Shown here one piece after another: positions 1 to 64,000 of a DNA stretch of 64,000 nucleotides. The stretch is from IMG/VR virus record IMGVR_UViG_3300046837_000396, positions 1 to 64,000 of that record; one strand, written 5' to 3'. Source of the DNA: a virus. Its lineage: Duplodnaviria; Caudoviricetes. Made by a program: the position numbers and the translations under genes. Each line of letters begins with the position of its first letter. The stretch's first letter is position 1. Below the pieces are notes generated by a model. It did no database searches. It saw only the letters and a program-made list of their open reading frames with translations, and was not told the origin of the DNA.

Positions 1-42
1 CCCTCTCGGTGGTGCGTCCCGATAACCCGGTAGGATTCGTCT

Positions 43-369
43 TCACACATCGAGTTCCTCTTTCGCGATCTCACACAGCAGTTTTGACGCAACCGGGTCG
101 AGCGCGTGAAGGCGTCCGAATGCGGTCCTACGAGTCAGCGGGTACTCGAGCTCGGCCGCCGCGTGAAGTCCCCCGGATGACCCCGGGAACAACTCGAGCG
201 CGAGGTCCGACCAAGGTGCCTTCCGGGCCGAGCTCGACTTCCGGACGACCCCGTCGGTCCCCCGGACGAGCGCGAAGATCCGGTAGAACCCACGCTGGTC
301 CCAGAACGCGCGGCCCGCGCGCCAGTCCCGCAACATGCACCGGTACAGGTGGGCGCGTCGTTCGATCAC
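43..369 (-). CDS. hypothetical protein
   Basis: 108-aa ORF; start overlaps the upstream stop (ATGA coupling). Confidence 0.6.
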   Translation of the reverse strand: MIERRAHLYRCMLRDWRAGRAFWDQRGFYRIFALVRGTDGVVRKSSSARKAPWSDLALELFPGSSGGLHAAAELEYPLTRRTAFGRLHALDPVASKLLCEIAKEELDV

Positions 370-854
370 GCCGGATCCCTTTCGCTCGACAGCTTCCGCC
401 GCATATCCTGCTCGAGTTCGTCGAGCGCTCCCGGGAACGACTCCCGAATGGTCTCGCCGGCGATGGAGCGCCCCAGTACCTGCTGAAACAACCGGTACGC
501 GAGGTTCGTCGGGTCGGCCCGGAGCGGGGCCACTAGGCTCGTTTTCGACAGGCTAGCGAGGCACTCGGCGGTCGTCCCAGGCTTGAGATCTTCATCGCGC
601 GCTACGCGGTCGAGGAGCTCTTGAACGTGGTGCCGGTACAGGCGCTCGTTCCGGAACTCAGACAGCATTCCCGGGTAGAGGATCCGGAACGCCCCGTGGA
701 TCGCATCGGCTCGTTTCGGGTGCGCCCGCTTCGCGCGCGCGATCTCTTTTTCCGCGACCCCCATGCAGTCGAACGCCCACGAGATAGACGACGCGATGCC
801 GGTCTCGACCCCGAGGAGGTGAGCGATGTCCTTCCCGGTAGGGAACGCGCTCAC
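366..854 (-). CDS. hypothetical phage protein (helical)
   Basis: GTG at 854 overlaps TGA at 851; protein-like composition from VSAFPTGK onward. Confidence 0.7.
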   Translation of the reverse strand: MSAFPTGKDIAHLLGVETGIASSISWAFDCMGVAEKEIARAKRAHPKRADAIHGAFRILYPGMLSEFRNERLYRHHVQELLDRVARDEDLKPGTTAECLASLSKTSLVAPLRADPTNLAYRLFQQVLGRSIAGETIRESFPGALDELEQDMRRKLSSERDPA

Positions 855-1123
855 GACTGCGCCTCGATCCGGATCATATCGGTGACGGCGCCCGCGATAC
901 GGGTAGGGGAGCACCCTTCGTGCCGGGACCAGATGACCCGGTCGCTCTCGTAGTCCCAGCAGCCGACCGCGAACCCAACCCACTCGCCCGCAACATTCTG
1001 ATCGACCTCTACCCGGCCGGAGCCGGCCCACCAGCGAACTTCGAGCTCGATGCCGCCCGGGAGCTCGCCCCCCATCGTTCGGGTCGGCTCGGAAGCCCTA
1101 CGGGGCGGGAACGCGGCCCTCAT
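851..1123 (-). CDS. hypothetical protein
   Basis: ATGA coupling with 1120..1353. Confidence 0.55.
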   Translation of the reverse strand: MRAAFPPRRASEPTRTMGGELPGGIELEVRWWAGSGRVEVDQNVAGEWVGFAVGCWDYESDRVIWSRHEGCSPTRIAGAVTDMIRIEAQS

Positions 1124-1353
1124 CGGGCGAGCTCGCGCGAGTACGTGTGGGTCCCGTAGAGCGGGCTCCAGGTCGCGACGAGCGTCCCAGCGCGGTCGAT
1201 CCGAGCCTCGAACCCGCGACCGCGAGCAGCCGTCAGGGCCTCCTCGTAGGAAGCGGTTTCGATCGGCTCGTGCCACGAGAAGTTACAGGAGCGGACCACG
1301 TAGAGGTTGGGATTCTGAACCGTCGTTTTGGCTGCCGTCGTCATCGTCTTCAT
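1120..1353 (-). CDS. hypothetical early protein (leaderless)
   Basis: ATG 6 nt after the -10-like TAGTGT of operator-promoter 1. Confidence 0.7.
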   Translation of the reverse strand: MKTMTTAAKTTVQNPNLYVVRSCNFSWHEPIETASYEEALTAARGRGFEARIDRAGTLVATWSPLYGTHTYSRELAR

Positions 1354-1359
1354 GATCCA

Positions 1360-1396
1360 ACACTAGCGTGTCTAGACACCGTGTCTAGACAATTCG
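1360..1396 (-). promoter_or_regulatory. promoter with tandem GTGTCTAGACAC operator, copy 1
   Basis: Minus strand reads TAGACA-N16-TAGTGT-N6-ATG; boxes at 1368-1379 and 1381-1392. Confidence 0.8.
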
Positions 1397-1405
1397 CATC
1401 TCCCC

Positions 1406-1657
1406 CTAACGAATCTTGAATTGGACCGTGTTCAGCTCAAGATGACTGCCCCACCGGATCGCAGTCCCGCCGAGGTGGACGGTGTCGGTTACGTCGATCC
1501 GGGCGCCCGGTTGGGACTCCTGGATCGTCGGAAGGAGCTCCCGCCAGACATCATGCATCACGAGATGGCCGACCAAGAGCGCTTCGGGCTTCCGACCCGT
1601 TTCGAGCTCGATTAGGCGTGCGAGTGCAATCAACAACCCTACCGTCGGTTTAGGCAT
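1406..1657 (-). CDS. hypothetical protein
   Basis: 83 aa; AGGAG SD upstream. Confidence 0.65.
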   Translation of the reverse strand: MPKPTVGLLIALARLIELETGRKPEALLVGHLVMHDVWRELLPTIQESQPGARIDVTDTVHLGGTAIRWGSHLELNTVQFKIR

Positions 1658-1715
1658 TGTTCTCTCTCCTTTTTTGGTTCACAGCAACCGTACTTTTCTT
1701 CCGCAAAACTTGCGC

Positions 1716-2402
1716 CTACATCCGCATCGGCATGACGACGATCGACCATTCGGACCCATTCGCGGGACACCGGACCGTCCCGAGGAGCGGATCCAGATCG
1801 CTCGCGGGCGGTTGGATCTCGACTCCCGGGTAGAGTTTATCGGTCCCCCGGTCGGAACGTTTAATGATCGTCGGCGGGCACGCCTTCGTCACAAGCGCGA
1901 GGTCCGCCAGGTACGGACCGTTGAAGCAGGCCGTCGCGCCCCCCTTGTGCTTCGGGTCGCGCCGTTCCGGTACGACCGCGTCGAGATGGTTCGGCGCTTC
2001 GTCCGACAGGAACGCCTCGTAGGAGGCGCGGCAGAAGTTCGATCCGGGCGAGATGGGCTCCATCACCTCGACGCGGCACTTCGCGATCTCGGACGCGGAA
2101 CCGGGCCCCGTGATCCGGATCTCGTCCTTCGGAGCCGCATGCTTGATCGCGCTCTCGACGGTCTCGCGCTTAACGCCCTCGACGGGGCGCTCGATCGCGC
2201 GGTCGTGGTCGACCCGCTCCCCCTTCAGGATCGCGCCGCGGTGCCCGTCCGTAGCCCAGCAGCGACCCGTCTTCTGGTCGAGCACCAGGATCGATATCCC
2301 GGGGCGCGTAACATCCGTCGACATGAACGCGAGGAGCGCGACGAGCTCCTGCTTCGAGAAGTGCCAGGTCGTTCGCCCCGATTCGTCTACCGTCGTTTTC
2401 AC
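1716..2402 (-). CDS. truncated beta sliding clamp (DnaN)-like protein
   Basis: DnaN domain II/III motifs STDVTRP, ATDGHR, FNGPYLAD and C-terminal VVMPMRM; only 228 aa. Confidence 0.75.
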   Translation of the reverse strand: MKTTVDESGRTTWHFSKQELVALLAFMSTDVTRPGISILVLDQKTGRCWATDGHRGAILKGERVDHDRAIERPVEGVKRETVESAIKHAAPKDEIRITGPGSASEIAKCRVEVMEPISPGSNFCRASYEAFLSDEAPNHLDAVVPERRDPKHKGGATACFNGPYLADLALVTKACPPTIIKRSDRGTDKLYPGVEIQPPASDLDPLLGTVRCPANGSEWSIVVMPMRM

Positions 2403-2722
2403 GAGACCACCGCCGGTGCATAGGCACGAACGAGCCGCGGTAGGTCGGATAGGCGCGTGCGATGGGGCTCTCGGACGTGCTTATCGAGAGCTTTCCGAGC
2501 TCCCTTAACTAGGGAGCGGAGTTCCGACTTCTCATATAGTCCGATCTCGTCGGCGAGAATCCAAAGTAGATTCGTGGGCAACGAGCGGGCAACGACCTGG
2601 CCGATAATCGTGGTCGTCAGGTACCCGTCCGACCAGCCCTGGACGAGCACGTTATCAGCCGTTCGGCGAGAAAAGATGATATGGGGAGCCGAACATCCAC
2701 ACGAACAATTCGTCGTCTTCAT
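2399..2722 (-). CDS. hypothetical early protein (leaderless)
   Basis: ATG at 2722, 7 nt after TAGTAT. Confidence 0.7.
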   Translation of the reverse strand: MKTTNCSCGCSAPHIIFSRRTADNVLVQGWSDGYLTTTIIGQVVARSLPTNLLWILADEIGLYEKSELRSLVKGARKALDKHVREPHRTRLSDLPRLVRAYAPAVVS

Positions 2723-2729
2723 GAACCTC

Positions 2730-2766
2730 ATACTAGCGTGTCTAGACACGGTGTCTAGACAATTCG
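2730..2766 (-). promoter_or_regulatory. promoter with tandem GTGTCTAGACAC operator, copy 2
   Basis: TAGACA-N16-TAGTAT-N7-ATG; boxes at 2738-2749 and 2751-2762. Confidence 0.8.
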
Positions 2767-2811
2767 ACAGCCTCCGTTGACCTACCTGGGGGACCGGGGG
2801 AGGATCCGGTC

Positions 2812-3543
2812 ATGCGAACTATCTGCGGGGCCCCCGGGATCGAGCACCTAACGCCGGACGAACTACGGGGGTTCTGCGGGACCGCCGACCAACTCTCGAT
2901 ACAGCCGGATTGGCTCGCATGCGTCGTCTCGTTCGAAACCGCCGGGACCTTCAGCCCGAGTCAGCGGAACCGGTGGGCCGTCATCGACGCGCAGAAGCGC
3001 GGCGTTCCGTATCAGGGGGCCGTCGGGCTGATCCAGTTCATGCCCTCGACCGCGAAGCTGCTCGGCACGTCCCCCTACGGGCTCGCCCAGATGACGGTCC
3101 TGGAGCAGCTCCCGTTCGTCGAGCGATACCTCGGCTCGTACCGCGGCCGGATGGACTCGCTCGAGAACACGTACCTGGGGGTCTTCTACCCGGCCGCGAT
3201 CGGACAGGAAGATTCGTGGGTCGTGGCGGCCCGCGATGGGTCGAAGCTGAACAACCACGACACCGTTACGCCGGCGGAGCGGGATCGCTCAAAGGCCATC
3301 TACCGGCAGAACGCCGGGTTCGACTCCGGCGATACCGGGTTCGTCACCCGAGGCGACGTCTGCCGAACGATCCGAGAAGTTCAGTCGCGGGCGGCGCAGA
3401 ATCCTCGCGTCGATGTTCCGGATGCGCCCGTCGACGTCAGCGCGGCCGAGGCACAGGCACGCGGGGCAGAGGCAATCGCGGAAGCGCTTCGGGACGACCC
3501 TTCGATCCTCGACGGCGACGGGAATCCTTCGGATCCCGCATGA
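2812..3543 (+). CDS. lytic transglycosylase/lysozyme-like endolysin
   Basis: SFETAGTFSP (catalytic Glu), GAVGLIQFMPSTA and YRQNAGFD motifs. Confidence 0.85.
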   Translation: MRTICGAPGIEHLTPDELRGFCGTADQLSIQPDWLACVVSFETAGTFSPSQRNRWAVIDAQKRGVPYQGAVGLIQFMPSTAKLLGTSPYGLAQMTVLEQLPFVERYLGSYRGRMDSLENTYLGVFYPAAIGQEDSWVVAARDGSKLNNHDTVTPAERDRSKAIYRQNAGFDSGDTGFVTRGDVCRTIREVQSRAAQNPRVDVPDAPVDVSAAEAQARGAEAIAEALRDDPSILDGDGNPSDPA

Positions 3544-3823
3544 GCCACCGGTAGTTGAGCGTCTGGGTCGTCTCGCGGATCGACTCGGCGGACGCTTCGC
3601 GCGCAGCCGCCCGATAGTCGGGAATGGTTTGGGTCCCCTTCAGCGGCAGAAGCTTCGCGAGAATCTTGGCCTGGACGATCAACATCATGAGGCGCTTCCG
3701 GGCCCCATACGGCATCGTGTCGGGACCGGGTTCGAGCCACGTGTTCCGGAAGGGCCCCGTGTACGTAAGGCCACAATACTCAACCTGCTTCGCGATGCGT
3801 CTCCTACGTGCTTGTCGGCTCAT
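3437..3823 (-). CDS. hypothetical protein
   Basis: ATGA-coupled start at 3823; 3' end overlaps the convergent endolysin. Confidence 0.5.
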   Translation of the reverse strand: MSRQARRRRIAKQVEYCGLTYTGPFRNTWLEPGPDTMPYGARKRLMMLIVQAKILAKLLPLKGTQTIPDYRAAAREASAESIRETTQTLNYRWLMRDPKDSRRRRGSKGRPEALPRLPLPRVPVPRPR

Positions 3824-4152
3824 CGGCGGGCCGGCAGAAGACGCTGAGGGTGGTTCGGGCATCCGTACGCTCGCCCGTTCTCGTCCGTGTGTTCGAGCCA
3901 CCCGATCGAGAACGCGACCTGCCGGGATTCCTCGGCCCCGCACCAGCAGCACCGGACGAGTTCCTTCGGCGACACGACGATCGTCTGGCGTTCCAGCGCC
4001 GGCGTTACCTTCATCTCCGTGATGTGCTCGTACCCCCCGTACACGTTGAGGCGAGCTTCCGCGTCGTCCTGCGCCTCCACGGTACAGGAAAAGGCGTGGA
4101 AGATTCCGATCGCCCCGACCCTACGGCCGATCCCGCTGACCGTGAACTTCAT
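3820..4152 (-). CDS. hypothetical protein with Cys/His motifs
   Basis: MKFTVSG start coupled to upstream stop; CCWC...CPNH. Confidence 0.6.
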   Translation of the reverse strand: MKFTVSGIGRRVGAIGIFHAFSCTVEAQDDAEARLNVYGGYEHITEMKVTPALERQTIVVSPKELVRCCWCGAEESRQVAFSIGWLEHTDENGRAYGCPNHPQRLLPARR

Positions 4153-4475
4153 CCGAACGCCCTCGAGTTCGTATGAAGGCGACGCTGCTGCCTCCGAACC
4201 TTCCCGAGCGTTCGGTGCTGGAGCGCCGCCGCGCGCGAGCTCGCCCAGCTCGGGGGAGGGGGAGGCGAAAGAAGACTCACGAACGAGAGTGCGGTGCCGG
4301 GCGAAGAAGAATGTCGATGCCAGGCATCCCGCGGCACGAACGAGGGACGACTCACCGGATTGGTTCGATCTTTGATCGTCGTTCCGCACGTCGGACACGA
4401 GAGGTAGACGGCAGCGTGAAGATCTTCCGTCTTTAGAGTTCCGACGAACGCTCGGCAGCACGGGTTCTGTTCCAT
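4149..4475 (-). CDS. hypothetical protein (CPTC motif, leaderless)
   Basis: ATG 8 nt after GCGCCATC element. Confidence 0.5.
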   Translation of the reverse strand: MEQNPCCRAFVGTLKTEDLHAAVYLSCPTCGTTIKDRTNPVSRPSFVPRDAWHRHSSSPGTALSFVSLLSPPPPPSWASSRAAALQHRTLGKVRRQQRRLHTNSRAFG

Positions 4476-4499
4476 GCCCCCGGGATGGCGCCCCGGATG

Positions 4500-4519
4500 A
4501 CCGCGCCGCGCGGCGCGGT
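4500..4519. repeat. GC palindrome ACCGCGCCGCGCGGCGCGGT, copy 1 (intergenic)
   Basis: Perfect 20-bp palindrome between divergent genes. Confidence 0.95.
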
Positions 4520-4533
4520 GGTAGGGTTTCGGG

Positions 4534-4821
4534 ATGGGAATCGCGATCTGCCCGAAGTGCCTCGCGAGCGGCGAGGAGCACGACCCGCGGGGATACACGA
4601 AGCGCGCCTGCGGGCTCTGCGGGGGCGAATGCCTGGTCGACCAGGCGGTCCGGCACCGCTGGATGGTCGAGAACGGCCAAGCGCCCTTCGGGCTCGACGA
4701 AGAGGTGACGCGGGTCCCGTGTCCCAGCTGCAATCCCTGCCGGTACTGCGAGAACGAGCGGTTCGTCGACGCCGCGGAAGCGGAAGTGATCCGGGCGCTC
4801 CTGCTGGGAGCCAAGCCTTAA
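4534..4821 (+). CDS. Cys-rich zinc-finger-like protein
   Basis: Four CxxC pairs; TAGGGT-N6-ATG leaderless start. Confidence 0.65.
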   Translation: MGIAICPKCLASGEEHDPRGYTKRACGLCGGECLVDQAVRHRWMVENGQAPFGLDEEVTRVPCPSCNPCRYCENERFVDAAEAEVIRALLLGAKP

Positions 4822-4823
4822 CG

Positions 4824-5015
4824 ATGCTGCCGTGCGGATGCACCAGTGAGGCCCCGTGCCCGGCGGCCGCTTGGCTGTTCCGACGCCAGAAGGTCCGGGG
4901 GTACGAGCTTCATCTCCGGTATGCGGTCGAGCGCCAGGAAGCGGACCTGCGGCGGGACGAGCGACGACGCGCGGCCGATGCCGCCCGGCTCGCCCGAATC
5001 GTTACGCGGTTTTGA
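4824..5015 (+). CDS. hypothetical protein
   Basis: Starts 2 nt after the previous stop. Confidence 0.5.
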   Translation: MLPCGCTSEAPCPAAAWLFRRQKVRGYELHLRYAVERQEADLRRDERRRAADAARLARIVTRF

Positions 5016-5060
5016 CCGACCTGGTTGCGGGGTCCGGGCGCGGCCCGCTACCCAGTAGGG

Positions 5061-5420
5061 ATGCAGACACGGCTCGTCGGTCCCGACCACGATATCCCGA
5101 TGGCGATCCTGCCGAGCGAAGCCAAGGGGGATTTGCCGGCGCTCGACCCGGTCCAGTACGCGGTCGTCCTGACGGATCGAAAGCAGATCGTTGGGTTCCT
5201 CCGGTACGAGTTCGATGAACTCGGTCAGCTTTGTGACGCCGGGACGTGGGTCGCGAGTTCCCTACGGGGCAAGGGCATCGGGTCTCGACTGTGGAGGTAC
5301 CTGCTCCGGAAGGCTCGCCCGCGGGCCGTCTGGGTCCGGGCCGTCACGCCGGGCGGGCGCGCCCTCATCACGGGGCTCGTCCGCGAGTTCCCCCGGATCC
5401 GCTGGACCGTCGCTGGGTAA
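5061..5420 (+). CDS. GNAT-family acetyltransferase
   Basis: TWVASSLRGKGIGSRL acetyl-CoA motif A. Confidence 0.8.
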   Translation: MQTRLVGPDHDIPMAILPSEAKGDLPALDPVQYAVVLTDRKQIVGFLRYEFDELGQLCDAGTWVASSLRGKGIGSRLWRYLLRKARPRAVWVRAVTPGGRALITGLVREFPRIRWTVAG

Positions 5421-5507
5421 AACGGGGAACGGCTGTATTCCAACCTTCGGGATAGACGCGGTGGTGGGTGCCCCCGCGGCAGTCCTGGGCGCGTTCCCCG
5501 CCGCCCT
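5415..5507. ncRNA. candidate structured RNA
   Basis: CGGGGAACG (5423-5431) pairs with CGTTCCCCG (5492-5500) and encloses internal hairpins; strand uncertain. Confidence 0.4.
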
Positions 5508-5561
5508 GTTGTCTTATGGCGCCTAGTTACACACGACGCGCAACGACCCGTTCGAGACAAC

Positions 5562-5846
5562 TCAATTCGGTTTCCGAAGCTCGTGTTCGACTAGGTTCAC
5601 ACCCGCCTCCGCGGACCCTCGCGCGACGCTGAGGAACCCAAGCGCGTTCCGGAGCACGAACCGGCACGCCATCGCTTCCCTCGACGAGAGCACTACCTCG
5701 CCGTCGTGGAGGAGCACGGTCTCGTCGCCGGCAGCGAACGACCCAGCGTAGCGACCGCCCTTCGTCACATACAGACCCCGCGGATCGTTCTCGCGATCCG
5801 TCACGATGAGCAGGACGTCCTCGAGGACCGAGACGACAACAATCAT
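5562..5846 (-). CDS. hypothetical protein
   Basis: ORF with AGGA SD-like sequence. Confidence 0.55.
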   Translation of the reverse strand: MIVVVSVLEDVLLIVTDRENDPRGLYVTKGGRYAGSFAAGDETVLLHDGEVVLSSREAMACRFVLRNALGFLSVARGSAEAGVNLVEHELRKPN

Positions 5847-5988
5847 CGCGGCTTCCTGTACTGCCGGTATGCCTCGCGGCCATTGAGCCACGCTCGGTGA
5901 CACGCGTACCCGAGAAGAAACAACAGAGCTACGTCGCTCACGACCTGCGAAAGTTCCCCAGCGGAATAGGCGATGTTCATCACAACCG

Positions 5989-6210
5989 TCACGTTCCCTC
6001 CGCGTCGAAGCAGTAGTCGGTTCCGGTCCCCTGCTCGGGATCCGCGGCGTCGACGCGGTCGAAGATCTCGTTGGCGGTCCGCTCGAGGTGTTCGGCCTGC
6101 TCGATGTCGTGGTCCGTCAGGACCTTCCGCGGGAACGCGTAGTCGTCCCGGATCGCCTCAGCGTCGCGACTGAAGACCCACCCGAGCTGGGCGAGAAGAC
6201 GCGCCGTCAT
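5989..6210 (-). CDS. hypothetical protein
   Basis: ATGA coupling; GAGG SD. Confidence 0.6.
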   Translation of the reverse strand: MTARLLAQLGWVFSRDAEAIRDDYAFPRKVLTDHDIEQAEHLERTANEIFDRVDAADPEQGTGTDYCFDAEGT

Positions 6211-6358
6211 CGGAACCTCGGGAACGAGATGCCGCCTCGGTGCTCGACCCACGCGCCCTCGACCTGCCGACGACGCCACTCGTGTTCGGCCATCAACTGC
6301 CGGTACGGGGTAAAGCCCCCAAGTTGGTGCCAGAGCGCCCAGTCGAGTTTCCGCGGGA

Positions 6359-6628
6359 TCACGCGGACCTCCGGGGGCGGTGGAACCGAACTCGCCCGTC
6401 GTAGCTGACCCGGGCGACCAAGCACCCTTCGCGGTCCAGGACGTCGCCGTGCCCGGTATAGTCGCCGCGTCCGCGCCGGACATCGGCGGGACCGATCCCG
6501 CGTTCGGCCTGCCACCGCACGAGCGCTTCCTTCGCCTGATGAACCGACTCGACCTTCAGGTCGAACGCGAACCCGTAGGCCGCAACCGGCTTCACGACGA
6601 GCCGGTAAGGGCGGTCCGCGAGCCTCAC
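6359..6628 (-). CDS. hypothetical phage protein
   Basis: 89 aa; GTGA coupling; VARVSYDGRV. Confidence 0.65.
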   Translation of the reverse strand: MRLADRPYRLVVKPVAAYGFAFDLKVESVHQAKEALVRWQAERGIGPADVRRGRGDYTGHGDVLDREGCLVARVSYDGRVRFHRPRRSA

Positions 6629-6795
6629 GAAAACACGTCCTGATCCGAGAAGATCATGTAGGTGCCGGTTTCGGTCCTGACCCCGTACTGGAGTTGACCG
6701 GAAAAACTCCCGTAAAGCTTCTCGACCTTACCCGGCATCGAAAACCCAACCGAACGCCTAACCCGGCAAAGGACCGGGGTTCCGATCGCGATCAA
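6625..6795 (-). CDS. small hypothetical protein (SH3-like?)
   Basis: 56-aa ORF not in the track; coupled at both ends (TTGA/GTGA). Confidence 0.5.
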   Translation of the reverse strand: MIAIGTPVLCRVRRSVGFSMPGKVEKLYGSFSGQLQYGVRTETGTYMIFSDQDVFS

Positions 6796-7094
6796 GACGC
6801 TCTCCCGAGAATCTCGCGGAGTTCCGCGTTCCTCGCGTGCTGACGCGCTACCGCGCCCTGTTGAATCGCCCAGCCGATCCGGGACTGGATCGCGCTCATC
6901 TGGGCCCAGCGGAAGTCTCGAACCTCGGAAGGCTCGTGCCCGACGAGTCGGTTACCGGCCCGGTAGGCAGCCTCGACGGCCCTGTAGAGCGGCTTCGGGT
7001 CCGCGCCGTCCGCGACCGCGTGAAGGAGACGCGAAGCCTTTCGGCGAGCCGCCTCGAACGCCTTGATTCGTTTCTCGATAGTGTCGTCGGTCAT
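6792..7094 (-). CDS. hypothetical early protein (leaderless)
   Basis: ATG 6 nt after TAGTAT. Confidence 0.7.
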   Translation of the reverse strand: MTDDTIEKRIKAFEAARRKASRLLHAVADGADPKPLYRAVEAAYRAGNRLVGHEPSEVRDFRWAQMSAIQSRIGWAIQQGAVARQHARNAELREILGRAS

Positions 7095-7912
7095 GATCCA
7101 ATACTAGCGTGTCTAGACACGGTGTCTAGACAATTCGTCGCCTCCAGGACAGCTTCCCGAAGCCTACACCGGAGCTGGACCTCGATCTGCCGGATTCGTT
7201 CCCGCGAGACCCCGAGCTGCGCCCCGAGCTCCCGGAGCGTCATGGGATCCTCCGCGAGGCAACGAGCGTCGAAGATCACCCGATCCCGCGGCCCGAGTGA
7301 CCTGCGGAAGCGCCTGATGGCCTCCCGGCCTAGCTGGAGCCGTTCCTGATCCCCCAGCGCGTCCTCGGGGCTCCCGGACGGGTTCTCGAGGCAGTCACCA
7401 AACGTCACGCCCTCGAGGCCATTGCGGGCCGGACCTTCGGTCGAGATCGACCGGGTCGCGAGCAGCGGCAGGAGTGCGCGGGCCCGCCCGATCGGCATCC
7501 GGGCCGCCTCCGACATCTCGTCGGGCGATTGGCTCTTGGTCTTCCGCCACCACCTGAGCGCGGCCCGCTCCCGAGCGCTCTGACCGATCCGGACGCACCG
7601 GTGAAGCCGGAAGACCGCGTCCTGAACCTTCGAGCTACAGGCGGTTGTCGCGTAGGTCGAGAACCGGATCCCGCGGGCCGGGTCGAACGACTCGAGCGCG
7701 ATCAGGATTCCCTCAACCGCATGCTGGACGAGGTCGTCGACCGGGATCCCGAAGAACCGGTACCGGCGAGCCGTCAGGGACGCGACCCAAAGGTGCCGGC
7801 GTACGAGCTCGTCGCGCGCACTCCTATCCCGCTGGTTTAGTTTCCTGAAGAGTTCCTGCTCCTGCTTGCGCGTCAGCGGTTCTGTCGTCCCGTACAGGTA
7901 TTGGGGGCTCAT
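7091..7912 (-). CDS. RNA polymerase sigma-70 family factor, RpoH/SigB-like
   Basis: Region 2 (DDLVQ...FDPARGIRFSTYA) and region 4 (TLRELGAQLGVSRERIRQIE). Confidence 0.92.
   Translation of the reverse strand: MSPQYLYGTTEPLTRKQEQELFRKLNQRDRSARDELVRRHLWVASLTARRYRFFGIPVDDLVQHAVEGILIALESFDPARGIRFSTYATTACSSKVQDAVFRLHRCVRIGQSARERAALRWWRKTKSQSPDEMSEAARMPIGRARALLPLLATRSISTEGPARNGLEGVTFGDCLENPSGSPEDALGDQERLQLGREAIRRFRRSLGPRDRVIFDARCLAEDPMTLRELGAQLGVSRERIRQIEVQLRCRLREAVLEATNCLDTVSRHASIGS
7101..7137 (-). promoter_or_regulatory. promoter with tandem operator, copy 3 (inside the sigma gene 3' end)
   Basis: Boxes at 7109-7120 and 7122-7133. Confidence 0.8.
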
Positions 7913-8304
7913 CTCGGCACGTACGTGAAAACGTTGTGACCCGGCACGTCCGGGAACTTATCCGCGTTGAGGAGCTCGATCTGTTCAGCCCGGAATAGAG
8001 GAGCCGAGTCACCACTCTGAACGAACTTCAGTTCGATCCCACACCACTCTGCCACAACGGTATGACCGCCCGCGTACCGGTCGTGCTCGCCGTGACCGTG
8101 CGAATCTGAGTCCCCGTAGGAATACGCGACGGTCCAGACGACGTCCTTCGCGGCCGCGAGGCGATCGAGAATCGACTTCGATTCGGGATGCCTCTCGAAG
8201 CACCACCGATACGCGTCCCGCACGAGCATACGGGTGTCGTAGCGGCCGATGACGGTCGGATCGTTCAGTCGAAACTGCTGCCCTCGATACAGAAAGTTTT
8301 TCAT
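7909..8304 (-). CDS. hypothetical protein
   Basis: MKNFLY start, coupled. Confidence 0.65.
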   Translation of the reverse strand: MKNFLYRGQQFRLNDPTVIGRYDTRMLVRDAYRWCFERHPESKSILDRLAAAKDVVWTVAYSYGDSDSHGHGEHDRYAGGHTVVAEWCGIELKFVQSGDSAPLFRAEQIELLNADKFPDVPGHNVFTYVPR

Positions 8305-8618
8305 CACGAACCTTTTGGCTCTTCTTGGTCGGTCGACCCGTAGATGGCTTCGTCCCCGGACTCGGTGTGGGCGACCCCGATCGTGCCGCCGCGCGACCGA
8401 ATCGCGGTCTTCCAAGCCTCGGCGATCTTCGCCCAAACGCTGCGGTTCGGGCGCCCGTATCCGTCTGGACCGAGCAGGAGCCGACCGCCGTGCGGGCACA
8501 TCGATCCCCACCAGCAGACCTGGCTACAACCGGCCGGATATCCGGCTTCGCGCGCGATCCGGGCCTGGTCGGTCATCAGGAGCGCGAGCGCTCGCGAGTA
8601 GTCGGGATCGTCTTTCAT
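8304..8618 (-). CDS. hypothetical protein
   Basis: Coupled ORF with GGAGG SD. Confidence 0.6.
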   Translation of the reverse strand: MKDDPDYSRALALLMTDQARIAREAGYPAGCSQVCWWGSMCPHGGRLLLGPDGYGRPNRSVWAKIAEAWKTAIRSRGGTIGVAHTESGDEAIYGSTDQEEPKGS

Positions 8619-8857
8619 TGGTCCTCCGGAAACGGTTTACCGGCCACCTTCGCTTCCGTTCTGGCGCGGCGGTAGTCGGCGACCTGTCGGCGATCGTCCG
8701 CGCGCTGACATGCCCGGCAGGTCGCGTTGTCGACGAGTTCGGTCGGGCCGATGAAGCACCACTCCGGGAGAAACCGACCGCAATAGGCGCTGTAGTGGGG
8801 CTCGCCGTGGACGATGATCGGTTGGCCGTCCCGCAGGTGAGTCTTCTGAGGAGTCAC
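8615..8857 (-). CDS. small Zn-finger-like protein (paralog of 8854..9045)
   Basis: KTH...YCGR...ATCRACQR.DDRR. Confidence 0.65.
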   Translation of the reverse strand: MTPQKTHLRDGQPIIVHGEPHYSAYCGRFLPEWCFIGPTELVDNATCRACQRADDRRQVADYRRARTEAKVAGKPFPEDQ

Positions 8858-9045
8858 TTTCCACCTCGGCCGATCTCTACGATCTGTCGACGACGACGAT
8901 CATCAGACCGCTGACAAGCGCGGCAGGTCGCGTCGTCAATGAGGTTGTTCCGGTTAATACAACTCGAGGCAGCAACGACCCGGCCGCAGTAGGTCCGGAT
9001 CGTCGTATTACCGAGCGGCCACCGTACCGGGATGTGGGTCTTCAC
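8854..9045 (-). CDS. small Zn-finger-like protein
   Basis: KTH...YCGR...ATCRACQRSDDRR. Confidence 0.65.
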   Translation of the reverse strand: MKTHIPVRWPLGNTTIRTYCGRVVAASSCINRNNLIDDATCRACQRSDDRRRRQIVEIGRGGK

Positions 9046-9078
9046 TTTCCACCTCGCCCGATCTCTACGATCTGACGA
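8854..9078. repeat. 37-bp direct repeat (8854-8890 and 9042-9078)
   Basis: 35/37 identical; encodes RQIVEIGRGGK* plus SD and GTG start. Confidence 0.9.
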
Positions 9079-9242
9079 AGCAGCTCAACCGCGGTCCTGC
9101 GGCGCGCGTAAAACTTGGCCGACAGAACAGTGTTCGCGACCGTGCGGTTCAGCCGGTCCACGAGCAGCTCCGCGTCAGCCTGCCGGTTCATGAGCGCGAA
9201 GGACCGCTCTTGTCCTTCGCGCTTTACGTCCCAGCGTTCCAT
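9042..9242 (-). CDS. hypothetical protein
   Basis: 66 aa; coupled. Confidence 0.6.
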   Translation of the reverse strand: MERWDVKREGQERSFALMNRQADAELLVDRLNRTVANTVLSAKFYARRRTAVELLRQIVEIGRGGK

Positions 9243-10231
9243 CAGGCGGCCTTCGCCATCTCGAGCGCGATCGTGAGGGCGCGGTCGTTCTGATTCGCGG
9301 CGCTGCCGAACCAGAGGTTGTCGAGACGACGCGAGCGATCTTTCCCGCGTCCGTACGCGAGGTACTCGGTCAGGGCGTTGTAGGCGGCCCAGTAGGTGCC
9401 GGCGACCCCCGGGAGCTGGTTGCCGCGTCCTTGCTCGAAGAGCCGAACGACCTTCGGGAGCGTGATCTTGGAGGCCCCCGGAAGTTCTTGACCGGTCGCC
9501 GGCGAGAGAACCCGGCGGACCAGCAGCTCGAGGGACGGGCGGTCGATCTGTCGGCTCGCGAGGAACCGGTACCGCTCCGCCGTCGCTTCGAAGGTTCGGT
9601 CCGCGAGGTTGATCGCGTCACGGGCCGCCACGACCGCTTCCTTCACCTTCCGGGTGTGGTGGATCTTCAGGAGCGTCTTGCGCGCGTCGCCGGCTCCGTG
9701 CGCGAGCGCGAGCGTGTTCGCGCACACGACCTGGATGGGCGTGAACCCGACCCTGACCGCGACCTTCCCGTCGTGGCTGTTCGAGAGCAGCAGGTACTTC
9801 AGGACCTCGTCACCCGGCACCACGACCGACGGATCGCGGTTGATGCGGGCGAGCGCCCAGATCCGTTCGCCATCCCGGAGTGATCCCGCGGTTTCGAGAA
9901 CGGCATCGCCGGAGGCGAGGAAGGGATCGAAGAACGCGAACGCGTCGCGGTTCTGGAGCGGGTGCGTGCCAGGGCCCACGACCCCGAGGATTCGGCCGTC
10001 CGTGGTTCGGTAGTTGGCGAGCGCCGGAACCTTCTGGTCGATAATCGAATCCCGGCCATCGTCCATCGGACCAGCCTCGCGAACCGTCCAGAGTTCCTTC
10101 TGCCCGACCTCCCAGTCGAGACCAGCCGCCACGATCGCCTCGCGGGTCGTCGGGGCGCTCTCGAGCCGAACCCCGAGCCCGTGCCAGGGCGTCTCGCCCA
10201 CGTAAAACATCGATTCAACTTCGTGACTCAT
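9242..10231 (-). CDS. DUF932 / TIGR03299-family phage-plasmid protein
   Basis: MSHEVESMFYVGETPWHGLG, LSNSHDG, VVCANTL, GTYWAAYNALTEY. Confidence 0.9.
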   Translation of the reverse strand: MSHEVESMFYVGETPWHGLGVRLESAPTTREAIVAAGLDWEVGQKELWTVREAGPMDDGRDSIIDQKVPALANYRTTDGRILGVVGPGTHPLQNRDAFAFFDPFLASGDAVLETAGSLRDGERIWALARINRDPSVVVPGDEVLKYLLLSNSHDGKVAVRVGFTPIQVVCANTLALAHGAGDARKTLLKIHHTRKVKEAVVAARDAINLADRTFEATAERYRFLASRQIDRPSLELLVRRVLSPATGQELPGASKITLPKVVRLFEQGRGNQLPGVAGTYWAAYNALTEYLAYGRGKDRSRRLDNLWFGSAANQNDRALTIALEMAKAA

Positions 10232-10268
10232 CTTCAGCCTCCACCTTCGTTAAAACGGTTTGACCTCT

Positions 10269-10556
10269 CTATCGGATTTGACCGAGCGAAAGCGCGGTCG
10301 TGGTCGCGGCCGAGATCCTCAGCAGAAGCTGCTCGATCGCGGCGTCGGGCGAGCTGGCGCGTTCCTCGAGTCCCGCGATCTGGACCACATACACGACGCG
10401 ATCGACGAGGAACTGGATCCGGAGCTCGAAGTCGTCGAGCCCATACCGCCATGTCGCGGCCCCGAACTTCGCCTCCTGAACCTCCCGGAGCCGGTTCGCG
10501 GCCAGCACGACGAGCGAGACCCGGTTCCGAATCTCGATAGTTTCGAATTGGTTCAT
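10269..10556 (-). CDS. hypothetical protein
   Basis: GGAGG SD; ATGA coupling. Confidence 0.6.
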   Translation of the reverse strand: MNQFETIEIRNRVSLVVLAANRLREVQEAKFGAATWRYGLDDFELRIQFLVDRVVYVVQIAGLEERASSPDAAIEQLLLRISAATTTALSLGQIR

Positions 10557-10801
10557 ACGTCCGCCTCCCGCGTCCTAATGTCCGACACACCCGCTTCGTT
10601 TAGTTTCTCGACGAGTCGCTCGAGGGCCTTCTCGGTCCGGACGACCTTTCGTCGCCACGCCTTCCCGTCCCACCACGCGACCTCGGTCGCGGTAAAGCAC
10701 CAGGGAGCGGTAAAGCACCCGGGTGCGGGTTCGTTGTATTCGCGCGCCTCGCGCTCAGCTACGATTCGAGCGTTTTCGACCGACCCTTTTGCGTTGCTCA
10801 T
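10553..10801 (-). CDS. hypothetical early protein (leaderless)
   Basis: ATG 6 nt after TAGAGT. Confidence 0.7.
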   Translation of the reverse strand: MSNAKGSVENARIVAEREAREYNEPAPGCFTAPWCFTATEVAWWDGKAWRRKVVRTEKALERLVEKLNEAGVSDIRTREADV

Positions 10802-10807
10802 GAGTAG

Positions 10808-10844
10808 ACTCTACCGTGTCTAGACATCGTGTCTAGACAATTCG
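10808..10844 (-). promoter_or_regulatory. promoter with tandem operator, copy 4
   Basis: Boxes at 10816-10827 and 10829-10840; -10 TAGAGT. Confidence 0.8.
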
Positions 10845-10890
10845 ACATCCACCCGCGCCTACACGCGCCGCATCCAGTCAAGCAGCACGA

Positions 10891-10966
10891 GGCCCGCGAC
10901 CTCCGCGGGGCCGCCTAAACGGCTCCCTACGGGACTTCCCCATTGGCGGCCGGTCTAGTCGGGGCC
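10891..10966 (-). ncRNA. candidate rod-shaped structured RNA
   Basis: Four nested stems in an intergenic gap; TATCGT just upstream. Confidence 0.45.
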
Positions 10967-10980
10967 GTCGACGATACGCG

Positions 10981-11583
10981 CTAGGCCGGCTTGGTGGCCT
11001 GCCCCTCGGGGGGTTCCGGTTTACTCGCCCCGTATAGAGCCCACGTTGTTTTTGAGTCGTCCTCCCGAACCGCTGCTACGAAGTCGCGAAACCGCTCGAG
11101 GAACCCGTTGAGCCGGGCCGCGATCCTGGCGGTCTTCTGCTTCTCCTCGAAGAGTTGCCGCTTGAGATCGAGTGCTTCGTCGGACGCGTGCCGGTAGTTC
11201 TCGTTCTCGTTCCGGAGCAGGACGTCGCGGTCCCGACAACCCGTACAGAGCCCACGCTTCTCTTGAGCCGCCTGCCACAGCGCCTCGTAGCGTCCCGTGC
11301 GGATCTCGTTCTGCCGCATAAGGTCCGCGACCTTCTTGCGCTCGACCTCGAGGTCGATACGAGCGCGGTCGCGTTGCGCGTAGCAGGCGCGGCGGTCTTC
11401 CCCGAGGGCCCGGATCTGGAACGCCCAATCGTCAACGGTACCACTCGCGGGATGTTTGGATTCCGGAACAGCCTGACGAGCCGCATGCACGAGGCGATTC
11501 AGTTCCCCTACGGTTCGCCAATAGGATTTCGAAAGAGCTACGAGGCTCTTCGGAGTAGACTTGGGCGTTAGTTTCTTCGGCAT
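10981..11583 (-). CDS. coiled-coil hypothetical protein
   Basis: Heptad-rich with a CTGC motif. Confidence 0.65.
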   Translation of the reverse strand: MPKKLTPKSTPKSLVALSKSYWRTVGELNRLVHAARQAVPESKHPASGTVDDWAFQIRALGEDRRACYAQRDRARIDLEVERKKVADLMRQNEIRTGRYEALWQAAQEKRGLCTGCRDRDVLLRNENENYRHASDEALDLKRQLFEEKQKTARIAARLNGFLERFRDFVAAVREDDSKTTWALYGASKPEPPEGQATKPA

Positions 11584-11894
11584 AGGTGACCTCGTCCTTC
11601 CTTTACGGCCCACTCGCGGGCCGTCAGTTCGAGCGTAGCGTCCGCATCGTCCTCGTTCGTGATGGCGGCATCGGGCCCTACGACGAAGATGCTCAGGGCT
11701 TCGTCGTTCGGTACCTGCTGGACGTCCTCGATGTCGATATTCTCGGGTTCGAGCCCAAGGTGGTCAGCCAGAACCACGACCGCGTCCGCGACGTCGAGCG
11801 CCACGACCGCGTCGTCCGCGAGCTCGAACACGTGAAGCTGCTCCTGTGGGGTCGGCTCGACCGCGTTCCGTTCGATGAACTCGTCGATCGTCAT
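11568..11894 (-). CDS. acidic hypothetical protein
   Basis: 108 aa; coupled. Confidence 0.65.
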   Translation of the reverse strand: MTIDEFIERNAVEPTPQEQLHVFELADDAVVALDVADAVVVLADHLGLEPENIDIEDVQQVPNDEALSIFVVGPDAAITNEDDADATLELTAREWAVKEGRGHLCRRN

Positions 11895-12058
11895 CGGGAG
11901 TTGGTTTCGGTTACCCGAAAGATGTGTTGTACCGGGAACTTATGTACGGCGCCTCCCTCGAACATGAGACAATAGAACGCTCCTTTTTGGTATGCGTTCT
12001 TGACGTTATCGTAGATGACAGGTTCCGACTGTGTATAAAGATGCACCTTAACGATCAT
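11891..12058 (-). CDS. small hypothetical phage protein (AT-rich)
   Basis: MIVKVHLYTQSEP...HKFPVQHIFRV. Confidence 0.65.
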   Translation of the reverse strand: MIVKVHLYTQSEPVIYDNVKNAYQKGAFYCLMFEGGAVHKFPVQHIFRVTETNSR

Positions 12059-12335
12059 CACCCACCTTCTTTCGTCTCCACAGAAGTGTCGCCTGCCAGA
12101 TCCACGCGAGGTTCCCGAGCGCCAGGACGGCGCCGGCCCCGAAGCTAAACCACTGCCCGAGCGCCGGGTAGTAGAGAAGATTCCAGAACCCCCAGCCCGT
12201 GTAGAAGAAGTAGATCGGCCAGTAGACGCCTTTGATCGCACGGTCCCGCCGGAGCTGGAGCGCGTTCCGCCACGCCATCAGGGCGCCTCCGGCCTCGAAG
12301 AGTCCGTTCAGAAGATCCGGTAGGTCTTTCCGCAT
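12048..12335 (-). CDS. PQ-loop/SemiSWEET-like 3-TM membrane protein
   Basis: Three hydrophobic helices; QLRRDRAIKGV...WGFWNLLYY...GNLAW. Confidence 0.6.
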   Translation of the reverse strand: MRKDLPDLLNGLFEAGGALMAWRNALQLRRDRAIKGVYWPIYFFYTGWGFWNLLYYPALGQWFSFGAGAVLALGNLAWIWQATLLWRRKKVGDDR

Positions 12336-12338
12336 GGG

Positions 12339-12962
12339 TCAGCGATGGCGCCCGTGCGCGAGCCCGACAGATCCCGAGAGCGTACTGGTGAGCTGGTTGC
12401 CGTGGGGATCCTGGGGGACCACTCGACCCCGGTACTGGACGTGTCGGATCCCGGCCCGCGCGGCGTGCTCGCGCTCGTACCGGTCGAGCTCCTGGTGGGT
12501 CATGGCCGTCAGGTTCTTATCCCGCCCCTTTTGGACGAAGTAGTTCGACCCCGGCCCCATCCCGGGCTTCTGAGGGATCCGGCGTCCATTGATGAGCTTC
12601 CGGGGCGGCAGCGGGAGCTCGGGGCGTCCCTGGGCCCGCCGGAGCGCGTTCTCGTGCTCGGGGGTCCACCGCGCCGCGCGGCGCGGTGAGTTGGCGGACG
12701 CGATGAGGCCCTCCCGGAGGGCCACTAGTGTCTCCTGGGCCGTCGGAGCAGCCGGGGCACGAACGATCGGCGGCGGAAGCTTCCGGTGTCTCGGCGGAGC
12801 CCCCGGGGCATCCCGGTGCCGGACCTCACAGCCGAGCGCCGCCCGCTCCCTCTCGTAGCGGTCGCGGGACCGACACCGCTTCGAGCAAAAAGGGGTTCGG
12901 TTCGCGAGGAACTCTTTTCCGCAGACCCGACACGTCAGCCTATTGATCGGTTGTTCCTTCAC
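12339..12962 (-). CDS. hypothetical protein with CxxC...FCSxxC Zn finger
   Basis: CRVCGKEF...FCSKRC; GTG start. Confidence 0.55.
   Translation of the reverse strand: MKEQPINRLTCRVCGKEFLANRTPFCSKRCRSRDRYERERAALGCEVRHRDAPGAPPRHRKLPPPIVRAPAAPTAQETLVALREGLIASANSPRRAARWTPEHENALRRAQGRPELPLPPRKLINGRRIPQKPGMGPGSNYFVQKGRDKNLTAMTHQELDRYEREHAARAGIRHVQYRGRVVPQDPHGNQLTSTLSGSVGLAHGRHR
12668..12687. repeat. GC palindrome, copy 2
   Basis: 20/20 (22 bp with flanks); read as PRRAAR. Confidence 0.95.
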
Positions 12963-13192
12963 GCGTTCGGCCCTTCCGGTTCGTCCTGCTCGTCCCAGTA
13001 CCACATGAACACGACGACCAAGCAGAGGAGGAAGATCGAGAGCGCCTTCTCCTGCTCGGGCGAGAACCCGAGGATGTCGAACGCCTCCCGGAGATGCCTC
13101 ACGGGACCCCGATCGGGAGCGTCTGCCCACGTTCGGGCTTCCGCCCGTTCTCGATTCGGTAACTTAGGCGATCCGGCATCCCGTTCGGGGTC

Positions 13193-13435
13193 CTAGTTCC
13201 CGAGGCTGACGACCGGGGTCGTCATGACGAACCGCCCGGCTTCGCCCGGGAAGAAGATCGTGACCTTCTGTCCGACCCTGACCTCGGACGCCTCCAAGTA
13301 GGTCGTCCACTCGCTGTAGCGGGCGGCCCGTGAATCGTCACCGGCGAGCCACCGGAACCGTTTCCCTGCTTCGTCGAGCTCGTACACGGAGCCGCTGCGC
13401 GTCTTGAACACCATCCTGAAAGCCTCCGGCATCAT
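13193..13435 (-). CDS. hypothetical phage protein (leaderless)
   Basis: FKTRSGSVYELD...TTPVV; GCGCCATC 7 nt upstream. Confidence 0.7.
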   Translation of the reverse strand: MMPEAFRMVFKTRSGSVYELDEAGKRFRWLAGDDSRAARYSEWTTYLEASEVRVGQKVTIFFPGEAGRFVMTTPVVSLGN

Positions 13436-13958
13436 GTTTCGGGATGGCGCGGTCTTGTCTAGACCTCAAAGAACAACCGGTGGACGAGCCGGTCATACCA
13501 CCGGTACTGGGGCGGCCACGCGAGGATCCGGTGGTCGGGTTCCTGATAGACGCGGCGGACGAGCAACGCGAGCACGAGCCAAAACGGGATCACGATATCG
13601 TCTCCTCTGAAGTGTTCCCGGGGCTGAACAGATCGTGCCGGAACCGTCTCTGGCGCTGCGGCGCCTTCGAGTCCGGCGTCTCCTGCTTTGGGGCGGGCGA
13701 CTTCCATTCGTCCAACGATCCCGCCCCGGGAACGCTACTGGATGGCGCCTAGGCACCGAACCAGAAAGCCAACTTCCGCACGTACAGCCAACCTTCGTGG
13801 TCGACGATCACGCGATCGTACCGGTCCTCAATCGCCAACACCGGTAGGGCACTCGGGGCGAGTTGAGCCGGGTCCTCCGGCATCTCCCGCGTTTCGTGGC
13901 GGGTGACGTTAGCTTCGTCCATCGACTCGTTCCCCGAGCACGCCCAGAAGATAACGCG

Positions 13959-14213
13959 CTACGCCCCGTAGGTCCCGTGGACGACCACCAGCTTCGCACC
14001 GTCGGGATGTCGGATGACACGCCGGACACAGCACCGGAGCTGGCAGAGCCGACACGCCGGGTCCGTGAACGCGCACGGAGTGACGAAACCGGCGGTCGGG
14101 CCCGCGTAGAGATTCCAGTTGTGATCGGTCTCCCGGACGTCGACGATCGGAAAGACCTCGACGAGATCGGGTTGAACACGCTCCCGATACCCGGGGCCGA
14201 GATCGAAGATCAT
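13959..14213 (-). CDS. hypothetical protein
   Basis: 84 aa. Confidence 0.5.
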   Translation of the reverse strand: MIFDLGPGYRERVQPDLVEVFPIVDVRETDHNWNLYAGPTAGFVTPCAFTDPACRLCQLRCCVRRVIRHPDGAKLVVVHGTYGA

Positions 14214-14217
14214 CGCG

Positions 14218-14418
14218 CTACTCGTCGCCCTGTCGGAACGGATGCCGGCAGAAGGTCCCGATCGCGACCATGAGCCCGTACCCGACGATCGCGGCCATCG
14301 CGGTCAGGGCCCACTCGCGGCCCGATCCCTCGCGGAAGATGCCGGGGCCCGATACCGCACACCCGGCGAAGAACCCGTAGAGGAACCGTCCTCCCGGCCA
14401 GTGTCGGGTTGGCTTCAT
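14218..14418 (-). CDS. small membrane protein
   Basis: Two hydrophobic segments. Confidence 0.45.
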   Translation of the reverse strand: MKPTRHWPGGRFLYGFFAGCAVSGPGIFREGSGREWALTAMAAIVGYGLMVAIGTFCRHPFRQGDE

Positions 14419-14621
14419 AGCCTGAGCCTGTCGAGCCCGTCACGGATCTTCCCGTGGCGGCGCATGTCTTGTTCGTTCCACCGAGCGTCTGTCTCGCGGT
14501 ACCGGAGCTCGATCCAGACCCATTCCTGCTCCGTCAGGCCGTCGGCCCCTACTTCTTCGAATCGCCGGAACGCTGCCTCGACCTCTTGGCGATGCCGGCC
14601 GAACCCTGCGCCGCGGGGCAT
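14415..14621 (-). CDS. hypothetical protein
   Basis: TAATG coupling. Confidence 0.55.
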   Translation of the reverse strand: MPRGAGFGRHRQEVEAAFRRFEEVGADGLTEQEWVWIELRYRETDARWNEQDMRRHGKIRDGLDRLRL

Positions 14622-14821
14622 TACCGCGACACCTTTAGGACGATCCGACGATCCTGACAGGCTCGGATCTCGAGGTGTTCACGGTGCCGGACCGCTCGGT
14701 CCGCGCAGGGTCGGCACGACGGGATCGTGGCCGGGATCCCGTTGGTCGAGTTCGGCACCTTCAGATCGACGAGTGCGTCGCAGAAGTAGCAGCCGTTCCG
14801 GCGCCCGGTCCCGTCCTTCAT
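14621..14821 (-). CDS. small Zn-finger-like protein
   Basis: CYFC...CRPC. Confidence 0.55.
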   Translation of the reverse strand: MKDGTGRRNGCYFCDALVDLKVPNSTNGIPATIPSCRPCADRAVRHREHLEIRACQDRRIVLKVSR

Positions 14822-15342
14822 CTCGATACCCAACCTTGGTCGGACTTTATCCGAAGCTTGCCCTCCACCGCGCCGCGCGGCGCGGTGCCGAGGAGTCGGT
14901 GAGCGCCGTCGAGCGCCTTCTCGAGCGTCGTGTCGAAGACCCGCCAGATCCCGCGCTTCTCGGTCGCGGCGACGTCGACGTAATACTGAAGCTCGGGTTC
15001 CCACGCGACCTCGATGACGGCCGGGTTCCCAACGAAGTAACGTTCGCGGAACCACTGCCCGAGTCGATACCAGTCGCCCTCACCGGTCCAGAATAATTCC
15101 TCGAGACCGTCGAATCCCCATTCGAACGCGCACCTACTATCGAATCGTTCGACGACGAGCGCGTGATGGGGTTGGCGGGTAGTAGCTCGCCCGTCCGTGA
15201 CGATCGTAACGGCCCCGAGGGGGCAGTAGGTTCGGCTCAGTAGATCGTGAAGGCCCCAGTTAGCGCCGATCCGCCATCCCCTCCGGATCGCGTGCTCGCA
15301 GAACGCCTCGAGTTCCCGCCTGACGAGTTCGATCGACTTCAT
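14818..15342 (-). CDS. hypothetical protein
   Basis: CPLGAV...FEWGFDG; ATGA coupling. Confidence 0.65.
   Translation of the reverse strand: MKSIELVRRELEAFCEHAIRRGWRIGANWGLHDLLSRTYCPLGAVTIVTDGRATTRQPHHALVVERFDSRCAFEWGFDGLEELFWTGEGDWYRLGQWFRERYFVGNPAVIEVAWEPELQYYVDVAATEKRGIWRVFDTTLEKALDGAHRLLGTAPRGAVEGKLRIKSDQGWVSR
14867..14886. repeat. GC palindrome, copy 3
   Basis: 20/20 (22 with flanks); read as TAPRGAV. Confidence 0.95.
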
Positions 15343-15527
15343 CGATACACCGGCGGGTGCGCCTCGACGGCTTCGATCACGAACCGCGCGTTGGCGAACC
15401 ATTCGGCCTTCTCGTCGTTCGTCAGCGCGTCGAACTCCCGATACGTGAGCCCATACGGGACAAGCTTCTCCCGCGAGAACCGATAGAGCTTCTGCGCGAC
15501 CAGTACGACTCGTTCTTCCTCACCCAT
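15339..15527 (-). CDS. hypothetical protein
   Basis: 62 aa; GAGG SD. Confidence 0.6.
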   Translation of the reverse strand: MGEEERVVLVAQKLYRFSREKLVPYGLTYREFDALTNDEKAEWFANARFVIEAVEAHPPVYR

Positions 15528-15534
15528 CAGGACC

Positions 15535-15882
15535 TCACTTTACCCGCCTGAGATGGCGCTGCTTACGCTTCCCGCTTCCGTCGCAGTCCCGGCACAGCAC
15601 GATCCCGGAGTCGTCCGGATAACGGGACGGGCCCTCGACTTCGCCGTCGCCGGCGCACTTCGGGCAGATCCCGCTCTCGAGTTGAGGCGAACCCTTCAGC
15701 CGTTCGATCTGGTCCGCGAGGTCGTCGAGTTCCCCGTGAAGGAACGCGTCCATGTGCTGGCCCCGCGCGACGTCGCCCGCGATCTCGAGCAGCGCCCCGT
15801 GGAGGCCACTCGACGGGCTGTACTGGTGCGCACGATCGATCAGGTACGCGAGCGCCGCGTCCTCCTGCCGGAGCCCGCTCAT
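15535..15882 (-). CDS. hypothetical protein with DnaJ-like CxxCxGxG repeats
   Basis: CPKCAGDG...CRDCDGSG. Confidence 0.65.
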   Translation of the reverse strand: MSGLRQEDAALAYLIDRAHQYSPSSGLHGALLEIAGDVARGQHMDAFLHGELDDLADQIERLKGSPQLESGICPKCAGDGEVEGPSRYPDDSGIVLCRDCDGSGKRKQRHLRRVK

Positions 15883-16100
15883 ATCCGTCGCTCCGCGGGG
15901 GCCCAGAAGATCCGTAGGCAGTAGGAGCATTTCCCGAACAGGATCGCGAAGTGCTGGGTCGTCGCAACCGTCATCGGAATGATGATTGGGTTCCCGCACC
16001 CGCACGCAACCGCGCTACCGCGGGCGACCGGTACGATCTCGGTGACCGGATGCGAGGGTGCGAGCTCACGCGCGATCATCTCGGCCAGGATGGCACTCAC
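15879..16100 (-). CDS. small Zn-ribbon protein
   Basis: CGCG...CSYC. Confidence 0.55.
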   Translation of the reverse strand: MSAILAEMIARELAPSHPVTEIVPVARGSAVACGCGNPIIIPMTVATTQHFAILFGKCSYCLRIFWAPAERRI

Positions 16101-16459
16101 GACGCGTCCATCCGAACCAATAACGCGACCCGCTCGTCATGCCGGAGCCTGTCGACGTACCGGAGTGCCGACGCCTGCTCGGTCAGGAGGGACAAGCCCT
16201 CGGCTAGTGCTGCTTCGCGTTGCCGCTCGAGAGCTACCCTGATCCGGGACGCCTCGAGCGCGTGCTCGTGGTACGGGATCCACTCATCGGTTTCGCGGAA
16301 CCAGAACCCCGGGAACTCCCGAAGCGTCAGCTCAATCAAAACCGCGAATACCAAGTAGGGGCGCAGGACTTCTTCCCGACAACACTCTCGGGGTCCCGTC
16401 GCGGGGATGCGCCCCGTCATCACTTCCGGTAAGACGAGCTTCACGGTCGGGTACGTCAC
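16097..16459 (-). CDS. hypothetical protein
   Basis: Coupled ORF. Confidence 0.55.
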   Translation of the reverse strand: MTYPTVKLVLPEVMTGRIPATGPRECCREEVLRPYLVFAVLIELTLREFPGFWFRETDEWIPYHEHALEASRIRVALERQREAALAEGLSLLTEQASALRYVDRLRHDERVALLVRMDAS

Positions 16460-16863
16460 TTCCGGCCCCCCTTCGTTACGTTCGGGATCTCGTCCGGCAC
16501 CCGCGACGGGACCGCGTCGTCGCCGAGTCCTGCTTGCTCGCGCAACACCTCGAGCGTGGTGTTGTTGAGGAACCGATCCGACGCGATACCAAGTCGCTCG
16601 AACACTTGGTCGACAATCCGAACCGCGGCGGCACTCCCAACGATGAATCGCGGCGGGGCTTCTCGTTCTACCCGGCGCTGCTCCTCGTGGATCTGTATCA
16701 GGCAGTGCGGGATGAGGTCGATGAGTTCCCGCGCCTCCTGCTGGAGTGCCGGCAGCTCGCAGTGGTCGGTCGCAGAGAGGAGTCGTTGGAGCGCTGTCGC
16801 GAATGCGGCGCGGATCCGGTGGGCCTCCTGAAGGGTGGTCGGGATCTGGTGTTGTCTAGACAT
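16456..16863 (-). CDS. hypothetical protein
   Basis: Start codon lies within a single TGTCTAGACA box; GCGTCATC 9 nt upstream. Confidence 0.6.
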   Translation of the reverse strand: MSRQHQIPTTLQEAHRIRAAFATALQRLLSATDHCELPALQQEARELIDLIPHCLIQIHEEQRRVEREAPPRFIVGSAAAVRIVDQVFERLGIASDRFLNNTTLEVLREQAGLGDDAVPSRVPDEIPNVTKGGRK

Positions 16864-16869
16864 CGTAAG

Positions 16870-17199
16870 TCAGATGACGCATACGGGACCCGCCAGCACT
16901 TGAAGCACGAATGGGTAGTCGTTGCCGATTGGCCCGAGCTGAGCGGTCCCGATCCAAAGTTTGGACTCCAATACCGTACCGGGTTCGGCTGTAGGGTCGG
17001 GCGCGCAGAACCATTCGCCCGTCGTGACGAGCTGGAAGCTCTGTCGGCACTTCTGCTTTCGATCGAGACGATGCCGGCACCACAGCACGACGCTATCGCG
17101 CTGGACCCCAACCCGGTACTCTTCCGGTAGATACGGGAACTCGAGCGTCACGACCGCCGGGTCGTCGCCGAGCTGATACTTAAAGATGACTTGCTCCAT
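16870..17199 (-). CDS. hypothetical phage protein
   Basis: VIFKYQL...VGVQ...LW...WIGTAQ pattern. Confidence 0.65.
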   Translation of the reverse strand: MEQVIFKYQLGDDPAVVTLEFPYLPEEYRVGVQRDSVVLWCRHRLDRKQKCRQSFQLVTTGEWFCAPDPTAEPGTVLESKLWIGTAQLGPIGNDYPFVLQVLAGPVCVI

Positions 17200-17203
17200 C
17201 GGA

Positions 17204-17446
17204 TCAGAACTGAACGGGGTTCGCGGGATCGCGAGGCCGCCATCGGACGCAGCATCCGAGCTCACCGATGCTCGGCACGAGATGCACGACCCCTTCTTGG
17301 TCCACGATCCGGTGGGTCGTCTTTCCCACGAATAGGGTTTTGGGGGTTTGGATCCTGTAGGTTCTGTAGATCCTGACCTGCCCGACCCCCGGGATTAGCC
17401 ACTCGTATTCCCGCCACAACTCACTCGAGATATCTTTGGGTTCCAT
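17204..17446 (-). CDS. hypothetical phage protein
   Basis: DISSELWREYEW...TTHRIVD...NPVQF; GGAGG SD. Confidence 0.75.
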   Translation of the reverse strand: MEPKDISSELWREYEWLIPGVGQVRIYRTYRIQTPKTLFVGKTTHRIVDQEGVVHLVPSIGELGCCVRWRPRDPANPVQF

Positions 17447-17480
17447 CAGAACCTCCTGGTTCGGGACGAGATGACGCCCG

Positions 17481-17840
17481 TTACTTCTTCGGACCGAACA
17501 GGGCAGCGTCGATATCGCGGAGCGTCCTGATGGCGGGTGATTCGGTGCTCACGTACAGGCCGGGGGCCACTTGAGTAGTGCGGGCGAACCGGTCGATGCG
17601 CGCCAGATAGGTCCGGATCACCAAGAGGGCTCGGCGGCAGCCGGTCGAGAGTTCCCGGATTCGGGCGGCCTGGCGGGCGATGATCTGGTCTTGGGCGGTC
17701 GTGAGGTTCTGGAGGTCCCGGAACTTCGCGTCGATCAAGCGGTTCTCCCGCTGGAGTCGGTCCCGGTCGGCTTCGAGGAATCCCGAGCGGGCGCGTTCGT
17801 CGAGTAGTTCGTTAGCTAGTTCCGCGCCGCGAATGGTCAT
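17481..17840 (-). CDS. coiled-coil hypothetical protein
   Basis: ATGA coupling. Confidence 0.6.
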   Translation of the reverse strand: MTIRGAELANELLDERARSGFLEADRDRLQRENRLIDAKFRDLQNLTTAQDQIIARQAARIRELSTGCRRALLVIRTYLARIDRFARTTQVAPGLYVSTESPAIRTLRDIDAALFGPKK

Positions 17841-18118
17841 GCGGGATCCCTCCGGTATCGGGTGACGCGGCAGCCCGGGACGAGGCGCGCGACCGTAAGA
17901 GCGCCGTCGGGACCGGTGTCGCGCTCGTAGCAGCCGAGGAGCTTCCCCTCGTGATGGATCGCCCATAAGAACTCGTTCTTGTCTTCCCGTTTCGGAACGA
18001 CGTGACACCTGCAACCGCATGGAGTTCGGGCGCGGGAGATATAACTTTTGCCGTGAAAAACGATCGCGCAGTGACGGTTGTCGCGACAGATTGGGCAGAT
18101 AGGAGGTTGGGTACTCAT
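17837..18118 (-). CDS. Cys-rich hypothetical protein
   Basis: CPIC...CGCRCH. Confidence 0.55.
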   Translation of the reverse strand: MSTQPPICPICRDNRHCAIVFHGKSYISRARTPCGCRCHVVPKREDKNEFLWAIHHEGKLLGCYERDTGPDGALTVARLVPGCRVTRYRRDPA

Positions 18119-18420
18119 CGGGCCAGCTGATCCTCTACTGCGCTCCGGACCCGATCCCGAAGCCGTGCCGCGACCCCGACCGCTAGCCCCGGGGCGTCAA
18201 GAGTGGCGCCGTCGGCATCAACTTCCCGTACGAACTCGAAGTGCGTGCTGGTGGCGAACTTCCCGCCGTGCCGAACCGTCAGGCTCGCGGTCAACAACCA
18301 CCCCGGCGAGCATCCTGCTTCCCGGGGGGCCGGTCGGATCCCGACCCCGAGGCCCTCTGCCTGTAGGGCGTCGGCCGCGAGACCCGCAACGACGAGCGAC
18401 CTATGGGCGAACCCGCTCAT
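18115..18420 (-). CDS. hypothetical protein
   Basis: Coupled ORF. Confidence 0.55.
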   Translation of the reverse strand: MSGFAHRSLVVAGLAADALQAEGLGVGIRPAPREAGCSPGWLLTASLTVRHGGKFATSTHFEFVREVDADGATLDAPGLAVGVAARLRDRVRSAVEDQLAR

Positions 18421-18689
18421 GCAGAATGGTCTCCGGCCGGATCACCCCCAAGCTCGCTGTCTTCGGCTCCGTTGTTCGGATCCGGATCCGGAACTTCTGA
18501 CCGGCCATAATCGCACCGTTGGATCTTCCCCGGAAGGACATTTGGACCACTGATGATCTGGAAGTACTCCAACGGGCAAAGGTGCCGGTAGTGCTGCTCC
18601 GCGAAGGTCTCGAGAGCGGCATCCCGATCGAACGGGTGATCCGGTAGCGCGACGGAGCGGCCGAGACACCCGGGGCAATAGATCACCAT
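18417..18689 (-). CDS. hypothetical protein
   Basis: GGAGG SD. Confidence 0.55.
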   Translation of the reverse strand: MVIYCPGCLGRSVALPDHPFDRDAALETFAEQHYRHLCPLEYFQIISGPNVLPGKIQRCDYGRSEVPDPDPNNGAEDSELGGDPAGDHSA

Positions 18690-18690
18690 C

Positions 18691-18945
18691 CTATACCTCC
18701 TGACCGCGCCGCGCGGCGCGGTGGATAAGGGTCGCGACTACGGCCTTCCGCGCGGCCGACCGGGTAGGAGCGGCGATCAAGAGGAGCGGGCGGGAGCCGT
18801 CCGGCATGATGGGGCGGCACGCGACCGCCTCGAGCAGCCGCTGCGGCACCATCGCGTCAGGGTCCGAGGTAAAGTGGCCGTACTGGAAGCGCGGTAGGCC
18901 GGCCTTCCGCATGATTCTTCTGTGGCGACGTCGACGGGGGTTCAT
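18691..18945 (-). CDS. hypothetical protein (leaderless)
   Basis: GCGCCATC 7 nt upstream. Confidence 0.5.
   Translation of the reverse strand: MNPRRRRHRRIMRKAGLPRFQYGHFTSDPDAMVPQRLLEAVACRPIMPDGSRPLLLIAAPTRSAARKAVVATLIHRAARRGQEV
18703..18722. repeat. GC palindrome, copy 4
   Basis: 20/20; read as HRAARRG. Confidence 0.95.
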
Positions 18946-19775
18946 AGGTTCGGATGGCGCACCAGGATCTCGCGGGCCGGTTCCCGCTTGGTTCCGGATG
19001 CGGCGATCGAACGCCGGGCCACGATTGGGTCGATCCGGTAGCGCCGGTAAAGGTGGCGGGCCTCGGGGGTATCGGAGTTCGACAACAGGACGGTCGCGCC
19101 GGCGCGCGCGCAGCGGTCGAAGGTCGCGGCGAGTTCTTCTTGGTCGGCGGGCCCGAACCCATCGGGGCAGAACCCGACGTAGTTGGCGGTCGCGGAAGTC
19201 GGCACGTAGGGTGGATCCAGGTACACGAGGTCCCCGGGCCCGACCTGCTTGAGGGTTTCGGCGTAGTGTTGATTCGTAATCGACACGCCCTGGAGCGCTT
19301 TTGAGACCTCCCGGAGGTTCGGCGCGTCGACGATGCTGGGTGTCTTTTGCTTCCCGTACGGGACGTTGAACTGGCCCTTTTGGTTCACCCGATAGAGCCC
19401 GTTGAAGCAGAGCCGGTTCAGGTAGATGGTTCGGGCCGCGCGATCCGCGACCGTCATACCGGCAGTCGCGACGTCGATCGCCCTGACGTGTTCATACTCG
19501 ACCCGCGAGGTCTTGAACGAAAGCAGCCGGAGCGACACGACGAGTTCGTCGACGTGATCCCGGATCGCGACCCAGCAGTCCGCGACGTCAGAATTCAGGT
19601 CACCGAGGAAGGTCCTCCCACCGATTCGGTCGCCCGGTGAGAGCGCGAGAAAGACGGCACCACCTCCGAGGAACGGCTCGTAGTAGTCCCGATACCCGGG
19701 CGAGAACCGAGCGAGGATCTCGGGCACTAGTGCCCGCTTTCCGCCGGCCCACTTTAGGAACGGATGGGGAACCAA
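18942..19775 (-). CDS. dam: Dam-family DNA adenine methyltransferase
   Basis: FLKWAGGK, EPFLGGGAVF, FNGLYRVN, DPPY. Confidence 0.93.
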   Translation of the reverse strand: MVPHPFLKWAGGKRALVPEILARFSPGYRDYYEPFLGGGAVFLALSPGDRIGGRTFLGDLNSDVADCWVAIRDHVDELVVSLRLLSFKTSRVEYEHVRAIDVATAGMTVADRAARTIYLNRLCFNGLYRVNQKGQFNVPYGKQKTPSIVDAPNLREVSKALQGVSITNQHYAETLKQVGPGDLVYLDPPYVPTSATANYVGFCPDGFGPADQEELAATFDRCARAGATVLLSNSDTPEARHLYRRYRIDPIVARRSIAASGTKREPAREILVRHPNL

Positions 19776-20546
19776 TTACGAATCCGTCTTCAGTGCGGCG
19801 CGGATCAACGTTCGCGTCGGTGCATCATCACCAAATCCAGATTCGGATAGTCTTTCATCCGCAACCAATAGAGCCTCCGTCAGCTCTCGCACCCGTGCTT
19901 CGGCGGCTTCGGCGCGCTCTGACGCGTTTAGGTACATCCGACACAAGTCGGCAGGTCGGTGCAGATTAGCGATTCGCTGCACGTCGGCGTCACTCAACAC
20001 CGCCCCATCGGCCGCATCCTGAGACCCGACAGCGCCGATCGGCCTGGTCTTCCTCCCCGCCTCCGCTTTCGCCTTCAGCGCATCAACGATTACTTCGTCG
20101 CTGGGGTCGACAGGTGGGACAGCGGCGCACTTTGGTCCGGCAAAGCAACCAATCTTCCCGCAATAGCCGCAGATGCGATTGTCGGCGCGCGATTCATTGC
20201 GGGCGCGTAAACCATCGAGGCACTTCGTGTGAATCCCATACCAGGCAGTCGTGCCGCGCACGCGCAATCGGAACTCGCTATCGCACGCCGTTCGGTAGCA
20301 AGCGACACAGGTGAGTTCTGGATCGGTCGTCTCCATTAGATCGAACGTGATTGTCGGTCGATCGGCGCGCGTGGCTTTCACGTAGCGAACATGAGCGTCG
20401 TTGCCGATAGATTCGTACTGCTGCGTACTGTCAAGCGAATCCCATACATTATAGAGCGTACCTTTTCGGTACGTTACCCATACTTCATCCAGCGCCGCCT
20501 GCTCCGGAGTGGCTTCTAGAGACACGCGAGGTTTTCGATCTCCCAT
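19776..20546 (-). CDS. hypothetical protein, lower GC
   Basis: MGDRKPR start with GGAGG SD; Cys motifs. Confidence 0.6.
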   Translation of the reverse strand: MGDRKPRVSLEATPEQAALDEVWVTYRKGTLYNVWDSLDSTQQYESIGNDAHVRYVKATRADRPTITFDLMETTDPELTCVACYRTACDSEFRLRVRGTTAWYGIHTKCLDGLRARNESRADNRICGYCGKIGCFAGPKCAAVPPVDPSDEVIVDALKAKAEAGRKTRPIGAVGSQDAADGAVLSDADVQRIANLHRPADLCRMYLNASERAEAAEARVRELTEALLVADERLSESGFGDDAPTRTLIRAALKTDS

Positions 20547-20953
20547 AGGGCCCTCCAGTAGAGTGCGGCCCGCTCGTGGGCCTCCCGCCAATGGCGTACC
20601 GCTCCGATGTAGCGGCCGAACGATAGGGTTGGGTGCGCCCAGTCGAGGCGCGCGACGTAGCGGTCCCGGGCCGCCTTGGCCTGCCGGTAGAGGGGTCCGC
20701 ACTGCGCGGCTCTCCCGTTCCGGTCCGAGAGCCCAAACGCCCCCATGCCGCCAAGGCCCGCGACCCGGCAATCCTCGACCTCGCGGCGAAACGTCGACTC
20801 GCGGGCCGCGATCACGACGAGCGCGGCCGCCTCTTCGGTCGATTCCGCGACTGCCGCGATCGCGCACGCGTACCGCTCCGCTTGGCCCTCGGGGGCCCGC
20901 ATGGGGGCCGGGAGCGCCAGGATCGCGAGCAGGACTGCCTCGGCCGTAACCAT
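20516..20953 (-). CDS. putative lysozyme-fold protein with N-terminal hydrophobic segment
   Basis: LVVIAARESTF (helix-Glu-Ser) then GxxGxFGL. Confidence 0.5.
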   Translation of the reverse strand: MVTAEAVLLAILALPAPMRAPEGQAERYACAIAAVAESTEEAAALVVIAARESTFRREVEDCRVAGLGGMGAFGLSDRNGRAAQCGPLYRQAKAARDRYVARLDWAHPTLSFGRYIGAVRHWREAHERAALYWRALWEIENLACL

Positions 20954-21318
20954 CAGGGGTGACCGAACGGGATCCCGCGGATGATCCGGCAAGTCCCGCA
21001 GGCCCAGCTCCCGTTGAGATTCGCCGAATCCCGATAGTGGTTATCGCACCCGCAGAAGCAACATGCCGCGAGGTGTTCGATTACGTCGATTCTCGATAGC
21101 GGTACGAACAAGAAGTCGATGTCGCTAAACATGCCCTTCAGGGCAGTCTGAAGTTGCTCGCGGCTCCGATGCCCTACTCCTCCCGAGACCATCCATCGAT
21201 CCGGGAGCCCTACCCGGTACGTGAGCGGATACGCTTCCAGTACGATCTCCGCCTTCGCTTCCGGGATCTCGAACCCCTTCAGGAACTCTTCGATCTCGTC
21301 CGAGAACGCGCCCCTCAT
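20953..21318 (-). CDS. hypothetical protein
   Basis: GGAGG SD; C-terminal Zn motif. Confidence 0.6.
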   Translation of the reverse strand: MRGAFSDEIEEFLKGFEIPEAKAEIVLEAYPLTYRVGLPDRWMVSGGVGHRSREQLQTALKGMFSDIDFLFVPLSRIDVIEHLAACCFCGCDNHYRDSANLNGSWACGTCRIIRGIPFGHP

Positions 21319-21623
21319 CAGAACCTCCCCTTGTAGGGCGCGACGTCGAACGGTACCTGTTTTCGACCCCGTCGGGGTTTCGTAACGAATAGGAGCCGCC
21401 CGAGCTCGGGACGCTCGTACCGGACGCTGGCGCTTCTGCCCGCCCACAGAACCGTGAACCAACCCGCGCAGGTCGCGTACGTGACGTGGCCGATCTCGCC
21501 CCGCGGGACCGTCCCGTACGAGGCTCGTGCGCTTCCGTCCTGCGGCACGACCGCACTAAAGGTCTCGTGGTCGATCTTCGCCTCAACCTCGTCGTCGAGT
21601 TCGGGGGTCGGGTACGAGCACAT
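21318..21623 (-). CDS. hypothetical protein
   Basis: TAATG coupling. Confidence 0.55.
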   Translation of the reverse strand: MCSYPTPELDDEVEAKIDHETFSAVVPQDGSARASYGTVPRGEIGHVTYATCAGWFTVLWAGRSASVRYERPELGRLLFVTKPRRGRKQVPFDVAPYKGRF

Positions 21624-21907
21624 TAGGCTTTCCCGGCCAGCATCAGGTTCCGGGCAGCGCGCGCTTCGCGCTTCTGAGCCGCGAGTTCCTTCGCGCGCGC
21701 GACCTGTTCGGGAGTTTGGTCCCACCCGCGCGGTGGATACCGGACGCTTCTGCCCCGGAGCCCGAACCCGGCCGGGAGGCGAAGTCGCGCCGGCGCGCGG
21801 CCGTCCGCGGTCCGGAACCGCTCCTGAATCCCGTTGTAGGCGGTCGCCATCGCGGCCGCGATCAAGGCCTTCATCGCCGAAAACTTACCTGCCGCCGTCT
21901 TCGCCAC
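21623..21907 (-). CDS. hypothetical protein
   Basis: GTG with GAGGAGG SD. Confidence 0.55.
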   Translation of the reverse strand: MAKTAAGKFSAMKALIAAAMATAYNGIQERFRTADGRAPARLRLPAGFGLRGRSVRYPPRGWDQTPEQVARAKELAAQKREARAARNLMLAGKA

Positions 21908-22118
21908 GTTTCCTCCTCTGGATGCTGATGCCTTCTGGGCCGCAACAGTAGCCCTCCGGACATAGCGCCCCGGGGGCACCGCAGTCATCACGCGGTGGGC
22001 ACCGCCAGCCGGGTGCGCACGGGATTGGGGCATCCGGGTCGGGGTCCAGCGCCTGCACCGCGCCGCGCGGCGCGGTGCAGGACCAGAAGAGCAGCGCGAT
22101 TACGTAGCGGGCCCTCAT
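21885..22118 (-). CDS. small Cys-rich putative lipoprotein
   Basis: MRARYVIALLFWSC signal-like N-terminus. Confidence 0.5.
   Translation of the reverse strand: MRARYVIALLFWSCTAPRGAVQALDPDPDAPIPCAPGWRCPPRDDCGAPGALCPEGYCCGPEGISIQRRKRGEDGGR
22057..22076. repeat. GC palindrome, copy 5
   Basis: 20/20; extends to a perfect 30 bp (22052-22081). Confidence 0.95.
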
Positions 22119-22750
22119 GGGTTCGCCTTCCGAGCAGCCGCGCGACGGCCCGCGAGCTCCTTCGTGACCCGGCGGTGGCACGGCAGACAGAGTGTCCGGA
22201 GTCCATCGATCCCGACTCCGCCACCGCCCTCGCAGACCGGCACGATATGGTCGGCCTCCCAGAGATGCTGACCCCGGTAGGGTTTCGAAAGTCCTATAGC
22301 CCGGCAGAGGCGAAGGAACGGGGCAAACTCGAGCGGTGTAGAGGTCGGGCGTCCAAACCGCTCCGCCTCCTCCTGCACGTACCTCATGTCGAACTTTTCA
22401 CGCCAGCATCTATCGAGCGTGTAGTGGAGTGCGTCTGCCGTCCTCGTCTTCAGCATTCCCCGCTCCCGCAGGTAGTGCTCGTTCAGAACCTCCAGCATCC
22501 CGCCGAGTCGACTTTCGAGTTGGTGGCAGTCGCGGCGACAGTTCGGAATCGCGCAGACCCCGCGGTCGCGCTCGAATACCTTCCGCCGCGCATGCCCCGG
22601 GTTCCGTTTCTCCTGCCACTTACCTACGCATTCGGACGAACAGAACGTCCTGCGGGGCGGCGTGACCTCGACCCCGCATTCGCGGCAACAGAACCGACCG
22701 CCGACGCCGCGGACCAACCGGCCCATCGGCGGAATCCTGCTGGTCCCCAT
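22115..22750 (-). CDS. HNH endonuclease
   Basis: RRKVFERDRGVC...WEADHIVPVCEGGG...LRTLCLPCH. Confidence 0.9.
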   Translation of the reverse strand: MGTSRIPPMGRLVRGVGGRFCCRECGVEVTPPRRTFCSSECVGKWQEKRNPGHARRKVFERDRGVCAIPNCRRDCHQLESRLGGMLEVLNEHYLRERGMLKTRTADALHYTLDRCWREKFDMRYVQEEAERFGRPTSTPLEFAPFLRLCRAIGLSKPYRGQHLWEADHIVPVCEGGGGVGIDGLRTLCLPCHRRVTKELAGRRAAARKANP

Positions 22751-22752
22751 CG

Positions 22753-23466
22753 CTAGAGGGTCGAGGGGGTCGAGAGATTCTTAAGATCCTGTGAGTTTTC
22801 TTTTTCGTCGAATTCCTTCAACGCTCGAAAAAGAACGGCCGGGAATCGAATATCTTCGATGTTCTTCGGGTTCGGACGCGGAGCTCCGCGTTGGAATACG
22901 TCGCGGAACCACTTCGCCATCTCGATCGATTCCTCGACGTCCGGCATCGCGCGGTGTTCGGGCTCCTCGCGCCGCTCCGGTACCTCACCAACCCAAGCCC
23001 GATAGAACAGCTTAAGGGCCGATACGTCCGCGTGACGATGATGGAGCATCTGGAGAACCGAGCGGCAGCCCCACCGCTTCAGATGATTGATGTCGGTGTG
23101 GACCGAGAACCCCGCGGGGTGGAAGGGCCGGTCGACCGACGGGTCGAACCCACGCCCGATACGAGCACCGGCCACTACCATCTCGTTGAGAAACGAAGTG
23201 AGGGAACCGATCACGTCGAGCACCCGAACCTCACCTGTAGCCGCGAGGTCGTCCAGGAGACCGCTCTTCTGATGCATCTTGACGACGAACCCGTTCACGT
23301 ACTGGTTGTTCTCGAGCGGAATCAACCAGCTCTTACGCCCGAGCTCCTGAAGATCCAGAGTCGTGACGCAACACGCGAGCTCGAGTATCTGGCATCGCTC
23401 GGGGTCGAGCCCCGTTGTCTCGACGTCCAACCACAGCAGCAGCCTTACGGGTTCTGTCTCGCTCAT
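22753..23466 (-). CDS. oligoribonuclease-like DEDDh exonuclease
   Basis: LWLDVETTGLDP, MHQKSGLL, DVSALK, HRAMPDVEESI. Confidence 0.88.
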   Translation of the reverse strand: MSETEPVRLLLWLDVETTGLDPERCQILELACCVTTLDLQELGRKSWLIPLENNQYVNGFVVKMHQKSGLLDDLAATGEVRVLDVIGSLTSFLNEMVVAGARIGRGFDPSVDRPFHPAGFSVHTDINHLKRWGCRSVLQMLHHRHADVSALKLFYRAWVGEVPERREEPEHRAMPDVEESIEMAKWFRDVFQRGAPRPNPKNIEDIRFPAVLFRALKEFDEKENSQDLKNLSTPSTL

Positions 23467-24428
23467 ACGTCCACCGAGTCCTCATTGCGGGAGCGGAAGT
23501 ATTCGCGGAAGTCGTTCCGCATCCTCTCGCCCCGGTCCGTAAAGCGGATGACGCCCTGCCAGTCCCGCTTGATGTCTTGGTCGGGGTCGTAGGCGTGCCG
23601 CTTCAGGATCTCCCATCGACTCCCGTAGCGACGGTGAACTTTGCTCCCGTGCCAGCCGTGCACGATCGTTCCCGGCACGTACCCGACGTTCCGTCGGATG
23701 TGGGTTTCGGCTCGGGTCTCCCAGGCGTCGAGATGCCGAACGTACCCGGGGGACGAGAACGGGCGCCCGTCGGTGCCGCGCCAGTACTCGTGGACGTCTC
23801 CGATCAGCGCGTGGGCCATGTGGTGGTCGGCCGACCCGAGGATCGCGTGATCCATCAGACCCCCGAGGGCATCGATCGCCTCGCGGCGCGCACACCAAGC
23901 GTAACCCGGGTGCCAGATTGGATGGAGGTACAGGTTCTTGGCCTGTTCCGAGTACGGGCGCGGCTTGTTGTTTATCCAGGACCAAACGAACCCATCGATC
24001 GTCTGGGAGTGCTCGCCGTGCGGACCGAGATCGATCGCGTGGCTAAACATCTGGGCGACCTTGTAGTGCTGAAGCACGTGGGTAGCCTCCTCGACCCAGT
24101 CCCGGCGGGTGAACTGCACGTCGGCATCGATCCACGCTACGTACTGCCAGTTCGACGGAAGGCGCTGGATCCCGATATTGATCAGGTTCTCCTTCGACCA
24201 GAGCTCATCGAACAGCTGAACCCGGTGGACGTGCGGGCCATCGATCTCGGATGGTCGGCCGCCCAAGACACCCTCAACCGTCAGGAGGTTCGCACCGCTC
24301 GCCAGTACGTGAGCTTCGAACTCCCGATAGAGTTCGTACCGGCTCCGGTACCGTTGCGGGTTCGTGAGCGCGCACACGACCCAAAAGTTCCTCTGTGACT
24401 CGATCGGCCTATGCCGGAAGCTGTACAT
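23463..24428 (-). CDS. GT-A fold glycosyltransferase-like protein
   Basis: WSKENLINIG, VAWIDADV (DxD), HPGYAW, GSAD, HGWHG. Confidence 0.75.
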   Translation of the reverse strand: MYSFRHRPIESQRNFWVVCALTNPQRYRSRYELYREFEAHVLASGANLLTVEGVLGGRPSEIDGPHVHRVQLFDELWSKENLINIGIQRLPSNWQYVAWIDADVQFTRRDWVEEATHVLQHYKVAQMFSHAIDLGPHGEHSQTIDGFVWSWINNKPRPYSEQAKNLYLHPIWHPGYAWCARREAIDALGGLMDHAILGSADHHMAHALIGDVHEYWRGTDGRPFSSPGYVRHLDAWETRAETHIRRNVGYVPGTIVHGWHGSKVHRRYGSRWEILKRHAYDPDQDIKRDWQGVIRFTDRGERMRNDFREYFRSRNEDSVDV

Positions 24429-24461
24429 GGTTTTCCCTCGTCCGCCCTGACGGGCCGCAAA

Positions 24462-24929
24462 CTATCTGGCACCGATCGTCATCTCGAGCGAGACGCCGCG
24501 CGGCATCCGGTATCGGAGCTCGGTCCGGACGGTACTGAAGAGCTGATACGGAACCCCGGCCATTGGTGAGATATCGACGACGAGATCGGTCCGGTATCCG
24601 AGTAGACCTGATTCGAGTTCCTGAATCTTCACGTCGCGATCCAATACGCGAAGCGATAGACGAACGAAGTCGCGAACCCGCGCCGGCGAGATCGTGTTGC
24701 CCGTCTCGTCGAACGCATCGAGGACCTGCTCCCGCAGGAGCGCATCCCACTCGCAGTCCTCGACCCCATGCCAGCGCGCGAGGTCGCGGAGTTCCCGCGA
24801 AAGAATTCTGGCTCGGGCCCACGCGCGGGCCCGCGGGATGAGGCGCCAGGCCCCGATGAGGGCGAGCGACCACGGAAACACCAACGCGGTCGCGATCGTC
24901 GCGATCACGATCCTGACGACGGCCATCAC
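24462..24929 (-). CDS. membrane-anchored hypothetical protein
   Basis: N-terminal TM segment. Confidence 0.55.
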   Translation of the reverse strand: MMAVVRIVIATIATALVFPWSLALIGAWRLIPRARAWARARILSRELRDLARWHGVEDCEWDALLREQVLDAFDETGNTISPARVRDFVRLSLRVLDRDVKIQELESGLLGYRTDLVVDISPMAGVPYQLFSTVRTELRYRMPRGVSLEMTIGAR

Positions 24930-25198
24930 GCGTCCCCTATCCAGACGAAACCTCTATCGGTGAGCTCGTCGAGTGCGATCTGGGCCGCGCACTGAATCCG
25001 CCGTGCCGCTCCCGCGACCCGGAGGTCGTGCGCCTCGGGTTCGATTGCTTTCGAGATACGGGCCATTGCGTTCTCGGGCGACGAACCGCAGAACCGCCAT
25101 AGGCTAACGCGCGGTTCGTACGAGAGCGTCGCGACGGCGCGCTTGTCCCCGTTCTCGTCGAACGACTCCACTATCTCGACCCGTACTAGGATCCTCAC
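24926..25198 (-). CDS. hypothetical protein
   Basis: GTGA coupling. Confidence 0.55.
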   Translation of the reverse strand: MRILVRVEIVESFDENGDKRAVATLSYEPRVSLWRFCGSSPENAMARISKAIEPEAHDLRVAGAARRIQCAAQIALDELTDRGFVWIGDA

Positions 25199-25413
25199 AG
25201 CTTCATTCTCCTTCGGTTCTCGATCAGTTCCTTGAGGTCCCGGATCTCCTGCTTCAGTTCCAGATCTGACTCGAACCGCTTCCAATCGAGCTGGTAGCGG
25301 AGCCACGACACGTAGCAGCAGAGGCAGAACAGACAGAAGAGCAGAAACCGGGTGATAAGCCGCAGCTCGCGGGTTTCCCAGTTGTTGGCGTGTTCGTGCT
25401 TGTCTTCCGGCAC
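25195..25413 (-). CDS. small membrane protein (leaderless)
   Basis: One TM segment; GCGCCATC 7 nt upstream of GTG. Confidence 0.55.
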   Translation of the reverse strand: MPEDKHEHANNWETRELRLITRFLLFCLFCLCCYVSWLRYQLDWKRFESDLELKQEIRDLKELIENRRRMKL

Positions 25414-25679
25414 CGCTCTCGATGGCGCGCGACGCCGTTCACGACGGACGCGTTCGTGACCTCAAAGAGGTCGGCGACGAACGGATAGCTGCTGACCTCC
25501 CGGTAAAGGGTCTCCCAGAGCTCGTGCCGAGCCGCCACGTAGGGAGCTTGTTTGCGGCGCCCCAGTACCTCGCGGAGCAGGACGCGGTGGCGTTCCGCTA
25601 TCTCTTGTGCCGCGACGAGGAGCCGGCGGTGACGGAGCTTCGTCTCGATTCGCTGAATCCGCTGAAGGTCGTCGCTCAT
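25254..25679 (-). CDS. DnaA domain IV-like HTH protein
   Basis: EVLGRRKQAPYVAARHELW...SYPFVADLFEVTNASVVNGVAR. Confidence 0.7.
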   Translation of the reverse strand: MSDDLQRIQRIETKLRHRRLLVAAQEIAERHRVLLREVLGRRKQAPYVAARHELWETLYREVSSYPFVADLFEVTNASVVNGVARHRERCRKTSTNTPTTGKPASCGLSPGFCSSVCSASAATCRGSATSSIGSGSSQIWN

Positions 25680-25697
25680 CGTTCGACTTCGTTCCGG

Positions 25698-25717
25698 ACC
25701 GCGCCGCGCGGCGCGGT
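25698..25717. repeat. GC palindrome, copy 6
   Basis: 20/20 (24 with flanks); 18 bp upstream of the HTH gene. Confidence 0.95.
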
Positions 25718-25737
25718 CCTGGTTACCGGGGTTTTCT

Positions 25738-27174
25738 TCACGCTGCCTGTTCCTTCCGAACCATCACGAGCTCCTGGCGCGCACGCGTACAGGCGACGTA
25801 GTAGAGGTTGTCCTCCTCGACCGACGGTCGACGCCTGTACGTGTCGGCTAGCATCCAGACCCGGTCGGCCTCGAGACCCTTCGCCTTGTGGGTCGTCGAG
25901 AACACGACCGCGTTCGAATCCCGAAGGTCCGTGAAGAGACTCTCGATCCGGTCGAGCACGACCTGGACCGACGTCGCGGCCTCCGCGAGCGCCCTGATAC
26001 ACTCGGCCTTATCGGATACGATCTGGGCTTCCTGCTCCTTCGGCGGGTTCTTCGCCATCAGGCGGGCGTTCTCGTTCGCGACCCAACCGTCGAGATACTG
26101 GTCGAGTTCGATGACGGTCGCGGCCTTCGAACGCCTTACGATTCCAGCGAGGTTCGTCCCGATATCGCGCCCCAGTACGGTCGCGCGACGACCTTCCCGA
26201 AGGAGCTTCAGAGCGTGGCCGATCAGGGGGGCGTTGATCCGCGAAAGGACGAAGTCTCCCGGGAGGGCGGACGCGAGCATTGTGGCCTCATCCGATTCCC
26301 GCACGATCCCGTCGACGGCCCCCGGGGCGGCCTCGAGATCCGGCACGATCTTCTGCGCGACCTGTACGACTCGGACCGGACACCGGTACGTGACGGCAAG
26401 CGGCAAGACCTTCGCGTCGAGTCGCTTGATGATGTTCGGGATCGAGTCGCTCGCGGCGCCCCGGAACCCATAGATGGCCTGACGGTCGTCGCCGACCGCG
26501 CAGATCCGACCGTCGAATATCGTGCAGGACTTTAGCGCGAGTTCGATCTGAGCCGCACAGAGGTCCTGGGTTTCGTCGACGAACACGCGGTCATACGTCG
26601 GACCCTTCAGGGCCAGGACGTGCGGGAGCCAGATCATGTCGTCGAAGTCGATCGTCTCGAGGTTCTTACGCGAACGCTCGAGAATCGAAAGGGCATCGGC
26701 CAACAGGTCCTCACGGCGGAACTCCTCACCATCAACGAGTCCGAAGTCATCGACGATCGCATCGAGCTCCTCGGGGGTCGAGGCGAGCGAAGACTTCGCG
26801 AGCGAGACGAGTTTGCACGCGACCCGGCAGAGCGCCCGCGGGAAGTTCGGTGACTGCCGATAGATGTCGCCGAACAGCTTGTAGGTCTTGTCGGCGTCGA
26901 TCGGGATTCGGCCGAGATGCTTCGAAACGATCCTGAGCCCGAACGAGTGGCAGGTCGAAACGTCGACCCGCTTCGGAGCGCGCTGCTTCAGCTCCTCCGC
27001 GATCTTCTTATTGAACGCCACCATCTGGACGCTCGCCCCGCGGGGCACGTGCTGGAACGACTCGACTACGGTGGTCGTTTTTCCTGTTCCTGCACGAGCG
27101 ATTACGACCGTATGACCGGTTCCGTTCCTAACGTCCTCGAAGATGTCCTGCTGAAACCGGTTCCATTCTCTCAT
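25738..27174 (-). CDS. UvrD/Rep SF1 helicase
   Basis: ARAGTGKTT, VDETQD, VGDDRQAIYGFRGA, TTHKAKGLE, YVACTRA. Confidence 0.95.
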   Translation of the reverse strand: MREWNRFQQDIFEDVRNGTGHTVVIARAGTGKTTTVVESFQHVPRGASVQMVAFNKKIAEELKQRAPKRVDVSTCHSFGLRIVSKHLGRIPIDADKTYKLFGDIYRQSPNFPRALCRVACKLVSLAKSSLASTPEELDAIVDDFGLVDGEEFRREDLLADALSILERSRKNLETIDFDDMIWLPHVLALKGPTYDRVFVDETQDLCAAQIELALKSCTIFDGRICAVGDDRQAIYGFRGAASDSIPNIIKRLDAKVLPLAVTYRCPVRVVQVAQKIVPDLEAAPGAVDGIVRESDEATMLASALPGDFVLSRINAPLIGHALKLLREGRRATVLGRDIGTNLAGIVRRSKAATVIELDQYLDGWVANENARLMAKNPPKEQEAQIVSDKAECIRALAEAATSVQVVLDRIESLFTDLRDSNAVVFSTTHKAKGLEADRVWMLADTYRRRPSVEEDNLYYVACTRARQELVMVRKEQAA

Positions 27175-27211
27175 GTCGTCCTCGTCTCCTGTGTAGAGGG
27201 GTTATGAGGTA

Positions 27212-27244
27212 AGGGTAGCGTGTCTAGACACGTTGTCTAGACAC
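27212..27244 (-). promoter_or_regulatory. promoter with tandem operator, copy 5
   Basis: Boxes at 27220-27231 and 27233-27244; -10 TACCCT; leadered, with AGGAG SD before the helicase. Confidence 0.75.
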
Positions 27245-27809
27245 TTAATCCCGCATCGATATCTATCTGAGGGATTACGTAGATGTTACCCGCACCTCCG
27301 GCCTTCCGGGCCGCCTGAAGTTGGTCATACGCAACGTCCTTTTCAAACGGTCCCGCGACGGATTCGTCGTACGCGATCCAGTAGGTCGCTTCCTGAAGGC
27401 CCCCGATATGACCGGACGTCCCAAACGGCAAGATCCGTCGATCTGGTCGATAGATGTTCCCGAACACGACGGCCCGAACGCCGGCGTTGAGCGCGAGGCG
27501 GAAGCAGGGCCAACACGGGAACGCGGTCGTGAATAGAGCCGAGCCCTCAATCCGAACGCCGTGTTTGGCGGCCTGACAGATCGCGTTCGCCTCGGCGTGG
27601 ACGGTCCGGACGCAGTGCCCGTCCTCCATGTCGTGCCCGGCATCGTCGCAATGCGGTTCGCCGACGACGCTACCGTTGTAGCCGGTCGCCAGGATATTGT
27701 GACCCCGGACGATCACGGCCCCGACGTGAAGTCGGTCGCAGGTCGCGCGCTTCGAAACCTCTCGCGCGATCCCCATAAAGTACTCGGCCCAACCCGGACG
27801 CTTCCCCAT
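27237..27809 (-). CDS. dCMP deaminase
   Basis: RATCDRLHVGAVI, TGYNG, HAEANAI, PCWPC. Confidence 0.93.
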   Translation of the reverse strand: MGKRPGWAEYFMGIAREVSKRATCDRLHVGAVIVRGHNILATGYNGSVVGEPHCDDAGHDMEDGHCVRTVHAEANAICQAAKHGVRIEGSALFTTAFPCWPCFRLALNAGVRAVVFGNIYRPDRRILPFGTSGHIGGLQEATYWIAYDESVAGPFEKDVAYDQLQAARKAGGAGNIYVIPQIDIDAGLSV

Positions 27810-27820
27810 CTCGTTTCCTT

Positions 27821-28039
27821 TCAGCCGAACGCGGCTGGCTCGACGAATACGTCGATGCTGTGCCCGATCTCGTTCCCGACGTGATGCGCGACCCTGATGA
27901 CGAACCAAGCCGATTCCCCGCCGTCCCGAGAGAGCGTCACGACCTCCCCGAGCGCCGGAACCGACCACAGCCCCCACTCGCCGATCACTTCGGTTGGTTG
28001 CCCAAAGGGTGCGTGAAGGAACGTCGCGCAGAACGTCAC
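27821..28039 (-). CDS. hypothetical protein
   Basis: GTGA coupling; GGAGG SD. Confidence 0.55.
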   Translation of the reverse strand: MTFCATFLHAPFGQPTEVIGEWGLWSVPALGEVVTLSRDGGESAWFVIRVAHHVGNEIGHSIDVFVEPAAFG

Positions 28040-28392
28040 GCGCCGCCCTCCGCTAGATCCCGCAGTGTCCTCGGGTCGGCTGGTTCCTTCGCGTACGCGA
28101 CCCGGCAGAGTCGAATGAACGTACGGGCGTCTTCGGAATGCGTCAGCGCGACCTCGTTGTAGTTGTCGGCCGACGCATCCTGGTAGTAGTTGTCGAGTGC
28201 CGTGACGACGTCCGCGAGCTCCGGACACTTCATGAGGATCGCGATCGCGAGATCCTGAAACGATTGCTGTCCCTGCTCGGCCCGACGGGCCCGCTCGAGT
28301 AGTTCTCCGTTGCGGGTCAGGAGTTCCTGCTGCCGCGCCGCATGCTGCTCGTGTTGCTCCTCGAGGATCCGGACGGCATCCGAGAGTTTCAA
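28036..28392 (-). CDS. hypothetical protein
   Basis: TTGA coupling; GGAGG SD. Confidence 0.6.
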   Translation of the reverse strand: MKLSDAVRILEEQHEQHAARQQELLTRNGELLERARRAEQGQQSFQDLAIAILMKCPELADVVTALDNYYQDASADNYNEVALTHSEDARTFIRLCRVAYAKEPADPRTLRDLAEGGA

Positions 28393-29045
28393 AATTCCTC
28401 CACGAGACCCGCGACGTGCCGCGCGTATGCCGCAAGATCCTCGAGCGTTCCGGCGTTCTGGTAGAACGACGTAAAGAGCTCCGCCGGAATCCCGTCCTGC
28501 TCGGTTTCCGAAACGTGTTGGGCGGCCGCGCCGGCGAGCCCCTCTACCGGTCTCGAGATCCGCACGCATAGACCCTGTGCGTTGTTGATCCCGTCGACCT
28601 CGTTTCGGAACCGAACGTCTGGGATCACGACCCCCTGTACCTCACCGTAGGGCCGATCGTTGATATCGAAAAGCTGCTCGAGTCCTCGCTCCTTCGTGTA
28701 CGCGACTTCCTGCTCGGTCAGCAGACGCTTCGCAATCCGGAGCGCGTAGTCGCGCCACGTGTTGTCGTAACAGTACCGGCCGAACTCGGTCCCGAGGATC
28801 TGAAGCGCGAGCCGCGGCGTTAGGTACCCGGGGTCGAGACCAGGACGCGGATAGCGGGCGTCTTGAGCGTTCCGCATCGCGCTCGGTCCCCAGAGCTGAT
28901 GATCGCTGAACTCATAAACCTCTCGGCAGATGCGTTTCAGTGGGTCCGCGAAGCTCACCTTTACGAACCCGTGGTTCTGAACGAGAAAGTCCGCGAGCGT
29001 ATCTTTCCCCGCCCCGGCTTTGCCGCAAATTCCAACGAGCTTCAT
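28389..29045 (-). CDS. deoxynucleoside monophosphate kinase
   Basis: GKAGAGKDT, SFADPLK, PRLALQILGTE, IPDVRFRNE, HVSE. Confidence 0.92.
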   Translation of the reverse strand: MKLVGICGKAGAGKDTLADFLVQNHGFVKVSFADPLKRICREVYEFSDHQLWGPSAMRNAQDARYPRPGLDPGYLTPRLALQILGTEFGRYCYDNTWRDYALRIAKRLLTEQEVAYTKERGLEQLFDINDRPYGEVQGVVIPDVRFRNEVDGINNAQGLCVRISRPVEGLAGAAAQHVSETEQDGIPAELFTSFYQNAGTLEDLAAYARHVAGLVEEF

Positions 29046-29617
29046 CGCGGACCTCCATTCCCCGGGTACTTCGCCCAATCACGCTTCGAGACGATTCGCT
29101 GCCAAACCCCCCAGATGGTCTCGGGGTACGTGCAGGTTGACTCGTGCCGCACCTCATCGTGAACGTCCCACACGATCGCCAGGATTCCGACGAGAGCTTT
29201 ACGGGCGCCGAGTTCGTGGTCCTCGTTCCGACGAATCCGCTGCTCTTTTTTGAGCCAGTGATGCGAGAGTCGCCCGACCAACGCCATTAGGCGGCTGAAG
29301 ACCGACGACTCCTGCTCTTCGTCGACGTCATCCGCGGCCGCGCTCGCGGCTGCTTCCGCAAAGACTTCGGCGGCCGAGATCGAGAGCTTGTTACAGAAGT
29401 CGATCGCGTAGATCGCGACGTCGGCGGTCGCGTCGACCGCCTTGTCGCGGTCCTTCAGCTCGATCGCCTCCGCGAGTTCCCCGAGTTCCTCAAAGATCCC
29501 AACCATCGGTTGTTCGGGGTGCCCGATCGCACCCGGGAAGTTTGCCGTTGCCCATCGGGCGTTCTCGTCCTGGAACGCATCCCAAAACGCTTTCGAGTTG
29601 TCTGCGATCGTCTCCAT
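29042..29617 (-). CDS. MazG-like NTP pyrophosphohydrolase (duplicated fold)
   Basis: EELGELAEA...DATADVAIY. Confidence 0.8.
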   Translation of the reverse strand: METIADNSKAFWDAFQDENARWATANFPGAIGHPEQPMVGIFEELGELAEAIELKDRDKAVDATADVAIYAIDFCNKLSISAAEVFAEAAASAAADDVDEEQESSVFSRLMALVGRLSHHWLKKEQRIRRNEDHELGARKALVGILAIVWDVHDEVRHESTCTYPETIWGVWQRIVSKRDWAKYPGNGGPR

Positions 29618-29648
29618 CCAGCCTCCGGTCGAGGGATGGCGCGGACCG

Positions 29649-31355
29649 CTATCGGGTCATGATGTTGGTTCCGGCGGGACCGACTCCGGGTGCGTCCGGG
29701 ATCCCGAACTTCTTCGCGATCTCGTGCGCGATGAAGAGCGACATCAGGACGTCCCCCGTGTGCTTGGACGGCACGTAGTAGAGACAATCGTCGATCAGCC
29801 GTTGGATGTTAGGATGACAGACTCCGCCGCGGTTCGGGAACGCCCACGCGCCGTTCGCCATCTGGACGAAGATTCCCGGGATCCCGTACTCGGGATGCGC
29901 CTTCGAGCGCCCGGTCGTGTACGGCATGATCGGGAGCGAAACGTTCTGATCGAGCGCCCACTGAAGCAGGAAGTCCTGGCTGGCATTGTTCTCGACCGCC
30001 ACAACGGAGTCGTAGTCACGCTGCTTGCGATGAATCCGTTGAACGATCTCGCGGCCGGCCCAACGACCGTAGTCGACGTCGAGTACGACCCGGTGACCTG
30101 ACTGCCGGACCTCGATCGTCGTGAGGCTTGTGAAGTCGTGCTCCTCGCCGCGCCCGACCGCGAGGTCGACACCCGTGAACGTGTAGGCGTTCCGGCGGTC
30201 CTGAAACTGCGGCCCCCCCGACACCATCGCGTCGATCCCGAAAAGTCTCGCGACTTCCTTACAGCGGTCGACGTACTCGGCTTTACACATCGCCTGCTCG
30301 TCGTCGCGCGGAAGGTTCAGGTACAGCTGATTGAACTGGATGTTCTTCCGAAGGTCCCGCTCGACGCGGTCTTCGTCGTAACGGTCCGGCCAAAGGGTTC
30401 GGCGGCCGGCCGGTTCTTTATCGTTTCCGACAAGCCTAAGGGCGCCTGCCTCGATCGCGGGCCCGTCCCGGGGGGTCGCGTCCCGGAGATCATCAGCCCC
30501 CGGTTTCCCCTCGAGCCCAAAGTCGGTATCGCCGTACACGTACACGTTCCCCAGAACATCCATCCGGAGAGTCGGAAACCCACGCTTCCGGAGCTCGTGT
30601 AGGAGGTCCTCGGGATGGAACGCCGTATTGCAGACCACGATCGTACCGCCCTTTACAAGACGTGAAACGACCGCCGTGAAGAACCACTTGAGCGTCTTCT
30701 GACGCTGCTCCTGCGTCAGCGTGTTCTCGGGCGTCAGGATGTCGTCGACGACGATCCAGTCGAGGCGCGACCCAATGATAGGACCGTCCATCCCGAGCGC
30801 GACGAGCGACGGATCCTTGATGCCGGGTGGTCGTTCGACGACGATCGCGGTCTGGGTCCAGGGGTCGCCGTGCCGGGTCGACGGCATCAGGTGCGGCGCG
30901 ACCGCCCGGAGCCGCCAGCTCCCCTCGATGTAGTCTTTGACGATCCTCAGAACCTTCTCGGCCTGTGTCTGGGTCGCCGATACGACCGCTCCGCGCTGGC
31001 TCTGATCCCGCTGGAGCCGAAAGAGGCCCAGCATCGACATCGTTACGGTTTTGCCGTGGTCCGCCGGGAGCATCACGACCGACAACGGGTGGTGAAGCGC
31101 AAACTCAACCGTGACCTTTTGGTGTGGCGAAACCCGTACGCAATCGAGCGGATTGCGATTATCGAAGAACTTCTGGGTTTCGCCATCGGCCCCCAGACGG
31201 GACTCTTCTTCGGGCTTCATGACGAAGCTGATGAACGAACACGGATCGCGAGACGCCTCGAGCGCGCGGGCCGCTATCTGGGCCCGGACGAGGTTGTACT
31301 GGTCGACCTTCGAGAGGTCCCCGGTTGGATTCTCCACAATCCTATTGGGGCACAC
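29649..31355 (-). CDS. terL: terminase large subunit
   Basis: PADHGKT, GSRLDWIVVDD, TGVDLA...DFT, VENNASQ, HTGDVLMS. Confidence 0.9.
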   Translation of the reverse strand: MCPNRIVENPTGDLSKVDQYNLVRAQIAARALEASRDPCSFISFVMKPEEESRLGADGETQKFFDNRNPLDCVRVSPHQKVTVEFALHHPLSVVMLPADHGKTVTMSMLGLFRLQRDQSQRGAVVSATQTQAEKVLRIVKDYIEGSWRLRAVAPHLMPSTRHGDPWTQTAIVVERPPGIKDPSLVALGMDGPIIGSRLDWIVVDDILTPENTLTQEQRQKTLKWFFTAVVSRLVKGGTIVVCNTAFHPEDLLHELRKRGFPTLRMDVLGNVYVYGDTDFGLEGKPGADDLRDATPRDGPAIEAGALRLVGNDKEPAGRRTLWPDRYDEDRVERDLRKNIQFNQLYLNLPRDDEQAMCKAEYVDRCKEVARLFGIDAMVSGGPQFQDRRNAYTFTGVDLAVGRGEEHDFTSLTTIEVRQSGHRVVLDVDYGRWAGREIVQRIHRKQRDYDSVVAVENNASQDFLLQWALDQNVSLPIMPYTTGRSKAHPEYGIPGIFVQMANGAWAFPNRGGVCHPNIQRLIDDCLYYVPSKHTGDVLMSLFIAHEIAKKFGIPDAPGVGPAGTNIMTR

Positions 31356-31358
31356 GCC

Positions 31359-31931
31359 CTACGGGTGAAGCAACCGCTCGCAGTCCCGAACGACCTGAAC
31401 CAAGTGCGGCCACGAAAGACAACGCCCGCCCCGCCACGCTTGGTTGAACGGCTTATCCCAGACGATCCCGGTGCCGGTGGGATGGGCGGCCACCCACTTC
31501 TCGACGTGCGGATGATGGTCGTCGACCAGATAGTCACCGACCATCCGGAACTTCTTCCGGCAATGATGGACGTCGCCGTGGTGAAACCCGAAGTGATGCA
31601 GGAGCCACTCGTCACGCTCGTGAACCCACGTCGGATTCCCGTGCAGGGGACTCGTCAGAACTTCGACGTCAGCGATCTTCCGGAGTTCCGTGAGACCCTC
31701 GAGCGCTCCCGCGACGGGTTCGATCGTGAGGCAGAAGTCTCGTTCACGAGCCCGTTCCCACGCGAGCTTCTGGACCCGCTCCCACCCCGGGAGGTTTCCA
31801 AATCCCCATTCCGTGATGTCGGCGGGTTCGTATCGGATCCCGGTGTCCCGGTAGACCTGGTCGAGCATCCGCTTATCGAAGTCCGCGAGCGGACCATCGC
31901 AATCAAGTAGGATCAGGGAACGTCGTGACAT
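31359..31931 (-). CDS. HAD 5'(3')-deoxyribonucleotidase
   Basis: LLDCDGPLADF, LTSP, GDYLVDD, PFN. Confidence 0.88.
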   Translation of the reverse strand: MSRRSLILLDCDGPLADFDKRMLDQVYRDTGIRYEPADITEWGFGNLPGWERVQKLAWERARERDFCLTIEPVAGALEGLTELRKIADVEVLTSPLHGNPTWVHERDEWLLHHFGFHHGDVHHCRKKFRMVGDYLVDDHHPHVEKWVAAHPTGTGIVWDKPFNQAWRGGRCLSWPHLVQVVRDCERLLHP

Positions 31932-32244
31932 CTTTCTTCTCTTCTTCCTCATCCGGCAGCGGGACCGCCCACTCACGTTCCCGCCGGACCCGGAGCCGCC
32001 ACAACACCCTACGGCCATGCCGGACCGCCTCAGCCTCGCCAAGCTCCTCGAGAGCCGCGACGAGCTGGCGTAGCATCGCCTCCTGAACGCCTTCCTGGCG
32101 GGCGCGAGCGACGAGCGCGGACCATTCTCGCGCCCGTACCAGGAACCCCACTACCCAACGGGTTCGCTCGACCCAAACCGGGTTCGCCAACGGGTGGACG
32201 ATCTGAGCATCCTCCTGGTGTCGACCTCGCGGAATCAGGGGCAT
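31903..32244 (-). CDS. hypothetical protein
   Basis: 113 aa. Confidence 0.55.
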   Translation of the reverse strand: MPLIPRGRHQEDAQIVHPLANPVWVERTRWVVGFLVRAREWSALVARARQEGVQEAMLRQLVAALEELGEAEAVRHGRRVLWRLRVRREREWAVPLPDEEEEKKDVTTFPDPT

Positions 32245-32268
32245 CCTGGCCCCCTATGGCGCAACCCG

Positions 32269-32568
32269 CTATGGGGCTTGTGGCTTGGTCGGATCCGGCA
32301 CGCTGAAGTGGCGTTGGAACTCGGCCATCAAGAGGGCCGTCTGTCGCTCGACCGCGACCCGATACTGGTCGAGCTTTTCCGACATCATGTCGATCCGCTT
32401 ATCCTGAAGCCGCTGGGCCTCCCGGATACCTTCGAATTCGGAATCGAGACACGAGACCTTTGCCGCTATCCCTTCGAGGAGCGCTTGGGCGGTCGGTGGG
32501 ATTCCCTCGAGTACGAGCCCCGGGGGCGGAGCAGAATGCCTACCGTTTTCAGTCTCGGGTTCCGACAT
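32269..32568 (-). CDS. coiled-coil hypothetical protein (leaderless)
   Basis: TAGCGT-N6-ATG. Confidence 0.6.
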   Translation of the reverse strand: MSEPETENGRHSAPPPGLVLEGIPPTAQALLEGIAAKVSCLDSEFEGIREAQRLQDKRIDMMSEKLDQYRVAVERQTALLMAEFQRHFSVPDPTKPQAP

Positions 32569-32599
32569 ACCAGAACGCTATCGCGGCCCCCCGGGCTGG

Positions 32600-33214
32600 T
32601 CAACGGGGCCGCGTCAGGACTTCGGTCCCGTCCTGCTGGGTCGCGACGACCTTCCCGGCCTCGAACAAGCGGGCCTTCCGCTTCTCATCGAGCGCAATGT
32701 CGACAGCGGCCCGGAATTGTTCGGGCGTCAGTTCGAGCATCACGCGATCTACTGCCTCGACCTGAGCGAACTCGACATTAACCTTGATGGGTTCCTTCGT
32801 TCCCTGAAGGTCCGAGAGGAGCCGCTCCCGCTGCATGATCGCGCCGTGGTCCCAGCTCTTCGACTCACCCGCCCGGAGTTCCGAGAGATCGTTCAGAAGG
32901 CGTTGAATCGCCCACGCCTTCGCCTTCGGGCGGTTTCGTTCTTCTTCCGCGACCCACCGGAGCTTCACGCGCTCGATCATGTGGAGGCTCGCCCGGCGGG
33001 TCATGCCCCAGGTGTTCCGGCAGAACGACACGACCTTCTCGTCCGGCGAGCCCCTCCAGAGAAGCTGGCCGACGAACCTCATCCGGAGCTTCTTGTCCGC
33101 CTCCGAAAGCTGAACCGCGCCGCGCGGCGCGGCGGAAGGCTCCGGCGGTAGGGGTGGTTTCGCGTCTATTCGGCGGCGCCGCATCGGTCGATTGATGTCT
33201 TTACCGCGCCCCAC
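32600..33214 (-). CDS. putative terminase small subunit
   Basis: N-terminal HTH-like region, helical hairpin and LQGTKEPIKVNVE; upstream of terL. Confidence 0.6.
   Translation of the reverse strand: MGRGKDINRPMRRRRIDAKPPLPPEPSAAPRGAVQLSEADKKLRMRFVGQLLWRGSPDEKVVSFCRNTWGMTRRASLHMIERVKLRWVAEEERNRPKAKAWAIQRLLNDLSELRAGESKSWDHGAIMQRERLLSDLQGTKEPIKVNVEFAQVEAVDRVMLELTPEQFRAAVDIALDEKRKARLFEAGKVVATQQDGTEVLTRPR
33114..33133. repeat. GC palindrome, copy 7
   Basis: 19/20; 18-bp core perfect. Confidence 0.93.
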
Positions 33215-33446
33215 CGGGAGCCGCGAACGGGTCCCGGTGAAGGTGAAGCGACCCGAACCGGGCGATTTGGGCCCGGACGCCGCTGCCGGTCGAACACTGG
33301 CCTCGCCAGGCGGTCCCGCAGGAATCGCAAGTCGCCTCGATCTTCCAGGTCGGAACCTGATCCGGTTCCGAGTCTTCTGGGTCAGGTTCCCGGTACCGGC
33401 CCCTCACGTGGGGGGCAAACGCAGGGGACCACTCGACCCACGTCAC
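33201..33446 (-). CDS. hypothetical protein
   Basis: 81 aa; CxxC. Confidence 0.55.
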   Translation of the reverse strand: MTWVEWSPAFAPHVRGRYREPDPEDSEPDQVPTWKIEATCDSCGTAWRGQCSTGSGVRAQIARFGSLHLHRDPFAAPGGAR

Positions 33447-33715
33447 GTCGAAAAGATCTCCCGCGCGTACCGGGTCGCGAGCTCCCGTACGATCCGGTCG
33501 CAGTCCTCCTTCGCGACCTTCCGGGCGACGTCGTCCATCCCCTGAACCAGGATGTCGAACATCGTGTCGGCGACGACCGCGAACGCTTTCATCGCCATGT
33601 AGAGCTCGACGTACCGTTCGAACACGGCCGTTGGCCGTAATCCCTCGACGCTGTTCGAGATCCCTTCGAGTTCCTCGCGGACCGGATCAAATATCTTCTC
33701 GACGATCGTCTTCAT
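33443..33715 (-). CDS. hypothetical protein
   Basis: ATGA coupling. Confidence 0.6.
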   Translation of the reverse strand: MKTIVEKIFDPVREELEGISNSVEGLRPTAVFERYVELYMAMKAFAVVADTMFDILVQGMDDVARKVAKEDCDRIVRELATRYAREIFST

Positions 33716-34071
33716 GAGGCACCAAGCGTTCTGGCGGTACGGGCAAAAACTCGTGAGATGATCCCGGTAACGGCCGGCGCGTCGAGTCCGATCGCCTTCC
33801 CGAGCGGGAGCGCCTCCCGGCACATGTGGTTCGTAAGTGCCTGCATTTGGTTCATGAACGCGATCTCGTTTTCCCGCATCGGGACCATGTCGCCTTCCCG
33901 GACCAACAGGACGTTCCCGTCCTCGAATTCAACGCATTCCTCCGATATCGGGCCGGTCGACCCCACGTAGGTCCCGGGGGCCCAGAACTTCTTGACCTTT
34001 CCCCCGACGTTCGCCCCCTGGTGATAGAACCAACCCGCCGAGCCCTCTGCCACTGCCGTAACGTCAGCCAT
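33712..34071 (-). CDS. hypothetical protein
   Basis: 119 aa. Confidence 0.65.
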   Translation of the reverse strand: MADVTAVAEGSAGWFYHQGANVGGKVKKFWAPGTYVGSTGPISEECVEFEDGNVLLVREGDMVPMRENEIAFMNQMQALTNHMCREALPLGKAIGLDAPAVTGIISRVFARTARTLGAS

Positions 34072-34462
34072 CTTCGATCTCCCTTAGCTCGTCGGCCAGG
34101 TCGGCCGCCGGATCTCCTTCGCCCACGACCTCGTCGAGTCCTTCCGGGGTCGGAACACTCCCCCCATCTAACCATTCCCACTCGTGCCCCTCTACGGCCG
34201 CAAGCGCCTCTGGGTCTATGGCCGGATCTCGGCGGTCGAGGTCCCGTTCGGCCCACTCGTACCCTCGGACGTACCCGGACCGGTACGCCTCCTCGGCCAA
34301 CGAGCGCGCGAACTCGATCCATTGCCGACGGGTCGCGCGGCGGTGCGATGTCGCGAAAACTTCGACGATTTGCCCCAACCTGGACGGCGCCTCGGGCCCC
34401 TCGTAGTAGGTCCCACGGAGCCGCTGGAATAGATTCCGGAGCAGCCTACTGATCGGCACCAT
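34064..34462 (-). CDS. hypothetical protein
   Basis: 132 aa. Confidence 0.65.
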   Translation of the reverse strand: MVPISRLLRNLFQRLRGTYYEGPEAPSRLGQIVEVFATSHRRATRRQWIEFARSLAEEAYRSGYVRGYEWAERDLDRRDPAIDPEALAAVEGHEWEWLDGGSVPTPEGLDEVVGEGDPAADLADELREIEDG

Positions 34463-35126
34463 CGGCAGGCGAGGCTCCCTTCGGGGCGGCTCGCTCTTTT
34501 GACTCCCGCTTCGCGCCCTTCCGGATCATCTCCTGGACGACATCACCGGTCCGCTTTTGCGTCAGCTTCGAGCGCTCGACGAGCCACTCCTTCACCTGGT
34601 CCCGGACCTCGATATCGCCGAACTCAAGGCTCAGCGTAACGGAGCGCCCGAACGTCGCGGGTTTCGGGTCGTCGAGCGCCGGTGGCGCGACCGTCTTGAG
34701 GGCCCGCTCGATCTCCTTCGCCGAAAACCCGAGTTCCTCGAACCGGAATCCCTCCGGGAAGTCTTCTGACTCGAACAGCTGTCCGAGCTTGTCTTGATCG
34801 AACTCCCCACCGATCCGGTTCAGCCGGAGATTCAGCCGCTTGGCGGTCGCGTCGTCGCAATCGAGAATGAAGCACGTTGCCTTCGGGTTCTTCACCCCCT
34901 GCTCGTGCTCGACCTCTACGAACGCGTTGAGGCGCTGATGCCCCCCGATGATCATGTTGTTCGACTTCTGGACCACGATGGGTTCGACGAGCCCGTGCTC
35001 GCGAATCGAGTCCTTCAGGAGCTCAAAGTCGTCCGCCGATATCTTGCGCGGATTGTAGGGGGCCGGAACGAGCAAACTCGCCGGCAACAACTTGATCTCA
35101 AACTTCTTCTCCTGCTTTTCCATCAT
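34446..35126 (-). CDS. ParB N-terminal (ParB/Srx-like) domain protein
   Basis: PAPYNPRKI...SIREHGLVEPIVV...IIGGHQR. Confidence 0.9.
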   Translation of the reverse strand: MMEKQEKKFEIKLLPASLLVPAPYNPRKISADDFELLKDSIREHGLVEPIVVQKSNNMIIGGHQRLNAFVEVEHEQGVKNPKATCFILDCDDATAKRLNLRLNRIGGEFDQDKLGQLFESEDFPEGFRFEELGFSAKEIERALKTVAPPALDDPKPATFGRSVTLSLEFGDIEVRDQVKEWLVERSKLTQKRTGDVVQEMIRKGAKRESKERAAPKGASPADGADQ

Positions 35127-36091
35127 GCTTTCCCAAGCCTCTTTCGGAAGTCGTCCACTACGGTCTGGATCCCCTCCCGTAGCGGCACTGTCGGGCGGAA
35201 CCCTAGGACTGATGACGCAAGCGAGATATCGGGTCTCCTGATCTTCGGGTCGTCTGTCGGGAGGGCTTCCGTTACGGTCCTGAACGGTGCTCCGGTTTCT
35301 TCCGAAACGATTGCCGCCAATTCCTCGATCGTAAACTCACCCGGGTTTCCCAGATTGGCGATAAAGGGACCGCCTGGCATGCGCGGATGCGTCGCCATTC
35401 TCCACAACCCATCGACGAGGTCGGAGCAGTGACAGAACGAACGCGTCTGGGTTCCGTCGCCATAGACGGTCAGGGGCTTTCCCAAGAGCGCCTGAAGGAC
35501 GAAGTTCGAAACAACCCGCCCGTCATTCAGGGCCATCCGGGGGCCGTACGTGTTGAAGATTCTCGCGATCCGGACGTCGATTCCCCACATCACGGATGCG
35601 TCACGCAGAAGCGTCTCGGCGGCCCGCTTCCCCTCGTCGTAACAGGACCGCGGTCCGACTGGATTCACGTTCCCCCAGTACGACTCCCGCTGAGGATGAA
35701 CGAGTGGGTCCCCGTAGACTTCGGACGTCGACGCGTGGATGACCCGGCATCCAGTTGTGCGCGCCGCGCTTGCGGCTTCTGAGGCCCCCAGCACGCACGT
35801 CATCAGAGTCCCGTACGGATCCGCCTGGTAGTGAACCGGGCTAGCTGGGCACGCGAGGTTGAATAAAAAGTCGAGAAACCTGGAACCGAACAATTGCCAA
35901 AACGACGGCGGAAGGTTTCGTACGTCCCCCCGTACGAAACGAAACTGCCCGCTTTTTTCGGCAGCCTCGAGGTTCCGTTCACTTCCCGTCATGAGGTTGT
36001 CTATCCCGACGACCTCGAGCCCCTCCGCGAGCAGTCGGTCGCAAAGATGAGACCCCAGAAACCCGGCCGCACCGGTGACGATCGCCCTCAT
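35123..36091 (-). CDS. uxs: UDP-glucuronate decarboxylase (UDP-xylose synthase)
   Basis: TGAAGFLGSHLCDRL, LACPASPVHYQ, ASTSEVYGDP, YWGNVNPVGPRSCYDEGKR, RIFNTYGPRM. Confidence 0.93.
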   Translation of the reverse strand: MRAIVTGAAGFLGSHLCDRLLAEGLEVVGIDNLMTGSERNLEAAEKSGQFRFVRGDVRNLPPSFWQLFGSRFLDFLFNLACPASPVHYQADPYGTLMTCVLGASEAASAARTTGCRVIHASTSEVYGDPLVHPQRESYWGNVNPVGPRSCYDEGKRAAETLLRDASVMWGIDVRIARIFNTYGPRMALNDGRVVSNFVLQALLGKPLTVYGDGTQTRSFCHCSDLVDGLWRMATHPRMPGGPFIANLGNPGEFTIEELAAIVSEETGAPFRTVTEALPTDDPKIRRPDISLASSVLGFRPTVPLREGIQTVVDDFRKRLGKA

Positions 36092-36987
36092 CGGGCCCTC
36101 GGTTTCGCTCGTCCTTCGATCATCTTCCGAACCTCCGGCGACTTCGGCGCTTTCGACTGAATGAGCTCGAATCCGAGCTCATCGACCGCCGGGAGCGTCG
36201 CACGATCGATTCCTGGCTTCAGCTTCAGGGCCGTATCAAACCCTTTCCAGGCCCCCTTGATGACGTGTTGGGGGCGCTGAAACCGGCGCTTCGTCTCGAC
36301 GATCCCGGGCCAAGCCTTCTCGAGCGACCTCGCCATCCGGAGGCGACCGTCCCCCTGATAGAGCTCCGCGGTGTTGCCGCCCTTCATCGTCATGGTCGTC
36401 ATCTTCCAGACGAGGAACGCGTTGAACAGAACCGTGCACCACCCGCCGCTCAGGACCTGAAGGCAAAGGTCGGTGTCTTCGTTGTATCGACCCCTCCACC
36501 GGTACGGGAGATCGTTCCGGATCAAGAGGCACGAATACACCCGGACGTTGAGATAGAACGGCGGCTGAACCGTGCGGTTCGCGCTGAACATGAAGTAGTT
36601 GAGGCCCGCGATCGCGACGTTCTGGTATCGGTCGACGAATCGCTCACAGGTCGCGAGCGCGGGCCCGGAGCTACACGGGATCTTGCGAGCCTTCCAACGC
36701 CTGTAGGTACCCGAGATGTTGTCGTCGAGAATCCAGTGGCGTTCGGCCCCCGTAGCGGCCGAGTGCTCCCAGACGAAGTTCCGCGCCGGGATCCCGCCCT
36801 TTCCGAGATTGCTAAACGGTGTCTCGAGAATCTCTTCTGCGGTAGCGCCGTGCTTCAGGTAAAGGTCCCGCTCCTGCGGCTCGACGACGAGTCTGAACGG
36901 TACCCCATCTCGCCTGAGGAACCGGGCCGTCATGCATCGCTCGGCCCGCCCCTTCGAGATCACGTACACCGGGTAAAGGGGGTTCAC
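36088..36987 (-). CDS. GREB1/JGT/TAGT-like GT-A glycosyltransferase
   Basis: YPVYVISKGR, VVEPQE, ARNFVWEHS, HWILDDNI, YSCLLI, RWRGRYNEDTDL, MKGGNT. Confidence 0.85.
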   Translation of the reverse strand: MNPLYPVYVISKGRAERCMTARFLRRDGVPFRLVVEPQERDLYLKHGATAEEILETPFSNLGKGGIPARNFVWEHSAATGAERHWILDDNISGTYRRWKARKIPCSSGPALATCERFVDRYQNVAIAGLNYFMFSANRTVQPPFYLNVRVYSCLLIRNDLPYRWRGRYNEDTDLCLQVLSGGWCTVLFNAFLVWKMTTMTMKGGNTAELYQGDGRLRMARSLEKAWPGIVETKRRFQRPQHVIKGAWKGFDTALKLKPGIDRATLPAVDELGFELIQSKAPKSPEVRKMIEGRAKPRAR

Positions 36988-37682
36988 GTCTCGAACCTCA
37001 GCCCCCCGACGTCCTCATTCTCGACGGAGGGCCAGCGAGCCCCCCAGGTCCCGTGGACCTTCTTCGCAATCCGAAGTTCGGCTTTGCGAACGAACTCGTC
37101 GCGGTCCGCTTCGGACGCGAACGACACGACGAGCTTCACTTGGCGTTCTCCCTGGTCGTACTCGGGCATCCCGACCCACTCGGCCGCGGCATCGAACGTC
37201 GCGACCTCGGACGTCGGACGCGTTACCATCAGGAGCCCCGCCAACATCTGGTCGTCGAACCCGGTGCCGAGCAGGCCGAGTTCGTCCTCGTTCTTCACCT
37301 GACGGAGCAGCTCCGTCAGCGCGCGGTCGTCCGACTCCGCGAACCTCCCGAGCTCGTTGTCGGCCGTCATGACCTTGAGGGCAGCGGGCGAATCGGGGTC
37401 GATATCGAGCCGAAACACCGGTACCTGGTCGAGCCCGAGCTTGCGTGCCGCTTCCGCGATGCCGTGACCGGCCAGGATCGTCCCGTCCCGCGCCACCACG
37501 ACCCGTCTGTAGATCCCGTACCGGCCGATCGACGCCGCGATGTGGTCGACCTGCTCCTGTGGATGCGATCGATAGTTCTTCGGGTGGGGCTTCAGCTCCG
37601 CGAGCGCCCAGTTCTCTTCGAACGACTGAACCGCATCCTTTTTCTTACCCTTCGCTACCGGGCGAACCTTGCTGGGGGGCAT
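36984..37682 (-). CDS. ParB-N domain fused to the small GT-associated domain
   Basis: LKPHPKNYRSH...ILAGHG...ADN; C-terminal EWVGMPEY...VVSF...DEF...W.P. Confidence 0.85.
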   Translation of the reverse strand: MPPSKVRPVAKGKKKDAVQSFEENWALAELKPHPKNYRSHPQEQVDHIAASIGRYGIYRRVVVARDGTILAGHGIAEAARKLGLDQVPVFRLDIDPDSPAALKVMTADNELGRFAESDDRALTELLRQVKNEDELGLLGTGFDDQMLAGLLMVTRPTSEVATFDAAAEWVGMPEYDQGERQVKLVVSFASEADRDEFVRKAELRIAKKVHGTWGARWPSVENEDVGGLRFET

Positions 37683-38191
37683 GTCAGGAGCTGAATGGCG
37701 CCGAACCAAACAGGAACTCGCTTGCCGTAATCGACGCCGCGACGACGAAGCAGGCGTGGGTTCCACCGACTCGGTTCCAACCCTCCTCCACCGATCGTTA
37801 CGAACCCACCTCCCGCGTAATCGCTCGGCACCATTACTCGCCAAGCTTCACGATTCCTTCGGAACCACAACATCGGGACTCGCCCCATCTCGTCGGCAGC
37901 CCTCTGGCACTGGCGCCACCATCCCCAAACCGGACTGGGTCGGCCCGACCGAAACGTTGACTCAGCCCACCCTTCGCGGTGCTTCACCTCGACGCAAAAC
38001 GGAAAGTGCTTCGCAGACGTCATGATGTCACCGGACGCCTCAAACTCGCCGCGCGACTTCGCGTTCCCCCAACCGCCGCTCCCGGGCGAGCGAACGAAGA
38101 TACAACCAGGCTCGACCTGCCCCCACCAGTCTCCGAACGTGCGGCAGACGTCGAGTTCCGCCTTCGCACCTTTTGAGCGGGAATCGATCAC
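37655..38191 (-). CDS. Holliday junction resolvase (PD-(D/E)xK)
   Basis: SRSKGAKAE...RSPGSGG...GDI...CVEVKHRE. Confidence 0.85.
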   Translation of the reverse strand: MIDSRSKGAKAELDVCRTFGDWWGQVEPGCIFVRSPGSGGWGNAKSRGEFEASGDIMTSAKHFPFCVEVKHREGWAESTFRSGRPSPVWGWWRQCQRAADEMGRVPMLWFRRNREAWRVMVPSDYAGGGFVTIGGGGLEPSRWNPRLLRRRGVDYGKRVPVWFGAIQLLTCPPARFAR

Positions 38192-38394
38192 CGAACGCCT
38201 TTTAAGCGAACTACCCGAATGATATCGATATTCCGATGAAACGTTCTTATGTTTTCTCGAACAAAAGTGCGCGCCTTCTCGGAACTTTCAAATCGTTGGG
38301 CAAAATAAGACCGGTTTGAATAGATAGGGGCGCCGTCTAACCAAGCAACGAACCACTTCTCGCTGCCTATTTTGATAATCCACAGGCACTTCAC
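38188..38394 (-). CDS. small AT-rich hypothetical protein
   Basis: GTGA coupling at both ends. Confidence 0.6.
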   Translation of the reverse strand: MKCLWIIKIGSEKWFVAWLDGAPIYSNRSYFAQRFESSEKARTFVRENIRTFHRNIDIIRVVRLKGVR

Positions 38395-40358
38395 GATATC
38401 ACCCGCGCGGTCGATCCTCGGTCGGTCCCGACGATCTCGATTCTTCCGGGAAACGCGTCGTTCGTCTCGGGCCGATGCGTGATGACGAACGCCTGCCGGA
38501 ACCCGTACCGGCTCGACAGAAGAGACGCGACGTGCGCCGATAACGACCGCTGGTTCGCGCCGTCGAGCGACCCAAACGGTTCGTCGATGAAGCAGGTCGA
38601 CCACGCCGCACTTCGGTCCCGGCGGAGCCAGCGGGCAGCCGATAACTGAAACGCGATCCCGCAAAGGTCATCCGCGCCCCCCGACTTGTCCGAAAGCTTC
38701 AGGTCGAGTCGATGCTCGACGTTGTGGCCGCGAGCGGTCCCGCAGCGCGCGCACTCCTTCACGCGGGCGCTTCTGCCGAACGGAGTCCCACAGGCTTCGC
38801 ACGAATCAGCTAGGCCCTTGCCCTCGTGCCCCCACCGGACCTCCATCCGGAGCCTCATGCCGCAGTCCGCCAGCATCCCGTTCGCCCCGTCCTGAATCGC
38901 GCCGAGTACGCCCTCCGCGATCCTCCGCTGGGCTCCGCCGCGACTGAAGATCGCGAGCGCCTCGCGCGCGGTCGCGAGTTCCTTTTCCCGGGCAGCGATT
39001 CGGCCAACCAACTCATCAGCTCGCCGCTTCCGCTCCCCAAACCCATCGAGCGCCTGCTTGGCCTGCCAGACCCGTTCGCGCGCTTCCGCCTCGACGATCT
39101 TCGCGCTCCCGAGCTCATCGTCGAGTGCCGTCAGATCGACCGCGCCTTCCCGTTCGGCCGCAGCTCTCGCTATCGGTTTGAGCCGTCGTGCCTCTACCCG
39201 ATGGGCCTCGATTCGTCCCTTCAGGTCGTCGCGCTTCCGCAGCACGGCCTCTGTGCGAACCAACGTGGTTGCGTCGTCGCTCGCCTGTTTCTTCGCGACC
39301 CCGTACCGGGCCGACGCGTCCTCGAGCAGCTTCAGATTCCCTGCCCTATCGGCATTGATCTGTTTCTCGATCGGACACGCACAGCCGGCAACCGGGCATA
39401 CACCGTCGAACTTCCCGCGGGAAAGTTGGTCTTTCGACCTTACCTCCTGGTAAAGGGTTCGCTCGACCGCCAACGACGCGTCTCGCGCCTCCCGTGCCTT
39501 CGTGATGGCGGTAGTGACTTCGAGCTCGGACGGCATCGCGGCGAGCTCGGTCGCCATCGCGGTCCCTTGATCAACCACCTCTCGGAATCTCGCAAGGTCG
39601 CGCTGACCGGTCCGGGCCGCGACCGCTGCGTCGCGACGACCCGATACTTCCAGGACTACCCGGGCCGCGGCATCGAGCGAACGGGACGCATCCTCGAGTG
39701 CTTTTTGCCAAGAAGCCTGCACGACCTCGACCGGGTCGCTACCAGGGTCGCCTTTCAGTTCGGACCCCGTGAGCCGATTGAGCTCGGACCGGTCCGCGTC
39801 CTGAAGATCCGCGAGTCCTGCGGCCTTCGCCCTCAGGATCTTCTCGCCCTCCTGGACGGGTGCGAACCTGAGCCACTCACCCACGATCGCGATCCGGTCG
39901 GCTGGTTTCGCCGAAACGAACCAAGACGTCTTTTTCTGCTCGACGTACGGGCCGCGGCAAAAGTCCCGTAGCGAAAGCCCAACGCGCTCGCATATGATCT
40001 GTTGGGCCTCATCCCCGGTCGCCTCGCCGATACCCGGAATCTGGACGACGAGCTTCGTCGGACTTCCGCGCCGGCGCGAACGCGTTACCGTCATGGGCTC
40101 GTCGCCATCTTTTAGCAGCAGACGGACCGAACCGGACCGTTCGCCGTCCGTGATCCAATCGTCCTCGTATTCCTTGCGGTGCTGTCCGTAGAGACCAAAC
40201 AAGACCGACTCGACGAACGAACTTTTACCCTGCCAGTTCGAGCGGTCCGCTTCGTCCTGCCGACGCGCGACGATCGAGTACGCTTTCGGCTCCAGCGCCA
40301 GAACCTGCTGGCCCCGGTAGCAGAGCCAATTCTCAAGTCCGATCTCGGTGACGATCAC
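38391..40358 (-). CDS. SbcC/Rad50/gp46-like ATPase
   Basis: LENWLCY, QGKSS, coiled coil, KSGG signature, IDEPFGSLD, VITH. Confidence 0.9.
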   Translation of the reverse strand: MIVTEIGLENWLCYRGQQVLALEPKAYSIVARRQDEADRSNWQGKSSFVESVLFGLYGQHRKEYEDDWITDGERSGSVRLLLKDGDEPMTVTRSRRRGSPTKLVVQIPGIGEATGDEAQQIICERVGLSLRDFCRGPYVEQKKTSWFVSAKPADRIAIVGEWLRFAPVQEGEKILRAKAAGLADLQDADRSELNRLTGSELKGDPGSDPVEVVQASWQKALEDASRSLDAAARVVLEVSGRRDAAVAARTGQRDLARFREVVDQGTAMATELAAMPSELEVTTAITKAREARDASLAVERTLYQEVRSKDQLSRGKFDGVCPVAGCACPIEKQINADRAGNLKLLEDASARYGVAKKQASDDATTLVRTEAVLRKRDDLKGRIEAHRVEARRLKPIARAAAEREGAVDLTALDDELGSAKIVEAEARERVWQAKQALDGFGERKRRADELVGRIAAREKELATAREALAIFSRGGAQRRIAEGVLGAIQDGANGMLADCGMRLRMEVRWGHEGKGLADSCEACGTPFGRSARVKECARCGTARGHNVEHRLDLKLSDKSGGADDLCGIAFQLSAARWLRRDRSAAWSTCFIDEPFGSLDGANQRSLSAHVASLLSSRYGFRQAFVITHRPETNDAFPGRIEIVGTDRGSTARVIS

Positions 40359-40750
40359 AGCTTCACCTCGGTCATCACGGACTCGCAGAGCGCGACGAGC
40401 GCCGGTCGGTTTTGCGTCGGAACCTCGGCCGCCATCGCGACGATCACGGCGCGCGCACCAGGACATTCGGCCGCCGGTTCGGTTTGGCCGACCGGGACCG
40501 CGCCGCGCGGCGCGGCCGGCATCGGCCTTACGGCCTTCGCGATTCCCTCAAGGGCCTTCAGGGCAAGCTCGATCTCTTTCTCGCCGGTGCCGGCGGGAGG
40601 AAACAGGCGAACGAGGGACCCGACCGGAACGAGATCGCGATCGTGGGTATCCCAGAATGGGCTATCGGCCGAGATCGTTACGACCTCGCGCGCGTGCTTG
40701 TTCAGAACCTCCGTTACCTTCACGGTCTGCTGCGGTTTCCGCCTCGCCAC
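40355..40750 (-). CDS. probable detached C-terminal part of the SbcD-like nuclease
   Basis: In frame immediately after the TAG of the nuclease gene; own GGAGG SD. Confidence 0.55.
   Translation of the reverse strand: MARRKPQQTVKVTEVLNKHAREVVTISADSPFWDTHDRDLVPVGSLVRLFPPAGTGEKEIELALKALEGIAKAVRPMPAAPRGAVPVGQTEPAAECPGARAVIVAMAAEVPTQNRPALVALCESVMTEVKL
40497..40516. repeat. GC palindrome, copy 8
   Basis: 19/20; 18-bp core perfect. Confidence 0.93.
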
Positions 40751-41488
40751 CTAGACCTCCACGATCGCGCAGCCAGGTTGGTTCTGCTCTTCGCCGAACG
40801 AAAGACGCTCGAGAGATCCCGGCATGAAAACTTCGCCGACCTGCTGTCGCTTGTGGTAGTGGCCGTTTAGGCAGAACCGGCGAGGCAGTAGCTTCACCGC
40901 TTCTACCGGGAACCGAACGTCGCGACCCCGCGGCATGTCGAGCGTCTCGGACCCCAGTAGAGCACCCTCGACCTGAAGGTGGCCGAGCACGACGTGGAAC
41001 GTATCGGTCCCGCGGGAGCGTTCCCCGAATCCCTTTACGACCGCGTGCGGATCGTACGCGCGAGAACGTGCGACGAACGGAAGTGCACAAAAAAGAAACC
41101 CTCCTTCGACCCCACCTCGGTTAGGGACCGTGAGCGCACCTGGTTCCTCGAACACGACCGTCTTGTCGAGCTTCGCCTCCGCGAGCGGCGTTAGAGTCGT
41201 GTTACCGGTACCGTCTTCGAGAACGTCGTGGTTACCCGAGATCCAAAAGTTCGGGATCCCGTTCTGTCCGAGGAACCGGGCGATCTTCAATGAGAGCGCG
41301 ATCCCCCGGATGGTTCCGACGGCCGATAGATCGGGATCGCAAAGGTCACCGTTGAAGCAGTAGAGATCGACGCCTTCCCGGACCGCGAGCTCGGCTGTCG
41401 CCATCGCGGCTCGCTCAACATCACCGGCACGTCGATACCCAGCCGTCACGGCGTCGACGTGCCAGTCACCTGTGGTCAGGAATCTCAT
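40751..41488 (-). CDS. SbcD/Mre11/gp47-like metallophosphoesterase
   Basis: GDWH, GDLCD, GNHD, GHYH, PGSLERLSFGE. Confidence 0.92.
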   Translation of the reverse strand: MRFLTTGDWHVDAVTAGYRRAGDVERAAMATAELAVREGVDLYCFNGDLCDPDLSAVGTIRGIALSLKIARFLGQNGIPNFWISGNHDVLEDGTGNTTLTPLAEAKLDKTVVFEEPGALTVPNRGGVEGGFLFCALPFVARSRAYDPHAVVKGFGERSRGTDTFHVVLGHLQVEGALLGSETLDMPRGRDVRFPVEAVKLLPRRFCLNGHYHKRQQVGEVFMPGSLERLSFGEEQNQPGCAIVEV

Positions 41489-42702
41489 TCTGCCGCTTCC
41501 GGCTTGGCGCCGAACTGTCCCCGGACCTCGCGCTCGAGGGCCCCCAGCATCTCGGGGTCGCCCGCGAGTGCCTTCAGGGCGGCCGCTTTGCCGTTCCAGC
41601 GCTTCCCCGGCGTCGACCAACTGAGCCACGCACCGCCAGGCGACTTCACGACCGCAAGCTCCATCCCGAGCTCCAGGACGTCGCGGGCGCGGTCGAATCC
41701 CTCGGGTGTCTGAACGCCGTTCGAGGTGTGGAAGTACGTGTCGGTATGCTTGTCGTCCTTGCCGCCGATCTTCGTCTTCCAGATCCGGACCTGATGCTGT
41801 TCCCCCACGACGGTCCCGCCGTCGGTCTTGGAGGCGCCGACCCGCGTCCACTCTTTCCGCGTCACCCGGATCCCGAGCGATGAATCGAACACGAGGGCCC
41901 CGCCGCCCGTGATCTTGAAGTCCTGCCCGTACTTCCGCTTGTTCGCGTCCGCGTTGACATCCTGCGACTCGCGCGCGATCACGACCATCGCGGTGTTGGT
42001 CTGCTGGAGCAGCATCGTGACCTCGTCGAGCCACGCCGCGTTCATGGCCGCCTTTATCTGAGCGGCCCTGCCCCCCATGCCGTCGACGCTCCCCTTCTCG
42101 CCCTCGGCCCCGATGTCCTGAATCTTGTCCCAGATATTCTGGGGAACGAGCTTTCGAATCGAGTCGACAACGACGAGAGCCGTTGTGTCCTTCGGGATCT
42201 GACCCTTCTCGCGGGCCTCACCAATTCCGACGAGATACTCGCGTGTCGCGTCGACCGTTTCCTCGTACGAGGTCGGCCGAATCGCGCTGAACCCGGGGTG
42301 ATCGGCGTTCGGCCCCATCAGCTTCTCGACCCAATCGATCGGTGTCGTGTTCTCGGCATCGATCAGACCAAAGAAGTGGTCGCGATTCAGGAACGAAAGT
42401 CCTAATCCAAGGACGAATGCCGTTTTGCCATGATTCGAGGGACCGTGGACGATCCCGAACCGAGCGAGCGGATGACCGCCGACTCGCGTCCCCATGTCGT
42501 ACCAGGGGAAGATCGTCGGAACCGCCTCGACCTTGAGCAGAACGTCGCGAGCCGGGCGAAACGCTTTGAAGCGCTTCGACACGGCCGCGAGTGCCTTCAG
42601 TCGTTCGTTCCTGGCAGATGAGCCGCCGTTGCCCCCGTCGCCGGCAGTAAGCGTTGCCTCTACCGGCGTCTCATTCTCGGCCGTTTCTTTCTTTTTTCGC
42701 AT
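41485..42702 (-). CDS. RecA/UvsX-like recombinase
   Basis: GPSNHGKT, IDAE, VVDSI, TGGGALVFDSS; start may be 42729 or 42738. Confidence 0.9.
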   Translation of the reverse strand: MRKKKETAENETPVEATLTAGDGGNGGSSARNERLKALAAVSKRFKAFRPARDVLLKVEAVPTIFPWYDMGTRVGGHPLARFGIVHGPSNHGKTAFVLGLGLSFLNRDHFFGLIDAENTTPIDWVEKLMGPNADHPGFSAIRPTSYEETVDATREYLVGIGEAREKGQIPKDTTALVVVDSIRKLVPQNIWDKIQDIGAEGEKGSVDGMGGRAAQIKAAMNAAWLDEVTMLLQQTNTAMVVIARESQDVNADANKRKYGQDFKITGGGALVFDSSLGIRVTRKEWTRVGASKTDGGTVVGEQHQVRIWKTKIGGKDDKHTDTYFHTSNGVQTPEGFDRARDVLELGMELAVVKSPGGAWLSWSTPGKRWNGKAAALKALAGDPEMLGALEREVRGQFGAKPEAAE

Positions 42703-42716
42703 GGGAATAAGGCCTT

Positions 42717-44108
42717 TTAGAATTCCCATCTCCACCAACGCTCACCGGTCATTCTGGCTACGTCGCAATAAATGAAGGGGATCTCGTCGTCACTGCCTTC
42801 GAACGCGGCCGCGAGCCCAGCCGATACCGGTGACGTTGCAGGAGCCGTTTGAGCGGATTGGGTCGGCGGTGGTGCGGGCGGTGGGGTCGGGATCGGAAAC
42901 GTTTTCTGAGCGAGCTCACGCTTTGCCTCGCTTCGTTTTTTGAGCGGAGGGGGTGGCGGGGGTGGCGGAATCGCGGGAGCTGCCTGCTCGACCTCGTACA
43001 CCTTCCCGCACGCGAGACACTTCGGGGCAGTTGCGGGCATCGGTGTCTCGCATCCGTCGCACGCGACCATGTCGTCCGGTTCCGACGCCGGCGGTGCCTC
43101 GGGCGCCGCTGCTTCCTCGGGCGAGTCGTCCTGCTCATCTTCCGCGAGATGACCGACTTCCGGAGCGTCCTTGTCCTTCGAGTCGCGCTCTGCTGCCTCA
43201 TCGGGCAGGTAGGAGGTCCAGTCGATTCCGCTGAGGCAACAGTGCTCCTCGAGCATCGCCCGCACGGCCGTTCGGGACTTCCCACCGACGATGTGGTCGA
43301 GGTTCGGGGGTGGACCGTCGATCAGCTTGGCGATCTCGGGCGTTAGCTTCTCCTCCACCATCGGGATAACCCCATAGGCTTCGTTGAACGATTCCGCCTT
43401 GTCGTCGTACTCCCACAGGAACGGGTACGGATTCTGGTACGGGTCCCCCTTCTCACGCCGGCTCTTCAGCTGGTCGCGCAGAACCCGGCGCATCTTGTCG
43501 CCGAGCCCGGAGGTCTCGACCGCGATCTGGACGCCCGACTTTACGTCGGAGTCGTCGACGACGCTGAACACGTATTCGGCTTTCGGCTTCGAGACCTGCT
43601 TCCACGCCTCTTTGACGAAGATGCCCTTGTCGCGAAGCTCGCCCTTCTCGTCGTCCGTGAGCTTCGGAGATCCGAAGAACCCCAGGAGACCACCCGCGTA
43701 CATGATGCGCTCGGTTCGGCCGTCGGGAGTGCGGAACCGAAACACCGGCTCGGTCCACGACATCTTACCCCCGACGATCTCCTGGTAGAGATCCTCGAGG
43801 AATCGGCAGTAGCCGCAGGACGGCGGGTGCTTCCGCTGTTTCGTATCCTTGTCGCGAAAGTTCTGGTTTCGCAGGACGTCCTCGTCGGTCTCGAAACACC
43901 CGAACTTGTCACCCCAAATCTCGGCCGGCTTATCCTTCAGGTCCGCGACCCGCATGAACTGGTGACGCCAGAGGCAGTGGATGCGCGACTTCCGCGACAA
44001 CCAGACGAGGATCTTCCCCTTGTCCTTCCAGCTCTTCAGAACCTGCCCTCGACCGCCCCTCGTGGAGTGGTTGAGAAACTCGTCCATCGTCATCCCGGTA
44101 CCGGCCAT
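42717..44108 (-). CDS. putative ssDNA-binding protein (gp32-like)
   Basis: Cys/His core, acidic Pro-rich tail and DDEIPF motif; sits beside the recombinase. Confidence 0.65.
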   Translation of the reverse strand: MAGTGMTMDEFLNHSTRGGRGQVLKSWKDKGKILVWLSRKSRIHCLWRHQFMRVADLKDKPAEIWGDKFGCFETDEDVLRNQNFRDKDTKQRKHPPSCGYCRFLEDLYQEIVGGKMSWTEPVFRFRTPDGRTERIMYAGGLLGFFGSPKLTDDEKGELRDKGIFVKEAWKQVSKPKAEYVFSVVDDSDVKSGVQIAVETSGLGDKMRRVLRDQLKSRREKGDPYQNPYPFLWEYDDKAESFNEAYGVIPMVEEKLTPEIAKLIDGPPPNLDHIVGGKSRTAVRAMLEEHCCLSGIDWTSYLPDEAAERDSKDKDAPEVGHLAEDEQDDSPEEAAAPEAPPASEPDDMVACDGCETPMPATAPKCLACGKVYEVEQAAPAIPPPPPPPPLKKRSEAKRELAQKTFPIPTPPPAPPPTQSAQTAPATSPVSAGLAAAFEGSDDEIPFIYCDVARMTGERWWRWEF

Positions 44109-44716
44109 TACTTCCTCCTGTTCGCGATCATCGTCATGAGGCTCGCGCATCGGCTCGACCAGAGCGCCGCGAGCTTTTTGGTGTGTTGGACCATCGCGTC
44201 GAGCGTGGCCTCTCGGCGGGCGAAGTCCCGGTACTCGTCCGGGTAACGCTGCGCACACGCCGCCCTGACGTCAGCGTCCGTGATGTTCTTCGACTTCAGG
44301 ACTCCCGAGTCCTTTTGCTCTTGCAGATAGAGCGAACACGCGCTCCAAATCGGAGCCTGAAAAACCTCGAATTCCTTCAGACACGCGTCGCGCTCGACCT
44401 GCGCGTTGACCGCGATCTTATCCGCAACCCGCGCGTTGTCTTCCGCCTGATCGAGTGCCTCCATCAGGGTCCCGAGGTCGTTCCGCTGGGCCCCTACCCG
44501 TAGGGCCTTCTCGAGTCGGTCGTATTCAGCTTCCGCGTTCGGTAGGTCGAGCACCCGCGTCAGGATTCTCTCGAATTCATCCGACATCCGCGGCTTGCCG
44601 TCCGGCACTACCGTCACGAAGGCTTCCGCGACCGTCTTGGGGGCTTCGGGCTCGTTCGACACTTCGGCCAACGGCGGGCCTACCCGGGCCGCCACGACCT
44701 CGCTGCGCTTACGCAT
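44108..44716 (-). CDS. helical protein, possible UvsY-like mediator
   Basis: All-helical; KNITDADV; between SSB and PolB. Confidence 0.45.
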   Translation of the reverse strand: MRKRSEVVAARVGPPLAEVSNEPEAPKTVAEAFVTVVPDGKPRMSDEFERILTRVLDLPNAEAEYDRLEKALRVGAQRNDLGTLMEALDQAEDNARVADKIAVNAQVERDACLKEFEVFQAPIWSACSLYLQEQKDSGVLKSKNITDADVRAACAQRYPDEYRDFARREATLDAMVQHTKKLAALWSSRCASLMTMIANRRK

Positions 44717-44722
44717 GCCGGC

Positions 44723-47137
44723 CTATGGCGCCGACTTCGGTCCGAACGTGAAGCGACCCTGGCCGGCTTTCTCGAGGAGCTGTTGGTTCTTCGGAGGGCG
44801 CGTCCGGTCCCACTGCGACCAATCCCGGAGCGGGAACGCGGCCGCGAGGAGTCGCTGAGTCGGCGGCCAGATCATCTTCTCCCAGAGGTAGTGACGATCG
44901 GCGTTCTGCCCGTCGTACTCGGACGCCGGGATCGCCTTCAGATTCCCTTCATCTTTCGACCCGTCCTGGATCACGTAGTCGATCTTCGACCCAATCACGA
45001 TCTGCTCGCCCCGCTCCTCGAGTAAGCGCGCAATCGTGACGTGTGGCGGAACCGCCGCCGGCGTCTGGTCCTTCTTCAGTTTCTGCTCGTACTCGTCGGT
45101 CCGCTTCGAGAGCGCCCGGGATTGCTTCACGTCGTCGACCGTCAGGGGGTCCTCGAGAACGTGGCGCTTGTAGCACTCCACCACCTCGACGTACCGGGCC
45201 GGATCCATCGCGTCAGCTCGCGCGGGTGCGCATACGATCTTGATCGCCTCGTACTGGAGCGCGCGCGCGATCTTGTTCGCGTCACCGCGCTTCCACTCGA
45301 GGCCCTTCACTTCGGGCTTCGACTTGTCGGTCGCCCAGTTCCAATCGCCCCGCTTCGCGTCCCACCCGTAGTGACGAAGCCGGCCCACGTACTTCTTCGC
45401 CGACAGGATGACGATCCGCTCGAACATCTTCTCGTACGCGAACGAGATCTTGTTCTCCTGACACCCGCACCCCCTCAGGAGATCCGGATAGAGGGACTCG
45501 TTGCACCATCGGGCGAACGCATCGAACTCGAGTTCGGTGCCGCCGACGATAAAGAGTGAATCGGTATCGCCGTACGTGGTCCGGAGGCCCTTACCGGTAT
45601 GGGGACCGGGTCGCTCCGCGGCATCCGACGTGCGCTTGATCAACCAGACGCCGTTCTGCGTCACGCCCTCCGCGATATCGCGATCGAAAAACCTCGAGTA
45701 GATCGACCCTACGACCCCGTAGAACGAATTGGCCGCGACCTTGTAGGCCATCGACTTCCGGTCAGCGTCACGCCACTCGTCCGTATTCGGAGGCAGCTCG
45801 CTCTTACGTTTCTTCCAGAAGTCGCGGAGCCGGATCAGCTCCTTGAGAGCGTCCGTCAGCATCCCGGCGATGTCGGTCCGGAACACGACCCCATTCGAGG
45901 GGGACCGGCAGAATCCCTCGGGCTGCTTCTCGGAACTCCGCTGACCGGGCGGTGTCGCGACCTTCGTGTCGGGCGACATGTTCCACGTGATCATGATGGA
46001 CGGGTACAGGCTCTTGAAGTCCCCGACGTGAACGTTCTCGATGAACCCCTTGTCCTTCGGTTCCATTACCCAGGCGCCGGCGAACTGCTGCTCGGGTTCG
46101 CGGTCCCAGATCTTCGACGGGAAGTGGGTCCCGCGTTCGACCGCCACCCGGAGCATGAACCCATCGACGAACCGGGTTGGGTTCATCCCGTAGCTGTCCG
46201 GGAAGACCCCGCAGACCTCCGAGATCGTCTGGTGAAGCGCCAGATAGCCGGTCTTCCGGTCGAGCTTCACGACGAGCGCGGAGTCCTGCCGCATGTACCG
46301 AACCATCTCGGCCCGCGACTTGTATCGGCCCTTGTCCTCCCAAGCCTCGAACGTCCGGCGAGGATCGAACTCTTCTTTCCCTTCCCCGATCATGGCCTCA
46401 CAGACCACGTTCAGCTTCAGCGATACCTTCTCGTCACCCGACTCAGCGGCGTTCCGGTTCATCCGCTCGAACAACACCATGTAGTCGAGGAACAGCCACC
46501 GGCGCTTGTCCTTCACGCGGGCCCGGACCTTCTGAACCCGAACCGGCATCAGCTGGAAGTCGAAGTCATCGCCATTCCAGGCGAGTACGAGATCGAACTC
46601 GTCGAGCGCGAGAAAAAACGCCTCCCAGAGATCCCGCTCCGCCTCGTCCGTATCGGCCTCCAGGACTCCCGTGATGTCGGTCAGGTCCGGGCGCGTGATG
46701 ACCCACGAGAGCAGGCGGGCATTCCCAATAGCGGCCTCGCGCGGCGATACCCGCGAGTCGGTTTCGAAGTCGACCACGCACCAATTCGGCCGCGCGATCT
46801 TCGCACCCGAGTCAGCGAGAAACCGCTGAACCGGTGAAAGATCAGCCTCGAACGCGACAACGCCGGCGCGGCTTAGGGGGCTATCGGGCGAGCACGCTCG
46901 TTCCCGGACCCATCGGTCACTCCACCGGATCCGGACCCAATCGCCCTCGTCCGCGACCGAACGAACGAACCGCGAACTCGAGAGTTCCCGCAGATGGGGT
47001 TCGATCTCGGCCCTCCTGTAGAAGCTCGACCACTCCGCCGGGAGTCGACGCTGCATCAGGGCGTTTGCATCGTTCCGGTAGAGCAGGACCAACTGGTCCT
47101 GCTCTACGAACGCGGTCGTCAGCGCCGGAATCACCAC
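44723..47137 (-). CDS. family B DNA polymerase with 3'-5' exonuclease
   Basis: DFET, WNGDDFDF, DFKSLYPSIM, KVAANSFYG, YGDTDS, KKY. Confidence 0.97.
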   Translation of the reverse strand: MVIPALTTAFVEQDQLVLLYRNDANALMQRRLPAEWSSFYRRAEIEPHLRELSSSRFVRSVADEGDWVRIRWSDRWVRERACSPDSPLSRAGVVAFEADLSPVQRFLADSGAKIARPNWCVVDFETDSRVSPREAAIGNARLLSWVITRPDLTDITGVLEADTDEAERDLWEAFFLALDEFDLVLAWNGDDFDFQLMPVRVQKVRARVKDKRRWLFLDYMVLFERMNRNAAESGDEKVSLKLNVVCEAMIGEGKEEFDPRRTFEAWEDKGRYKSRAEMVRYMRQDSALVVKLDRKTGYLALHQTISEVCGVFPDSYGMNPTRFVDGFMLRVAVERGTHFPSKIWDREPEQQFAGAWVMEPKDKGFIENVHVGDFKSLYPSIMITWNMSPDTKVATPPGQRSSEKQPEGFCRSPSNGVVFRTDIAGMLTDALKELIRLRDFWKKRKSELPPNTDEWRDADRKSMAYKVAANSFYGVVGSIYSRFFDRDIAEGVTQNGVWLIKRTSDAAERPGPHTGKGLRTTYGDTDSLFIVGGTELEFDAFARWCNESLYPDLLRGCGCQENKISFAYEKMFERIVILSAKKYVGRLRHYGWDAKRGDWNWATDKSKPEVKGLEWKRGDANKIARALQYEAIKIVCAPARADAMDPARYVEVVECYKRHVLEDPLTVDDVKQSRALSKRTDEYEQKLKKDQTPAAVPPHVTIARLLEERGEQIVIGSKIDYVIQDGSKDEGNLKAIPASEYDGQNADRHYLWEKMIWPPTQRLLAAAFPLRDWSQWDRTRPPKNQQLLEKAGQGRFTFGPKSAP

Positions 47138-47142
47138 GGCGA

Positions 47143-48219
47143 CTAAACCTCTGAGAGCGGATCTTCTTTCTTCACGTCGACCTTCAAAACAAGACCGGCG
47201 CTTCCTTCGAGAATCGTGAACTCCATCACGACACCGTTGTCGAGATCGAGTCGGCAGGTCGGAAGGTCCACGATCGCCTTCGCCTTCTGGGTTGGGTCGT
47301 CGCGCTTCATCAACCCGAGGTTCTTCACCCCGAGCGTTAGGGCCGCCGCGATCGCGCCAGCCGGGAGCGCGCGGCGCCCGGGGGCTCCGTCGGGCATCTC
47401 GCGCCGACCAGTCTCGCGCCGCGGAAGGTTCAGCCGCTTTACCTCAGCCTGAACTTCGCGCGACGATAGCCCTTCGCGCTCGATCTTCTCGATCAGCTTC
47501 TTTTGTTCTGCTTCGTCCGAAACCCGTAGGAGCGCGACGACCTTGTGGGTTCCGAGCTTCTTGGCCTGTTCTTCCGTGAACCGCTTCGAGATGTCCATGT
47601 ACCGGTACGCGGTCGATGGGTCGATCCCGATCTCGGTGACGACGAATTGATTGAACCCGCGGTACGACTGCTCGCCTTCTTGGTCACGGCGGAGCCTCCA
47701 GCCCTCGCTGTGAAAGACTTCCGCGATCTTCTTACCGAGGAGCCACTTCGACGCCTCGACACCCGCATTCAGCGCCAGAATATCGCGAACCGCCTCGTCG
47801 AGTTGGCGAAGCAGATTCCCCTCGTCGACCGTCAGGTCGGCCTTCTGGGCCGGTTCGGTTTTCGGCTCGGGTTTCTTCACGATCTCGGTCGAAGGTTTCG
47901 ACTGCTTCGGGCGCTTTACCTGCGTGAGCTTCTGGGGCTCCTTCGGTTTCTCCGGAACGCCCGCCTCATCGTCGCCTCGGCCGCAAAACGGACACCCCGG
48001 GAGGTCAACGTCGGAACCCGCAAGACAGAGATCGCACTCGACGAAGTTATCCGGGTTCGTGATGTTCCGGAGGTGGATCTGGAGTAGACCGGCTCGGTTC
48101 GCGAACTTCGCGCCGCGCGGGATTCCCTTCACGCCGAACTTCTTGATTGCCTCGTCGACGAGGGCCTCGTTCATGTGTTCGACCCGGAACGCCGGCGTCG
48201 CGATCGCTTCGCTACTCAT
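47143..48219 (-). CDS. DNA-binding protein with ParB/Spo0J-type HTH-like region
   Basis: GIDPSTAYRYM...HKVVALL...EQKKLIEKIEREGLSSREVQAEVK; N-terminal CxxC pairs. Confidence 0.6.
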   Translation of the reverse strand: MSSEAIATPAFRVEHMNEALVDEAIKKFGVKGIPRGAKFANRAGLLQIHLRNITNPDNFVECDLCLAGSDVDLPGCPFCGRGDDEAGVPEKPKEPQKLTQVKRPKQSKPSTEIVKKPEPKTEPAQKADLTVDEGNLLRQLDEAVRDILALNAGVEASKWLLGKKIAEVFHSEGWRLRRDQEGEQSYRGFNQFVVTEIGIDPSTAYRYMDISKRFTEEQAKKLGTHKVVALLRVSDEAEQKKLIEKIEREGLSSREVQAEVKRLNLPRRETGRREMPDGAPGRRALPAGAIAAALTLGVKNLGLMKRDDPTQKAKAIVDLPTCRLDLDNGVVMEFTILEGSAGLVLKVDVKKEDPLSEV

Positions 48220-48244
48220 CTGTCTGCCAAACCTTCCCGGCCCG

Positions 48245-48931
48245 TCAGGCCGCCATCCGTTCGATGTCCGAAACCGTGCAGCCGATATTGATCAGCGCTT
48301 GGTTGATCATTCTGGTCGCGATCGGTCCGTCGATTCCGGCGAACAGCTTCCCCGCGACCTCCCGCACCGATCCACCCGTCGCTACAAGGGCCTCGAGGAT
48401 CGAGCGATCGAACGTCGTTCTGCACCGGGCCAGTATGGCGCGAACCTCCGCAACCCGTTCTTGGATCGGTTCCGCGACGACCATGTCGGCGGGATCGAAT
48501 CCCCCTTCATCGACACCCCGCATCGACGAAAACGGGACCGCGTACCGCGATGGGTTCTTGTCGCGCGTGCCGTGCTTGTTGCACTGGCGGGCGCGGTGGG
48601 CTTCCGCTTTGCCGACAACTCCCGCCCCATAAAGTAAAAACCGCCCGATCGAAACACCACGCGAAGGATCGAATTCGGCGAACTTCTGCCAGACCGCCAC
48701 CGCCATCTCTTGCTCGACGTCCTCGGCACCCGTGGGGGCCTTCCAGCGCCGTAGAATCCAGGCCGCTTTTGCCGCCAACACGGGACGCGTTTGCTTGTAA
48801 AAACACTCGAACGTAATTCGGCCGTCTAGACAAGCTTGAGCTAATTCCTCGAACGAACCGCCGACCGGCGTGATGGTTTTGAGAGCTCGGTCGAGCGCTA
48901 CCCGCGCCCCGGGTTCGTACCGTCTCCTCAT
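48245..48931 (-). CDS. divergent sigma-70-like factor
   Basis: AEDVEQEMAVAVWQKFAEFDPSRG region 2; SVREVA HTH. Confidence 0.7.
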   Translation of the reverse strand: MRRRYEPGARVALDRALKTITPVGGSFEELAQACLDGRITFECFYKQTRPVLAAKAAWILRRWKAPTGAEDVEQEMAVAVWQKFAEFDPSRGVSIGRFLLYGAGVVGKAEAHRARQCNKHGTRDKNPSRYAVPFSSMRGVDEGGFDPADMVVAEPIQERVAEVRAILARCRTTFDRSILEALVATGGSVREVAGKLFAGIDGPIATRMINQALINIGCTVSDIERMAA

Positions 48932-49066
48932 GACAATGCGCCTACATTGTTCACGTGATCCTCTTTCTCCGGACAATCGTCCTAGGTAAAAAACTCTAGG
49001 ACCAAAAGTCCCAGTGCGCCAAGCATGACGCGCCCTGTACCTATGTAAGTCTCGCGACTTTCCCCT

Positions 49067-49096
49067 AAACTAATCGAACGCTTAACACCTCTGCAA
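49067..49096 (-). promoter_or_regulatory. sigma70-like promoter upstream of the second sigma gene
   Basis: TTGCAG-N18-TAGTTT with an A-rich upstream tract. Confidence 0.5.
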
Positions 49097-49105
49097 GTTT
49101 CTTTT

Positions 49106-49318
49106 TCAACCGACGAGCTTCGCTCGTGCGATCGCGATCGCGCGGGCAAGCCCGAGCTCGTTCGCGATCCTGATCATCTGCCGCCTGCTCACGCCAAAGT
49201 GCGTTGCCACATCGGACGTAATCCAACCGAGGAGCCTGTACTGTTCAAGAACGTCGTTCCGGGCCTGCCGTCGGTCGTACCGAACGAGCGTGCCGATGGG
49301 GGTCGGGCGGTACGACAT
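49106..49318 (-). CDS. Fis-like HTH protein
   Basis: GWITSDVATHFGVSRRQMIRIANELGL. Confidence 0.75.
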   Translation of the reverse strand: MSYRPTPIGTLVRYDRRQARNDVLEQYRLLGWITSDVATHFGVSRRQMIRIANELGLARAIAIARAKLVG

Positions 49319-49545
49319 CAGGTGTCTCGCGGCGGAGCCAGCATGGCGGTCACGATCGCCTTTTGGCGCGCGAGCTCGGCCCGGAGTCCTTTACGAGTCA
49401 CGAGCTCATGGAGGTACTTCTCATGAAGTCCGAGCAGGCGTGCCGCGCCGCTGTATGTGCAGCCTGCTTTTACGTACTGGGCGACCACGTATCGGCGAGC
49501 GGCTTCGGGATCAACATCGAACAAGTTGCCTAGGTAGGACCACAC
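49318..49545 (-). CDS. Fis-like HTH protein (paralog)
   Basis: GCTYSGAARLLGLHEKYLHELVTRKGL. Confidence 0.75.
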   Translation of the reverse strand: MWSYLGNLFDVDPEAARRYVVAQYVKAGCTYSGAARLLGLHEKYLHELVTRKGLRAELARQKAIVTAMLAPPRDT

Positions 49546-50492
49546 GATCGGATCAGTTCTCCTAGATAGGATGGCGCGACCGTTGCGGGATCGGAACCTT
49601 TCGGGAGTTCGACGCGTCCGAATTCGACATGTCGGATCAGCGCAGCCCTCATTCGGTCGGCGGCCGCCTCGCCGGCGAGATCCGGATCCGTAAGGGCCAG
49701 GACTCGTCCGAACTGCGCAAGCTTGAGGATCTGGCCGAGATTAACCTTCGAACCCGAGAGGGCCGCCACCGGGAGACCCGTCGCCCTACGGGCCGCCATC
49801 GCGTTAAGGGCTCCTTCGGTCGCGACGACCGTCTGACCGCGCCGCGCGGCGCGGTCGGGCCAGAGATGCTCGCCGAACATACAGGAGTGGTCGGGACCTT
49901 CTTCCTCCGAAGCCGACAGATACCGGACCATCGCGCCGACGAACGTGCGGGCTGTGTAGTTTCCAATCCGACCCCGTTCGTCACGAGCCGGGAATACGAT
50001 CCGGCCCTGAAGTCGCCCCTCGACCGCGTAGCCAAGCCCCCACTGTTCGACGTCGCGTTCATCGAACCCGCGCTGCTCGACCAGGTATCGACGCGGCGTT
50101 GGGGCCCACGACGCGAGCGGGAGAACCAATACGGTCGCGGGTAGCCGGAACCGCGGCGCGACTGCCGGCTGAACGTTCACGATGAGACGCTCGACCCGTT
50201 GGCCGGCCCCCATCGCGTTCTGCTCGATCCACGAAACCGCCTCACCGGGACCCGAGAACCCATAGATCCGGACGACGAGATCGATCGCGGTCCCGCCCCA
50301 CTTACAACTGTGGCAGTAGTGAACCCCGTGTTTCTCCTGGCCCGGTACGTCTTTGATTCGCCAGGACGGTCGACGGTCTGCGTGACGGCCCCCGGGGCAG
50401 GTCGCGAGCCAGGTGTCGCCGTCGTGGGTCGCCTCGACCCCGAGCTCCGCGAGGAGCTTCGGAACGTCGACCGCGAGGGGGTCGTAACTCAA
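49530..50492 (-). CDS. DnaG-type DNA primase
   Basis: CP...H...PSW...YCHSCKWGG Zn finger; GRIVFP; ATEG; DPDLAG Toprim. Confidence 0.9.
   Translation of the reverse strand: MSYDPLAVDVPKLLAELGVEATHDGDTWLATCPGGRHADRRPSWRIKDVPGQEKHGVHYCHSCKWGGTAIDLVVRIYGFSGPGEAVSWIEQNAMGAGQRVERLIVNVQPAVAPRFRLPATVLVLPLASWAPTPRRYLVEQRGFDERDVEQWGLGYAVEGRLQGRIVFPARDERGRIGNYTARTFVGAMVRYLSASEEEGPDHSCMFGEHLWPDRAARRGQTVVATEGALNAMAARRATGLPVAALSGSKVNLGQILKLAQFGRVLALTDPDLAGEAAADRMRAALIRHVEFGRVELPKGSDPATVAPSYLGELIRSCGPT
49836..49855. repeat. GC palindrome, copy 9
   Basis: 20/20 (22 with flanks); within primase, read as DRAARRG. Confidence 0.95.
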
Positions 50493-51925
50493 TCTCGCCT
50501 CCAGGACTTCTTCTCGCGCTTCGGTCCCGCGATGAAGTCCTCCATCTGCCCCCCTGCCGACTCCGCCGATGATCCAAACGGAACCTCGCGACCGCTCCAG
50601 ATCTGGGCGGTGTCGGGGTCGAAGTCGAACTCGAGCGCGATCGGCCATCGCCCGTCACGTTGCTTCAACACCAAGAGCTCAAACTTGTTGTCCGGGACCG
50701 ACTTGAAGAGCGCCGGGCGGTGCGTCCCGAACAGGTTGTCCGCGACCTCCACGTAGGCGCTCGATCCCTTCATGGTCGAACGATTCGGACGCTTGTCCTC
50801 TCGTTCTTCGACGTCCTTCAACTTCTGTTGATGATTGAAGATCCCGTGACATCGGCTCCTCTCCATCATCTCCTGCTGCCGATACAGGGCCCGCTTCTCG
50901 TCGCTCGGTGAATCTTCCTCGAGCGCTCGCTCCCAGAGGTCGGCGTAAAAGACGTCGCAGCCGGTGTCGCTCAGGTAGCCCTCGATCATGTCGAGGTTTC
51001 GCTCGTTCGACGCGCGCGAAGTCGAACGTCGAAAGGGATTCGGGAGAAACCTCACCCACTTCGAGATGAATTCCTCACGCTCCCGGAGTTGTTCAAATTG
51101 CTCGTCCGTGACGCGACCGAGCTTCACGTCGGAGCGGCTCCACTTCAGCGAGACGCACGCAAGGAACTCGAGGAGCTCTCCTGATTGGGGTTCCCACGCG
51201 CCGACCAGAACACGACGTCGTTGTCGGACCGACCCGAGGATAAAGTGAGCCCCCATCAGGGACTTCCCGGAACCCGAGACGCCCGTGATGAACGTGATCT
51301 TGCCGGGGGCGGCGCCCGGGATCAGGAGCGGTTTGCCGGTTTTTTGATCGACGAGATCGTCGAGCGACCGGATCCCAAACGGATAGATGGCGGCGCCGGC
51401 GCGACGCTTCCGGAGATCCTCCATCTGGTCGCGCACGAGCTGCTGGGGGTCGAGCAGAAGACCGCGATCACCGAATCCGTCGAACGATCTCGCGACCTGG
51501 AGCGCGAGCGCCCTTACCTTATCGGGCTCCGTCCGGGGATCCCGCATCGCGGTCACGAGTCCCTGAAGGGGTCCGATCCAAACATTTACTCGTGCGCGGT
51601 CCCACTCGAGCGTCCGGACGTGATGCTCGATGTTCGGGGGAGGGGCCGGCCGGAGCTCGATCAGCTGCGCCAGATAAGTCGAATCGACGCCGGCCGAAAG
51701 CGTCGCGAGCGTCGCGACGTCGAACCCGAGGTGCCGGCGTTCGAGCTCCCGAATGGCCGACCAGATCGCAGCGTTCTTCGGATCGTGAAAGTAGTCAGAC
51801 GGGACTCGCGAGACGAGAACCCGGCGGAGCTCGGGGGACGCGCACGCGGCCGCGACAATCACGACCTCGTTCAGCGAGTCTACTTCAAGAGTCGCTTCGC
51901 CAGCCTTCGGAGCTTCACGGGGCAT
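50489..51925 (-). CDS. DnaB-like replicative helicase
   Basis: GVSGSGKS, DKRP...KGSSAYVEVAD...HRP, KQRDG. Confidence 0.9.
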   Translation of the reverse strand: MPREAPKAGEATLEVDSLNEVVIVAAACASPELRRVLVSRVPSDYFHDPKNAAIWSAIRELERRHLGFDVATLATLSAGVDSTYLAQLIELRPAPPPNIEHHVRTLEWDRARVNVWIGPLQGLVTAMRDPRTEPDKVRALALQVARSFDGFGDRGLLLDPQQLVRDQMEDLRKRRAGAAIYPFGIRSLDDLVDQKTGKPLLIPGAAPGKITFITGVSGSGKSLMGAHFILGSVRQRRRVLVGAWEPQSGELLEFLACVSLKWSRSDVKLGRVTDEQFEQLREREEFISKWVRFLPNPFRRSTSRASNERNLDMIEGYLSDTGCDVFYADLWERALEEDSPSDEKRALYRQQEMMERSRCHGIFNHQQKLKDVEEREDKRPNRSTMKGSSAYVEVADNLFGTHRPALFKSVPDNKFELLVLKQRDGRWPIALEFDFDPDTAQIWSGREVPFGSSAESAGGQMEDFIAGPKREKKSWRRD

Positions 51926-51928
51926 CCG

Positions 51929-52234
51929 CTACGGATGACGCCGGATCTGGAGTTTGGAAGCGAGATCTTCGAGCACCTGATTCTCGGCCGACGCGATCCC
52001 GGGTAACGACATTTTGGCCGCTACCGCGCGTAGCTTCCGAACTCGCCCGCCCAAATCGACATCGACGGTTCCCTTCCGAAGATTCCCAAAAAACCACTCG
52101 CTCCACCGGCGGACCTCCCACCATCGAGGGCGGAAGATCCGCCAGAGGTTTCCTTCCCGATCCCCCATCAGGGTACCGTCCGGCACTTCGATCAGAAGCG
52201 GGCGTGGTGGTTTCGGAGGCAAGATCTTACTCAT
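51929..52234 (-). CDS. hypothetical protein
   Basis: ATGA coupling. Confidence 0.55.
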   Translation of the reverse strand: MSKILPPKPPRPLLIEVPDGTLMGDREGNLWRIFRPRWWEVRRWSEWFFGNLRKGTVDVDLGGRVRKLRAVAAKMSLPGIASAENQVLEDLASKLQIRRHP

Positions 52235-52761
52235 CGTGCAGCGTCTCGTGCGTTCGCGACCCGGTAGTCGGTCGCCATGCTGGCCGAGAAGAACCATCGC
52301 CAACCGAGCCGCACTCCACCGGTTCCCTGTTGGACTCGTTTCGCCTCGCGGCCCTGTTCACGATGCCAGGCCCACTGCATGTACCGGACTACATCCTCGA
52401 GGCTTCCGCCGAACTGATCACGAGCGAACCTCGTCGCCGCGATCGTCGCGAGTGCGTATTCCTTCCCGTCATCGAGCTCCAGCGGCGGTACCCGGTAGAC
52501 CTGCGCGTGGCAGCGCAAGTAAAGCGCGACGAGATGGCCGGGTCTGGTGCGCGACCAATCGCGTTCTTGGACGAAGTTCGCAACCTCGGACTCGTAGCGG
52601 GCGCGGTCTTTCTCGGAAGTTGGTCGAATGCCTTTTTGCTTCCGCGGTGGGGCCGACGACGCGAACTCCTCGGCCGTCATGCCGGCTTTCTTCTTTCCGG
52701 ATGCCGACTCAGCCTGAATCATCAATACGTCGAGACGCTCGTCCGTGAATCGTCGCCGCAT
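52231..52761 (-). CDS. hypothetical protein (possible replication initiator/loader)
   Basis: 176 aa; upstream of dnaB-like gene. Confidence 0.6.
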   Translation of the reverse strand: MRRRFTDERLDVLMIQAESASGKKKAGMTAEEFASSAPPRKQKGIRPTSEKDRARYESEVANFVQERDWSRTRPGHLVALYLRCHAQVYRVPPLELDDGKEYALATIAATRFARDQFGGSLEDVVRYMQWAWHREQGREAKRVQQGTGGVRLGWRWFFSASMATDYRVANARDAAR

Positions 52762-53156
52762 TACTTCCTCGAGTTGTCGCCGACGAGCAGACCGAGCTTC
52801 CGGAGGTTCGCCAGGTACGCTTGCTCCTTGCCTGGGTAGGCGCCCTTCGCAAGTTCGATCGCGGCGTTCCAGGCGCGCGCACCAGCGTCCTGGATCGTCT
52901 CGCCCGGCCGAACCTTTACCTTCACGAAGAATGGGCCGTGCTTGAAAGCGTTGAACTGGACCGGGCTGTAGGTTTCTTCGCCGTACGAGATCGTTACCTC
53001 GGTTCCCTCGTCGCCCACTAGTGGCGGTGACGTTGTGTTGTGAACGTTCGTCACAACGGTTCTGACGTCCTGTTCCGAAACCTTCTGCGGCGGCGCCTCA
53101 GCCGTCGGTTCTTTCTTCGCTTCGATCGCGGCTTTCGCCTCTGAACGCTTCAGCAT
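52761..53156 (-). CDS. hypothetical protein
   Basis: 131 aa; GGAGG SD. Confidence 0.65.
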   Translation of the reverse strand: MLKRSEAKAAIEAKKEPTAEAPPQKVSEQDVRTVVTNVHNTTSPPLVGDEGTEVTISYGEETYSPVQFNAFKHGPFFVKVKVRPGETIQDAGARAWNAAIELAKGAYPGKEQAYLANLRKLGLLVGDNSRK

Positions 53157-53157
53157 C

Positions 53158-54660
53158 TCAAGTCCTCCTGATTCCGCCCCGGTAAGCCTTCTCGCGCTTC
53201 AGATACTCGTCCGCCGGCACCCAGACCTGTCGGTCGAGCACGACAACGTCGTCGTTCCAGCGCGCGAGATTCTCGACCGCCTTCAGGCCCGTGATGGCGC
53301 GATCCCAGAGGTAATAGAGCCTCGCGCCTTCCTTGCCGGCCGAGGTCCGGCAGAACCGACCCCGGACCTGCCCGAGGAGCTGTTCGTTCCCGATATGACT
53401 ACACAGGACGGCGCGGTCGAGCGTCGGAACGTCGATCCCGGTCCCGACCGCCTTGATGGTCCCGACGACCGTTCGGATCTTCCCCGACGCCGCGTTCCGG
53501 ACCGCTTCATCGAACTCGCGTTCGTTCTCCGGTCCCCCCACCATCACGCCAGGCGGGAACCCTCGCGCCACCAGCCCCGCCGCGAGCCTCTCGCAGGCGG
53601 CACGTCGGTCAGCCAGGAGGGCGACGACGTGGCCCGCACGGGCCTCCTGGGCCGCAAGGTCGGCCGCTATCGTGATCCTACCGGGGTCGGTCGCGAGTTC
53701 ACCCTGGAGCTTCGTGTGGGCCCACCGGATCCGGAAGGGGTTCCCGGACGCCTTCGCCTGCCGGTACCAACCGGGGGGCTCGTAGCCGGTCGGGACGAGC
53801 GCGACCTGTACGTCGTGCACGATTCCCTTCTGAACGACCTCCTGCCGCGGTACCTCCGCGACGACATCACCGAAGAGGTCCCGGATCATGTACTCGCGCC
53901 CGTCGCGCCGGCGTTCGTCCTTCGAGATCCCAATCCGGTACTGGGCCGGGAACGGATCGATCGCCGCGAAGAAAGTGTCGGCGGCCGCCGTCTGGACCTC
54001 GTCAAACACAACGGTCCCGAACATCGCCATCTGGTCCTCCACGAGCGGCCGGATCGCGAGGGTCTTCTGCATCGCGACCGTCAGGGGGGCGAGCCTGCGG
54101 GTCGGGCCCTGCACGATCCCGATGTCGATCTCCCGAAGCCCACATTCTTCCCGGATGCGCTCGACCCACTGCTTCAGGAGTCCCTTCGTGTGAACGATGA
54201 CGAGCATCCAGCGCCCGACCCGACACGCGAGCGCGAGCGCGGCTGACGTTTTGCCCCCACCGGTTTCGGCCCGCAGCAGACAGTTCTGCCGGGCCATCGC
54301 GGCCACGACCATCCGTTCTTGGTGGTCCCACGGTACGCCCCCCTTCGGGTACCGGTGCCGGACCGTCATCGGGCAACCGGACGCGCGCGCGTCGACGACC
54401 CTGTACGGGACTCCGGTCGCGCTGAGGATCCGGCGGACGCGCCCCATCCCGCCCCGCGGGACCGAGATCCCGGAGGGGATCGGGCGCCACGTTACGTCGA
54501 TCTCGCCGGTCGGACCGGGCTGTCCCGGGAGCGCCGGGATTGGGTGTTCGAACTCCCGCTTGAGCGTCGGGAGGGCGGCCGTGAGCTCGTGCGGCGGCAC
54601 CGGACTCGATTCCGGGACCTCCTCGACCTCGACACGGTTCGTGACCGTCACGACCACCAT
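53158..54660 (-). CDS. SF2 helicase (UvsW/XPB-like)
   Basis: AETGGGKT, FDEVQ, RRDG, GTGIDVP, QVRGR. Confidence 0.88.
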   Translation of the reverse strand: MVVVTVTNRVEVEEVPESSPVPPHELTAALPTLKREFEHPIPALPGQPGPTGEIDVTWRPIPSGISVPRGGMGRVRRILSATGVPYRVVDARASGCPMTVRHRYPKGGVPWDHQERMVVAAMARQNCLLRAETGGGKTSAALALACRVGRWMLVIVHTKGLLKQWVERIREECGLREIDIGIVQGPTRRLAPLTVAMQKTLAIRPLVEDQMAMFGTVVFDEVQTAAADTFFAAIDPFPAQYRIGISKDERRRDGREYMIRDLFGDVVAEVPRQEVVQKGIVHDVQVALVPTGYEPPGWYRQAKASGNPFRIRWAHTKLQGELATDPGRITIAADLAAQEARAGHVVALLADRRAACERLAAGLVARGFPPGVMVGGPENEREFDEAVRNAASGKIRTVVGTIKAVGTGIDVPTLDRAVLCSHIGNEQLLGQVRGRFCRTSAGKEGARLYYLWDRAITGLKAVENLARWNDDVVVLDRQVWVPADEYLKREKAYRGGIRRT

Positions 54661-54677
54661 TGCGGCCGAGATGGCTC

Positions 54678-54697
54678 ACCGCGCCGCGCGGCGCGGT
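54678..54697. repeat. GC palindrome, copy 10 (intergenic)
   Basis: 20/20. Confidence 0.95.
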
Positions 54698-55010
54698 CTT
54701 CGGGATCGCGATCGGCGGGATCGTCCGCGGATCGTCCGTATACCGTTTTCCGGATCGTCCGTACGGATCCGCCTACTGATCCGGATCACGTTCCCGCCGA
54801 TCGATCACGCGCCCATGTGGAGTTTGCGACAAGCAAACCCACATACGTGCTTCGCGCAGCGAAGCACCCTCACCCTTTACTGATCTAAGAGATCTGGGAG
54901 ATCTAAGAATCAAAGAAACATATAAAAGAACAAGCAAATGAGGTTGGATACTGCGTATCCAACCACTCTTATCCCATCCCCCCTACCCCCCTTCCCAGGA
55001 TGGCGCCCAA
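54698..55010. other. putative replication origin
   Basis: 13 GATC; 3x GGATCGTCCG; 3 tandem GATCTNNGA; A-rich tract; two GCA-loop hairpins; G4 tract. Confidence 0.6.
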
Positions 55011-55031
55011 CAGGGTCTGGCGCCACCCACC

Positions 55032-55268
55032 CTACTGCTTCGTCGGTTCGTCGGGCCAGGTGTCGGCGATCTTCTGGGCCTCGGCCGACGCGTTCTTCTG
55101 AACCTCGTCGAGCGCTTCTCGGATCCCGGCTTCGTTGAACGCGGCCTTCAGCCCATCGAGCAGCGCCGCAAGCGCGGCCCCGCGGGGCCCCGGGATCATG
55201 TGCGCGACCTCGTCGAGCAAGAACAGAGCGTGGTCGGCTTCTTCGACGATTCTTCCTAAGTCGATCAT
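55032..55268 (-). CDS. hypothetical protein
   Basis: ATGA coupling. Confidence 0.6.
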   Translation of the reverse strand: MIDLGRIVEEADHALFLLDEVAHMIPGPRGAALAALLDGLKAAFNEAGIREALDEVQKNASAEAQKIADTWPDEPTKQ

Positions 55269-55525
55269 TCGGTCCCCCCATCGAGGTCGCGGTGACGGCC
55301 GCACTCGAACGTTAGGTTACAGGTCGGGTTCTCGGCGGCAGCACGGGCCTTCGCGGCAGTACACGAAAGACCTTCGGCGGCACCGGCGCGGAGCCGCGCG
55401 AGGTAGCGCTGGCACGAGATCTCCTCGCCCGCGCGAGCTGCTTCGGCCTGCCCGGTCTGGCCGGGGTCGGACGAGAGGGCCGCACAGGCCCCGAGGAGGA
55501 ACAGGAACGGGTAGGCTTTTTTCAC
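55265..55525 (-). CDS. putative lipoprotein (possible o-spanin)
   Basis: MKKAYPFLFLLGAC lipobox; next to holin. Confidence 0.55.
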   Translation of the reverse strand: MKKAYPFLFLLGACAALSSDPGQTGQAEAARAGEEISCQRYLARLRAGAAEGLSCTAAKARAAAENPTCNLTFECGRHRDLDGGTE

Positions 55526-55526
55526 A

Positions 55527-55811
55527 TTACCTCTTCGCGAATGCGGTTTTGAAGGTCGAGACGTTCTGCGCGATCTCCATGAACCCCGAGCCCGCGAGCC
55601 CATAGAGGGCACCGGCCTTTAGGGTCTGTCGGACTGTATCGGATGCGTCGCCGAATAGATACGAAACCGCGAAACCGGCCGCGAGCGCGACCGCCAGTAC
55701 CCAGACGCCGTCGATCTTCGGAAAGGTCGTGCGGGCAGCCTTTACGGCCGAGATGACGGCCGGGACCGCGAGGGTCGCGCTACTGACTCCCGTGACGATG
55801 TCGGCGTCCAT
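55527..55811 (-). CDS. putative holin
   Basis: 94 aa; 2-3 TM segments; GLAGSGF; basic C-terminus. Confidence 0.7.
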   Translation of the reverse strand: MDADIVTGVSSATLAVPAVISAVKAARTTFPKIDGVWVLAVALAAGFAVSYLFGDASDTVRQTLKAGALYGLAGSGFMEIAQNVSTFKTAFAKR

Positions 55812-55848
55812 GCCGAGAATTCTGCGTGGTCCCGGGGGACCGTTCAAC

Positions 55849-56172
55849 TCACCGCGCCGCGCGGCGCGGTGCCGGCGATGGGTTCTGGGCCCGGTATTGG
55901 TCGAAGTCCTTCCGCAGCTGGGCGAGGTCGGCCTCCAGGGTCGCGATCGTCAGTTCCCTCGATTCCCGCTGAACCTCGAGGAGCGCGATCCGGTCACGGT
56001 CGACAGTGGCTCCCGCTTGGGTCTGGTAGCGGGTATCGAACTGGGTCATGAGGCCCCCGAGCCACGCGTGGCCGCCCCATCCGGCCGCCACGGATGCCCC
56101 CACGACCCCCCAGAGCTTCCAGACCCAACCGACGCGGTCAGAAAGATTCCGAATGTACGAGTCGCGGGCCAA
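55849..56172 (-). CDS. TM plus coiled-coil protein (lysis-associated?)
   Basis: N-terminal TM then heptads. Confidence 0.55.
   Translation of the reverse strand: MARDSYIRNLSDRVGWVWKLWGVVGASVAAGWGGHAWLGGLMTQFDTRYQTQAGATVDRDRIALLEVQRESRELTIATLEADLAQLRKDFDQYRAQNPSPAPRRAAR
55851..55870. repeat. GC palindrome, copy 11
   Basis: 20/20 (22 with flanks); includes part of the TGA stop. Confidence 0.95.
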
Positions 56173-57774
56173 TCAAAGGTCCCACCCAATAACCTGGGAC
56201 CCGTTGCCACCGTTCGGCGCCACCACGTATCCGGCGAAGCCACCGCCGTGGTTGACCGTGATTTTGACAGCACTGTTCGCGACCGCCGGGTATGGGGTAG
56301 CGATCGGAATCTTCACGACTTGGTTCGTGAAGTAGGCCTGGCCGACGATGGAGGTGACGACACCGTCGGCCGCGATCCCGATCACGTTCCCAGACCCATC
56401 GTCGAACGTCACGTTATAGCCGCAGAGCGCCGCTGATGTGGCGTTCGTCGAGTAGGTCGTGGTCAGGTGAAGCAGAATCGCTTTCGCATTCGCCGGGTAA
56501 TGAGTACCGCCGGCGAGGTCGTATACGGTCGAGGCGCTCGTGGAGCTCGTCGGGACAAGCGCTGACGTACCGCTGGACCCTTCGTCCGATTCCTGGTTGA
56601 ACGTCTTGCCGTCGCTGACGCCCCGGAGGATCGGAGCTCCCGCCGAGTTAACCATTCCGCCAAACACGCACGCCGCGGTTCCGGCGGCGGAGCCGGCCGG
56701 AAACCCAAATGCCGTCGGGAGCGGGATCGCGATTGTGTTTTGGTTGTGGGTCGGAACCGGCCCATTCGTATGAGGGGCCAGAACCGGGATCCCGCGGAGC
56801 GGGCCGGGTTGGCGACTTCCGCTCGCGACGCTCGTGTACCGGCACCACCGCGGAAGTCCAAACGGTTCCGCCAGCCAAAGGTAATAGGGGCGGTTTGCCG
56901 TTACGGCGTAGCCGGCCGGCTGAAGCTCGCTACTCGTAAAGTCGAGCGATGTTGCGATCGAAACCGCGTCCGTCGTCATGGTTCCGCCGAGGATACGGCC
57001 ACCGGGGCCGACCGTTTCGGCCCACCCCTGAAGGCCCGGGGTCGCGACCATTCGGTAGTGATGATCGACGCGTGAACGGTCCCGCGTGAACTTCCCCGCC
57101 ACCTCGGCCCGATCGGCCGCAAGCGGTCTGACGTCCCACATGTACGGGACGGCGTTCCAGGTCGCGGCCCCGTTCGGGACTAGCGCGACGAGGAGCGGTA
57201 CCCACCCCGCGACGGTCGTGACGCCCGACGCGATCGCCCCAACACGAATCCGGTAACCGAACCGCGATGCCGCGACCTTGTTGACGAGCGCGGGCGAAAA
57301 GAGCTGGGAAGCTGGGTTGTAGATGTCGCGATTGTCGGCTTCGAGAACCGTATCGATCCGCTGGCACTCGACCACGTAGATTTGGGTCCCGCCCGACGAG
57401 TTCGTCGGCATCGCGAGCGACGAACCGGTCTGGACTCCCGGATCGTTGACGAGCTTGTAGGGGCTATCGTCCGGCGACGGCGTGCTGTCGGGATCGACAA
57501 CGATCGCGACCCCTGGGTCGACGAGCGTGTTGGCGGATGCCATCTGGGGGCGGACCAACAGACCGTTCAGGATCGCGGCCCTCATCGGACTCGTACTGGC
57601 GGCCCCGACGGAACCAGCCCCGTTCGAGTTCGAAAAGTCCCCCTGGTAGTCGAGCAGGTACGCGAGGATCGACGAAAGGTCCATCCCCTGGAAGGCCTGC
57701 ATCCGGTTCAGGTCAGACGACAGTGCGCGTTCGCGCGGGTTATAGATCTCAGTCTTCCGTCCGCTCGCGCTCAT
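56173..57774 (-). CDS. tail fiber / distal baseplate protein
   Basis: ERALSSDLNRMQ N-terminus; Gly/Ser/Thr beta-rich; follows the wedge genes. Confidence 0.7.
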   Translation of the reverse strand: MSASGRKTEIYNPRERALSSDLNRMQAFQGMDLSSILAYLLDYQGDFSNSNGAGSVGAASTSPMRAAILNGLLVRPQMASANTLVDPGVAIVVDPDSTPSPDDSPYKLVNDPGVQTGSSLAMPTNSSGGTQIYVVECQRIDTVLEADNRDIYNPASQLFSPALVNKVAASRFGYRIRVGAIASGVTTVAGWVPLLVALVPNGAATWNAVPYMWDVRPLAADRAEVAGKFTRDRSRVDHHYRMVATPGLQGWAETVGPGGRILGGTMTTDAVSIATSLDFTSSELQPAGYAVTANRPYYLWLAEPFGLPRWCRYTSVASGSRQPGPLRGIPVLAPHTNGPVPTHNQNTIAIPLPTAFGFPAGSAAGTAACVFGGMVNSAGAPILRGVSDGKTFNQESDEGSSGTSALVPTSSTSASTVYDLAGGTHYPANAKAILLHLTTTYSTNATSAALCGYNVTFDDGSGNVIGIAADGVVTSIVGQAYFTNQVVKIPIATPYPAVANSAVKITVNHGGGFAGYVVAPNGGNGSQVIGWDL

Positions 57775-57799
57775 GCGGGAGGGTACCGCGGTAGGATCG

Positions 57800-59626
57800 T
57801 TACGGGCAACCTAGGTCGTCACGAACAAGATCGAACCCGACCCCACCGGCCCGCACGGTGTCGATTACCTGCCAGACCGTTTGGTAAAAGTTACCCGCGG
57901 AGGCCGGATAGCCGTCGTAGAACGTGACGGCTGGCGACGAGTCGTATGCGTTGCTGGTCCCCGAGTCGTACGCGAACCCAAATTCGCCGTAATTGACCCC
58001 CTGGACCGTAACGAGGAAAAAAGCCCGCATCTCCAAGAAACTGAACAGATACCGGTACCGGAGGGTATGGTCGGGCCCACCCGAAAGCGTCGAAGGAGGC
58101 GTGTAGACTTGGCCGCTGACGGTTCCGTGAAGCGGCAGTGTATTGACGAACGTTCCCTGAACGACCGCGATCGATTCGAGGAACCGAGGCGTAACGGGAC
58201 CGACTCCCGATACCTGAAACGCAAGAATCGCCTTCCCGACCGCCGTGATCCCGGTCGTAGGATCCCGCTGTTCGATTCGTTCGCCTTCGAAGAAGTTGAA
58301 GTTTGGAGCCGCAACGGCTCCGTCGATCAGCACGGCCTCCATGTCGTACCAGTCCCCGAGGTCCGGGCGGTCGTAATAAAACCCCGGGAGCGACGCGAGC
58401 CCCGCTTCGCGCAGGCATCCCTGGATCCCGACAGGCGCCAGTACGCGGTTGAATGCTCTAATGACCGCGCCTGGCGAGACGACATCCGACGGAACCGCGA
58501 TCTTGCGGCGATACGAAAAGTCACCTTCTGCTGGTCCGCGGTGAATGTTACGCTCGCGCCCGAGGGCATCAAGGAACCCGAGGCGACCACCAGTTGGTTG
58601 TTCCTGATTGGTCGTCTCGATTCCCCAGCCCCCGGCTCCCCAGGGAACGAACTCCCAAGCGGCCGTGCCGGATTCCGGCGTGAGGGTGGAGTCGTACGAA
58701 ATCGTGCTCGGCGCGGCTGTCGCGAGTGATGTCGCGCCCGTGATGACACCGGCTCCCGTGAAGGTTCCGGATGTCCACTGGACGACGAACGACGTCGCGG
58801 TCGCGCCGAGAAACGTGCCGGTCGCGCCGGAACCAAATTGGGTTACGGGTTCGCCTTCGATGAAGTTCCCAATCCCGGACGCATCGAACGCGATATCGCG
58901 CGCGACCGACAGAACACCCCCGTCCGTCGGACCCGGCCTCGCGTACCCGACGACTCTTGCGACGCGGCCGACGTTCGACCCGGCCGTGAACCGAAGGTAC
59001 TGGCCGACGTGATCCGGCACGAATGTGTCGGGTTTTTGGGCGCAGCGTACGAGGGGGGGCGTGACCGTCGCGTCGTTATTCGCGAAGTTCGCCGCGATCT
59101 GTCGGATCGCCCGAAGCGTGTCGGGTAGCGGGTTGTTGTATCCCCACCCAACGAGTTCGGCTTCTGCCGTGAGGTCGACTTCGGCGGTATCGCCGGGCGC
59201 GAAGCAATACGCGCTCGTTAGGTGATAGAGGCGCCCCGACTCGAAGGCTTCGCCTTCTGCTCCCGGGGTCGCGCCCCAATCGGTCGTGGTTTCGCCGACC
59301 AAAAACGGACCCGCCATCAGGACCAGCGGGATATTGGGGAGCCCGCTCCGCGAGACCGAGAGCGTGACGGTCGCGCGCTTCTCGCCGGCGGCCGGATCTG
59401 ATGTCTGGCCGCTCCACGGCAGGATGTACATGGCCTGCGTCGTGACGTCGACGGCCCTCGAGAGACGCTCCAGCATCGCCCAAGTCTGCGCGTATGCCTC
59501 GATCCCGGACCCGTCCCCCTTCTCGAAGAGCGAAGCGGAAAACTGGTTATCGACCGACGATTCCCAGACCGCCTGAAGGTCCGCGATCGTCAGGGGACCC
59601 TGTGCGGCGACGATCGGAACCGTCAT
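57800..59626 (-). CDS. baseplate wedge/tail protein
   Basis: LDALGRERNIHR..EGDFSYR wedge motif; C-terminal RAGGV. Confidence 0.7.
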   Translation of the reverse strand: MTVPIVAAQGPLTIADLQAVWESSVDNQFSASLFEKGDGSGIEAYAQTWAMLERLSRAVDVTTQAMYILPWSGQTSDPAAGEKRATVTLSVSRSGLPNIPLVLMAGPFLVGETTTDWGATPGAEGEAFESGRLYHLTSAYCFAPGDTAEVDLTAEAELVGWGYNNPLPDTLRAIRQIAANFANNDATVTPPLVRCAQKPDTFVPDHVGQYLRFTAGSNVGRVARVVGYARPGPTDGGVLSVARDIAFDASGIGNFIEGEPVTQFGSGATGTFLGATATSFVVQWTSGTFTGAGVITGATSLATAAPSTISYDSTLTPESGTAAWEFVPWGAGGWGIETTNQEQPTGGRLGFLDALGRERNIHRGPAEGDFSYRRKIAVPSDVVSPGAVIRAFNRVLAPVGIQGCLREAGLASLPGFYYDRPDLGDWYDMEAVLIDGAVAAPNFNFFEGERIEQRDPTTGITAVGKAILAFQVSGVGPVTPRFLESIAVVQGTFVNTLPLHGTVSGQVYTPPSTLSGGPDHTLRYRYLFSFLEMRAFFLVTVQGVNYGEFGFAYDSGTSNAYDSSPAVTFYDGYPASAGNFYQTVWQVIDTVRAGGVGFDLVRDDLGCP

Positions 59627-60762
59627 GCCGCTAGCGTCACGTTCTGCGAAGTCGTCCGGATCGTCTTACCGGCGTCCGGTATTACGTCGCCGACAGGCGC
59701 GACGATCGTGCTGTTGGCGGGCGTTGTCGGATCGGTCGTGACGACGAGCCCATCACTTCGGAAGCGGGCCAAAACCGCCTGAAGGTCCGCGATTCTGAGC
59801 GGGTTGTTGACCGGAATCGAATTGATGAACCCAACGACCGCCGACAAGACGGCCTGGGTCAGCGAAACCGTGTCGACGTTCGCCTCGAACGCGAGCCTCA
59901 GGACGACGTCGACGATCTCGGGCTGGCTCGTCACGACGATGACGGCAATCCCGGCCGCCCGATACTCACCGAGGGATGTCGAGACGCGGTTCGCGAGCGC
60001 TTGATTCGAAACACCTGAACCGTCCGCCACGTACAGGATCACGACCCGAGCGGGCGTCGACCCGACCGTCGTGACCTCCGACGCCTGAGCCGATACGACT
60101 CCCGGAACCTGGCGGGCCCCGAGCTCGATCGCCTTGAGGGTCCCGCGGCGAGCCGTCAGCCAGAAGTCACGAACACGGTTTCGGAAGTCCTCGTCTTGTT
60201 CGCGGTCCGCGCCTCCCGCGGTCGCGACCGGATTGTTCACCGTCAGGGTCGGGTCGAACGGAACGTTCGCCGGCGCCTGCGGTGGGATTCTCCGGATCTG
60301 GTTCGCCCCGACCTGAAAGTCGCGCCCGGCCTGAACCGCCTGAACGTCAGCGCTCGACGTCAGGTCAGTACCCGAGAACGCAGCCGTTGAGGTCGTGACG
60401 TACTCGATCCCGTCGTTCGTCGTGACTTTCGTGCCGACCAGGATCGACCCGGCCCCCACGGTGGCCGATACTCGCGAAAACTGAACGGTCCCGACGGCAG
60501 GAGACGCGCCGAACCGCGCCGTCTGGTACCGGTCCCAGGCGAAGCGGTCGAGGTCCTCGTCCTCGGCCCCATCGAGCAGGAGGCGATTGACCGAGTACGC
60601 GAGCTGTTTGACGATCTCGAACGCGACGACGCTCGTCGAGCCGACGAAAACGTTGACGTCGCTCCCCTGGACGTCGATCTGTTTCGGGTCGATCTTGTTC
60701 GCCCGTTCGACGACGTACTGGCGCCCTACCGCAAAGAGGTCGAGCCGGGAGGGCAGATCCAT
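59623..60762 (-). CDS. baseplate J/gp47-like protein
   Basis: AEDEDLD, GGADREQDEDFRNR, RGTLKAI...VPGV, YRAAGI. Confidence 0.92.
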   Translation of the reverse strand: MDLPSRLDLFAVGRQYVVERANKIDPKQIDVQGSDVNVFVGSTSVVAFEIVKQLAYSVNRLLLDGAEDEDLDRFAWDRYQTARFGASPAVGTVQFSRVSATVGAGSILVGTKVTTNDGIEYVTTSTAAFSGTDLTSSADVQAVQAGRDFQVGANQIRRIPPQAPANVPFDPTLTVNNPVATAGGADREQDEDFRNRVRDFWLTARRGTLKAIELGARQVPGVVSAQASEVTTVGSTPARVVILYVADGSGVSNQALANRVSTSLGEYRAAGIAVIVVTSQPEIVDVVLRLAFEANVDTVSLTQAVLSAVVGFINSIPVNNPLRIADLQAVLARFRSDGLVVTTDPTTPANSTIVAPVGDVIPDAGKTIRTTSQNVTLAA

Positions 60763-60802
60763 GGTCGGATCGTGACCCCTGGGGGCCGTGCCGGCAAAAC
60801 CC

Positions 60803-61705
60803 CTACCCGGCTACAATCACGACCGGAACGTCGAACCGCTTCGCGGCCCCTACGACCGGTTTGACCAACACGACGTATCGGGCGAGCTGCGGGGTCGCGG
60901 GGTCGTACTGAATCTTGACCTTGACCCTCGAAACGTCCGGCTCCTGCCGGATCTGAGCTTCCGCGGCTGTCGCGATCTTTTGACGGTTTGCTGGGCTGGC
61001 GAGGAGCTTCAGAAAGCTGGCGGTCCCGACCCCGTAGGCGTTCCCGAGATGAAGGAAACTACCCGGGATCGAGAGCATCCGGCGGAAGACCCGTTTGCGG
61101 AGGGACGCGATGCCCTCGTCGAACGCGTAGTCGCCCGACGAATCGACCGGGATCGTTCCGAGAACGAGCGGATCGGTTCCATTCGGAAGCGGGTCGAGTG
61201 CGCTCGAGAGCGTATCGGGGTGTGCGATATCGCGCGACGGAAGGAGTCCGTCAGGGGTTGGGTCCCGGAACGGCTGCCGGACCCCGTAGAAAGTCGCGTG
61301 CGCGTTCGCCGGCGAAAGCCCAACGAGGTCGTGAACCGTTACGTCGTAAAGGGCCGGGTAGGGGCTCAGGGGGCGGTCGAGAATCAGATTCAGAATCGTA
61401 CCGGCGAGCCCTTGATCATCGACGAGATCGACCCGGATGACCCCGACGGTTCGGGCCGGGAGCCCATCGTACCCGATCGTCGACGTATCGGGCGTGACCA
61501 CGTAGTGGAGTGGGTCGCCGGCGTCGTTCGAGTCGAGGAGTCCCGTCACGACAAGGTCTAGCGAAAAGAAGAGCTGCACGACGTTTTCGCGGATCGCGAA
61601 CGCGTTCGAGAGGGCCGGACTGACCGGTACGTCGGTCGGGCCGAGCCCCGCCCACGGGAAAACGCCCCACGGTCCACTACCCCAGCCGGTATCGACGGTC
61701 GTCAC
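60803..61705 (-). CDS. baseplate W/gp25-like protein with N-terminal Ig-like domain
   Basis: LRKRVFRRMLSIPGSFLHL..YGVG...QIRQEPDV; GTG at 61705, 7 nt after TACCAT. Confidence 0.75.
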   Translation of the reverse strand: MTTVDTGWGSGPWGVFPWAGLGPTDVPVSPALSNAFAIRENVVQLFFSLDLVVTGLLDSNDAGDPLHYVVTPDTSTIGYDGLPARTVGVIRVDLVDDQGLAGTILNLILDRPLSPYPALYDVTVHDLVGLSPANAHATFYGVRQPFRDPTPDGLLPSRDIAHPDTLSSALDPLPNGTDPLVLGTIPVDSSGDYAFDEGIASLRKRVFRRMLSIPGSFLHLGNAYGVGTASFLKLLASPANRQKIATAAEAQIRQEPDVSRVKVKIQYDPATPQLARYVVLVKPVVGAAKRFDVPVVIVAG

Positions 61706-61718
61706 GCCCCAGATGGTA

Positions 61719-62096
61719 TCAGCTGTCGGCTTCCGCGTCCGGGTCGGGGTCTGCGCGCGAGATCCGACCCCCACCCCACGCGACCCCCGCGGCGAAGTTG
61801 AGGGGGTGCTCGTTCAAAACACCGTCGCACGAGATCCCGACCGCGAGCGCGAACTTCGGGAGAGGGATCGCGAACGGGGGGATCGAGAAACTGAGCCCAA
61901 ACGGGAGTGGTCCCGGAAGCTTGAACCCACAGATCGAGAACGGAAGCGTCGGGACCCGTATTCCTGCGCCCCCAGCGGCGCCTGGGAATGCCGGGATCGG
62001 AGGGAGCTTCAGCGATAACGAGAACGCCGCGGCCTCGTCCGCCAGATCTTGGACGGCCGGCGGCGGAGCGTTCGGGGGCGGTTGGAATCCCGACAT
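61719..62096 (-). CDS. Pro-rich virion-associated hypothetical protein
   Basis: Within the baseplate operon. Confidence 0.55.
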   Translation of the reverse strand: MSGFQPPPNAPPPAVQDLADEAAAFSLSLKLPPIPAFPGAAGGAGIRVPTLPFSICGFKLPGPLPFGLSFSIPPFAIPLPKFALAVGISCDGVLNEHPLNFAAGVAWGGGRISRADPDPDAEADS

Positions 62097-62099
62097 CCG

Positions 62100-63101
62100 T
62101 TAGCCTGCCAGAAACCCCGGGCACGTGACGCCCGGATTGTTTCCCGTTGGGTTTGGAAGTTTTCCCGCCATTGCGCCCGCGAGGGCCGACATGACGGCCG
62201 GCGATACGGTTCCGGTACCCGGTACGCCGGCGGCCGACAATACGCTCGCGAGGAACGCATCACGCGCCGGCGGAGCCGATAGCGCCGCGAGTGCCCCCGG
62301 GGCCGAGAACCCCGAGAGTAGGAGCAGAAAGTTGTTCAGAATGTTGAGGACCTGTTCGGTTGTCGCGACGTGTTCGCTCGCGGTGGCTCCCTGGGTCGAG
62401 ACCTGGAGCGCCCCGGTCGTTCCGACGACGCTCCCCTGTTCGCCGAGCAGCATGATGGCTTTGCCCGTTACTTCTGCCCTGACCTGCTTGTTCTTCTTGT
62501 CGAGCTGAAGGACCATCACGGTCGACCCGGGGGTCGTGACGGGGGACGTCTTGTCGGTATCGTCGGTCGTCTGAAGACCAGCGAAGTCGGGCCCGAGATG
62601 AAGGAAGTCACCGAACCCATCCCGGGCCGTCGTTGAGCCGGCGGCCTCCATCATCAGGAGCGCTCCCGTGACGGCGTTCCGGACCCCCCAGGCCTGCGCG
62701 GTTTCGACCATCCAGGGCGCCTTCATGCGCCGGAACCCGAAGTTGTTTTGAGTCGGATCGTTCGCCGCGACCGTATCGGGCCACGCGTCGAGCTCGTTGT
62801 TCATCCGCGCGACGATCACGGGATGGGCGCGTTCGTCCCCTTCCGGGATCAGGACCAAGACTTCGTCGTTCGCCGCGAACGGATAGTACTCGCCTTCGCC
62901 GGCGCCCGCGACACCCCCCGCGACCCGGCACCGGCACGGGATCCCGGACGGCTGAAGCGTCACGTCGACGATCGGGCCGAGCCCTTTCTCGAACGTAACG
63001 GATCGGGAATCGGGTCCGTCCGGATCGACGGTACCGTACGAGACCCACTGGCGCGTATCGGCGCCAGGAAAACTCGTCATATCGCTGAGCTCGCGCTCCA
63101 T
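62100..63101 (-). CDS. baseplate spike (gpV/Gp5-OB-like)
   Basis: AGAGEGEYYPFAANDEVLVLIPEGD...PVIV OB-fold motif. Confidence 0.8.
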   Translation of the reverse strand: MERELSDMTSFPGADTRQWVSYGTVDPDGPDSRSVTFEKGLGPIVDVTLQPSGIPCRCRVAGGVAGAGEGEYYPFAANDEVLVLIPEGDERAHPVIVARMNNELDAWPDTVAANDPTQNNFGFRRMKAPWMVETAQAWGVRNAVTGALLMMEAAGSTTARDGFGDFLHLGPDFAGLQTTDDTDKTSPVTTPGSTVMVLQLDKKNKQVRAEVTGKAIMLLGEQGSVVGTTGALQVSTQGATASEHVATTEQVLNILNNFLLLLSGFSAPGALAALSAPPARDAFLASVLSAAGVPGTGTVSPAVMSALAGAMAGKLPNPTGNNPGVTCPGFLAG

Positions 63102-64000
63102 CAGGACACCTTCGGCTGACGCTTCGTCGGGCCGGCCCCTTTCGGACTCTTCTGCTCTTCACCCTGCGGAAGCTCTTGGTCCATCCTGACCTCGACGTAG
63201 TTCACGCCGCCGATCGTGAACGAGACCCCATCGTCGATCGACCATTCGCCGGAGTACTCGCGAAGTCGGAACGTCGATTGAAACCCCGCGTTCGCGTACG
63301 CGGCCGCATAGGCGTTCGCGAGGTCGGCCGAGTAACCGGCTGCCTCGAGGAATCGGCGGGCCCCGTCCGCGACCAACATCTCCTGCTCGATCCCCGTAAG
63401 GGTCGAGTAGTCCGCATCGCGATTGACCAGGATCTCGAACGCATCCCCCGGCTTCATGTCGAAGATATCGGGATCTTCGTTCCCACCGCCGAACGAAGCG
63501 AGGTTCCGGGTCTTGAGCGTCACGGCGAGCTCGTTCCGACCGACCGTTTCGTAGATCGACTGCGCGATGACCCGCATCGTTTTCTCGTCCTCGATTCCCG
63601 AGACTCGCCAGACGAGATACTTCTGCTCGCTGTGACCGTCCCCGGGGTTCGCGCTCGTCACGATCGCGCTCGCCGGAAACCGAACGACCAACACCTTCTT
63701 TCGCTTCGCGATGTAGGACCGAACCTCGACATTCGTTGGGGCCGTCTTCGCGTACCGGCGCGCGACCTTGTAGCCCAGGACGTTTCGCCCGTAGATGAAG
63801 TGACGGCGCTCCATCTGGAGGCCCGACGGGAGCGTGCGGGTCGTGAACGGATCCTCGGGTCGCTGCGATACCGTGCTCGATAGCATCGAACGGGCCCGCT
63901 GAATCACCACGACGGTCCCCTCGACCATCACGACGTGTCCGAGCGCCCCGCAGGCATCCGTCAGGTAGTCCCAGACCGACATCTTGTTCGGCGACCCACC
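63101..64000 (-). CDS. baseplate hub (gpD/gp27-like), 5'-truncated by the window
   Basis: SVWDYL..AC; immediately upstream of the spike gene. Confidence 0.65.
   Translation of the reverse strand, partial: GGSPNKMSVWDYLTDACGALGHVVMVEGTVVVIQRARSMLSSTVSQRPEDPFTTRTLPSGLQMERRHFIYGRNVLGYKVARRYAKTAPTNVEVRSYIAKRKKVLVVRFPASAIVTSANPGDGHSEQKYLVWRVSGIEDEKTMRVIAQSIYETVGRNELAVTLKTRNLASFGGGNEDPDIFDMKPGDAFEILVNRDADYSTLTGIEQEMLVADGARRFLEAAGYSADLANAYAAAYANAGFQSTFRLREYSGEWSIDDGVSFTIGGVNYVEVRMDQELPQGEEQKSPKGAGPTKRQPKVS

Follow-up and report, generated by a model that had tools for sequence, protein, structure and literature searches.

Why does one phage genome carry the same perfect palindrome again and again, and what, if anything, reads it? 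The genome is that of an uncultured soil phage (G000; 96,181 bp, circular, with a 127-bp terminal overlap), and the window that we analysed is the first 64 kb of this virus record. The repeat, ACCGCGCCGCGCGGCGCGGT, is a 20-base perfect palindrome. Our preferred answer, to which we give somewhat less than an even chance, is that the palindromes form a DNA-level array of sites for a protein.

Reality and copy number of the palindrome array

The original prediction counted eleven copies in the window, and all eleven lie where it placed them (Table 1), nine matching at 20/20 positions and two, at 33114 and 40497, at 19/20 with C as the terminal letter. The 18-bp core that it called invariant is exact in 11/11 window copies and in 16/16 copies of the whole genome, and the spacing, which it gave as 1.2–9.3 kb, is 1,173–9,339 bp. 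Nested 12- and 14-mers are confined to the eleven copies; for the nested 10-mer the window count is 12, one more. The claim that symmetry extends up to 30 bp into the flanks holds at 22057; overall, extension past 20 bp is near chance (22 bp in 6/14 copies, 24 bp in 2/14).

Table 1. Copies of the palindrome in the 64-kb window, with their surroundings, and the candidate reader gene
Feature	Position	Match or strand	Context
Copy 1	4500..4519	20/20	380-bp non-coding divergent gap between genes 3820-4152 (-) and 4534-4821 (+); 15 nt 5' of the plus gene's ATG; followed by TAGGGT-N6-ATG
Copy 2	12668..12687	20/20	Intergenic by frame analysis; upstream frame ends 38 nt earlier, another frame codes afterwards
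Copy 3	14867..14886	20/20	Last ~22 codons of ORF 14818-15342 (-), its stop 47 nt past the palindrome; next gene begins at 14821
Copy 4	18703..18722	20/20	Last ~9 codons of ORF 18691-18912 (-); then AGGAGG...ATG of the next gene
Copy 5	22057..22076	20/20	Intergenic; symmetry out to 30 bp; 39 nt past the stop of HNH endonuclease gene 22115-22726 (-)
Copy 6	25698..25717	20/20	Intergenic; 21 nt past the stop of UvrD-like helicase gene 25738-27174 (-)
Copy 7	33114..33133	19/20	Within longest ORF 32600-33214 (-)
Copy 8	40497..40516	19/20	Between SbcD (40751-41488) and SbcC (38391-40358, or alternative ATG 40466); within a doubtful 131-aa ORF; context ambiguous
Copy 9	49836..49855	20/20	Truly intragenic in primase 49530-50492 (-), just before the Toprim motif
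Copy 10	54678..54697	20/20	Intergenic; 18 nt 5' of the ATG of DEAD-box helicase gene 53158-54660 (-); bordering a 335-nt non-coding gap that contains short direct repeats
Copy 11	55851..55870	20/20	Last 6 codons of ORF 55849-56091 (-), stop directly after; then TTGAAC, a second small GC palindrome and CAGAAT-N7-ATG
p358	47143..48219	-	Candidate reader, 358 aa

Chance, composition or misassembly might be suspected of producing such an array in GC-rich DNA (64% in the window), and this explanation is effectively refuted. Dinucleotide shuffling leads us to expect 0.01 copies in the window against the 11 observed, a number reached in 0/100 shuffles. The original prediction had proposed counting the repeat in the full genome and in host DNA, and had named assembly error as a possible refutation. 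The whole genome holds 16 copies compared to 0 for the reversed-pattern control. Contigs from runs other than those flagged as its source span copies 2 (12668) and 4 (18703), the phage sequence is present in 24 soil or rhizosphere runs, and four more IMG/VR contigs from near-identical phages carry the same sites; the array is therefore not an assembly artefact. Nor is it a host repeat, since 596 Gb of bacterial genomes contain only ~100 matches to the 20-mer, all single and never two per contig; base for base, it is roughly a million-fold rarer there than in the phage.

Placement of the sites and a possible role in RNA

The placement of the copies is not random with respect to genes. Most were originally thought to lie inside genes; frame analysis of G000 instead assigns 10/16 to intergenic DNA and 3/16 to ORF tails (last ≤22 codons), and the primase copy is the only one that is clearly internal. 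Copy 7 has no coding signal upstream and a strong one downstream only (GC3 0.96), and it probably lies upstream of the true gene start. By called genes, the copies not fully within a gene number 9/16 in G000 and 23/27, 13/18 and 10/18 in three further genomes, compared to 12–15% of random positions (junction-bias P 1e-4 to 8e-16). The gaps between copies are also more even than chance in 4/4 genomes tested (CV 0.40–0.64), with P values of 0.0001–0.013 against uniform positions and 0.0001–0.026 against random gene junctions. Junction bias and regular spacing together indicate selection on palindrome placement. The original proposal of an array that spans the genome and is selected as DNA is supported, and the more-than-chance regularity fits the accompanying idea of loading or organising sites. 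Copies also occur in divergent gaps (G000 4500; G007 18912 and 79150) and inside primase, SbcC and PolB ORFs, places where a terminator makes little sense. A -10-like box and a start codon follow the palindrome at 7/27 copies in G001 and 5/15 in G008 compared to 1–2% of random windows; this pattern is not general, with 0/16 in G000, 1/18 in G006 and 1/18 in G007.

A different reading, which we consider unlikely, is that the palindrome works as a transcribed hairpin, i.e., a terminator lacking a U-tract, a shield against 3'-exonucleases, or a processing site for a sequence-specific RNA-binding protein or RNase. The RNA hairpins would be stable (8–10-bp GC-rich stem, 4-nt loop of GCGC, UCGA or CCGG, -11 to -16 kcal/mol), and many palindromes stand 0–6 nt past the upstream stop codon or overlap it (G000 89456, 92525 and 66120; 13/27 in G001; others in G006). 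Some lie where called genes converge (G001 6265 and 40111; G007 3815 and 87313). Moreover, 137/143 genes of G000 share one strand, so that the genome needs insulation between its transcription units. Several observations speak against RNA as the level of action. A U-tract (≥4 T among the first 8 nt past the palindrome) follows 1/94 sites in five genomes, and the mean T count after the palindrome is at or under background in 3/5 of them. The copies are identical within a genome with no compensatory variation, and their central 4–6 nt are self-complementary in every lineage, which is not required of a hairpin loop. The intragenic and divergent-gap copies count against it as well, and no Rfam family matched within the window. 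A hypothetical sequence-specific RNA reader would rescue the reading. As an intrinsic (Rho-independent) terminator, the palindrome was rejected: it has the GC-rich hairpin and, that one site excepted, not the U-tract.

Turnover among relatives and a possible mobile origin

Each of six related phage lineages carries its own, different perfect palindrome of 16–24 bp, and three complete, more distant relatives have no such array. Three centres, each self-complementary, occur among the seven palindrome-bearing lineages: GCGC, TCGA and CCCGGG, the last in three of them. The relatives' palindromes contain A/T, so the A/T-free core stressed in the original prediction is not a general property. Copies within a complete relative are identical at 18/18 sites in G006 and 17/18 in G007 (22-mers in both). 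G001 and G008 have the half-sites GAGGTC/GACCTC in common and G009 has GCGGTC/GACCGC, a relatedness expected of drifting protein specificity. In comparisons of lineages, palindromes share positions no more often than chance predicts (pairwise hypergeometric P 0.11–1.0), hence the sites turn over. A 20-bp site is hard to create by point mutation, and both points count against an array of protein sites.

Turnover would also be expected of a palindrome that propagates itself or is driven by recombination, spreading by copy-paste and serving as a hot spot of recombination or a boundary between modules. Comparable elements are the Cluster O mycobacteriophage repeats and, in T4-type phages, the stem-loop/promoter cassettes (PeSLs). 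The original prediction had suggested checking whether orthologues lack the encoded peptide, and copy 9 indeed coincides with a 4-residue in-frame insertion in primase relative to the G001 orthologue; the intragenic palindrome in G006 SbcC likewise coincides with a 4-residue in-frame insertion. Two metagenome contigs cease to resemble the reference exactly at 18722, the edge of copy 4, and a palindrome lies between SbcD and SbcC in 4/4 genomes (loose windows). The palindrome-bearing clade is also the one with the SbcCD-UvsX-PolB-p358-sigma-DnaB block, which is specific to it, and the repeats of Cluster O mycobacteriophages are reported to bound insertions and deletions (PMC4351075). A link between such a spread and the SbcCD/UvsX machinery of this clade is conceivable.

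Despite these points, we regard a mobile or recombination element as quite unlikely. Junction bias and even spacing imply selected placement, and structure-specific nucleases would not need one invariant sequence. Cruciforms do not form readily from palindromes of 20–24 bp whose centres are GC-rich, which further counts against this reading. The flanks show no target-site duplication, and neither Pfam (E≤1e-3) nor PHROGs (E≤1e-5) revealed a transposase or RAYT-type gene among 141 called G000 proteins, a set that leaves out two genes across locus borders (63101-64861 and 79408-80427). The recombinant relative G003 retains all 3 palindromes where it has diverged, and its blocks have their boundaries elsewhere. 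An RAYT-mobilised REP/REPIN, which would be abundant in a host chromosome, was rejected, as the 20-mer is single-copy on its ~100 bacterial contigs in 596 Gb and no Y1 transposase matched in the Pfam and PHROG scans.

A candidate reader and comparison with known systems

The protein encoded at 47143..48219, p358, was originally put forward as a reader, and the proposal stands as far as a predicted ParB/Noc-like domain and a predicted C-terminal homodimer are concerned; no CTPase domain was found in it. The AlphaFold model (mean pLDDT 83) begins with helices and a CxxC...CPxCG zinc ribbon (residues 10–80), followed by a linker, a helical ParB/Noc-like domain (~131–267), a second linker and a C-terminal beta domain. 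Pfam HTH_ParB matches at E=0.0017 with 18.9 bits, under the 22.6 cut-off. For residues 131–267, the best 13 Foldseek matches are all Noc/ParB/Spo0J, at E 0.02–0.2. The best 12 VIA-align matches all belong to the ParB family (Z 9.4–11.5, rmsd 2.2–2.9 Å over 96–117 residues), with the unrelated Raf1 close behind at Z 9.1 and KorB at Z 6.1; helical folds at Z<13 call for caution, and all p358 matches fall under 13. On balance, the matches lean towards a ParB-type helix-turn-helix domain. Residues 288–358 are predicted to form a homodimer (score 0.64 vs 0.01 for the best control; ≥98% of contacts common to the runs; pLDDT of the partner ≥81), a mark that 20/30 proteins solved as same-chain pairs and 1/23 single-chain proteins reached. 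Homologues of p358 occur in all three palindrome-bearing relatives that cover the region (G001, G006 and G007) and are absent from 3/3 complete relatives lacking the array. The whole block is clade-specific and ~20 proteins share this presence/absence profile, which makes the link circumstantial. p358 belongs to a large family (1,572 clusters), and no dispersed palindrome was found in L236 (14.7 kb), the one independent locus of a distant homologue (27% identity) with enough flank. We name p358 as a candidate reader only tentatively, with the odds against it.

In its strict form, the original prediction would make the palindromes ParB/KorB/Noc loading sites, from which a CTP-dependent sliding clamp segregates, compacts or silences the genome. 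This is improbable. The regular, genome-wide spacing and the predicted ParB/Noc-like DNA-binding fold of p358 are consistent with it, and the phage encodes two ParB_N-domain proteins (34446-35126 and 36984-37682). However, KorB sliding and long-range repression depend on CTP-dependent clamp formation, as the KorB report states (PMC11790492), and the p358 proteins of G000, G006 and G007 have no ParB_N (CTPase) match at E≤1, the N-terminus being modelled as helices and zinc ribbon. The ParB_N proteins, also proposed as readers, are not supported in that role: ParB_N is present in relatives lacking the array, the 226-aa protein having homologues in all three, and the two genes flank an epimerase and a TET-associated glycosyltransferase, a DNA-modification context. 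Among the 141 proteins, none matched a ParA/IncC-type ATPase, KorA, an integrase or a plasmid replication protein (Pfam E≤1e-3, PHROG E≤1e-5). With neither a ParB_N/CTPase domain in p358 nor a ParA-type partner found, membership in the KorB/Noc/ParB family fails.

The preferred array of DNA-level protein sites could work as follows. A single phage-encoded protein, sequence-specific and symmetric (dimeric), would dock at the palindromes, and as the site sequence differs from lineage to lineage, reader and sites would co-evolve. The most likely reader would be p358, with its predicted ParB/Noc-type helix-turn-helix, dimerising C-terminal domain and no CTPase domain. Bound complexes would occupy gene junctions at intervals of about 6 kb among almost entirely co-directional genes and may act as a roadblock or operator that blocks upstream read-through and controls the start of the next unit, by analogy with KorB operators or mycobacteriophage stoperators and without membership in either family. 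Such an insulator or operator role is possible, with the chances leaning clearly against it. The most specific version of this model, that a CTPase-less ParB/Noc-fold protein and ~17 even, lineage-specific palindromes divide a one-directional ~96-kb genome into insulated domains, with sites renewed by copy-paste, is slightly more doubtful still. If true, it would be a previously undescribed phage system, inherited with a T4-like block of recombination, replication and late-sigma genes; copy-paste would renew its sites in frame, essential genes not excepted, and its reader would either have lost the CTPase clamp domain or have arisen without one.

Among known elements, intrinsic terminators and REP/TRIT-like hairpins share with the palindromes a GC-rich hairpin directly past stop codons; the palindromes differ in having no U-tract (but for 1/94 sites), no repetition in the bacterial genomes searched, no RAYT gene among the scanned proteins and a perfectly self-complementary centre. 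Cluster A stoperators are asymmetric, orientation-dependent sites of a monomeric immunity repressor in temperate phages. Like the palindromes, they are many copies of one site spread over short intergenic gaps across a phage genome; their sequence co-evolves with the reader, and the bound protein halts transcription elongation (PMC9283540), as is proposed for the palindromes. Identity with stoperators was rejected, since the palindromes are perfect, and no integrase or immunity repressor family turned up in the Pfam/PHROG scan of 141 G000 proteins.

The CCCGGG centre of three lineages resembles the centre of the Noc site. Like the array, KorB and Noc have dispersed palindromic sites; theirs are read by a dimeric protein with a ParB-type helix-turn-helix, as is proposed here for p358, and the binding affects many promoters or the whole replicon (PMC11790492). 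In contrast, KorB, ParB and Noc have the sliding-clamp ParB_N domain that p358 lacks, RK2 KorB has a ParA/IncC partner of which none was found with the palindromes, their sites measure 13–16 bp rather than 18–24 bp, and the replicon here is a lytic-looking phage instead of a plasmid or chromosome.

A further likeness is to the Cluster O mycobacteriophages (Corndog and relatives), whose 17-bp dyad repeats TGTTCGGNNNCCGAACA have 7-bp arms and a 3-bp spacer, and for which the authors propose binding of a dimeric protein and leave the function unknown (PMC4351075). These repeats too are dozens of invariant dyad copies across an actinophage-like genome and absent from the host, mix intergenic, near-5'-end and internal positions, and bound indels (PMC4351075). 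Their 3-bp spacer is variable, whereas the palindromes described here are perfect, spacer-less and of other sequence, so that identity with the 17-bp repeat was rejected. The palindromes differ further in having their own sequence in each lineage, regular spacing and a candidate reader of predicted ParB fold. The array resembles the Cluster O repeats in kind and belongs to a different family.

Copy number and lineage specificity of the palindrome

The original prediction placed eleven dispersed copies of a palindrome in the window, and the 20-bp sequence ACCGCGCCGCGCGGCGCGGT (PAL) is present at every one of these positions, with nine exact copies and two that carry a final C for T. For the 20-mer, 0.01 copies are expected from dinucleotide-preserving shuffles, and none of 100 such shuffles reached 11. 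The 18-bp core, claimed to be invariant, is exact in 11 of 11 copies. Within the window, the nested 12- and 14-mers are confined to these copies and the nested 10-mer has one further occurrence; symmetry outside the core is near chance. The window covers positions 1 to 64,000 of an IMG/VR virus record of 96,181 bp, whose ends overlap by 127 bp, indicating a circular assembly, and the whole genome has 16 copies, compared to zero for the reversed-pattern control. Phage DNA was found in 24 soil or rhizosphere runs, none of them listed as an RNA dataset, and many strain variants of the phage are present in the soil runs. Copies 12669 and 18704 are covered by contigs from runs not flagged as source, and the same PAL sites recur in four other IMG/VR contigs of near-identical phages. 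One of these four (G003) is a recombinant contig, 78–98% identical over the first 17 kb, and keeps all three PALs of that stretch. The exact 20-mer has about 100 matches in 596 Gb of bacterial and archaeal genomes, one per contig and in many unrelated high-GC taxa among the matches listed, making it per base roughly a million times rarer there than in the phage. This rarity means that PAL is not a host repeat. An array produced by chance, base composition or faulty assembly has a negligible probability.

The G003 contig (L027-L029) was also compared with genome positions 1-16818 and 69753-96181. Its structural region is 100% identical over 26.4 kb, and its early region is only 78–98% identical with insertions and deletions, a pattern that indicates recent modular recombination.

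Related phages carry palindromes of their own. A search with the family-B DNA polymerase (PolB) retrieved G001 (40% identity), in which 22 of the 27 copies of a different palindrome are exact and 20 are extended to 20 bp. The major-head-protein profile collected 71 loci, only 10 of which have a palindrome of at least 16 bp seen more than once; these represent seven lineages, none of which has a head protein less than 47% identical to that of this phage. No repeated palindrome of at least 16 bp was found at L036 (53% identity) or at any locus with 46% identity or less, and three complete, more distant relatives (G011-G013, 89–94 kb) have no such palindrome over their whole length. The half-site GAGGTC/GACCTC is common to G001 and G008, and GCGGTC/GACCGC occurs in G009; judged by sequence, these related half-sites look like drifting protein specificity. 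Restriction-site avoidance around the palindrome centres was rejected, as the centre hexamers occur at the expected frequency elsewhere in each genome. Separately, one complete relative without PAL (G012, L224-L228; 94 kb) contains no GTCGAC sites against ~47 expected, a clear case of restriction-site avoidance.

Palindromes of the seven lineages
Lineage	Genome	Palindrome	Copies
G000 (this phage)	96 kb	ACCGCGCCGCGCGGCGCGGT	16
G001	65 kb	TTGAGGTCGACCTCAA	27
G006	100.6 kb, complete	ATTGGAAACCCGGGTTTCCAAT	18
G007	91.6 kb, 98% complete	AGTCGAGGCCCGGGCCTCGACT	17 + one variant
G008	40.8 kb	GTGAGGTCGACCTCAC core	14 exact 16-mers, 15 of inner 14-mer
G009	fragment	TTGCGGTCGACCGCAA	4-5
G010	fragment	GACGGCGCCCGGGCGCCGTC	3

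Position, spacing and turnover of the palindromes

Genes were called with a custom codon-usage model, giving 143 genes, 137 of them on the minus strand, with 90% of the genome coding. By these rough calls, 9 of 16 PALs are not wholly in a gene, compared to 14% of random positions (P=1e-4), and each PAL was rechecked by third-position GC in three frames. This frame analysis does not support the earlier statement that most copies lie inside unrelated genes: ten are intergenic, three lie in ORF tails and only one is truly internal. Being all G/C, the palindrome contains no stop codon in whichever frame it is read and ORFs simply continue across it; its reading in three frames results from its placement at gene junctions. 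The relatives share the junction bias, with 23/27, 13/18 and 10/18 PALs not wholly in a called gene against 12–15% of random positions (P from 8e-16 to 7e-5). The internal primase PAL coincides with four additional residues immediately ahead of the Toprim motif; as the prediction had proposed to check, the G001 orthologue lacks these residues. The internal PAL of the SbcC gene in G006 is likewise a 4-residue insertion, immediately ahead of the Walker B region. The PolB ORFs of G006 and G007 lack a stop where the homology to PolB ends; shortly beyond that point they read through the PAL, and they continue for 64–77 codons as a protein-like extension. In G001, the PAL directly follows the PolB stop.

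Coordinates of the palindromes and associated features (PAL positions are 18-bp core starts in the genome)
Feature	Position	Context
PAL, intergenic (n=10)	4501, 12669, 22058, 25699, 33115, 54679, 66120, 79349, 89456, 92525	Frame analysis
PAL, ORF tail (n=3)	14868, 18704, 55852	Within final ≤22 codons of upstream ORF
PAL	40498	Between SbcD and SbcC; ambiguous
PAL	49837	Truly internal to primase gene
PAL	82591	Within weak 92-aa ORF ahead of portal gene
TGTCTAGACA, window	1369-1391, 2739-2761, 7110-7132, 10817-10839, 27221-27243
TGTCTAGACA, genome	95363, 95891
TGTCTAGACA, genome	16853	Single copy
Short direct repeats, window	54698-54770	Three CGGACGATCC-like repeats in 335-nt non-coding gap
Two sigma-70-like genes, window	7091-7912, 48245-48931	Pfam, PHROGs
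p358 gene, window	47143..48219 (-)	358-aa candidate reader
DNA-modification island, window	34446-37682	Two ParB_N-domain genes flanking NAD-dependent epimerase and TET-associated glycosyltransferase
PolB ORF of G006 (L106)	55986-58709	Reads through PAL
PolB ORF of G007 (L111)	54610-57381	Reads through PAL

As RNA, PAL would form an 8–10-bp stem with a 4-nt loop (-11 to -16 kcal/mol), and many PALs hug stop codons, as would suit a terminator or a 3'-end protector. However, the copies within each genome are identical and compensatory variation is absent. The central 4–6 nt are self-complementary in every lineage (GCGC, TCGA, CCCGGG), which a hairpin loop does not need to be. At least four T in the next 8 nt occur at only 1 of 94 sites, i.e., there is no U-tract, and a terminator would be pointless or harmful at some PALs. 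These PALs lie in divergent gaps (4501 in this phage; 18912 and 79150 in G007) and inside the primase, SbcC and PolB ORFs. An RNA hairpin element is considered unlikely. The four lines of sequence evidence argue instead for PAL being recognized as double-stranded DNA by a putative symmetric reader. We tentatively read the PALs as an array of sites, acting at the DNA level, for a dimeric phage protein that co-evolves with them, a reading to which we give a little less than an even chance.

In each of the four genomes examined, PALs are spaced more evenly than expected by chance (CV of gaps 0.54, 0.64, 0.57, and 0.40), with P of 0.0001–0.013 against uniform placement and 0.0001–0.026 against random gene junctions. 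The three complete or nearly complete PAL-bearing genomes contain 16, 18, and 18 sites, so that one falls every 5–6 kb. Regular spacing is atypical for operators that serve particular promoters, and it fits an insulating or organizing role. A PAL-bound dimer at gene junctions could act as a roadblock or operator in a genome transcribed almost wholly in one direction, a role that we regard as possible but somewhat improbable.

A conserved set of orthologous PAL junctions was considered and dropped. Pairwise hypergeometric tests on gene ends shared between genomes gave overlaps of 0–6 against 1.1–3.8 expected (P 0.11–1.0), even though, with loose windows, all 4/4 genomes have a PAL between SbcD and SbcC, and 3/4 have one at the 3' end of PolB. 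The lack of an excess of shared junctions shows that PAL positions turn over between lineages, and this turnover, together with the in-frame insertions, implies that sites are created anew. Point mutation is a poor way to create a 20-bp site. Pfam and PHROGs found no integrase, repressor, ParA, or transposase families in this genome. We rate a self-propagating or recombination element as distinctly unlikely.

Some palindromes adjoin promoter-like sequences. In G001 and G008, a -10-like box (TAGCCT or CATCAT type) often lies 5–14 nt after the palindrome with a start codon 5–8 nt beyond it (7/27 and 5/15 copies, respectively, versus 1–2% of random windows), an arrangement that would yield leaderless mRNA. 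Because the palindrome-to-box distance varies, the palindrome lies across the -35 region as a repressor site would and does not resemble a fixed promoter element. A universal promoter partner was dropped, the arrangement occurring at 0/16 PALs in this phage, 1/18 in G006 and 1/18 in G007. In this phage, TTGAAC and another small GC palindrome come after PALs 55852, 89456, and 92525. A further over-represented palindrome, TGTCTAGACA, has 13 occurrences, where base composition alone predicts ~0.03. It is mostly arranged in tandem pairs at a distance of 13 bp, which overlap a -35-like TAGACA and are followed by TAGTGT/TAGTAT, 6 nt and ATG. These look like six strong "early" promoters for the host sigma factor that would give leaderless mRNA, each apparently with a double operator for another regulator. 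The CGGACGATCC-like repeats lie in a gap directly upstream of PAL 54679 and a DEAD-box helicase gene; they may be the putative origin of the original prediction, and could be iterons or a promoter region.

A ParB-like candidate reader and its genomic setting

A perfect palindrome without spacer calls for a symmetric dimer of helix-turn-helix domains. The 358-aa protein p358, named for binding assays in the original prediction, has a weak ParB-type DNA-binding match and a predicted dimer, and no CTPase domain. It matches no Pfam family above threshold, has a weak HTH_ParB match (E=0.0017) and carries a CxxC...CPxCG zinc ribbon. The AlphaFold model (78-sequence alignment; mean pLDDT 83) begins with N-terminal helices and the zinc ribbon, which a disordered linker joins to a helical domain (133-263); after another linker comes a beta domain at the C-terminus. 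The top 13 PDB rows in Foldseek are all Noc, ParB, or Spo0J DNA-binding domains (E 0.02–0.2). The top 12 VIA-align rows are all of the ParB family (Z 9.4–11.5, rmsd 2.2–2.9 A, 96–117 residues), followed by unrelated Raf1 rows at Z 9.1, with KorB at Z 6.1, all in the range below Z 13 where helical folds call for caution. No ParB_N/CTPase domain was found in p358 by Pfam or in the model. The C-terminal domain (288-358) is predicted to form a symmetric homodimer with a score of 0.64 against 0.01 for the best control, a mark reached by 20/30 proteins solved as a pair of one chain versus 1/23 solved as a single chain; runs agree in at least 98% of contacts, with partner pLDDT of at least 81.

Homologues of p358 occupy the same place in G001, G006, and G007, in the order late-type sigma, p358, PolB; two profile searches and tblastn found none in the three complete relatives without PAL. 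This presence/absence profile is shared by ~20 proteins, including the whole SbcCD-UvsX-PolB-sigma-DnaB block. The p358 profile collected 1,572 representative clusters, 672 at E≤1e-30, a family that greatly exceeds the known PAL-bearing clade in size. At one locus with a distant homologue (L236, 14.7 kb), there is no dispersed palindrome array. Locus searches in IMG/VR for further p358-bearing genomes gave only known relatives, metagenomes yielded four short loci, and a word-based protein search yielded two matches. We regard p358 as the prime candidate for the PAL reader, albeit a rather doubtful one. The ParB_N proteins, also named for such assays, fare worse: the 226-aa one has homologues in PAL-less relatives, and both genes are poorer candidates because they sit in the DNA-modification island. 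A BFVD fold search with the p358 model returned only weak rows, including DUF3102 proteins. Another weak row is an uncharacterised 237-aa protein (E 0.06, prob 0.60) of the Cluster O mycobacteriophage Ryadel, which has 31 dyad repeats; this model-based match might hint at a reader type shared with Cluster O.

Pfam and PHROGs identified replication and recombination genes (family-B DNA polymerase, DnaG-like primase, DnaB-like helicase, and UvsX-, SbcC- and SbcD-like proteins), dCMP deaminase and dNMP kinase, a Dam-type methyltransferase, and structural genes (large terminase, portal, major head protein, and baseplate proteins). The 228-aa sigma-70-like protein has region 2 only by Pfam and adjoins p358 in all PAL-bearing relatives; it may be a late sigma like T4 gp55. 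The DNA-modification island, with the dCMP deaminase and dNMP kinase genes nearby, suggests a sugar-hypermodified cytosine; genome scans identified no TET/JBP dioxygenase. Rfam had no match in the window, and the last 32 kb of the genome has no tRNA genes. Close cultured relatives did not emerge from a megablast with 20 kb, from PolB tblastn (best identity ~25%) or from a tblastn search with the DNA-binding domain of p358 (E≤0.1). The major-head-protein profile had no match in 185,579 species genomes searched for a prophage copy or host.

Comparison with known site arrays

Dispersed, invariant dyad repeats are seen in several phage groups; the literature searched gave no description of this phage clade or these palindromes. 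In its working, the PAL array can be likened to KorB or Noc sites, but it differs from those systems in a candidate reader without a CTPase domain and a genome in which no ParA was found. Membership of the KorB/Noc family fails on both points, and a true CTP-clamp ParB/KorB-type loading array is very unlikely. The PALs can also be likened to stoperators, but they fall outside that family too: they lack asymmetry, and no immunity repressor was found in the genome. If the link between p358 and PAL holds, the DNA reading of ParB, KorB, and Noc would extend to a lytic-phage regulator that has no clamp. The link would also offer a natural series of matched protein/site pairs, useful for studying the joint change of DNA-binding specificity and dozens of sites, and a model for separating transcription units in a genome with 137/143 genes on one strand.

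The closest published analogue is the 17-bp dyad repeat of the Cluster O mycobacteriophages, for which 34 copies, indels bounded by repeats and a function left open in 2015 are described; these repeats show the same mix of positions as the PALs (PMC4351075). The comparative picture is sharper here, with seven lineages that have their own perfect palindromes versus complete relatives that have none, statistically regular spacing, and a testable candidate reader with a predicted ParB-type fold and no clamp domain.

What the first reader, a model, noticed from the sequence alone, without database searches (positions are those of the whole stretch)
34446..37682. Putative DNA xylosylation cassette: ParB-N + base-J-type glycosyltransferase + UDP-xylose synthase + ParB-N
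Seen: four translationally coupled genes (4-bp stop/start overlaps), with an intact UDP-glucuronate decarboxylase directly after a GREB1/JGT/TAGT-like GT, lying between the replication module and the terminase genes. Known: JGT glucosylates hmU to form base J; phage relatives cluster with ParB-N proteins in predicted DNA-modification loci; UXS makes UDP-xylose from UDP-GlcA. Glucosylated and arabinosylated phage pyrimidines are described; I know of no xylosylated DNA base. Inference: the phage makes its own pentose donor to build xylosyl-hydroxymethylpyrimidine (a xylo analogue of base J) as an anti-restriction/anti-CRISPR shield, possibly coupled to packaging. Alternatives are virion protein glycosylation or a different pentose product.
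Basis: partly seen in the sequence, partly recalled or inferred. Interest (0 to 1): 0.9.

Follow-up and report, generated by a model that had tools for sequence, protein, structure and literature searches.

The report
Phage DNA-sugar cassette making its own xylose
A complete 96-kb phage genome carries a small acquired gene set (a DNA-clamp-like adaptor, a DNA-type sugar transferase and an enzyme that makes UDP-xylose) that most likely decorates the phage DNA with a pentose, yet the phage has no known enzyme to make the hydroxymethyl base such sugars normally attach to.

Summary
Four minus-strand genes are joined by GTGA/ATGA overlaps: ParB-N protein (36984-37682), TAGT/PF20691 GT-A glycosyltransferase (36088-36987), an intact UDP-xylose synthase (35123-36091) and a second ParB-N protein (34446-35126). 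They lie between the replication genes and the terminase of a complete 96,181-bp phage.

- The acquired unit is three genes. The downstream ParB is a resident backbone gene. In relatives the same slot holds ParB+Tet_JBP, a C5-methylase, Mom or nothing, so it is a DNA-modification hotspot.
- ParB_up+TAGT is an autonomous mobile pair. It is adjacent in 78 of 80 viral loci, and it is the only thing shared by all five otherwise unrelated (near-)complete phage genomes compared with this one. A complex model supports binding (0.79 versus best control 0.00).
- TAGT relatives are fused to DNA polymerases, UDG and ParB. ParB_up relatives are fused to DNA methylases.
- UXS lies beside this TAGT clade in 20 of 80 loci, in three arrangements.
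- No Tet_JBP or thymidylate-synthase-family enzyme exists in this genome or in nine other (near-)complete genomes with the pair, so "xylosyl-hydroxymethylpyrimidine" has no acceptor route.

Best reading: ParB-tethered, post-replicative DNA pentosylation on an unknown acceptor. This is a new variant of a known kind.

The parts
36984..37682 (-). ParB_up: a ParB-N (nucleotide-binding-domain-like) adaptor with a conserved C-terminal domain predicted to bind TAGT. First gene of the acquired cassette. Its start overlaps the 3' end of the PDDEXK gene by 28 nt.
   Evidence: phrog_620 E 3.5e-29. Adjacent to TAGT in 78 of 80 loci. The N-terminal half is 50-62% identical to the ParB-N of PF01555 DNA-methylase fusions; full-length fusions exist with SAM methyltransferases, TAGT and a PF04488 GT. 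Complex model: median score 0.79, best control 0.00. The interface residues 163-181 and 216-232 include the invariant W169, G171, P173 and P218. Start codon read.
36088..36987 (-). TAGT-family GT-A glycosyltransferase, the presumed DNA glycosyltransferase. GTG start inside a GTGA overlap with ParB_up.
   Evidence: PF20691 E 1.2e-43; phrog_842. AF2 model mean pLDDT 87.1, with GT-A Foldseek hits COLGALT1, majastridin, LARGE1 and TarP. 39-sequence alignment: invariant R14, D88-D89-N90, N169-E170-D171, D173 and others. About 40% identity to TAGTs of T4-like Aeromonas phages. Fusions to PolA, PolB, UDG, Bet, ParB, radical SAM and methyltransferases.
35123..36091 (-). UDP-glucuronate decarboxylase (UDP-xylose synthase, UXS), intact. 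ATGA overlaps on both sides.
   Evidence: Human UXS1 chains, E 1.1e-88 over residues 2-319. The blocks ASTSEVYGDP, CYDEGKR and NDGRVVSNF are identical to the human chain, and ARIFNT-GPRM differs at one position. Pfam Epimerase and GDP_Man_Dehyd. ArnA-type and U4kpxs-type NCBIfam models reach only E 1e-17 to 1e-18, far below their cut-offs. Syntenic with the TAGT clade in 20 of 80 loci.
34446..35126 (-). ParB_dn: a ParB-N protein with a conserved two-helix C-terminal domain. It is a resident backbone gene that bounds the variable slot. Whether it takes part in glycosylation is uncertain.
   Evidence: Pfam ParB_N E 1.3e-7, phrog_620 E 6.8e-33. Full-length orthologues (37-46% identity) lie in the synteny SbcC-PDDEXK-[variable]-ParB_dn-g34064 in relatives L187-L194 that lack TAGT and UXS. 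AF2 model mean pLDDT 87.0. A conserved 'RSVTLSLEF..RD.VK' segment is followed by two helices.
37655..38191 (-). PDDEXK_15 nuclease gene: upstream boundary of the slot (backbone).
   Evidence: PF24608 E 2.1e-28. Conserved next to the slot in L187, L190 and L191.
34064..34462 (-). 132-aa protein of unknown function: a backbone gene that follows ParB_dn and overlaps its end by 17 nt.
   Evidence: No Pfam or PHROG hit. Orthologues follow ParB_dn in 7 of the 80 ParB_dn loci, one of them L186, the window's own near-copy.
29649..31355 (-). Terminase large subunit: context only. The packaging module starts about 3 kb downstream of the cassette.
   Evidence: phrog_38 E 3.5e-52.

Best explanation
The cassette is a three-gene, horizontally acquired DNA-hypermodification unit (ParB_up, TAGT, UXS). 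It sits in the DNA-modification hotspot of this phage lineage, between the PDDEXK nuclease gene and a resident ParB-like gene.

Proposed mechanism:
1. UXS decarboxylates host UDP-glucuronate to UDP-xylose. The assignment rests on sequence; the activity is not tested.
2. ParB_up binds TAGT through its conserved C-terminal domain (supported only by a model). Its ParB-N domain holds or activates the enzyme on double-stranded DNA. This is inferred by analogy with ParB-dependent phage thymine dioxygenases and with ParB-N-fused DNA methylases.
3. TAGT transfers the pentose to phage DNA after replication and before packaging (inferred).
4. The result would protect the DNA from restriction and CRISPR nucleases (inferred).

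The acceptor is not a 5-hydroxymethylpyrimidine made by any recognisable phage enzyme. It is unknown.
For: (1) Gene identities and coupling.

(2) Positional allelism. Relatives with the same backbone order carry different genes in the same slot: ParB_N + Tet_JBP (E 6e-27) + a 412-aa ORF in L190, a C5 DNA methylase (E 1e-62) in L194, Mom (E 1.7e-39) in L193, and no sizeable insert in L191, where only about 195 bp separate the PDDEXK and ParB_dn matches.

(3) Autonomy of ParB_up+TAGT. Five other (near-)complete phage genomes (GC 48-71%) were compared with this one. The pair, at 49-72% identity, is the only thing that all five share with it. One of them, G001, also shares the terminase and about 14 other genes, most of them beyond the 64-kb window, at 24-42% identity. 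The pair is adjacent in 78 of 80 loci and detectable in 37 of 80 bacterial or MAG loci.

(4) Fusions. TAGT is fused to PolA (many cases), PolB, 3'-5' exonuclease, UDG, Bet and ParB. ParB_up is fused to N6/N4 DNA methylases, SAM methyltransferases, TAGT and a DXD-type GT.

(5) Complex model. Scores of the three runs were 0.00, 0.80 and 0.79 (median 0.79); the best of 3 controls was 0.00. In the tool's calibration this mark was reached by 58 of 80 solved complexes and by 2 of 110 mismatched pairs. Partner pLDDT was at least 60, and agreement between runs was at least 0%. The interface falls on the invariant residues of ParB_up.

(6) UXS linkage. 20 of 80 loci hold UXS, in three arrangements, and the label needs at least 4 changes on the TAGT tree. 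No other SDR was found near the module by tblastn with the window's UXS at E<1e-5. UXS-grade genes occur in only 10 of 50,697 phage records.

(7) Precedent in print. Family members glycosylate DNA: T2/T6 TAGT (PMC13216743, passages) and GT-A phage GTs on 5hmC, several of them strictly dependent on an adjacent SDR 'epimerase' (bioRxiv 10.1101/2023.12.21.572611, passages). ParB activates a phage 5mYOX on dsDNA (PMC13229309, abstract and sections 5, 12 and 13).

(8) TerL, from four Pfam family sets, lies within 3 kb downstream of TAGT in 41 of 62 loci that have enough flank. This fits a late function that acts before packaging.
Against: - No biochemical datum exists for this clade.
- Every characterised relative needs a hydroxyl acceptor (5hmC, glucosyl-5hmC, 5hmU), and none can be made here by a known enzyme.
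- The catalytic motif reads DDN and EDT rather than the published DDD and EDY/F.
- Very close TAGTs lack UXS. L002 is 72% identical and its complete genome G001 has no UXS. L050 and L051 are sisters of the UXS-positive L039. No residue separates UXS-positive from UXS-negative enzymes: position 71 is F or W in both groups. Xylose specificity is therefore unproven.
- One of the three complex runs scored 0.00.
- The genome encodes no UDP-glucose dehydrogenase (Pfam tallies), so the donor pathway depends on an unknown host.
- UXS occurs in other phages without TAGT.
Confidence: 0.5

Rival explanations
1. TAGT xylosylates 5-hydroxymethyl- (or 5-hydroxy-) pyrimidine in DNA. That base would be made by an unrecognised phage enzyme, for example a highly divergent dioxygenase or a nucleotide-level hydroxymethylase working with the phage dCMP deaminase and dNMP kinase, or by the host.
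For: All characterised TAGT/GT-A DNA glycosyltransferases and JGT use such acceptors. The genome encodes a dCMP deaminase, a DNMK-type dNMP kinase and a 5'(3')-deoxyribonucleotidase-like protein. The 2026 PNAS paper notes thousands of 5mYOX-profile contigs that lack the Pfam annotation. Many ORFs here have no family.
Against: Six-frame searches find no PF12851, PF00303 or PF00145 match at E<=1 in the complete genome. 0 of 50 related records exceed the cut-off for PF12851, and 0 of 50 match PF00303, including 9 records at least 90% complete. 0 of 5 bacterial genomes carrying prophage copies match PF12851. The tool found a genuine phage 5mYOX at E 7e-29. Of the five unrelated (near-)complete genomes that carry the pair, all five share nothing with this genome except the pair, so no third conserved partner exists. 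The two largest unassigned replication-module ORFs look like HTH/DUF3102-like and gp32-like proteins, not dioxygenases; these are weak leads.
Confidence: 0.15
2. The target is not DNA. TAGT with UDP-xylose glycosylates a protein (a virion protein, ParB itself or a host factor) or another molecule. ParB_up would be only a scaffold or a substrate.
For: No acceptor base is available. The module usually abuts the packaging and structural genes. The best PDB fold matches are protein or glycan GT-A enzymes: COLGALT1, LARGE1 and TarP. From my own recall, not from any call: virion glycosylation by phage and giant-virus glycosyltransferases is known.
Against: The slot holds DNA base modifiers in relatives. 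TAGT is fused to DNA polymerases, UDG and Bet, and ParB_up to DNA methylases. Family members with known activity act on DNA. No structural gene co-varies with the pair.
Confidence: 0.15
3. TAGT does glycosylate DNA, but UXS is not its donor supplier. UXS would be an auxiliary metabolic gene that reshapes host UDP-sugar pools (draining UDP-GlcA, or inhibiting capsule or LPS modification), while TAGT uses a common host donor such as UDP-glucose.
For: Closely related TAGTs work without any UXS in their genome. No specificity-determining substitution was found. UXS occurs in 10 deposited phage records without TAGT.
Against: UXS is translationally coupled on both sides inside the cassette. It is beside this TAGT clade in 20 of 80 loci, in three arrangements with at least 4 gains or losses, against 10 of 50,697 phage records overall. 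It is the only nucleotide-sugar enzyme type found next to the module. Published SDR+GT pairs are functionally dependent.
Confidence: 0.15

Closest known systems
TAGT (PF20691) DNA glycosyltransferases: T2/T6 beta-glucosyl-HMC-alpha-glucosyltransferase and the metavirome GT-A enzymes that glycosylate 5hmC
   Same: Same Pfam family, far above the cut-off. GT-A fold. About 40% identity to TAGTs of T4-like Aeromonas phages. Phage-encoded, in a DNA-metabolism context.
   Different: The known members sit with a dCMP hydroxymethylase or with C5-methylase+TET, which make the acceptor. Here neither exists. This clade has an invariant DDN/NEDTD motif instead of the published DDD/EDY-F. It is obligately paired with a ParB-N protein. 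The donor enzyme beside it is UXS.
ParB-dependent phage thymine dioxygenases (5mYOX+ParB; PMC13229309)
   Same: A small ParB-N protein with an essential C-terminal domain and no HTH, encoded next to the DNA-modifying enzyme it serves. A relative of this very phage (L190) carries ParB+Tet_JBP in the same slot.
   Different: The partner here is a glycosyltransferase, not a dioxygenase. The L190 ParB is only 35% identical to ParB_up and lacks the AAEWVGMP motif that the model puts at the TAGT interface. No ParB-dependent glycosyltransferase turned up in my searches of the literature.
Subclass II phage 'epimerase + GT' pairs on 5hmC (bioRxiv 10.1101/2023.12.21.572611)
   Same: An SDR nucleotide-sugar enzyme next to a DNA GT, with GT activity dependent on the SDR. 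The products there include hexose, HexNAc and hexuronic acid.
   Different: The SDR here is a decarboxylase that yields a pentose donor. The words pentose and xylose do not occur in that paper (0 occurrences). Those pathways include a methylase and a TET.
Pentose-modified cytosines: arabinosyl in RB69-like phages and the 'deoxypentose, putatively xylose' of Shewanella phage Thanatos (PMC6024577 from the listing only; PMC12838424 and PMC13390438 from passages)
   Same: A pentose on phage DNA, with the phage making its own activated pentose.
   Different: Those are T4-like phages that use a thymidylate-synthase-superfamily 5-hydroxy-dCMP synthase, a pyrophosphorylase route to the donor and other transferases. 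No ParB, no TAGT pairing and no UXS is reported in the passages I read.
Base J pathway (JBP1/2 + JGT) of kinetoplastids
   Same: It works like it in principle: a GT-A enzyme of the JGT/TAGT kind puts a sugar on a DNA base.
   Different: There is no JBP/TET-type hydroxylase. The sugar donor is probably UDP-xylose rather than UDP-glucose. JGT itself was not compared here, because no solved structure is in the library.

Membership tests
TAGT (Pfam PF20691) | Match to the family HMM above the gathering score | tested here: met
   149.9 bits against a cut-off of 27.5, residues 5-204 on profile positions 1-205 of 205
TAGT (Pfam PF20691) | GT-A fold | tested here: met
   AF2 model with mean pLDDT 87.1. 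Foldseek hits to GT-A enzymes at E 7.5e-6 to 1e-4, with modest TM-scores of 0.36-0.46.
TAGT (Pfam PF20691) | Published active-site motifs R...DDD...EDY/F of phage GT-A DNA glycosyltransferases | tested here: inconclusive
   Invariant R14, D88-D89-N90 and E170-D171 followed by T172 in 39 sequences. The third and last positions differ from the motif quoted. No direct alignment to the published enzymes was made.
TAGT (Pfam PF20691) | Association with an enzyme that makes the acceptor (TET/JBP, or a ThyA-family hydroxymethylase or hydroxylase) | tested here: not met
   No match in the complete genome. 0 of 50 related records exceed the cut-off. Positive control found.
TAGT (Pfam PF20691) | Transfers sugar to DNA | not testable with these tools
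   Indirect evidence only: fusions and the slot context.
UDP-glucuronate decarboxylase (UXS, extended SDR) | Full-length similarity to characterised UXS, clearly above other SDR classes | tested here: met
   Human UXS1 chains at E 1.1e-88; the next class is at 2e-43.
UDP-glucuronate decarboxylase (UXS, extended SDR) | NAD-binding glycine motif and the catalytic S/T...Y-x-x-x-K with the UXS-typical Glu (motif names recalled by me) | tested here: met
   The blocks TGAAGFLGSH, ASTSEVYGDP and CYDEGKR align with the human chain; the last two are identical to it.
UDP-glucuronate decarboxylase (UXS, extended SDR) | Curated equivalog model | tested here: inconclusive
   No NCBIfam model reached its cut-off. 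The ArnA-type and UDP-4-keto-pentose/UDP-xylose synthase models scored 65 and 63 bits against cut-offs of 777 and 294. No UXS equivalog appeared among the hits.
ParB-type activator of a DNA-modifying enzyme (as defined for 5mYOX-associated ParB) | ParB-N nucleotide-binding-domain homology | tested here: met
   phrog_620 E 3.5e-29. Homologues carry PF02195. Pfam itself gave no hit for ParB_up at E<=0.01.
ParB-type activator of a DNA-modifying enzyme (as defined for 5mYOX-associated ParB) | Conserved C-terminal domain needed for partner function; no HTH DNA-binding domain | tested here: met
   The conserved CTD carries the invariant W169, G171, P173 and P218 and forms the modelled interface. No HTH_ParB hit. 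Function is not tested.
ParB-type activator of a DNA-modifying enzyme (as defined for 5mYOX-associated ParB) | The cognate partner is a 5mYOX | tested here: not met
   The partner is TAGT in 78 of 80 loci. There is no 5mYOX in the genome.
Chromosome/plasmid partition ParB (ParABS) | HTH parS-binding domain and a ParA partner | tested here: not met
   Neither ParB has an HTH_ParB or ParB_C domain. No ParA-type family appears in the Pfam tallies of the other 90 ORFs or.
Base J pathway | JBP-type thymine hydroxylase together with JGT | tested here: not met
   No PF12851 match.

The most novel reading that the evidence does not exclude
The ParB_up-TAGT pair is a self-sufficient, mobile, one-step DNA glycosylation machine. 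It would put a sugar (here xylose, made on site by UXS) directly on a canonical DNA base or another native DNA position, with no prior methylation or hydroxylation. That would be a new chemical class of DNA modification, present in at least 596 viral contigs and in prophages of cultured bacteria.
Probability: 0.25. Interest if true: 0.92.

Novelty: new variant of a known kind. Interest (0 to 1): 0.72.

Why it matters
Sugar-modified phage DNA defeats restriction enzymes and CRISPR nucleases, and it has supplied tools for epigenetic sequencing. All known routes first build a hydroxylated pyrimidine.

This cassette, and the large family of ParB-TAGT pairs it belongs to, appear to work without that step. 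In a quarter of the cases examined they bring their own UDP-xylose synthase.

If the prediction holds, it would give three things:
- a pentosylated (xylosyl) DNA base made through the UXS route;
- the first glycosyltransferase shown to depend on a ParB-like activator;
- possibly a glycosyltransferase that accepts unmodified DNA.

Only three genes are involved, so it is directly testable in E. coli. The slot comparison also shows a phage-genome hotspot where TET, C5-methylase, Mom and glycosylation systems replace one another.

Tried and rejected
- Cryptic hydroxymethylase. Six-frame family searches of the whole genome for PF12851, PF00145 and PF00303 found nothing. Pfam scans covered 114 ORFs. 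ORFs under 75 aa were not scanned. TerL, the NT5C-like ORF, g33443 and g33712 were scanned with PHROGs only (the NT5C-like ORF also with NCBIfam). The two largest unassigned replication-module ORFs gave only weak HTH/DUF3102-like and gp32-like leads in the Atlas.

- A weak Tet_JBP-like match in G036, the genome that holds L074 (15.3 bits, below the cut-off). It is a PF13640 2OG oxygenase about 10 kb from the module. I did not take it as a 5mYOX.

- A donor-specificity residue separating UXS-positive from UXS-negative TAGTs. Inspection of alignment A3 found none: position 71 is F in the window, the L011 clade and L039, but also in the UXS-negative L050, and it is W in the UXS-positive L069 and L074. 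Rejected.

- 'Four-gene cassette' and 'ParB_dn is the DNA-binding partner of ParB_up'. I first favoured this because tandem ParB-N-ParB-N proteins precede TAGT in 33 of 80 loci, and 37 of 80 hold two or more ParB-N domains near TAGT. However, ParB_dn orthologues sit in relatives without TAGT, so it is backbone and its involvement stays open. The C-terminal ribbon-helix-helix idea is only a pattern that I recalled. The monomer model shows an extended segment plus two helices, and no fold search was run on it.

- Isolated phages with the module. The best TAGT hits in the 50,697 deposited phage records are no more than 42.6% identical. The two Vibrio phages I inspected have a 389-aa TAGT with no annotated ParB upstream.

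- The careful TAGT tree did not finish. The quick tree was used, with SH-aLRT support only. 72 of 81 rows were used, and rows with stops or under 240 aa were dropped.

- In my notes I first counted 22-23 UXS-positive loci. The scripted count is 20 of 80.

- Supplementary files were not opened. Dataset S10 of PMC13229309 and Tables S1/S4 of the 2023 preprint may already list ParB-GT contigs that lack a 5mYOX.

- 'Not in print' rests on searches only.

Full report
**What the window is.** The window is the first 64 kb of a single-contig virus record of 96,181 bp. It has a 127-bp direct terminal repeat, 64% G+C and a completeness estimate of 100%. Nearly all genes are on the minus strand. The region of the finding lies between two modules. 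Upstream is a replication/recombination module: PDDEXK_15 nuclease, SbcC-like, Metallophos/SbcD-like, RecA-like, family-B polymerase and DnaB. Downstream is the large terminase at 29649-31355.

**Observation.** One search gives four consecutive minus-strand ORFs. The junctions read GTGA, ATGA and ATGA, so the 4-bp overlaps are real.
- The upstream ORF most likely starts at the ATG at 37682, which overlaps the PDDEXK gene by 28 nt.
- The second gene is a TAGT (PF20691, E 1.2e-43; phrog_842).
- The third gene matches human UDP-glucuronate decarboxylase over its whole length at E 1e-88. The next SDR class is at 2e-43, and the blocks around the catalytic residues are conserved. ArnA-type and U4kpxs-type models score far below their cut-offs.
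- Both flanking proteins are ParB-N proteins by PHROGs (E 3.5e-29 and 6.8e-33). Pfam sees ParB_N only in the downstream one.

**ParB_up+TAGT is an autonomous mobile pair.** A scan of IMG/VR found at least 596 loci encoding relatives of the TAGT, and the best 80 (55-99% identity) were kept.
- ParB_up homologues lie directly upstream of TAGT in 78 of the 80. The remaining two have TAGT at a contig end.
- Five other (near-)complete phage genomes that carry the pair have G+C from 48 to 71%. The pair (ParB 49-51%, TAGT 58-72% identity) is the only thing all five share with this genome. One of them, G001, also shares the terminase and about 14 other genes, most of them in the part of the genome beyond the 64-kb window, at 24-42% identity.
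- The pair also occurs in bacterial and MAG contigs. ParB is detectable upstream of TAGT in 37 of 80 such loci, including prophage regions of cultured Pantoea, Erwinia, Pseudescherichia and Chryseobacterium strains.
- A complex model of TAGT with ParB_up scored 0.00, 0.80 and 0.79 in three runs (median 0.79). The best of three controls scored 0.00. Partner pLDDT was at least 60, and agreement between runs was at least 0%. In the tool's calibration this mark was reached by 58 of 80 solved complexes and by 2 of 110 mismatched pairs. The model supports binding but does not show it.
- The modelled interface uses ParB_up residues 163-181 and 216-232. These include four of the eight invariant columns of the ParB_up alignment: W169, G171, P173 and P218.

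**Evidence that the target is DNA.**
- Longer relatives of TAGT are fused to family-A DNA polymerases (many cases), family-B polymerase, 3'-5' exonuclease, UDG-superfamily domains, Bet, ParB, radical-SAM domains and SAM methyltransferases. Some are tandem TAGTs.
- Longer relatives of ParB_up are fused to N6/N4 DNA methylases (50-62% identity over the ParB-N half), to SAM methyltransferases, to TAGT itself and to a DXD-type glycosyltransferase domain.
- The strongest evidence is positional. A profile search with ParB_dn found distant relatives of this phage with the same backbone order RecA-SbcD-SbcC-PDDEXK-[slot]-ParB_dn-g34064. The slot holds ParB_N + Tet_JBP (E 6e-27, above the cut-off) + a 412-aa ORF in L190, a C5 cytosine methylase in L194, a Mom-family protein in L193, and no sizeable insert in L191, where only about 195 bp separate the two flanking matches. 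The slot is therefore a DNA-modification hotspot. In this phage it holds ParB_up-TAGT-UXS.
- This also shows that ParB_dn (34446-35126) belongs to the backbone, not to the acquired cassette. Its role in glycosylation is open. On one side, tandem ParB-N-ParB-N proteins precede TAGT in 33 of 80 loci, and 37 of 80 hold two or more ParB-N domains near TAGT. On the other, ParB_dn orthologues exist without TAGT.

**UXS linkage.** A UXS at least 45% identical to the window's lies near TAGT in 20 of 80 loci. There are three arrangements:
- UXS, then a tandem ParB, then TAGT (16 loci);
- UXS, then ParB, then TAGT (L039, L074);
- ParB, then TAGT, then UXS (L001, L069, and the window).

On a quick TAGT tree the UXS label needs 5 changes, and well-supported branches force at least 4. 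No other SDR was detected beside the module by tblastn with the window's UXS at E<1e-5. UXS-grade matches occur in only 10 of 50,697 deposited phage records, and none of those records has a TAGT match. The four low-GC UXSs are 58-69% identical to one another, whereas the window's UXS is 47-53% identical to them. A separate capture is therefore possible but not shown.

Against strict xylose specificity:
- The closest TAGT outside the near-identical L001 (L002, 72% identity) lies in a complete genome that has no UXS.
- The sisters of L039 and L069 lack UXS.
- I found no discriminating residue.

Because the same enzyme recurs rather than a variety of sugar enzymes, I infer that UDP-xylose may be the cognate donor of the clade, with phages carrying UXS where the host lacks it. 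This is inference only.

**The acceptor problem.**
- The complete genome has no Tet_JBP, C5-methylase or thymidylate-synthase-family match at E<=1 in six-frame searches.
- Pfam scans of 114 ORFs add a Dam-type methylase, a dCMP deaminase, a DNMK kinase, GNAT, UvrD, RNase T, HNH, DUF932, sigma factors and Mu F. They show no oxygenase and no UDP-glucose dehydrogenase.
- Of 50 related records searched (50 of the 80; the 30 shorter ones were left out), 0 exceed the Tet_JBP cut-off. One has a 15-bit match that turns out to be a PF13640 oxygenase. 0 match PF00303. Nine of the 50 records are at least 90% complete.
- Five bacterial genomes with prophage copies have no Tet_JBP match.
- The same tool found the 5mYOX of relative G056 at E 7e-29, so the negative results are meaningful.

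Either a wholly unrecognised enzyme or the host supplies it, or this clade uses another nucleophile.

**Comparison with what is known.**
- PF20691 includes the T2/T6 enzyme that glucosylates glucosyl-5hmC. Solitary TAGTs were noted in 288 of 753 phage genomes as potentially novel transferases (PMC13216743, passages).
- GT-A phage glycosyltransferases add hexose, HexNAc, heptose or hexuronic acid to 5hmC. Several depend strictly on an adjacent SDR 'epimerase'. The words xylose and pentose do not occur in that text (bioRxiv 10.1101/2023.12.21.572611, passages).
- A ParB-like protein activates a subclass of phage thymine dioxygenases on dsDNA, needs both its NBD and CTD, and is specific to its cognate partner. 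Across the mined 5mYOX pathways, GTs (31%), ParBs (27%) and terminases (19.2%) are the most frequent co-occurring domains (PMC13229309: abstract and sections 5, 12 and 13).
- Pentoses on cytosine are known in RB69-like phages and in Thanatos. There they are built on 5-hydroxy-dCMP made by a thymidylate-synthase-superfamily enzyme and use a pyrophosphorylase route to the donor.
- My searches found no report of a ParB-dependent glycosyltransferase or of a UXS-coupled DNA glycosyltransferase. Supplements were not seen.

**Verdict.** The cassette is best read as a three-gene, ParB-tethered DNA pentosylation system, a new variant of known phage DNA glycosylation. Its acceptor is unexplained, and that is the most interesting part. 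The steps shown here are the gene identities, the translational coupling, the synteny statistics, the fusions, the slot allelism and the absence of known acceptor-making enzymes. The steps that remain inferred are UXS activity, the ParB_up-TAGT contact (model only), DNA as the substrate, xylose as the sugar, and the timing of modification before packaging.

Noticed in passing
L190:2484-5225, L194:4469-5902, L193:4185-4886, L191:5426-6615 (loci of relatives); window 35127-37682: The slot between the PDDEXK nuclease gene and the resident ParB-like gene is a DNA-modification hotspot. It holds ParB+Tet_JBP+a 412-aa unknown, a C5-methylase, Mom, no sizeable insert (L191, about 195 bp between the flanking matches), or, in the window, ParB+TAGT+UXS. 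The 412-aa ORF after the Tet_JBP gene has no family and may be a hypermodification enzyme.
   Followed up: partly
proteins P0001-P0120: Many TAGT domains are fused to family-A DNA polymerases, some with 3'-5' exonuclease and UDG-superfamily domains. This suggests co-replicative glycosylation in other phages. Radical-SAM-TAGT and methyltransferase-TAGT fusions also exist.
   Followed up: no
80 TAGT loci, e.g. L011:8401-9774, L040:9257-10531, L035:9403-11145, L051:7103-8764: The ParB-TAGT pair sits just upstream of the small-ORF/large-terminase pair in 41 of 62 loci with enough flank (28 of them within 700 bp). The terminases belong to four different Pfam family sets, which points to repeated insertion at the same relative position.
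   Followed up: partly
L145, L144, L147, L164, L166, L167 (genome contigs): Prophage-like ParB-TAGT pairs (TAGT 41-46% identical, ParB 25-33%) occur in cultured Pantoea stewartii, Erwinia sp., Pseudescherichia vulneris and Chryseobacterium strains. The five whole genomes searched (all but L166) have no Tet_JBP match.
   Followed up: partly
window 18942-19775 (-), 27237-27977 (-), 31359-32042 (-): The phage also encodes a D12-class Dam methylase (E 3e-54). A probable dCMP deaminase carries an HAE...PCxxC motif; I assigned its coordinates by a recalled motif, and the Pfam tally shows one deaminase among the ORFs. There is a 5'(3')-deoxyribonucleotidase-like protein (phrog_2643, E 2e-6). A DNMK-type dNMP kinase is present somewhere in 1-29 kb, but its coordinates were not pinned.
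   Followed up: partly
window 7091-7912 (-) and 48245-48976 (-): There are two sigma-70-like factors, one with regions 2 and 4 and one with region 2 only. This suggests phage-directed transcription programmes.
   Followed up: no
window 9242-10231 (-); L011:2377-3330 and 14 other TAGT loci: A DUF932 protein is encoded in this phage (E 1.8e-48). A DUF932 cluster is also present in 15 of the 80 TAGT loci, sometimes next to a SAM-methyltransferase-like gene. Its meaning is unknown.
   Followed up: no
L103:1135-1725 (genome G036, which also holds L074): A 196-aa 2OG-Fe(II) oxygenase (PF13640, E 4e-17) lies about 10 kb from a UXS-ParB-TAGT-TAGT module in a complete 43-kb phage. It is below the cut-off for Tet_JBP.
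   Followed up: partly
L050:7240-8885, L074:7989-9723, L038:2047-3791: Some loci carry two consecutive TAGT paralogues after the ParB gene, as in the published 'sequential GT' pathways that build di- and trisaccharides.
   Followed up: no
genome G000 1-127 and 96055-96181: A 127-bp identical direct repeat at both contig ends indicates a complete, circularly assembled or terminally redundant genome.
   Followed up: yes
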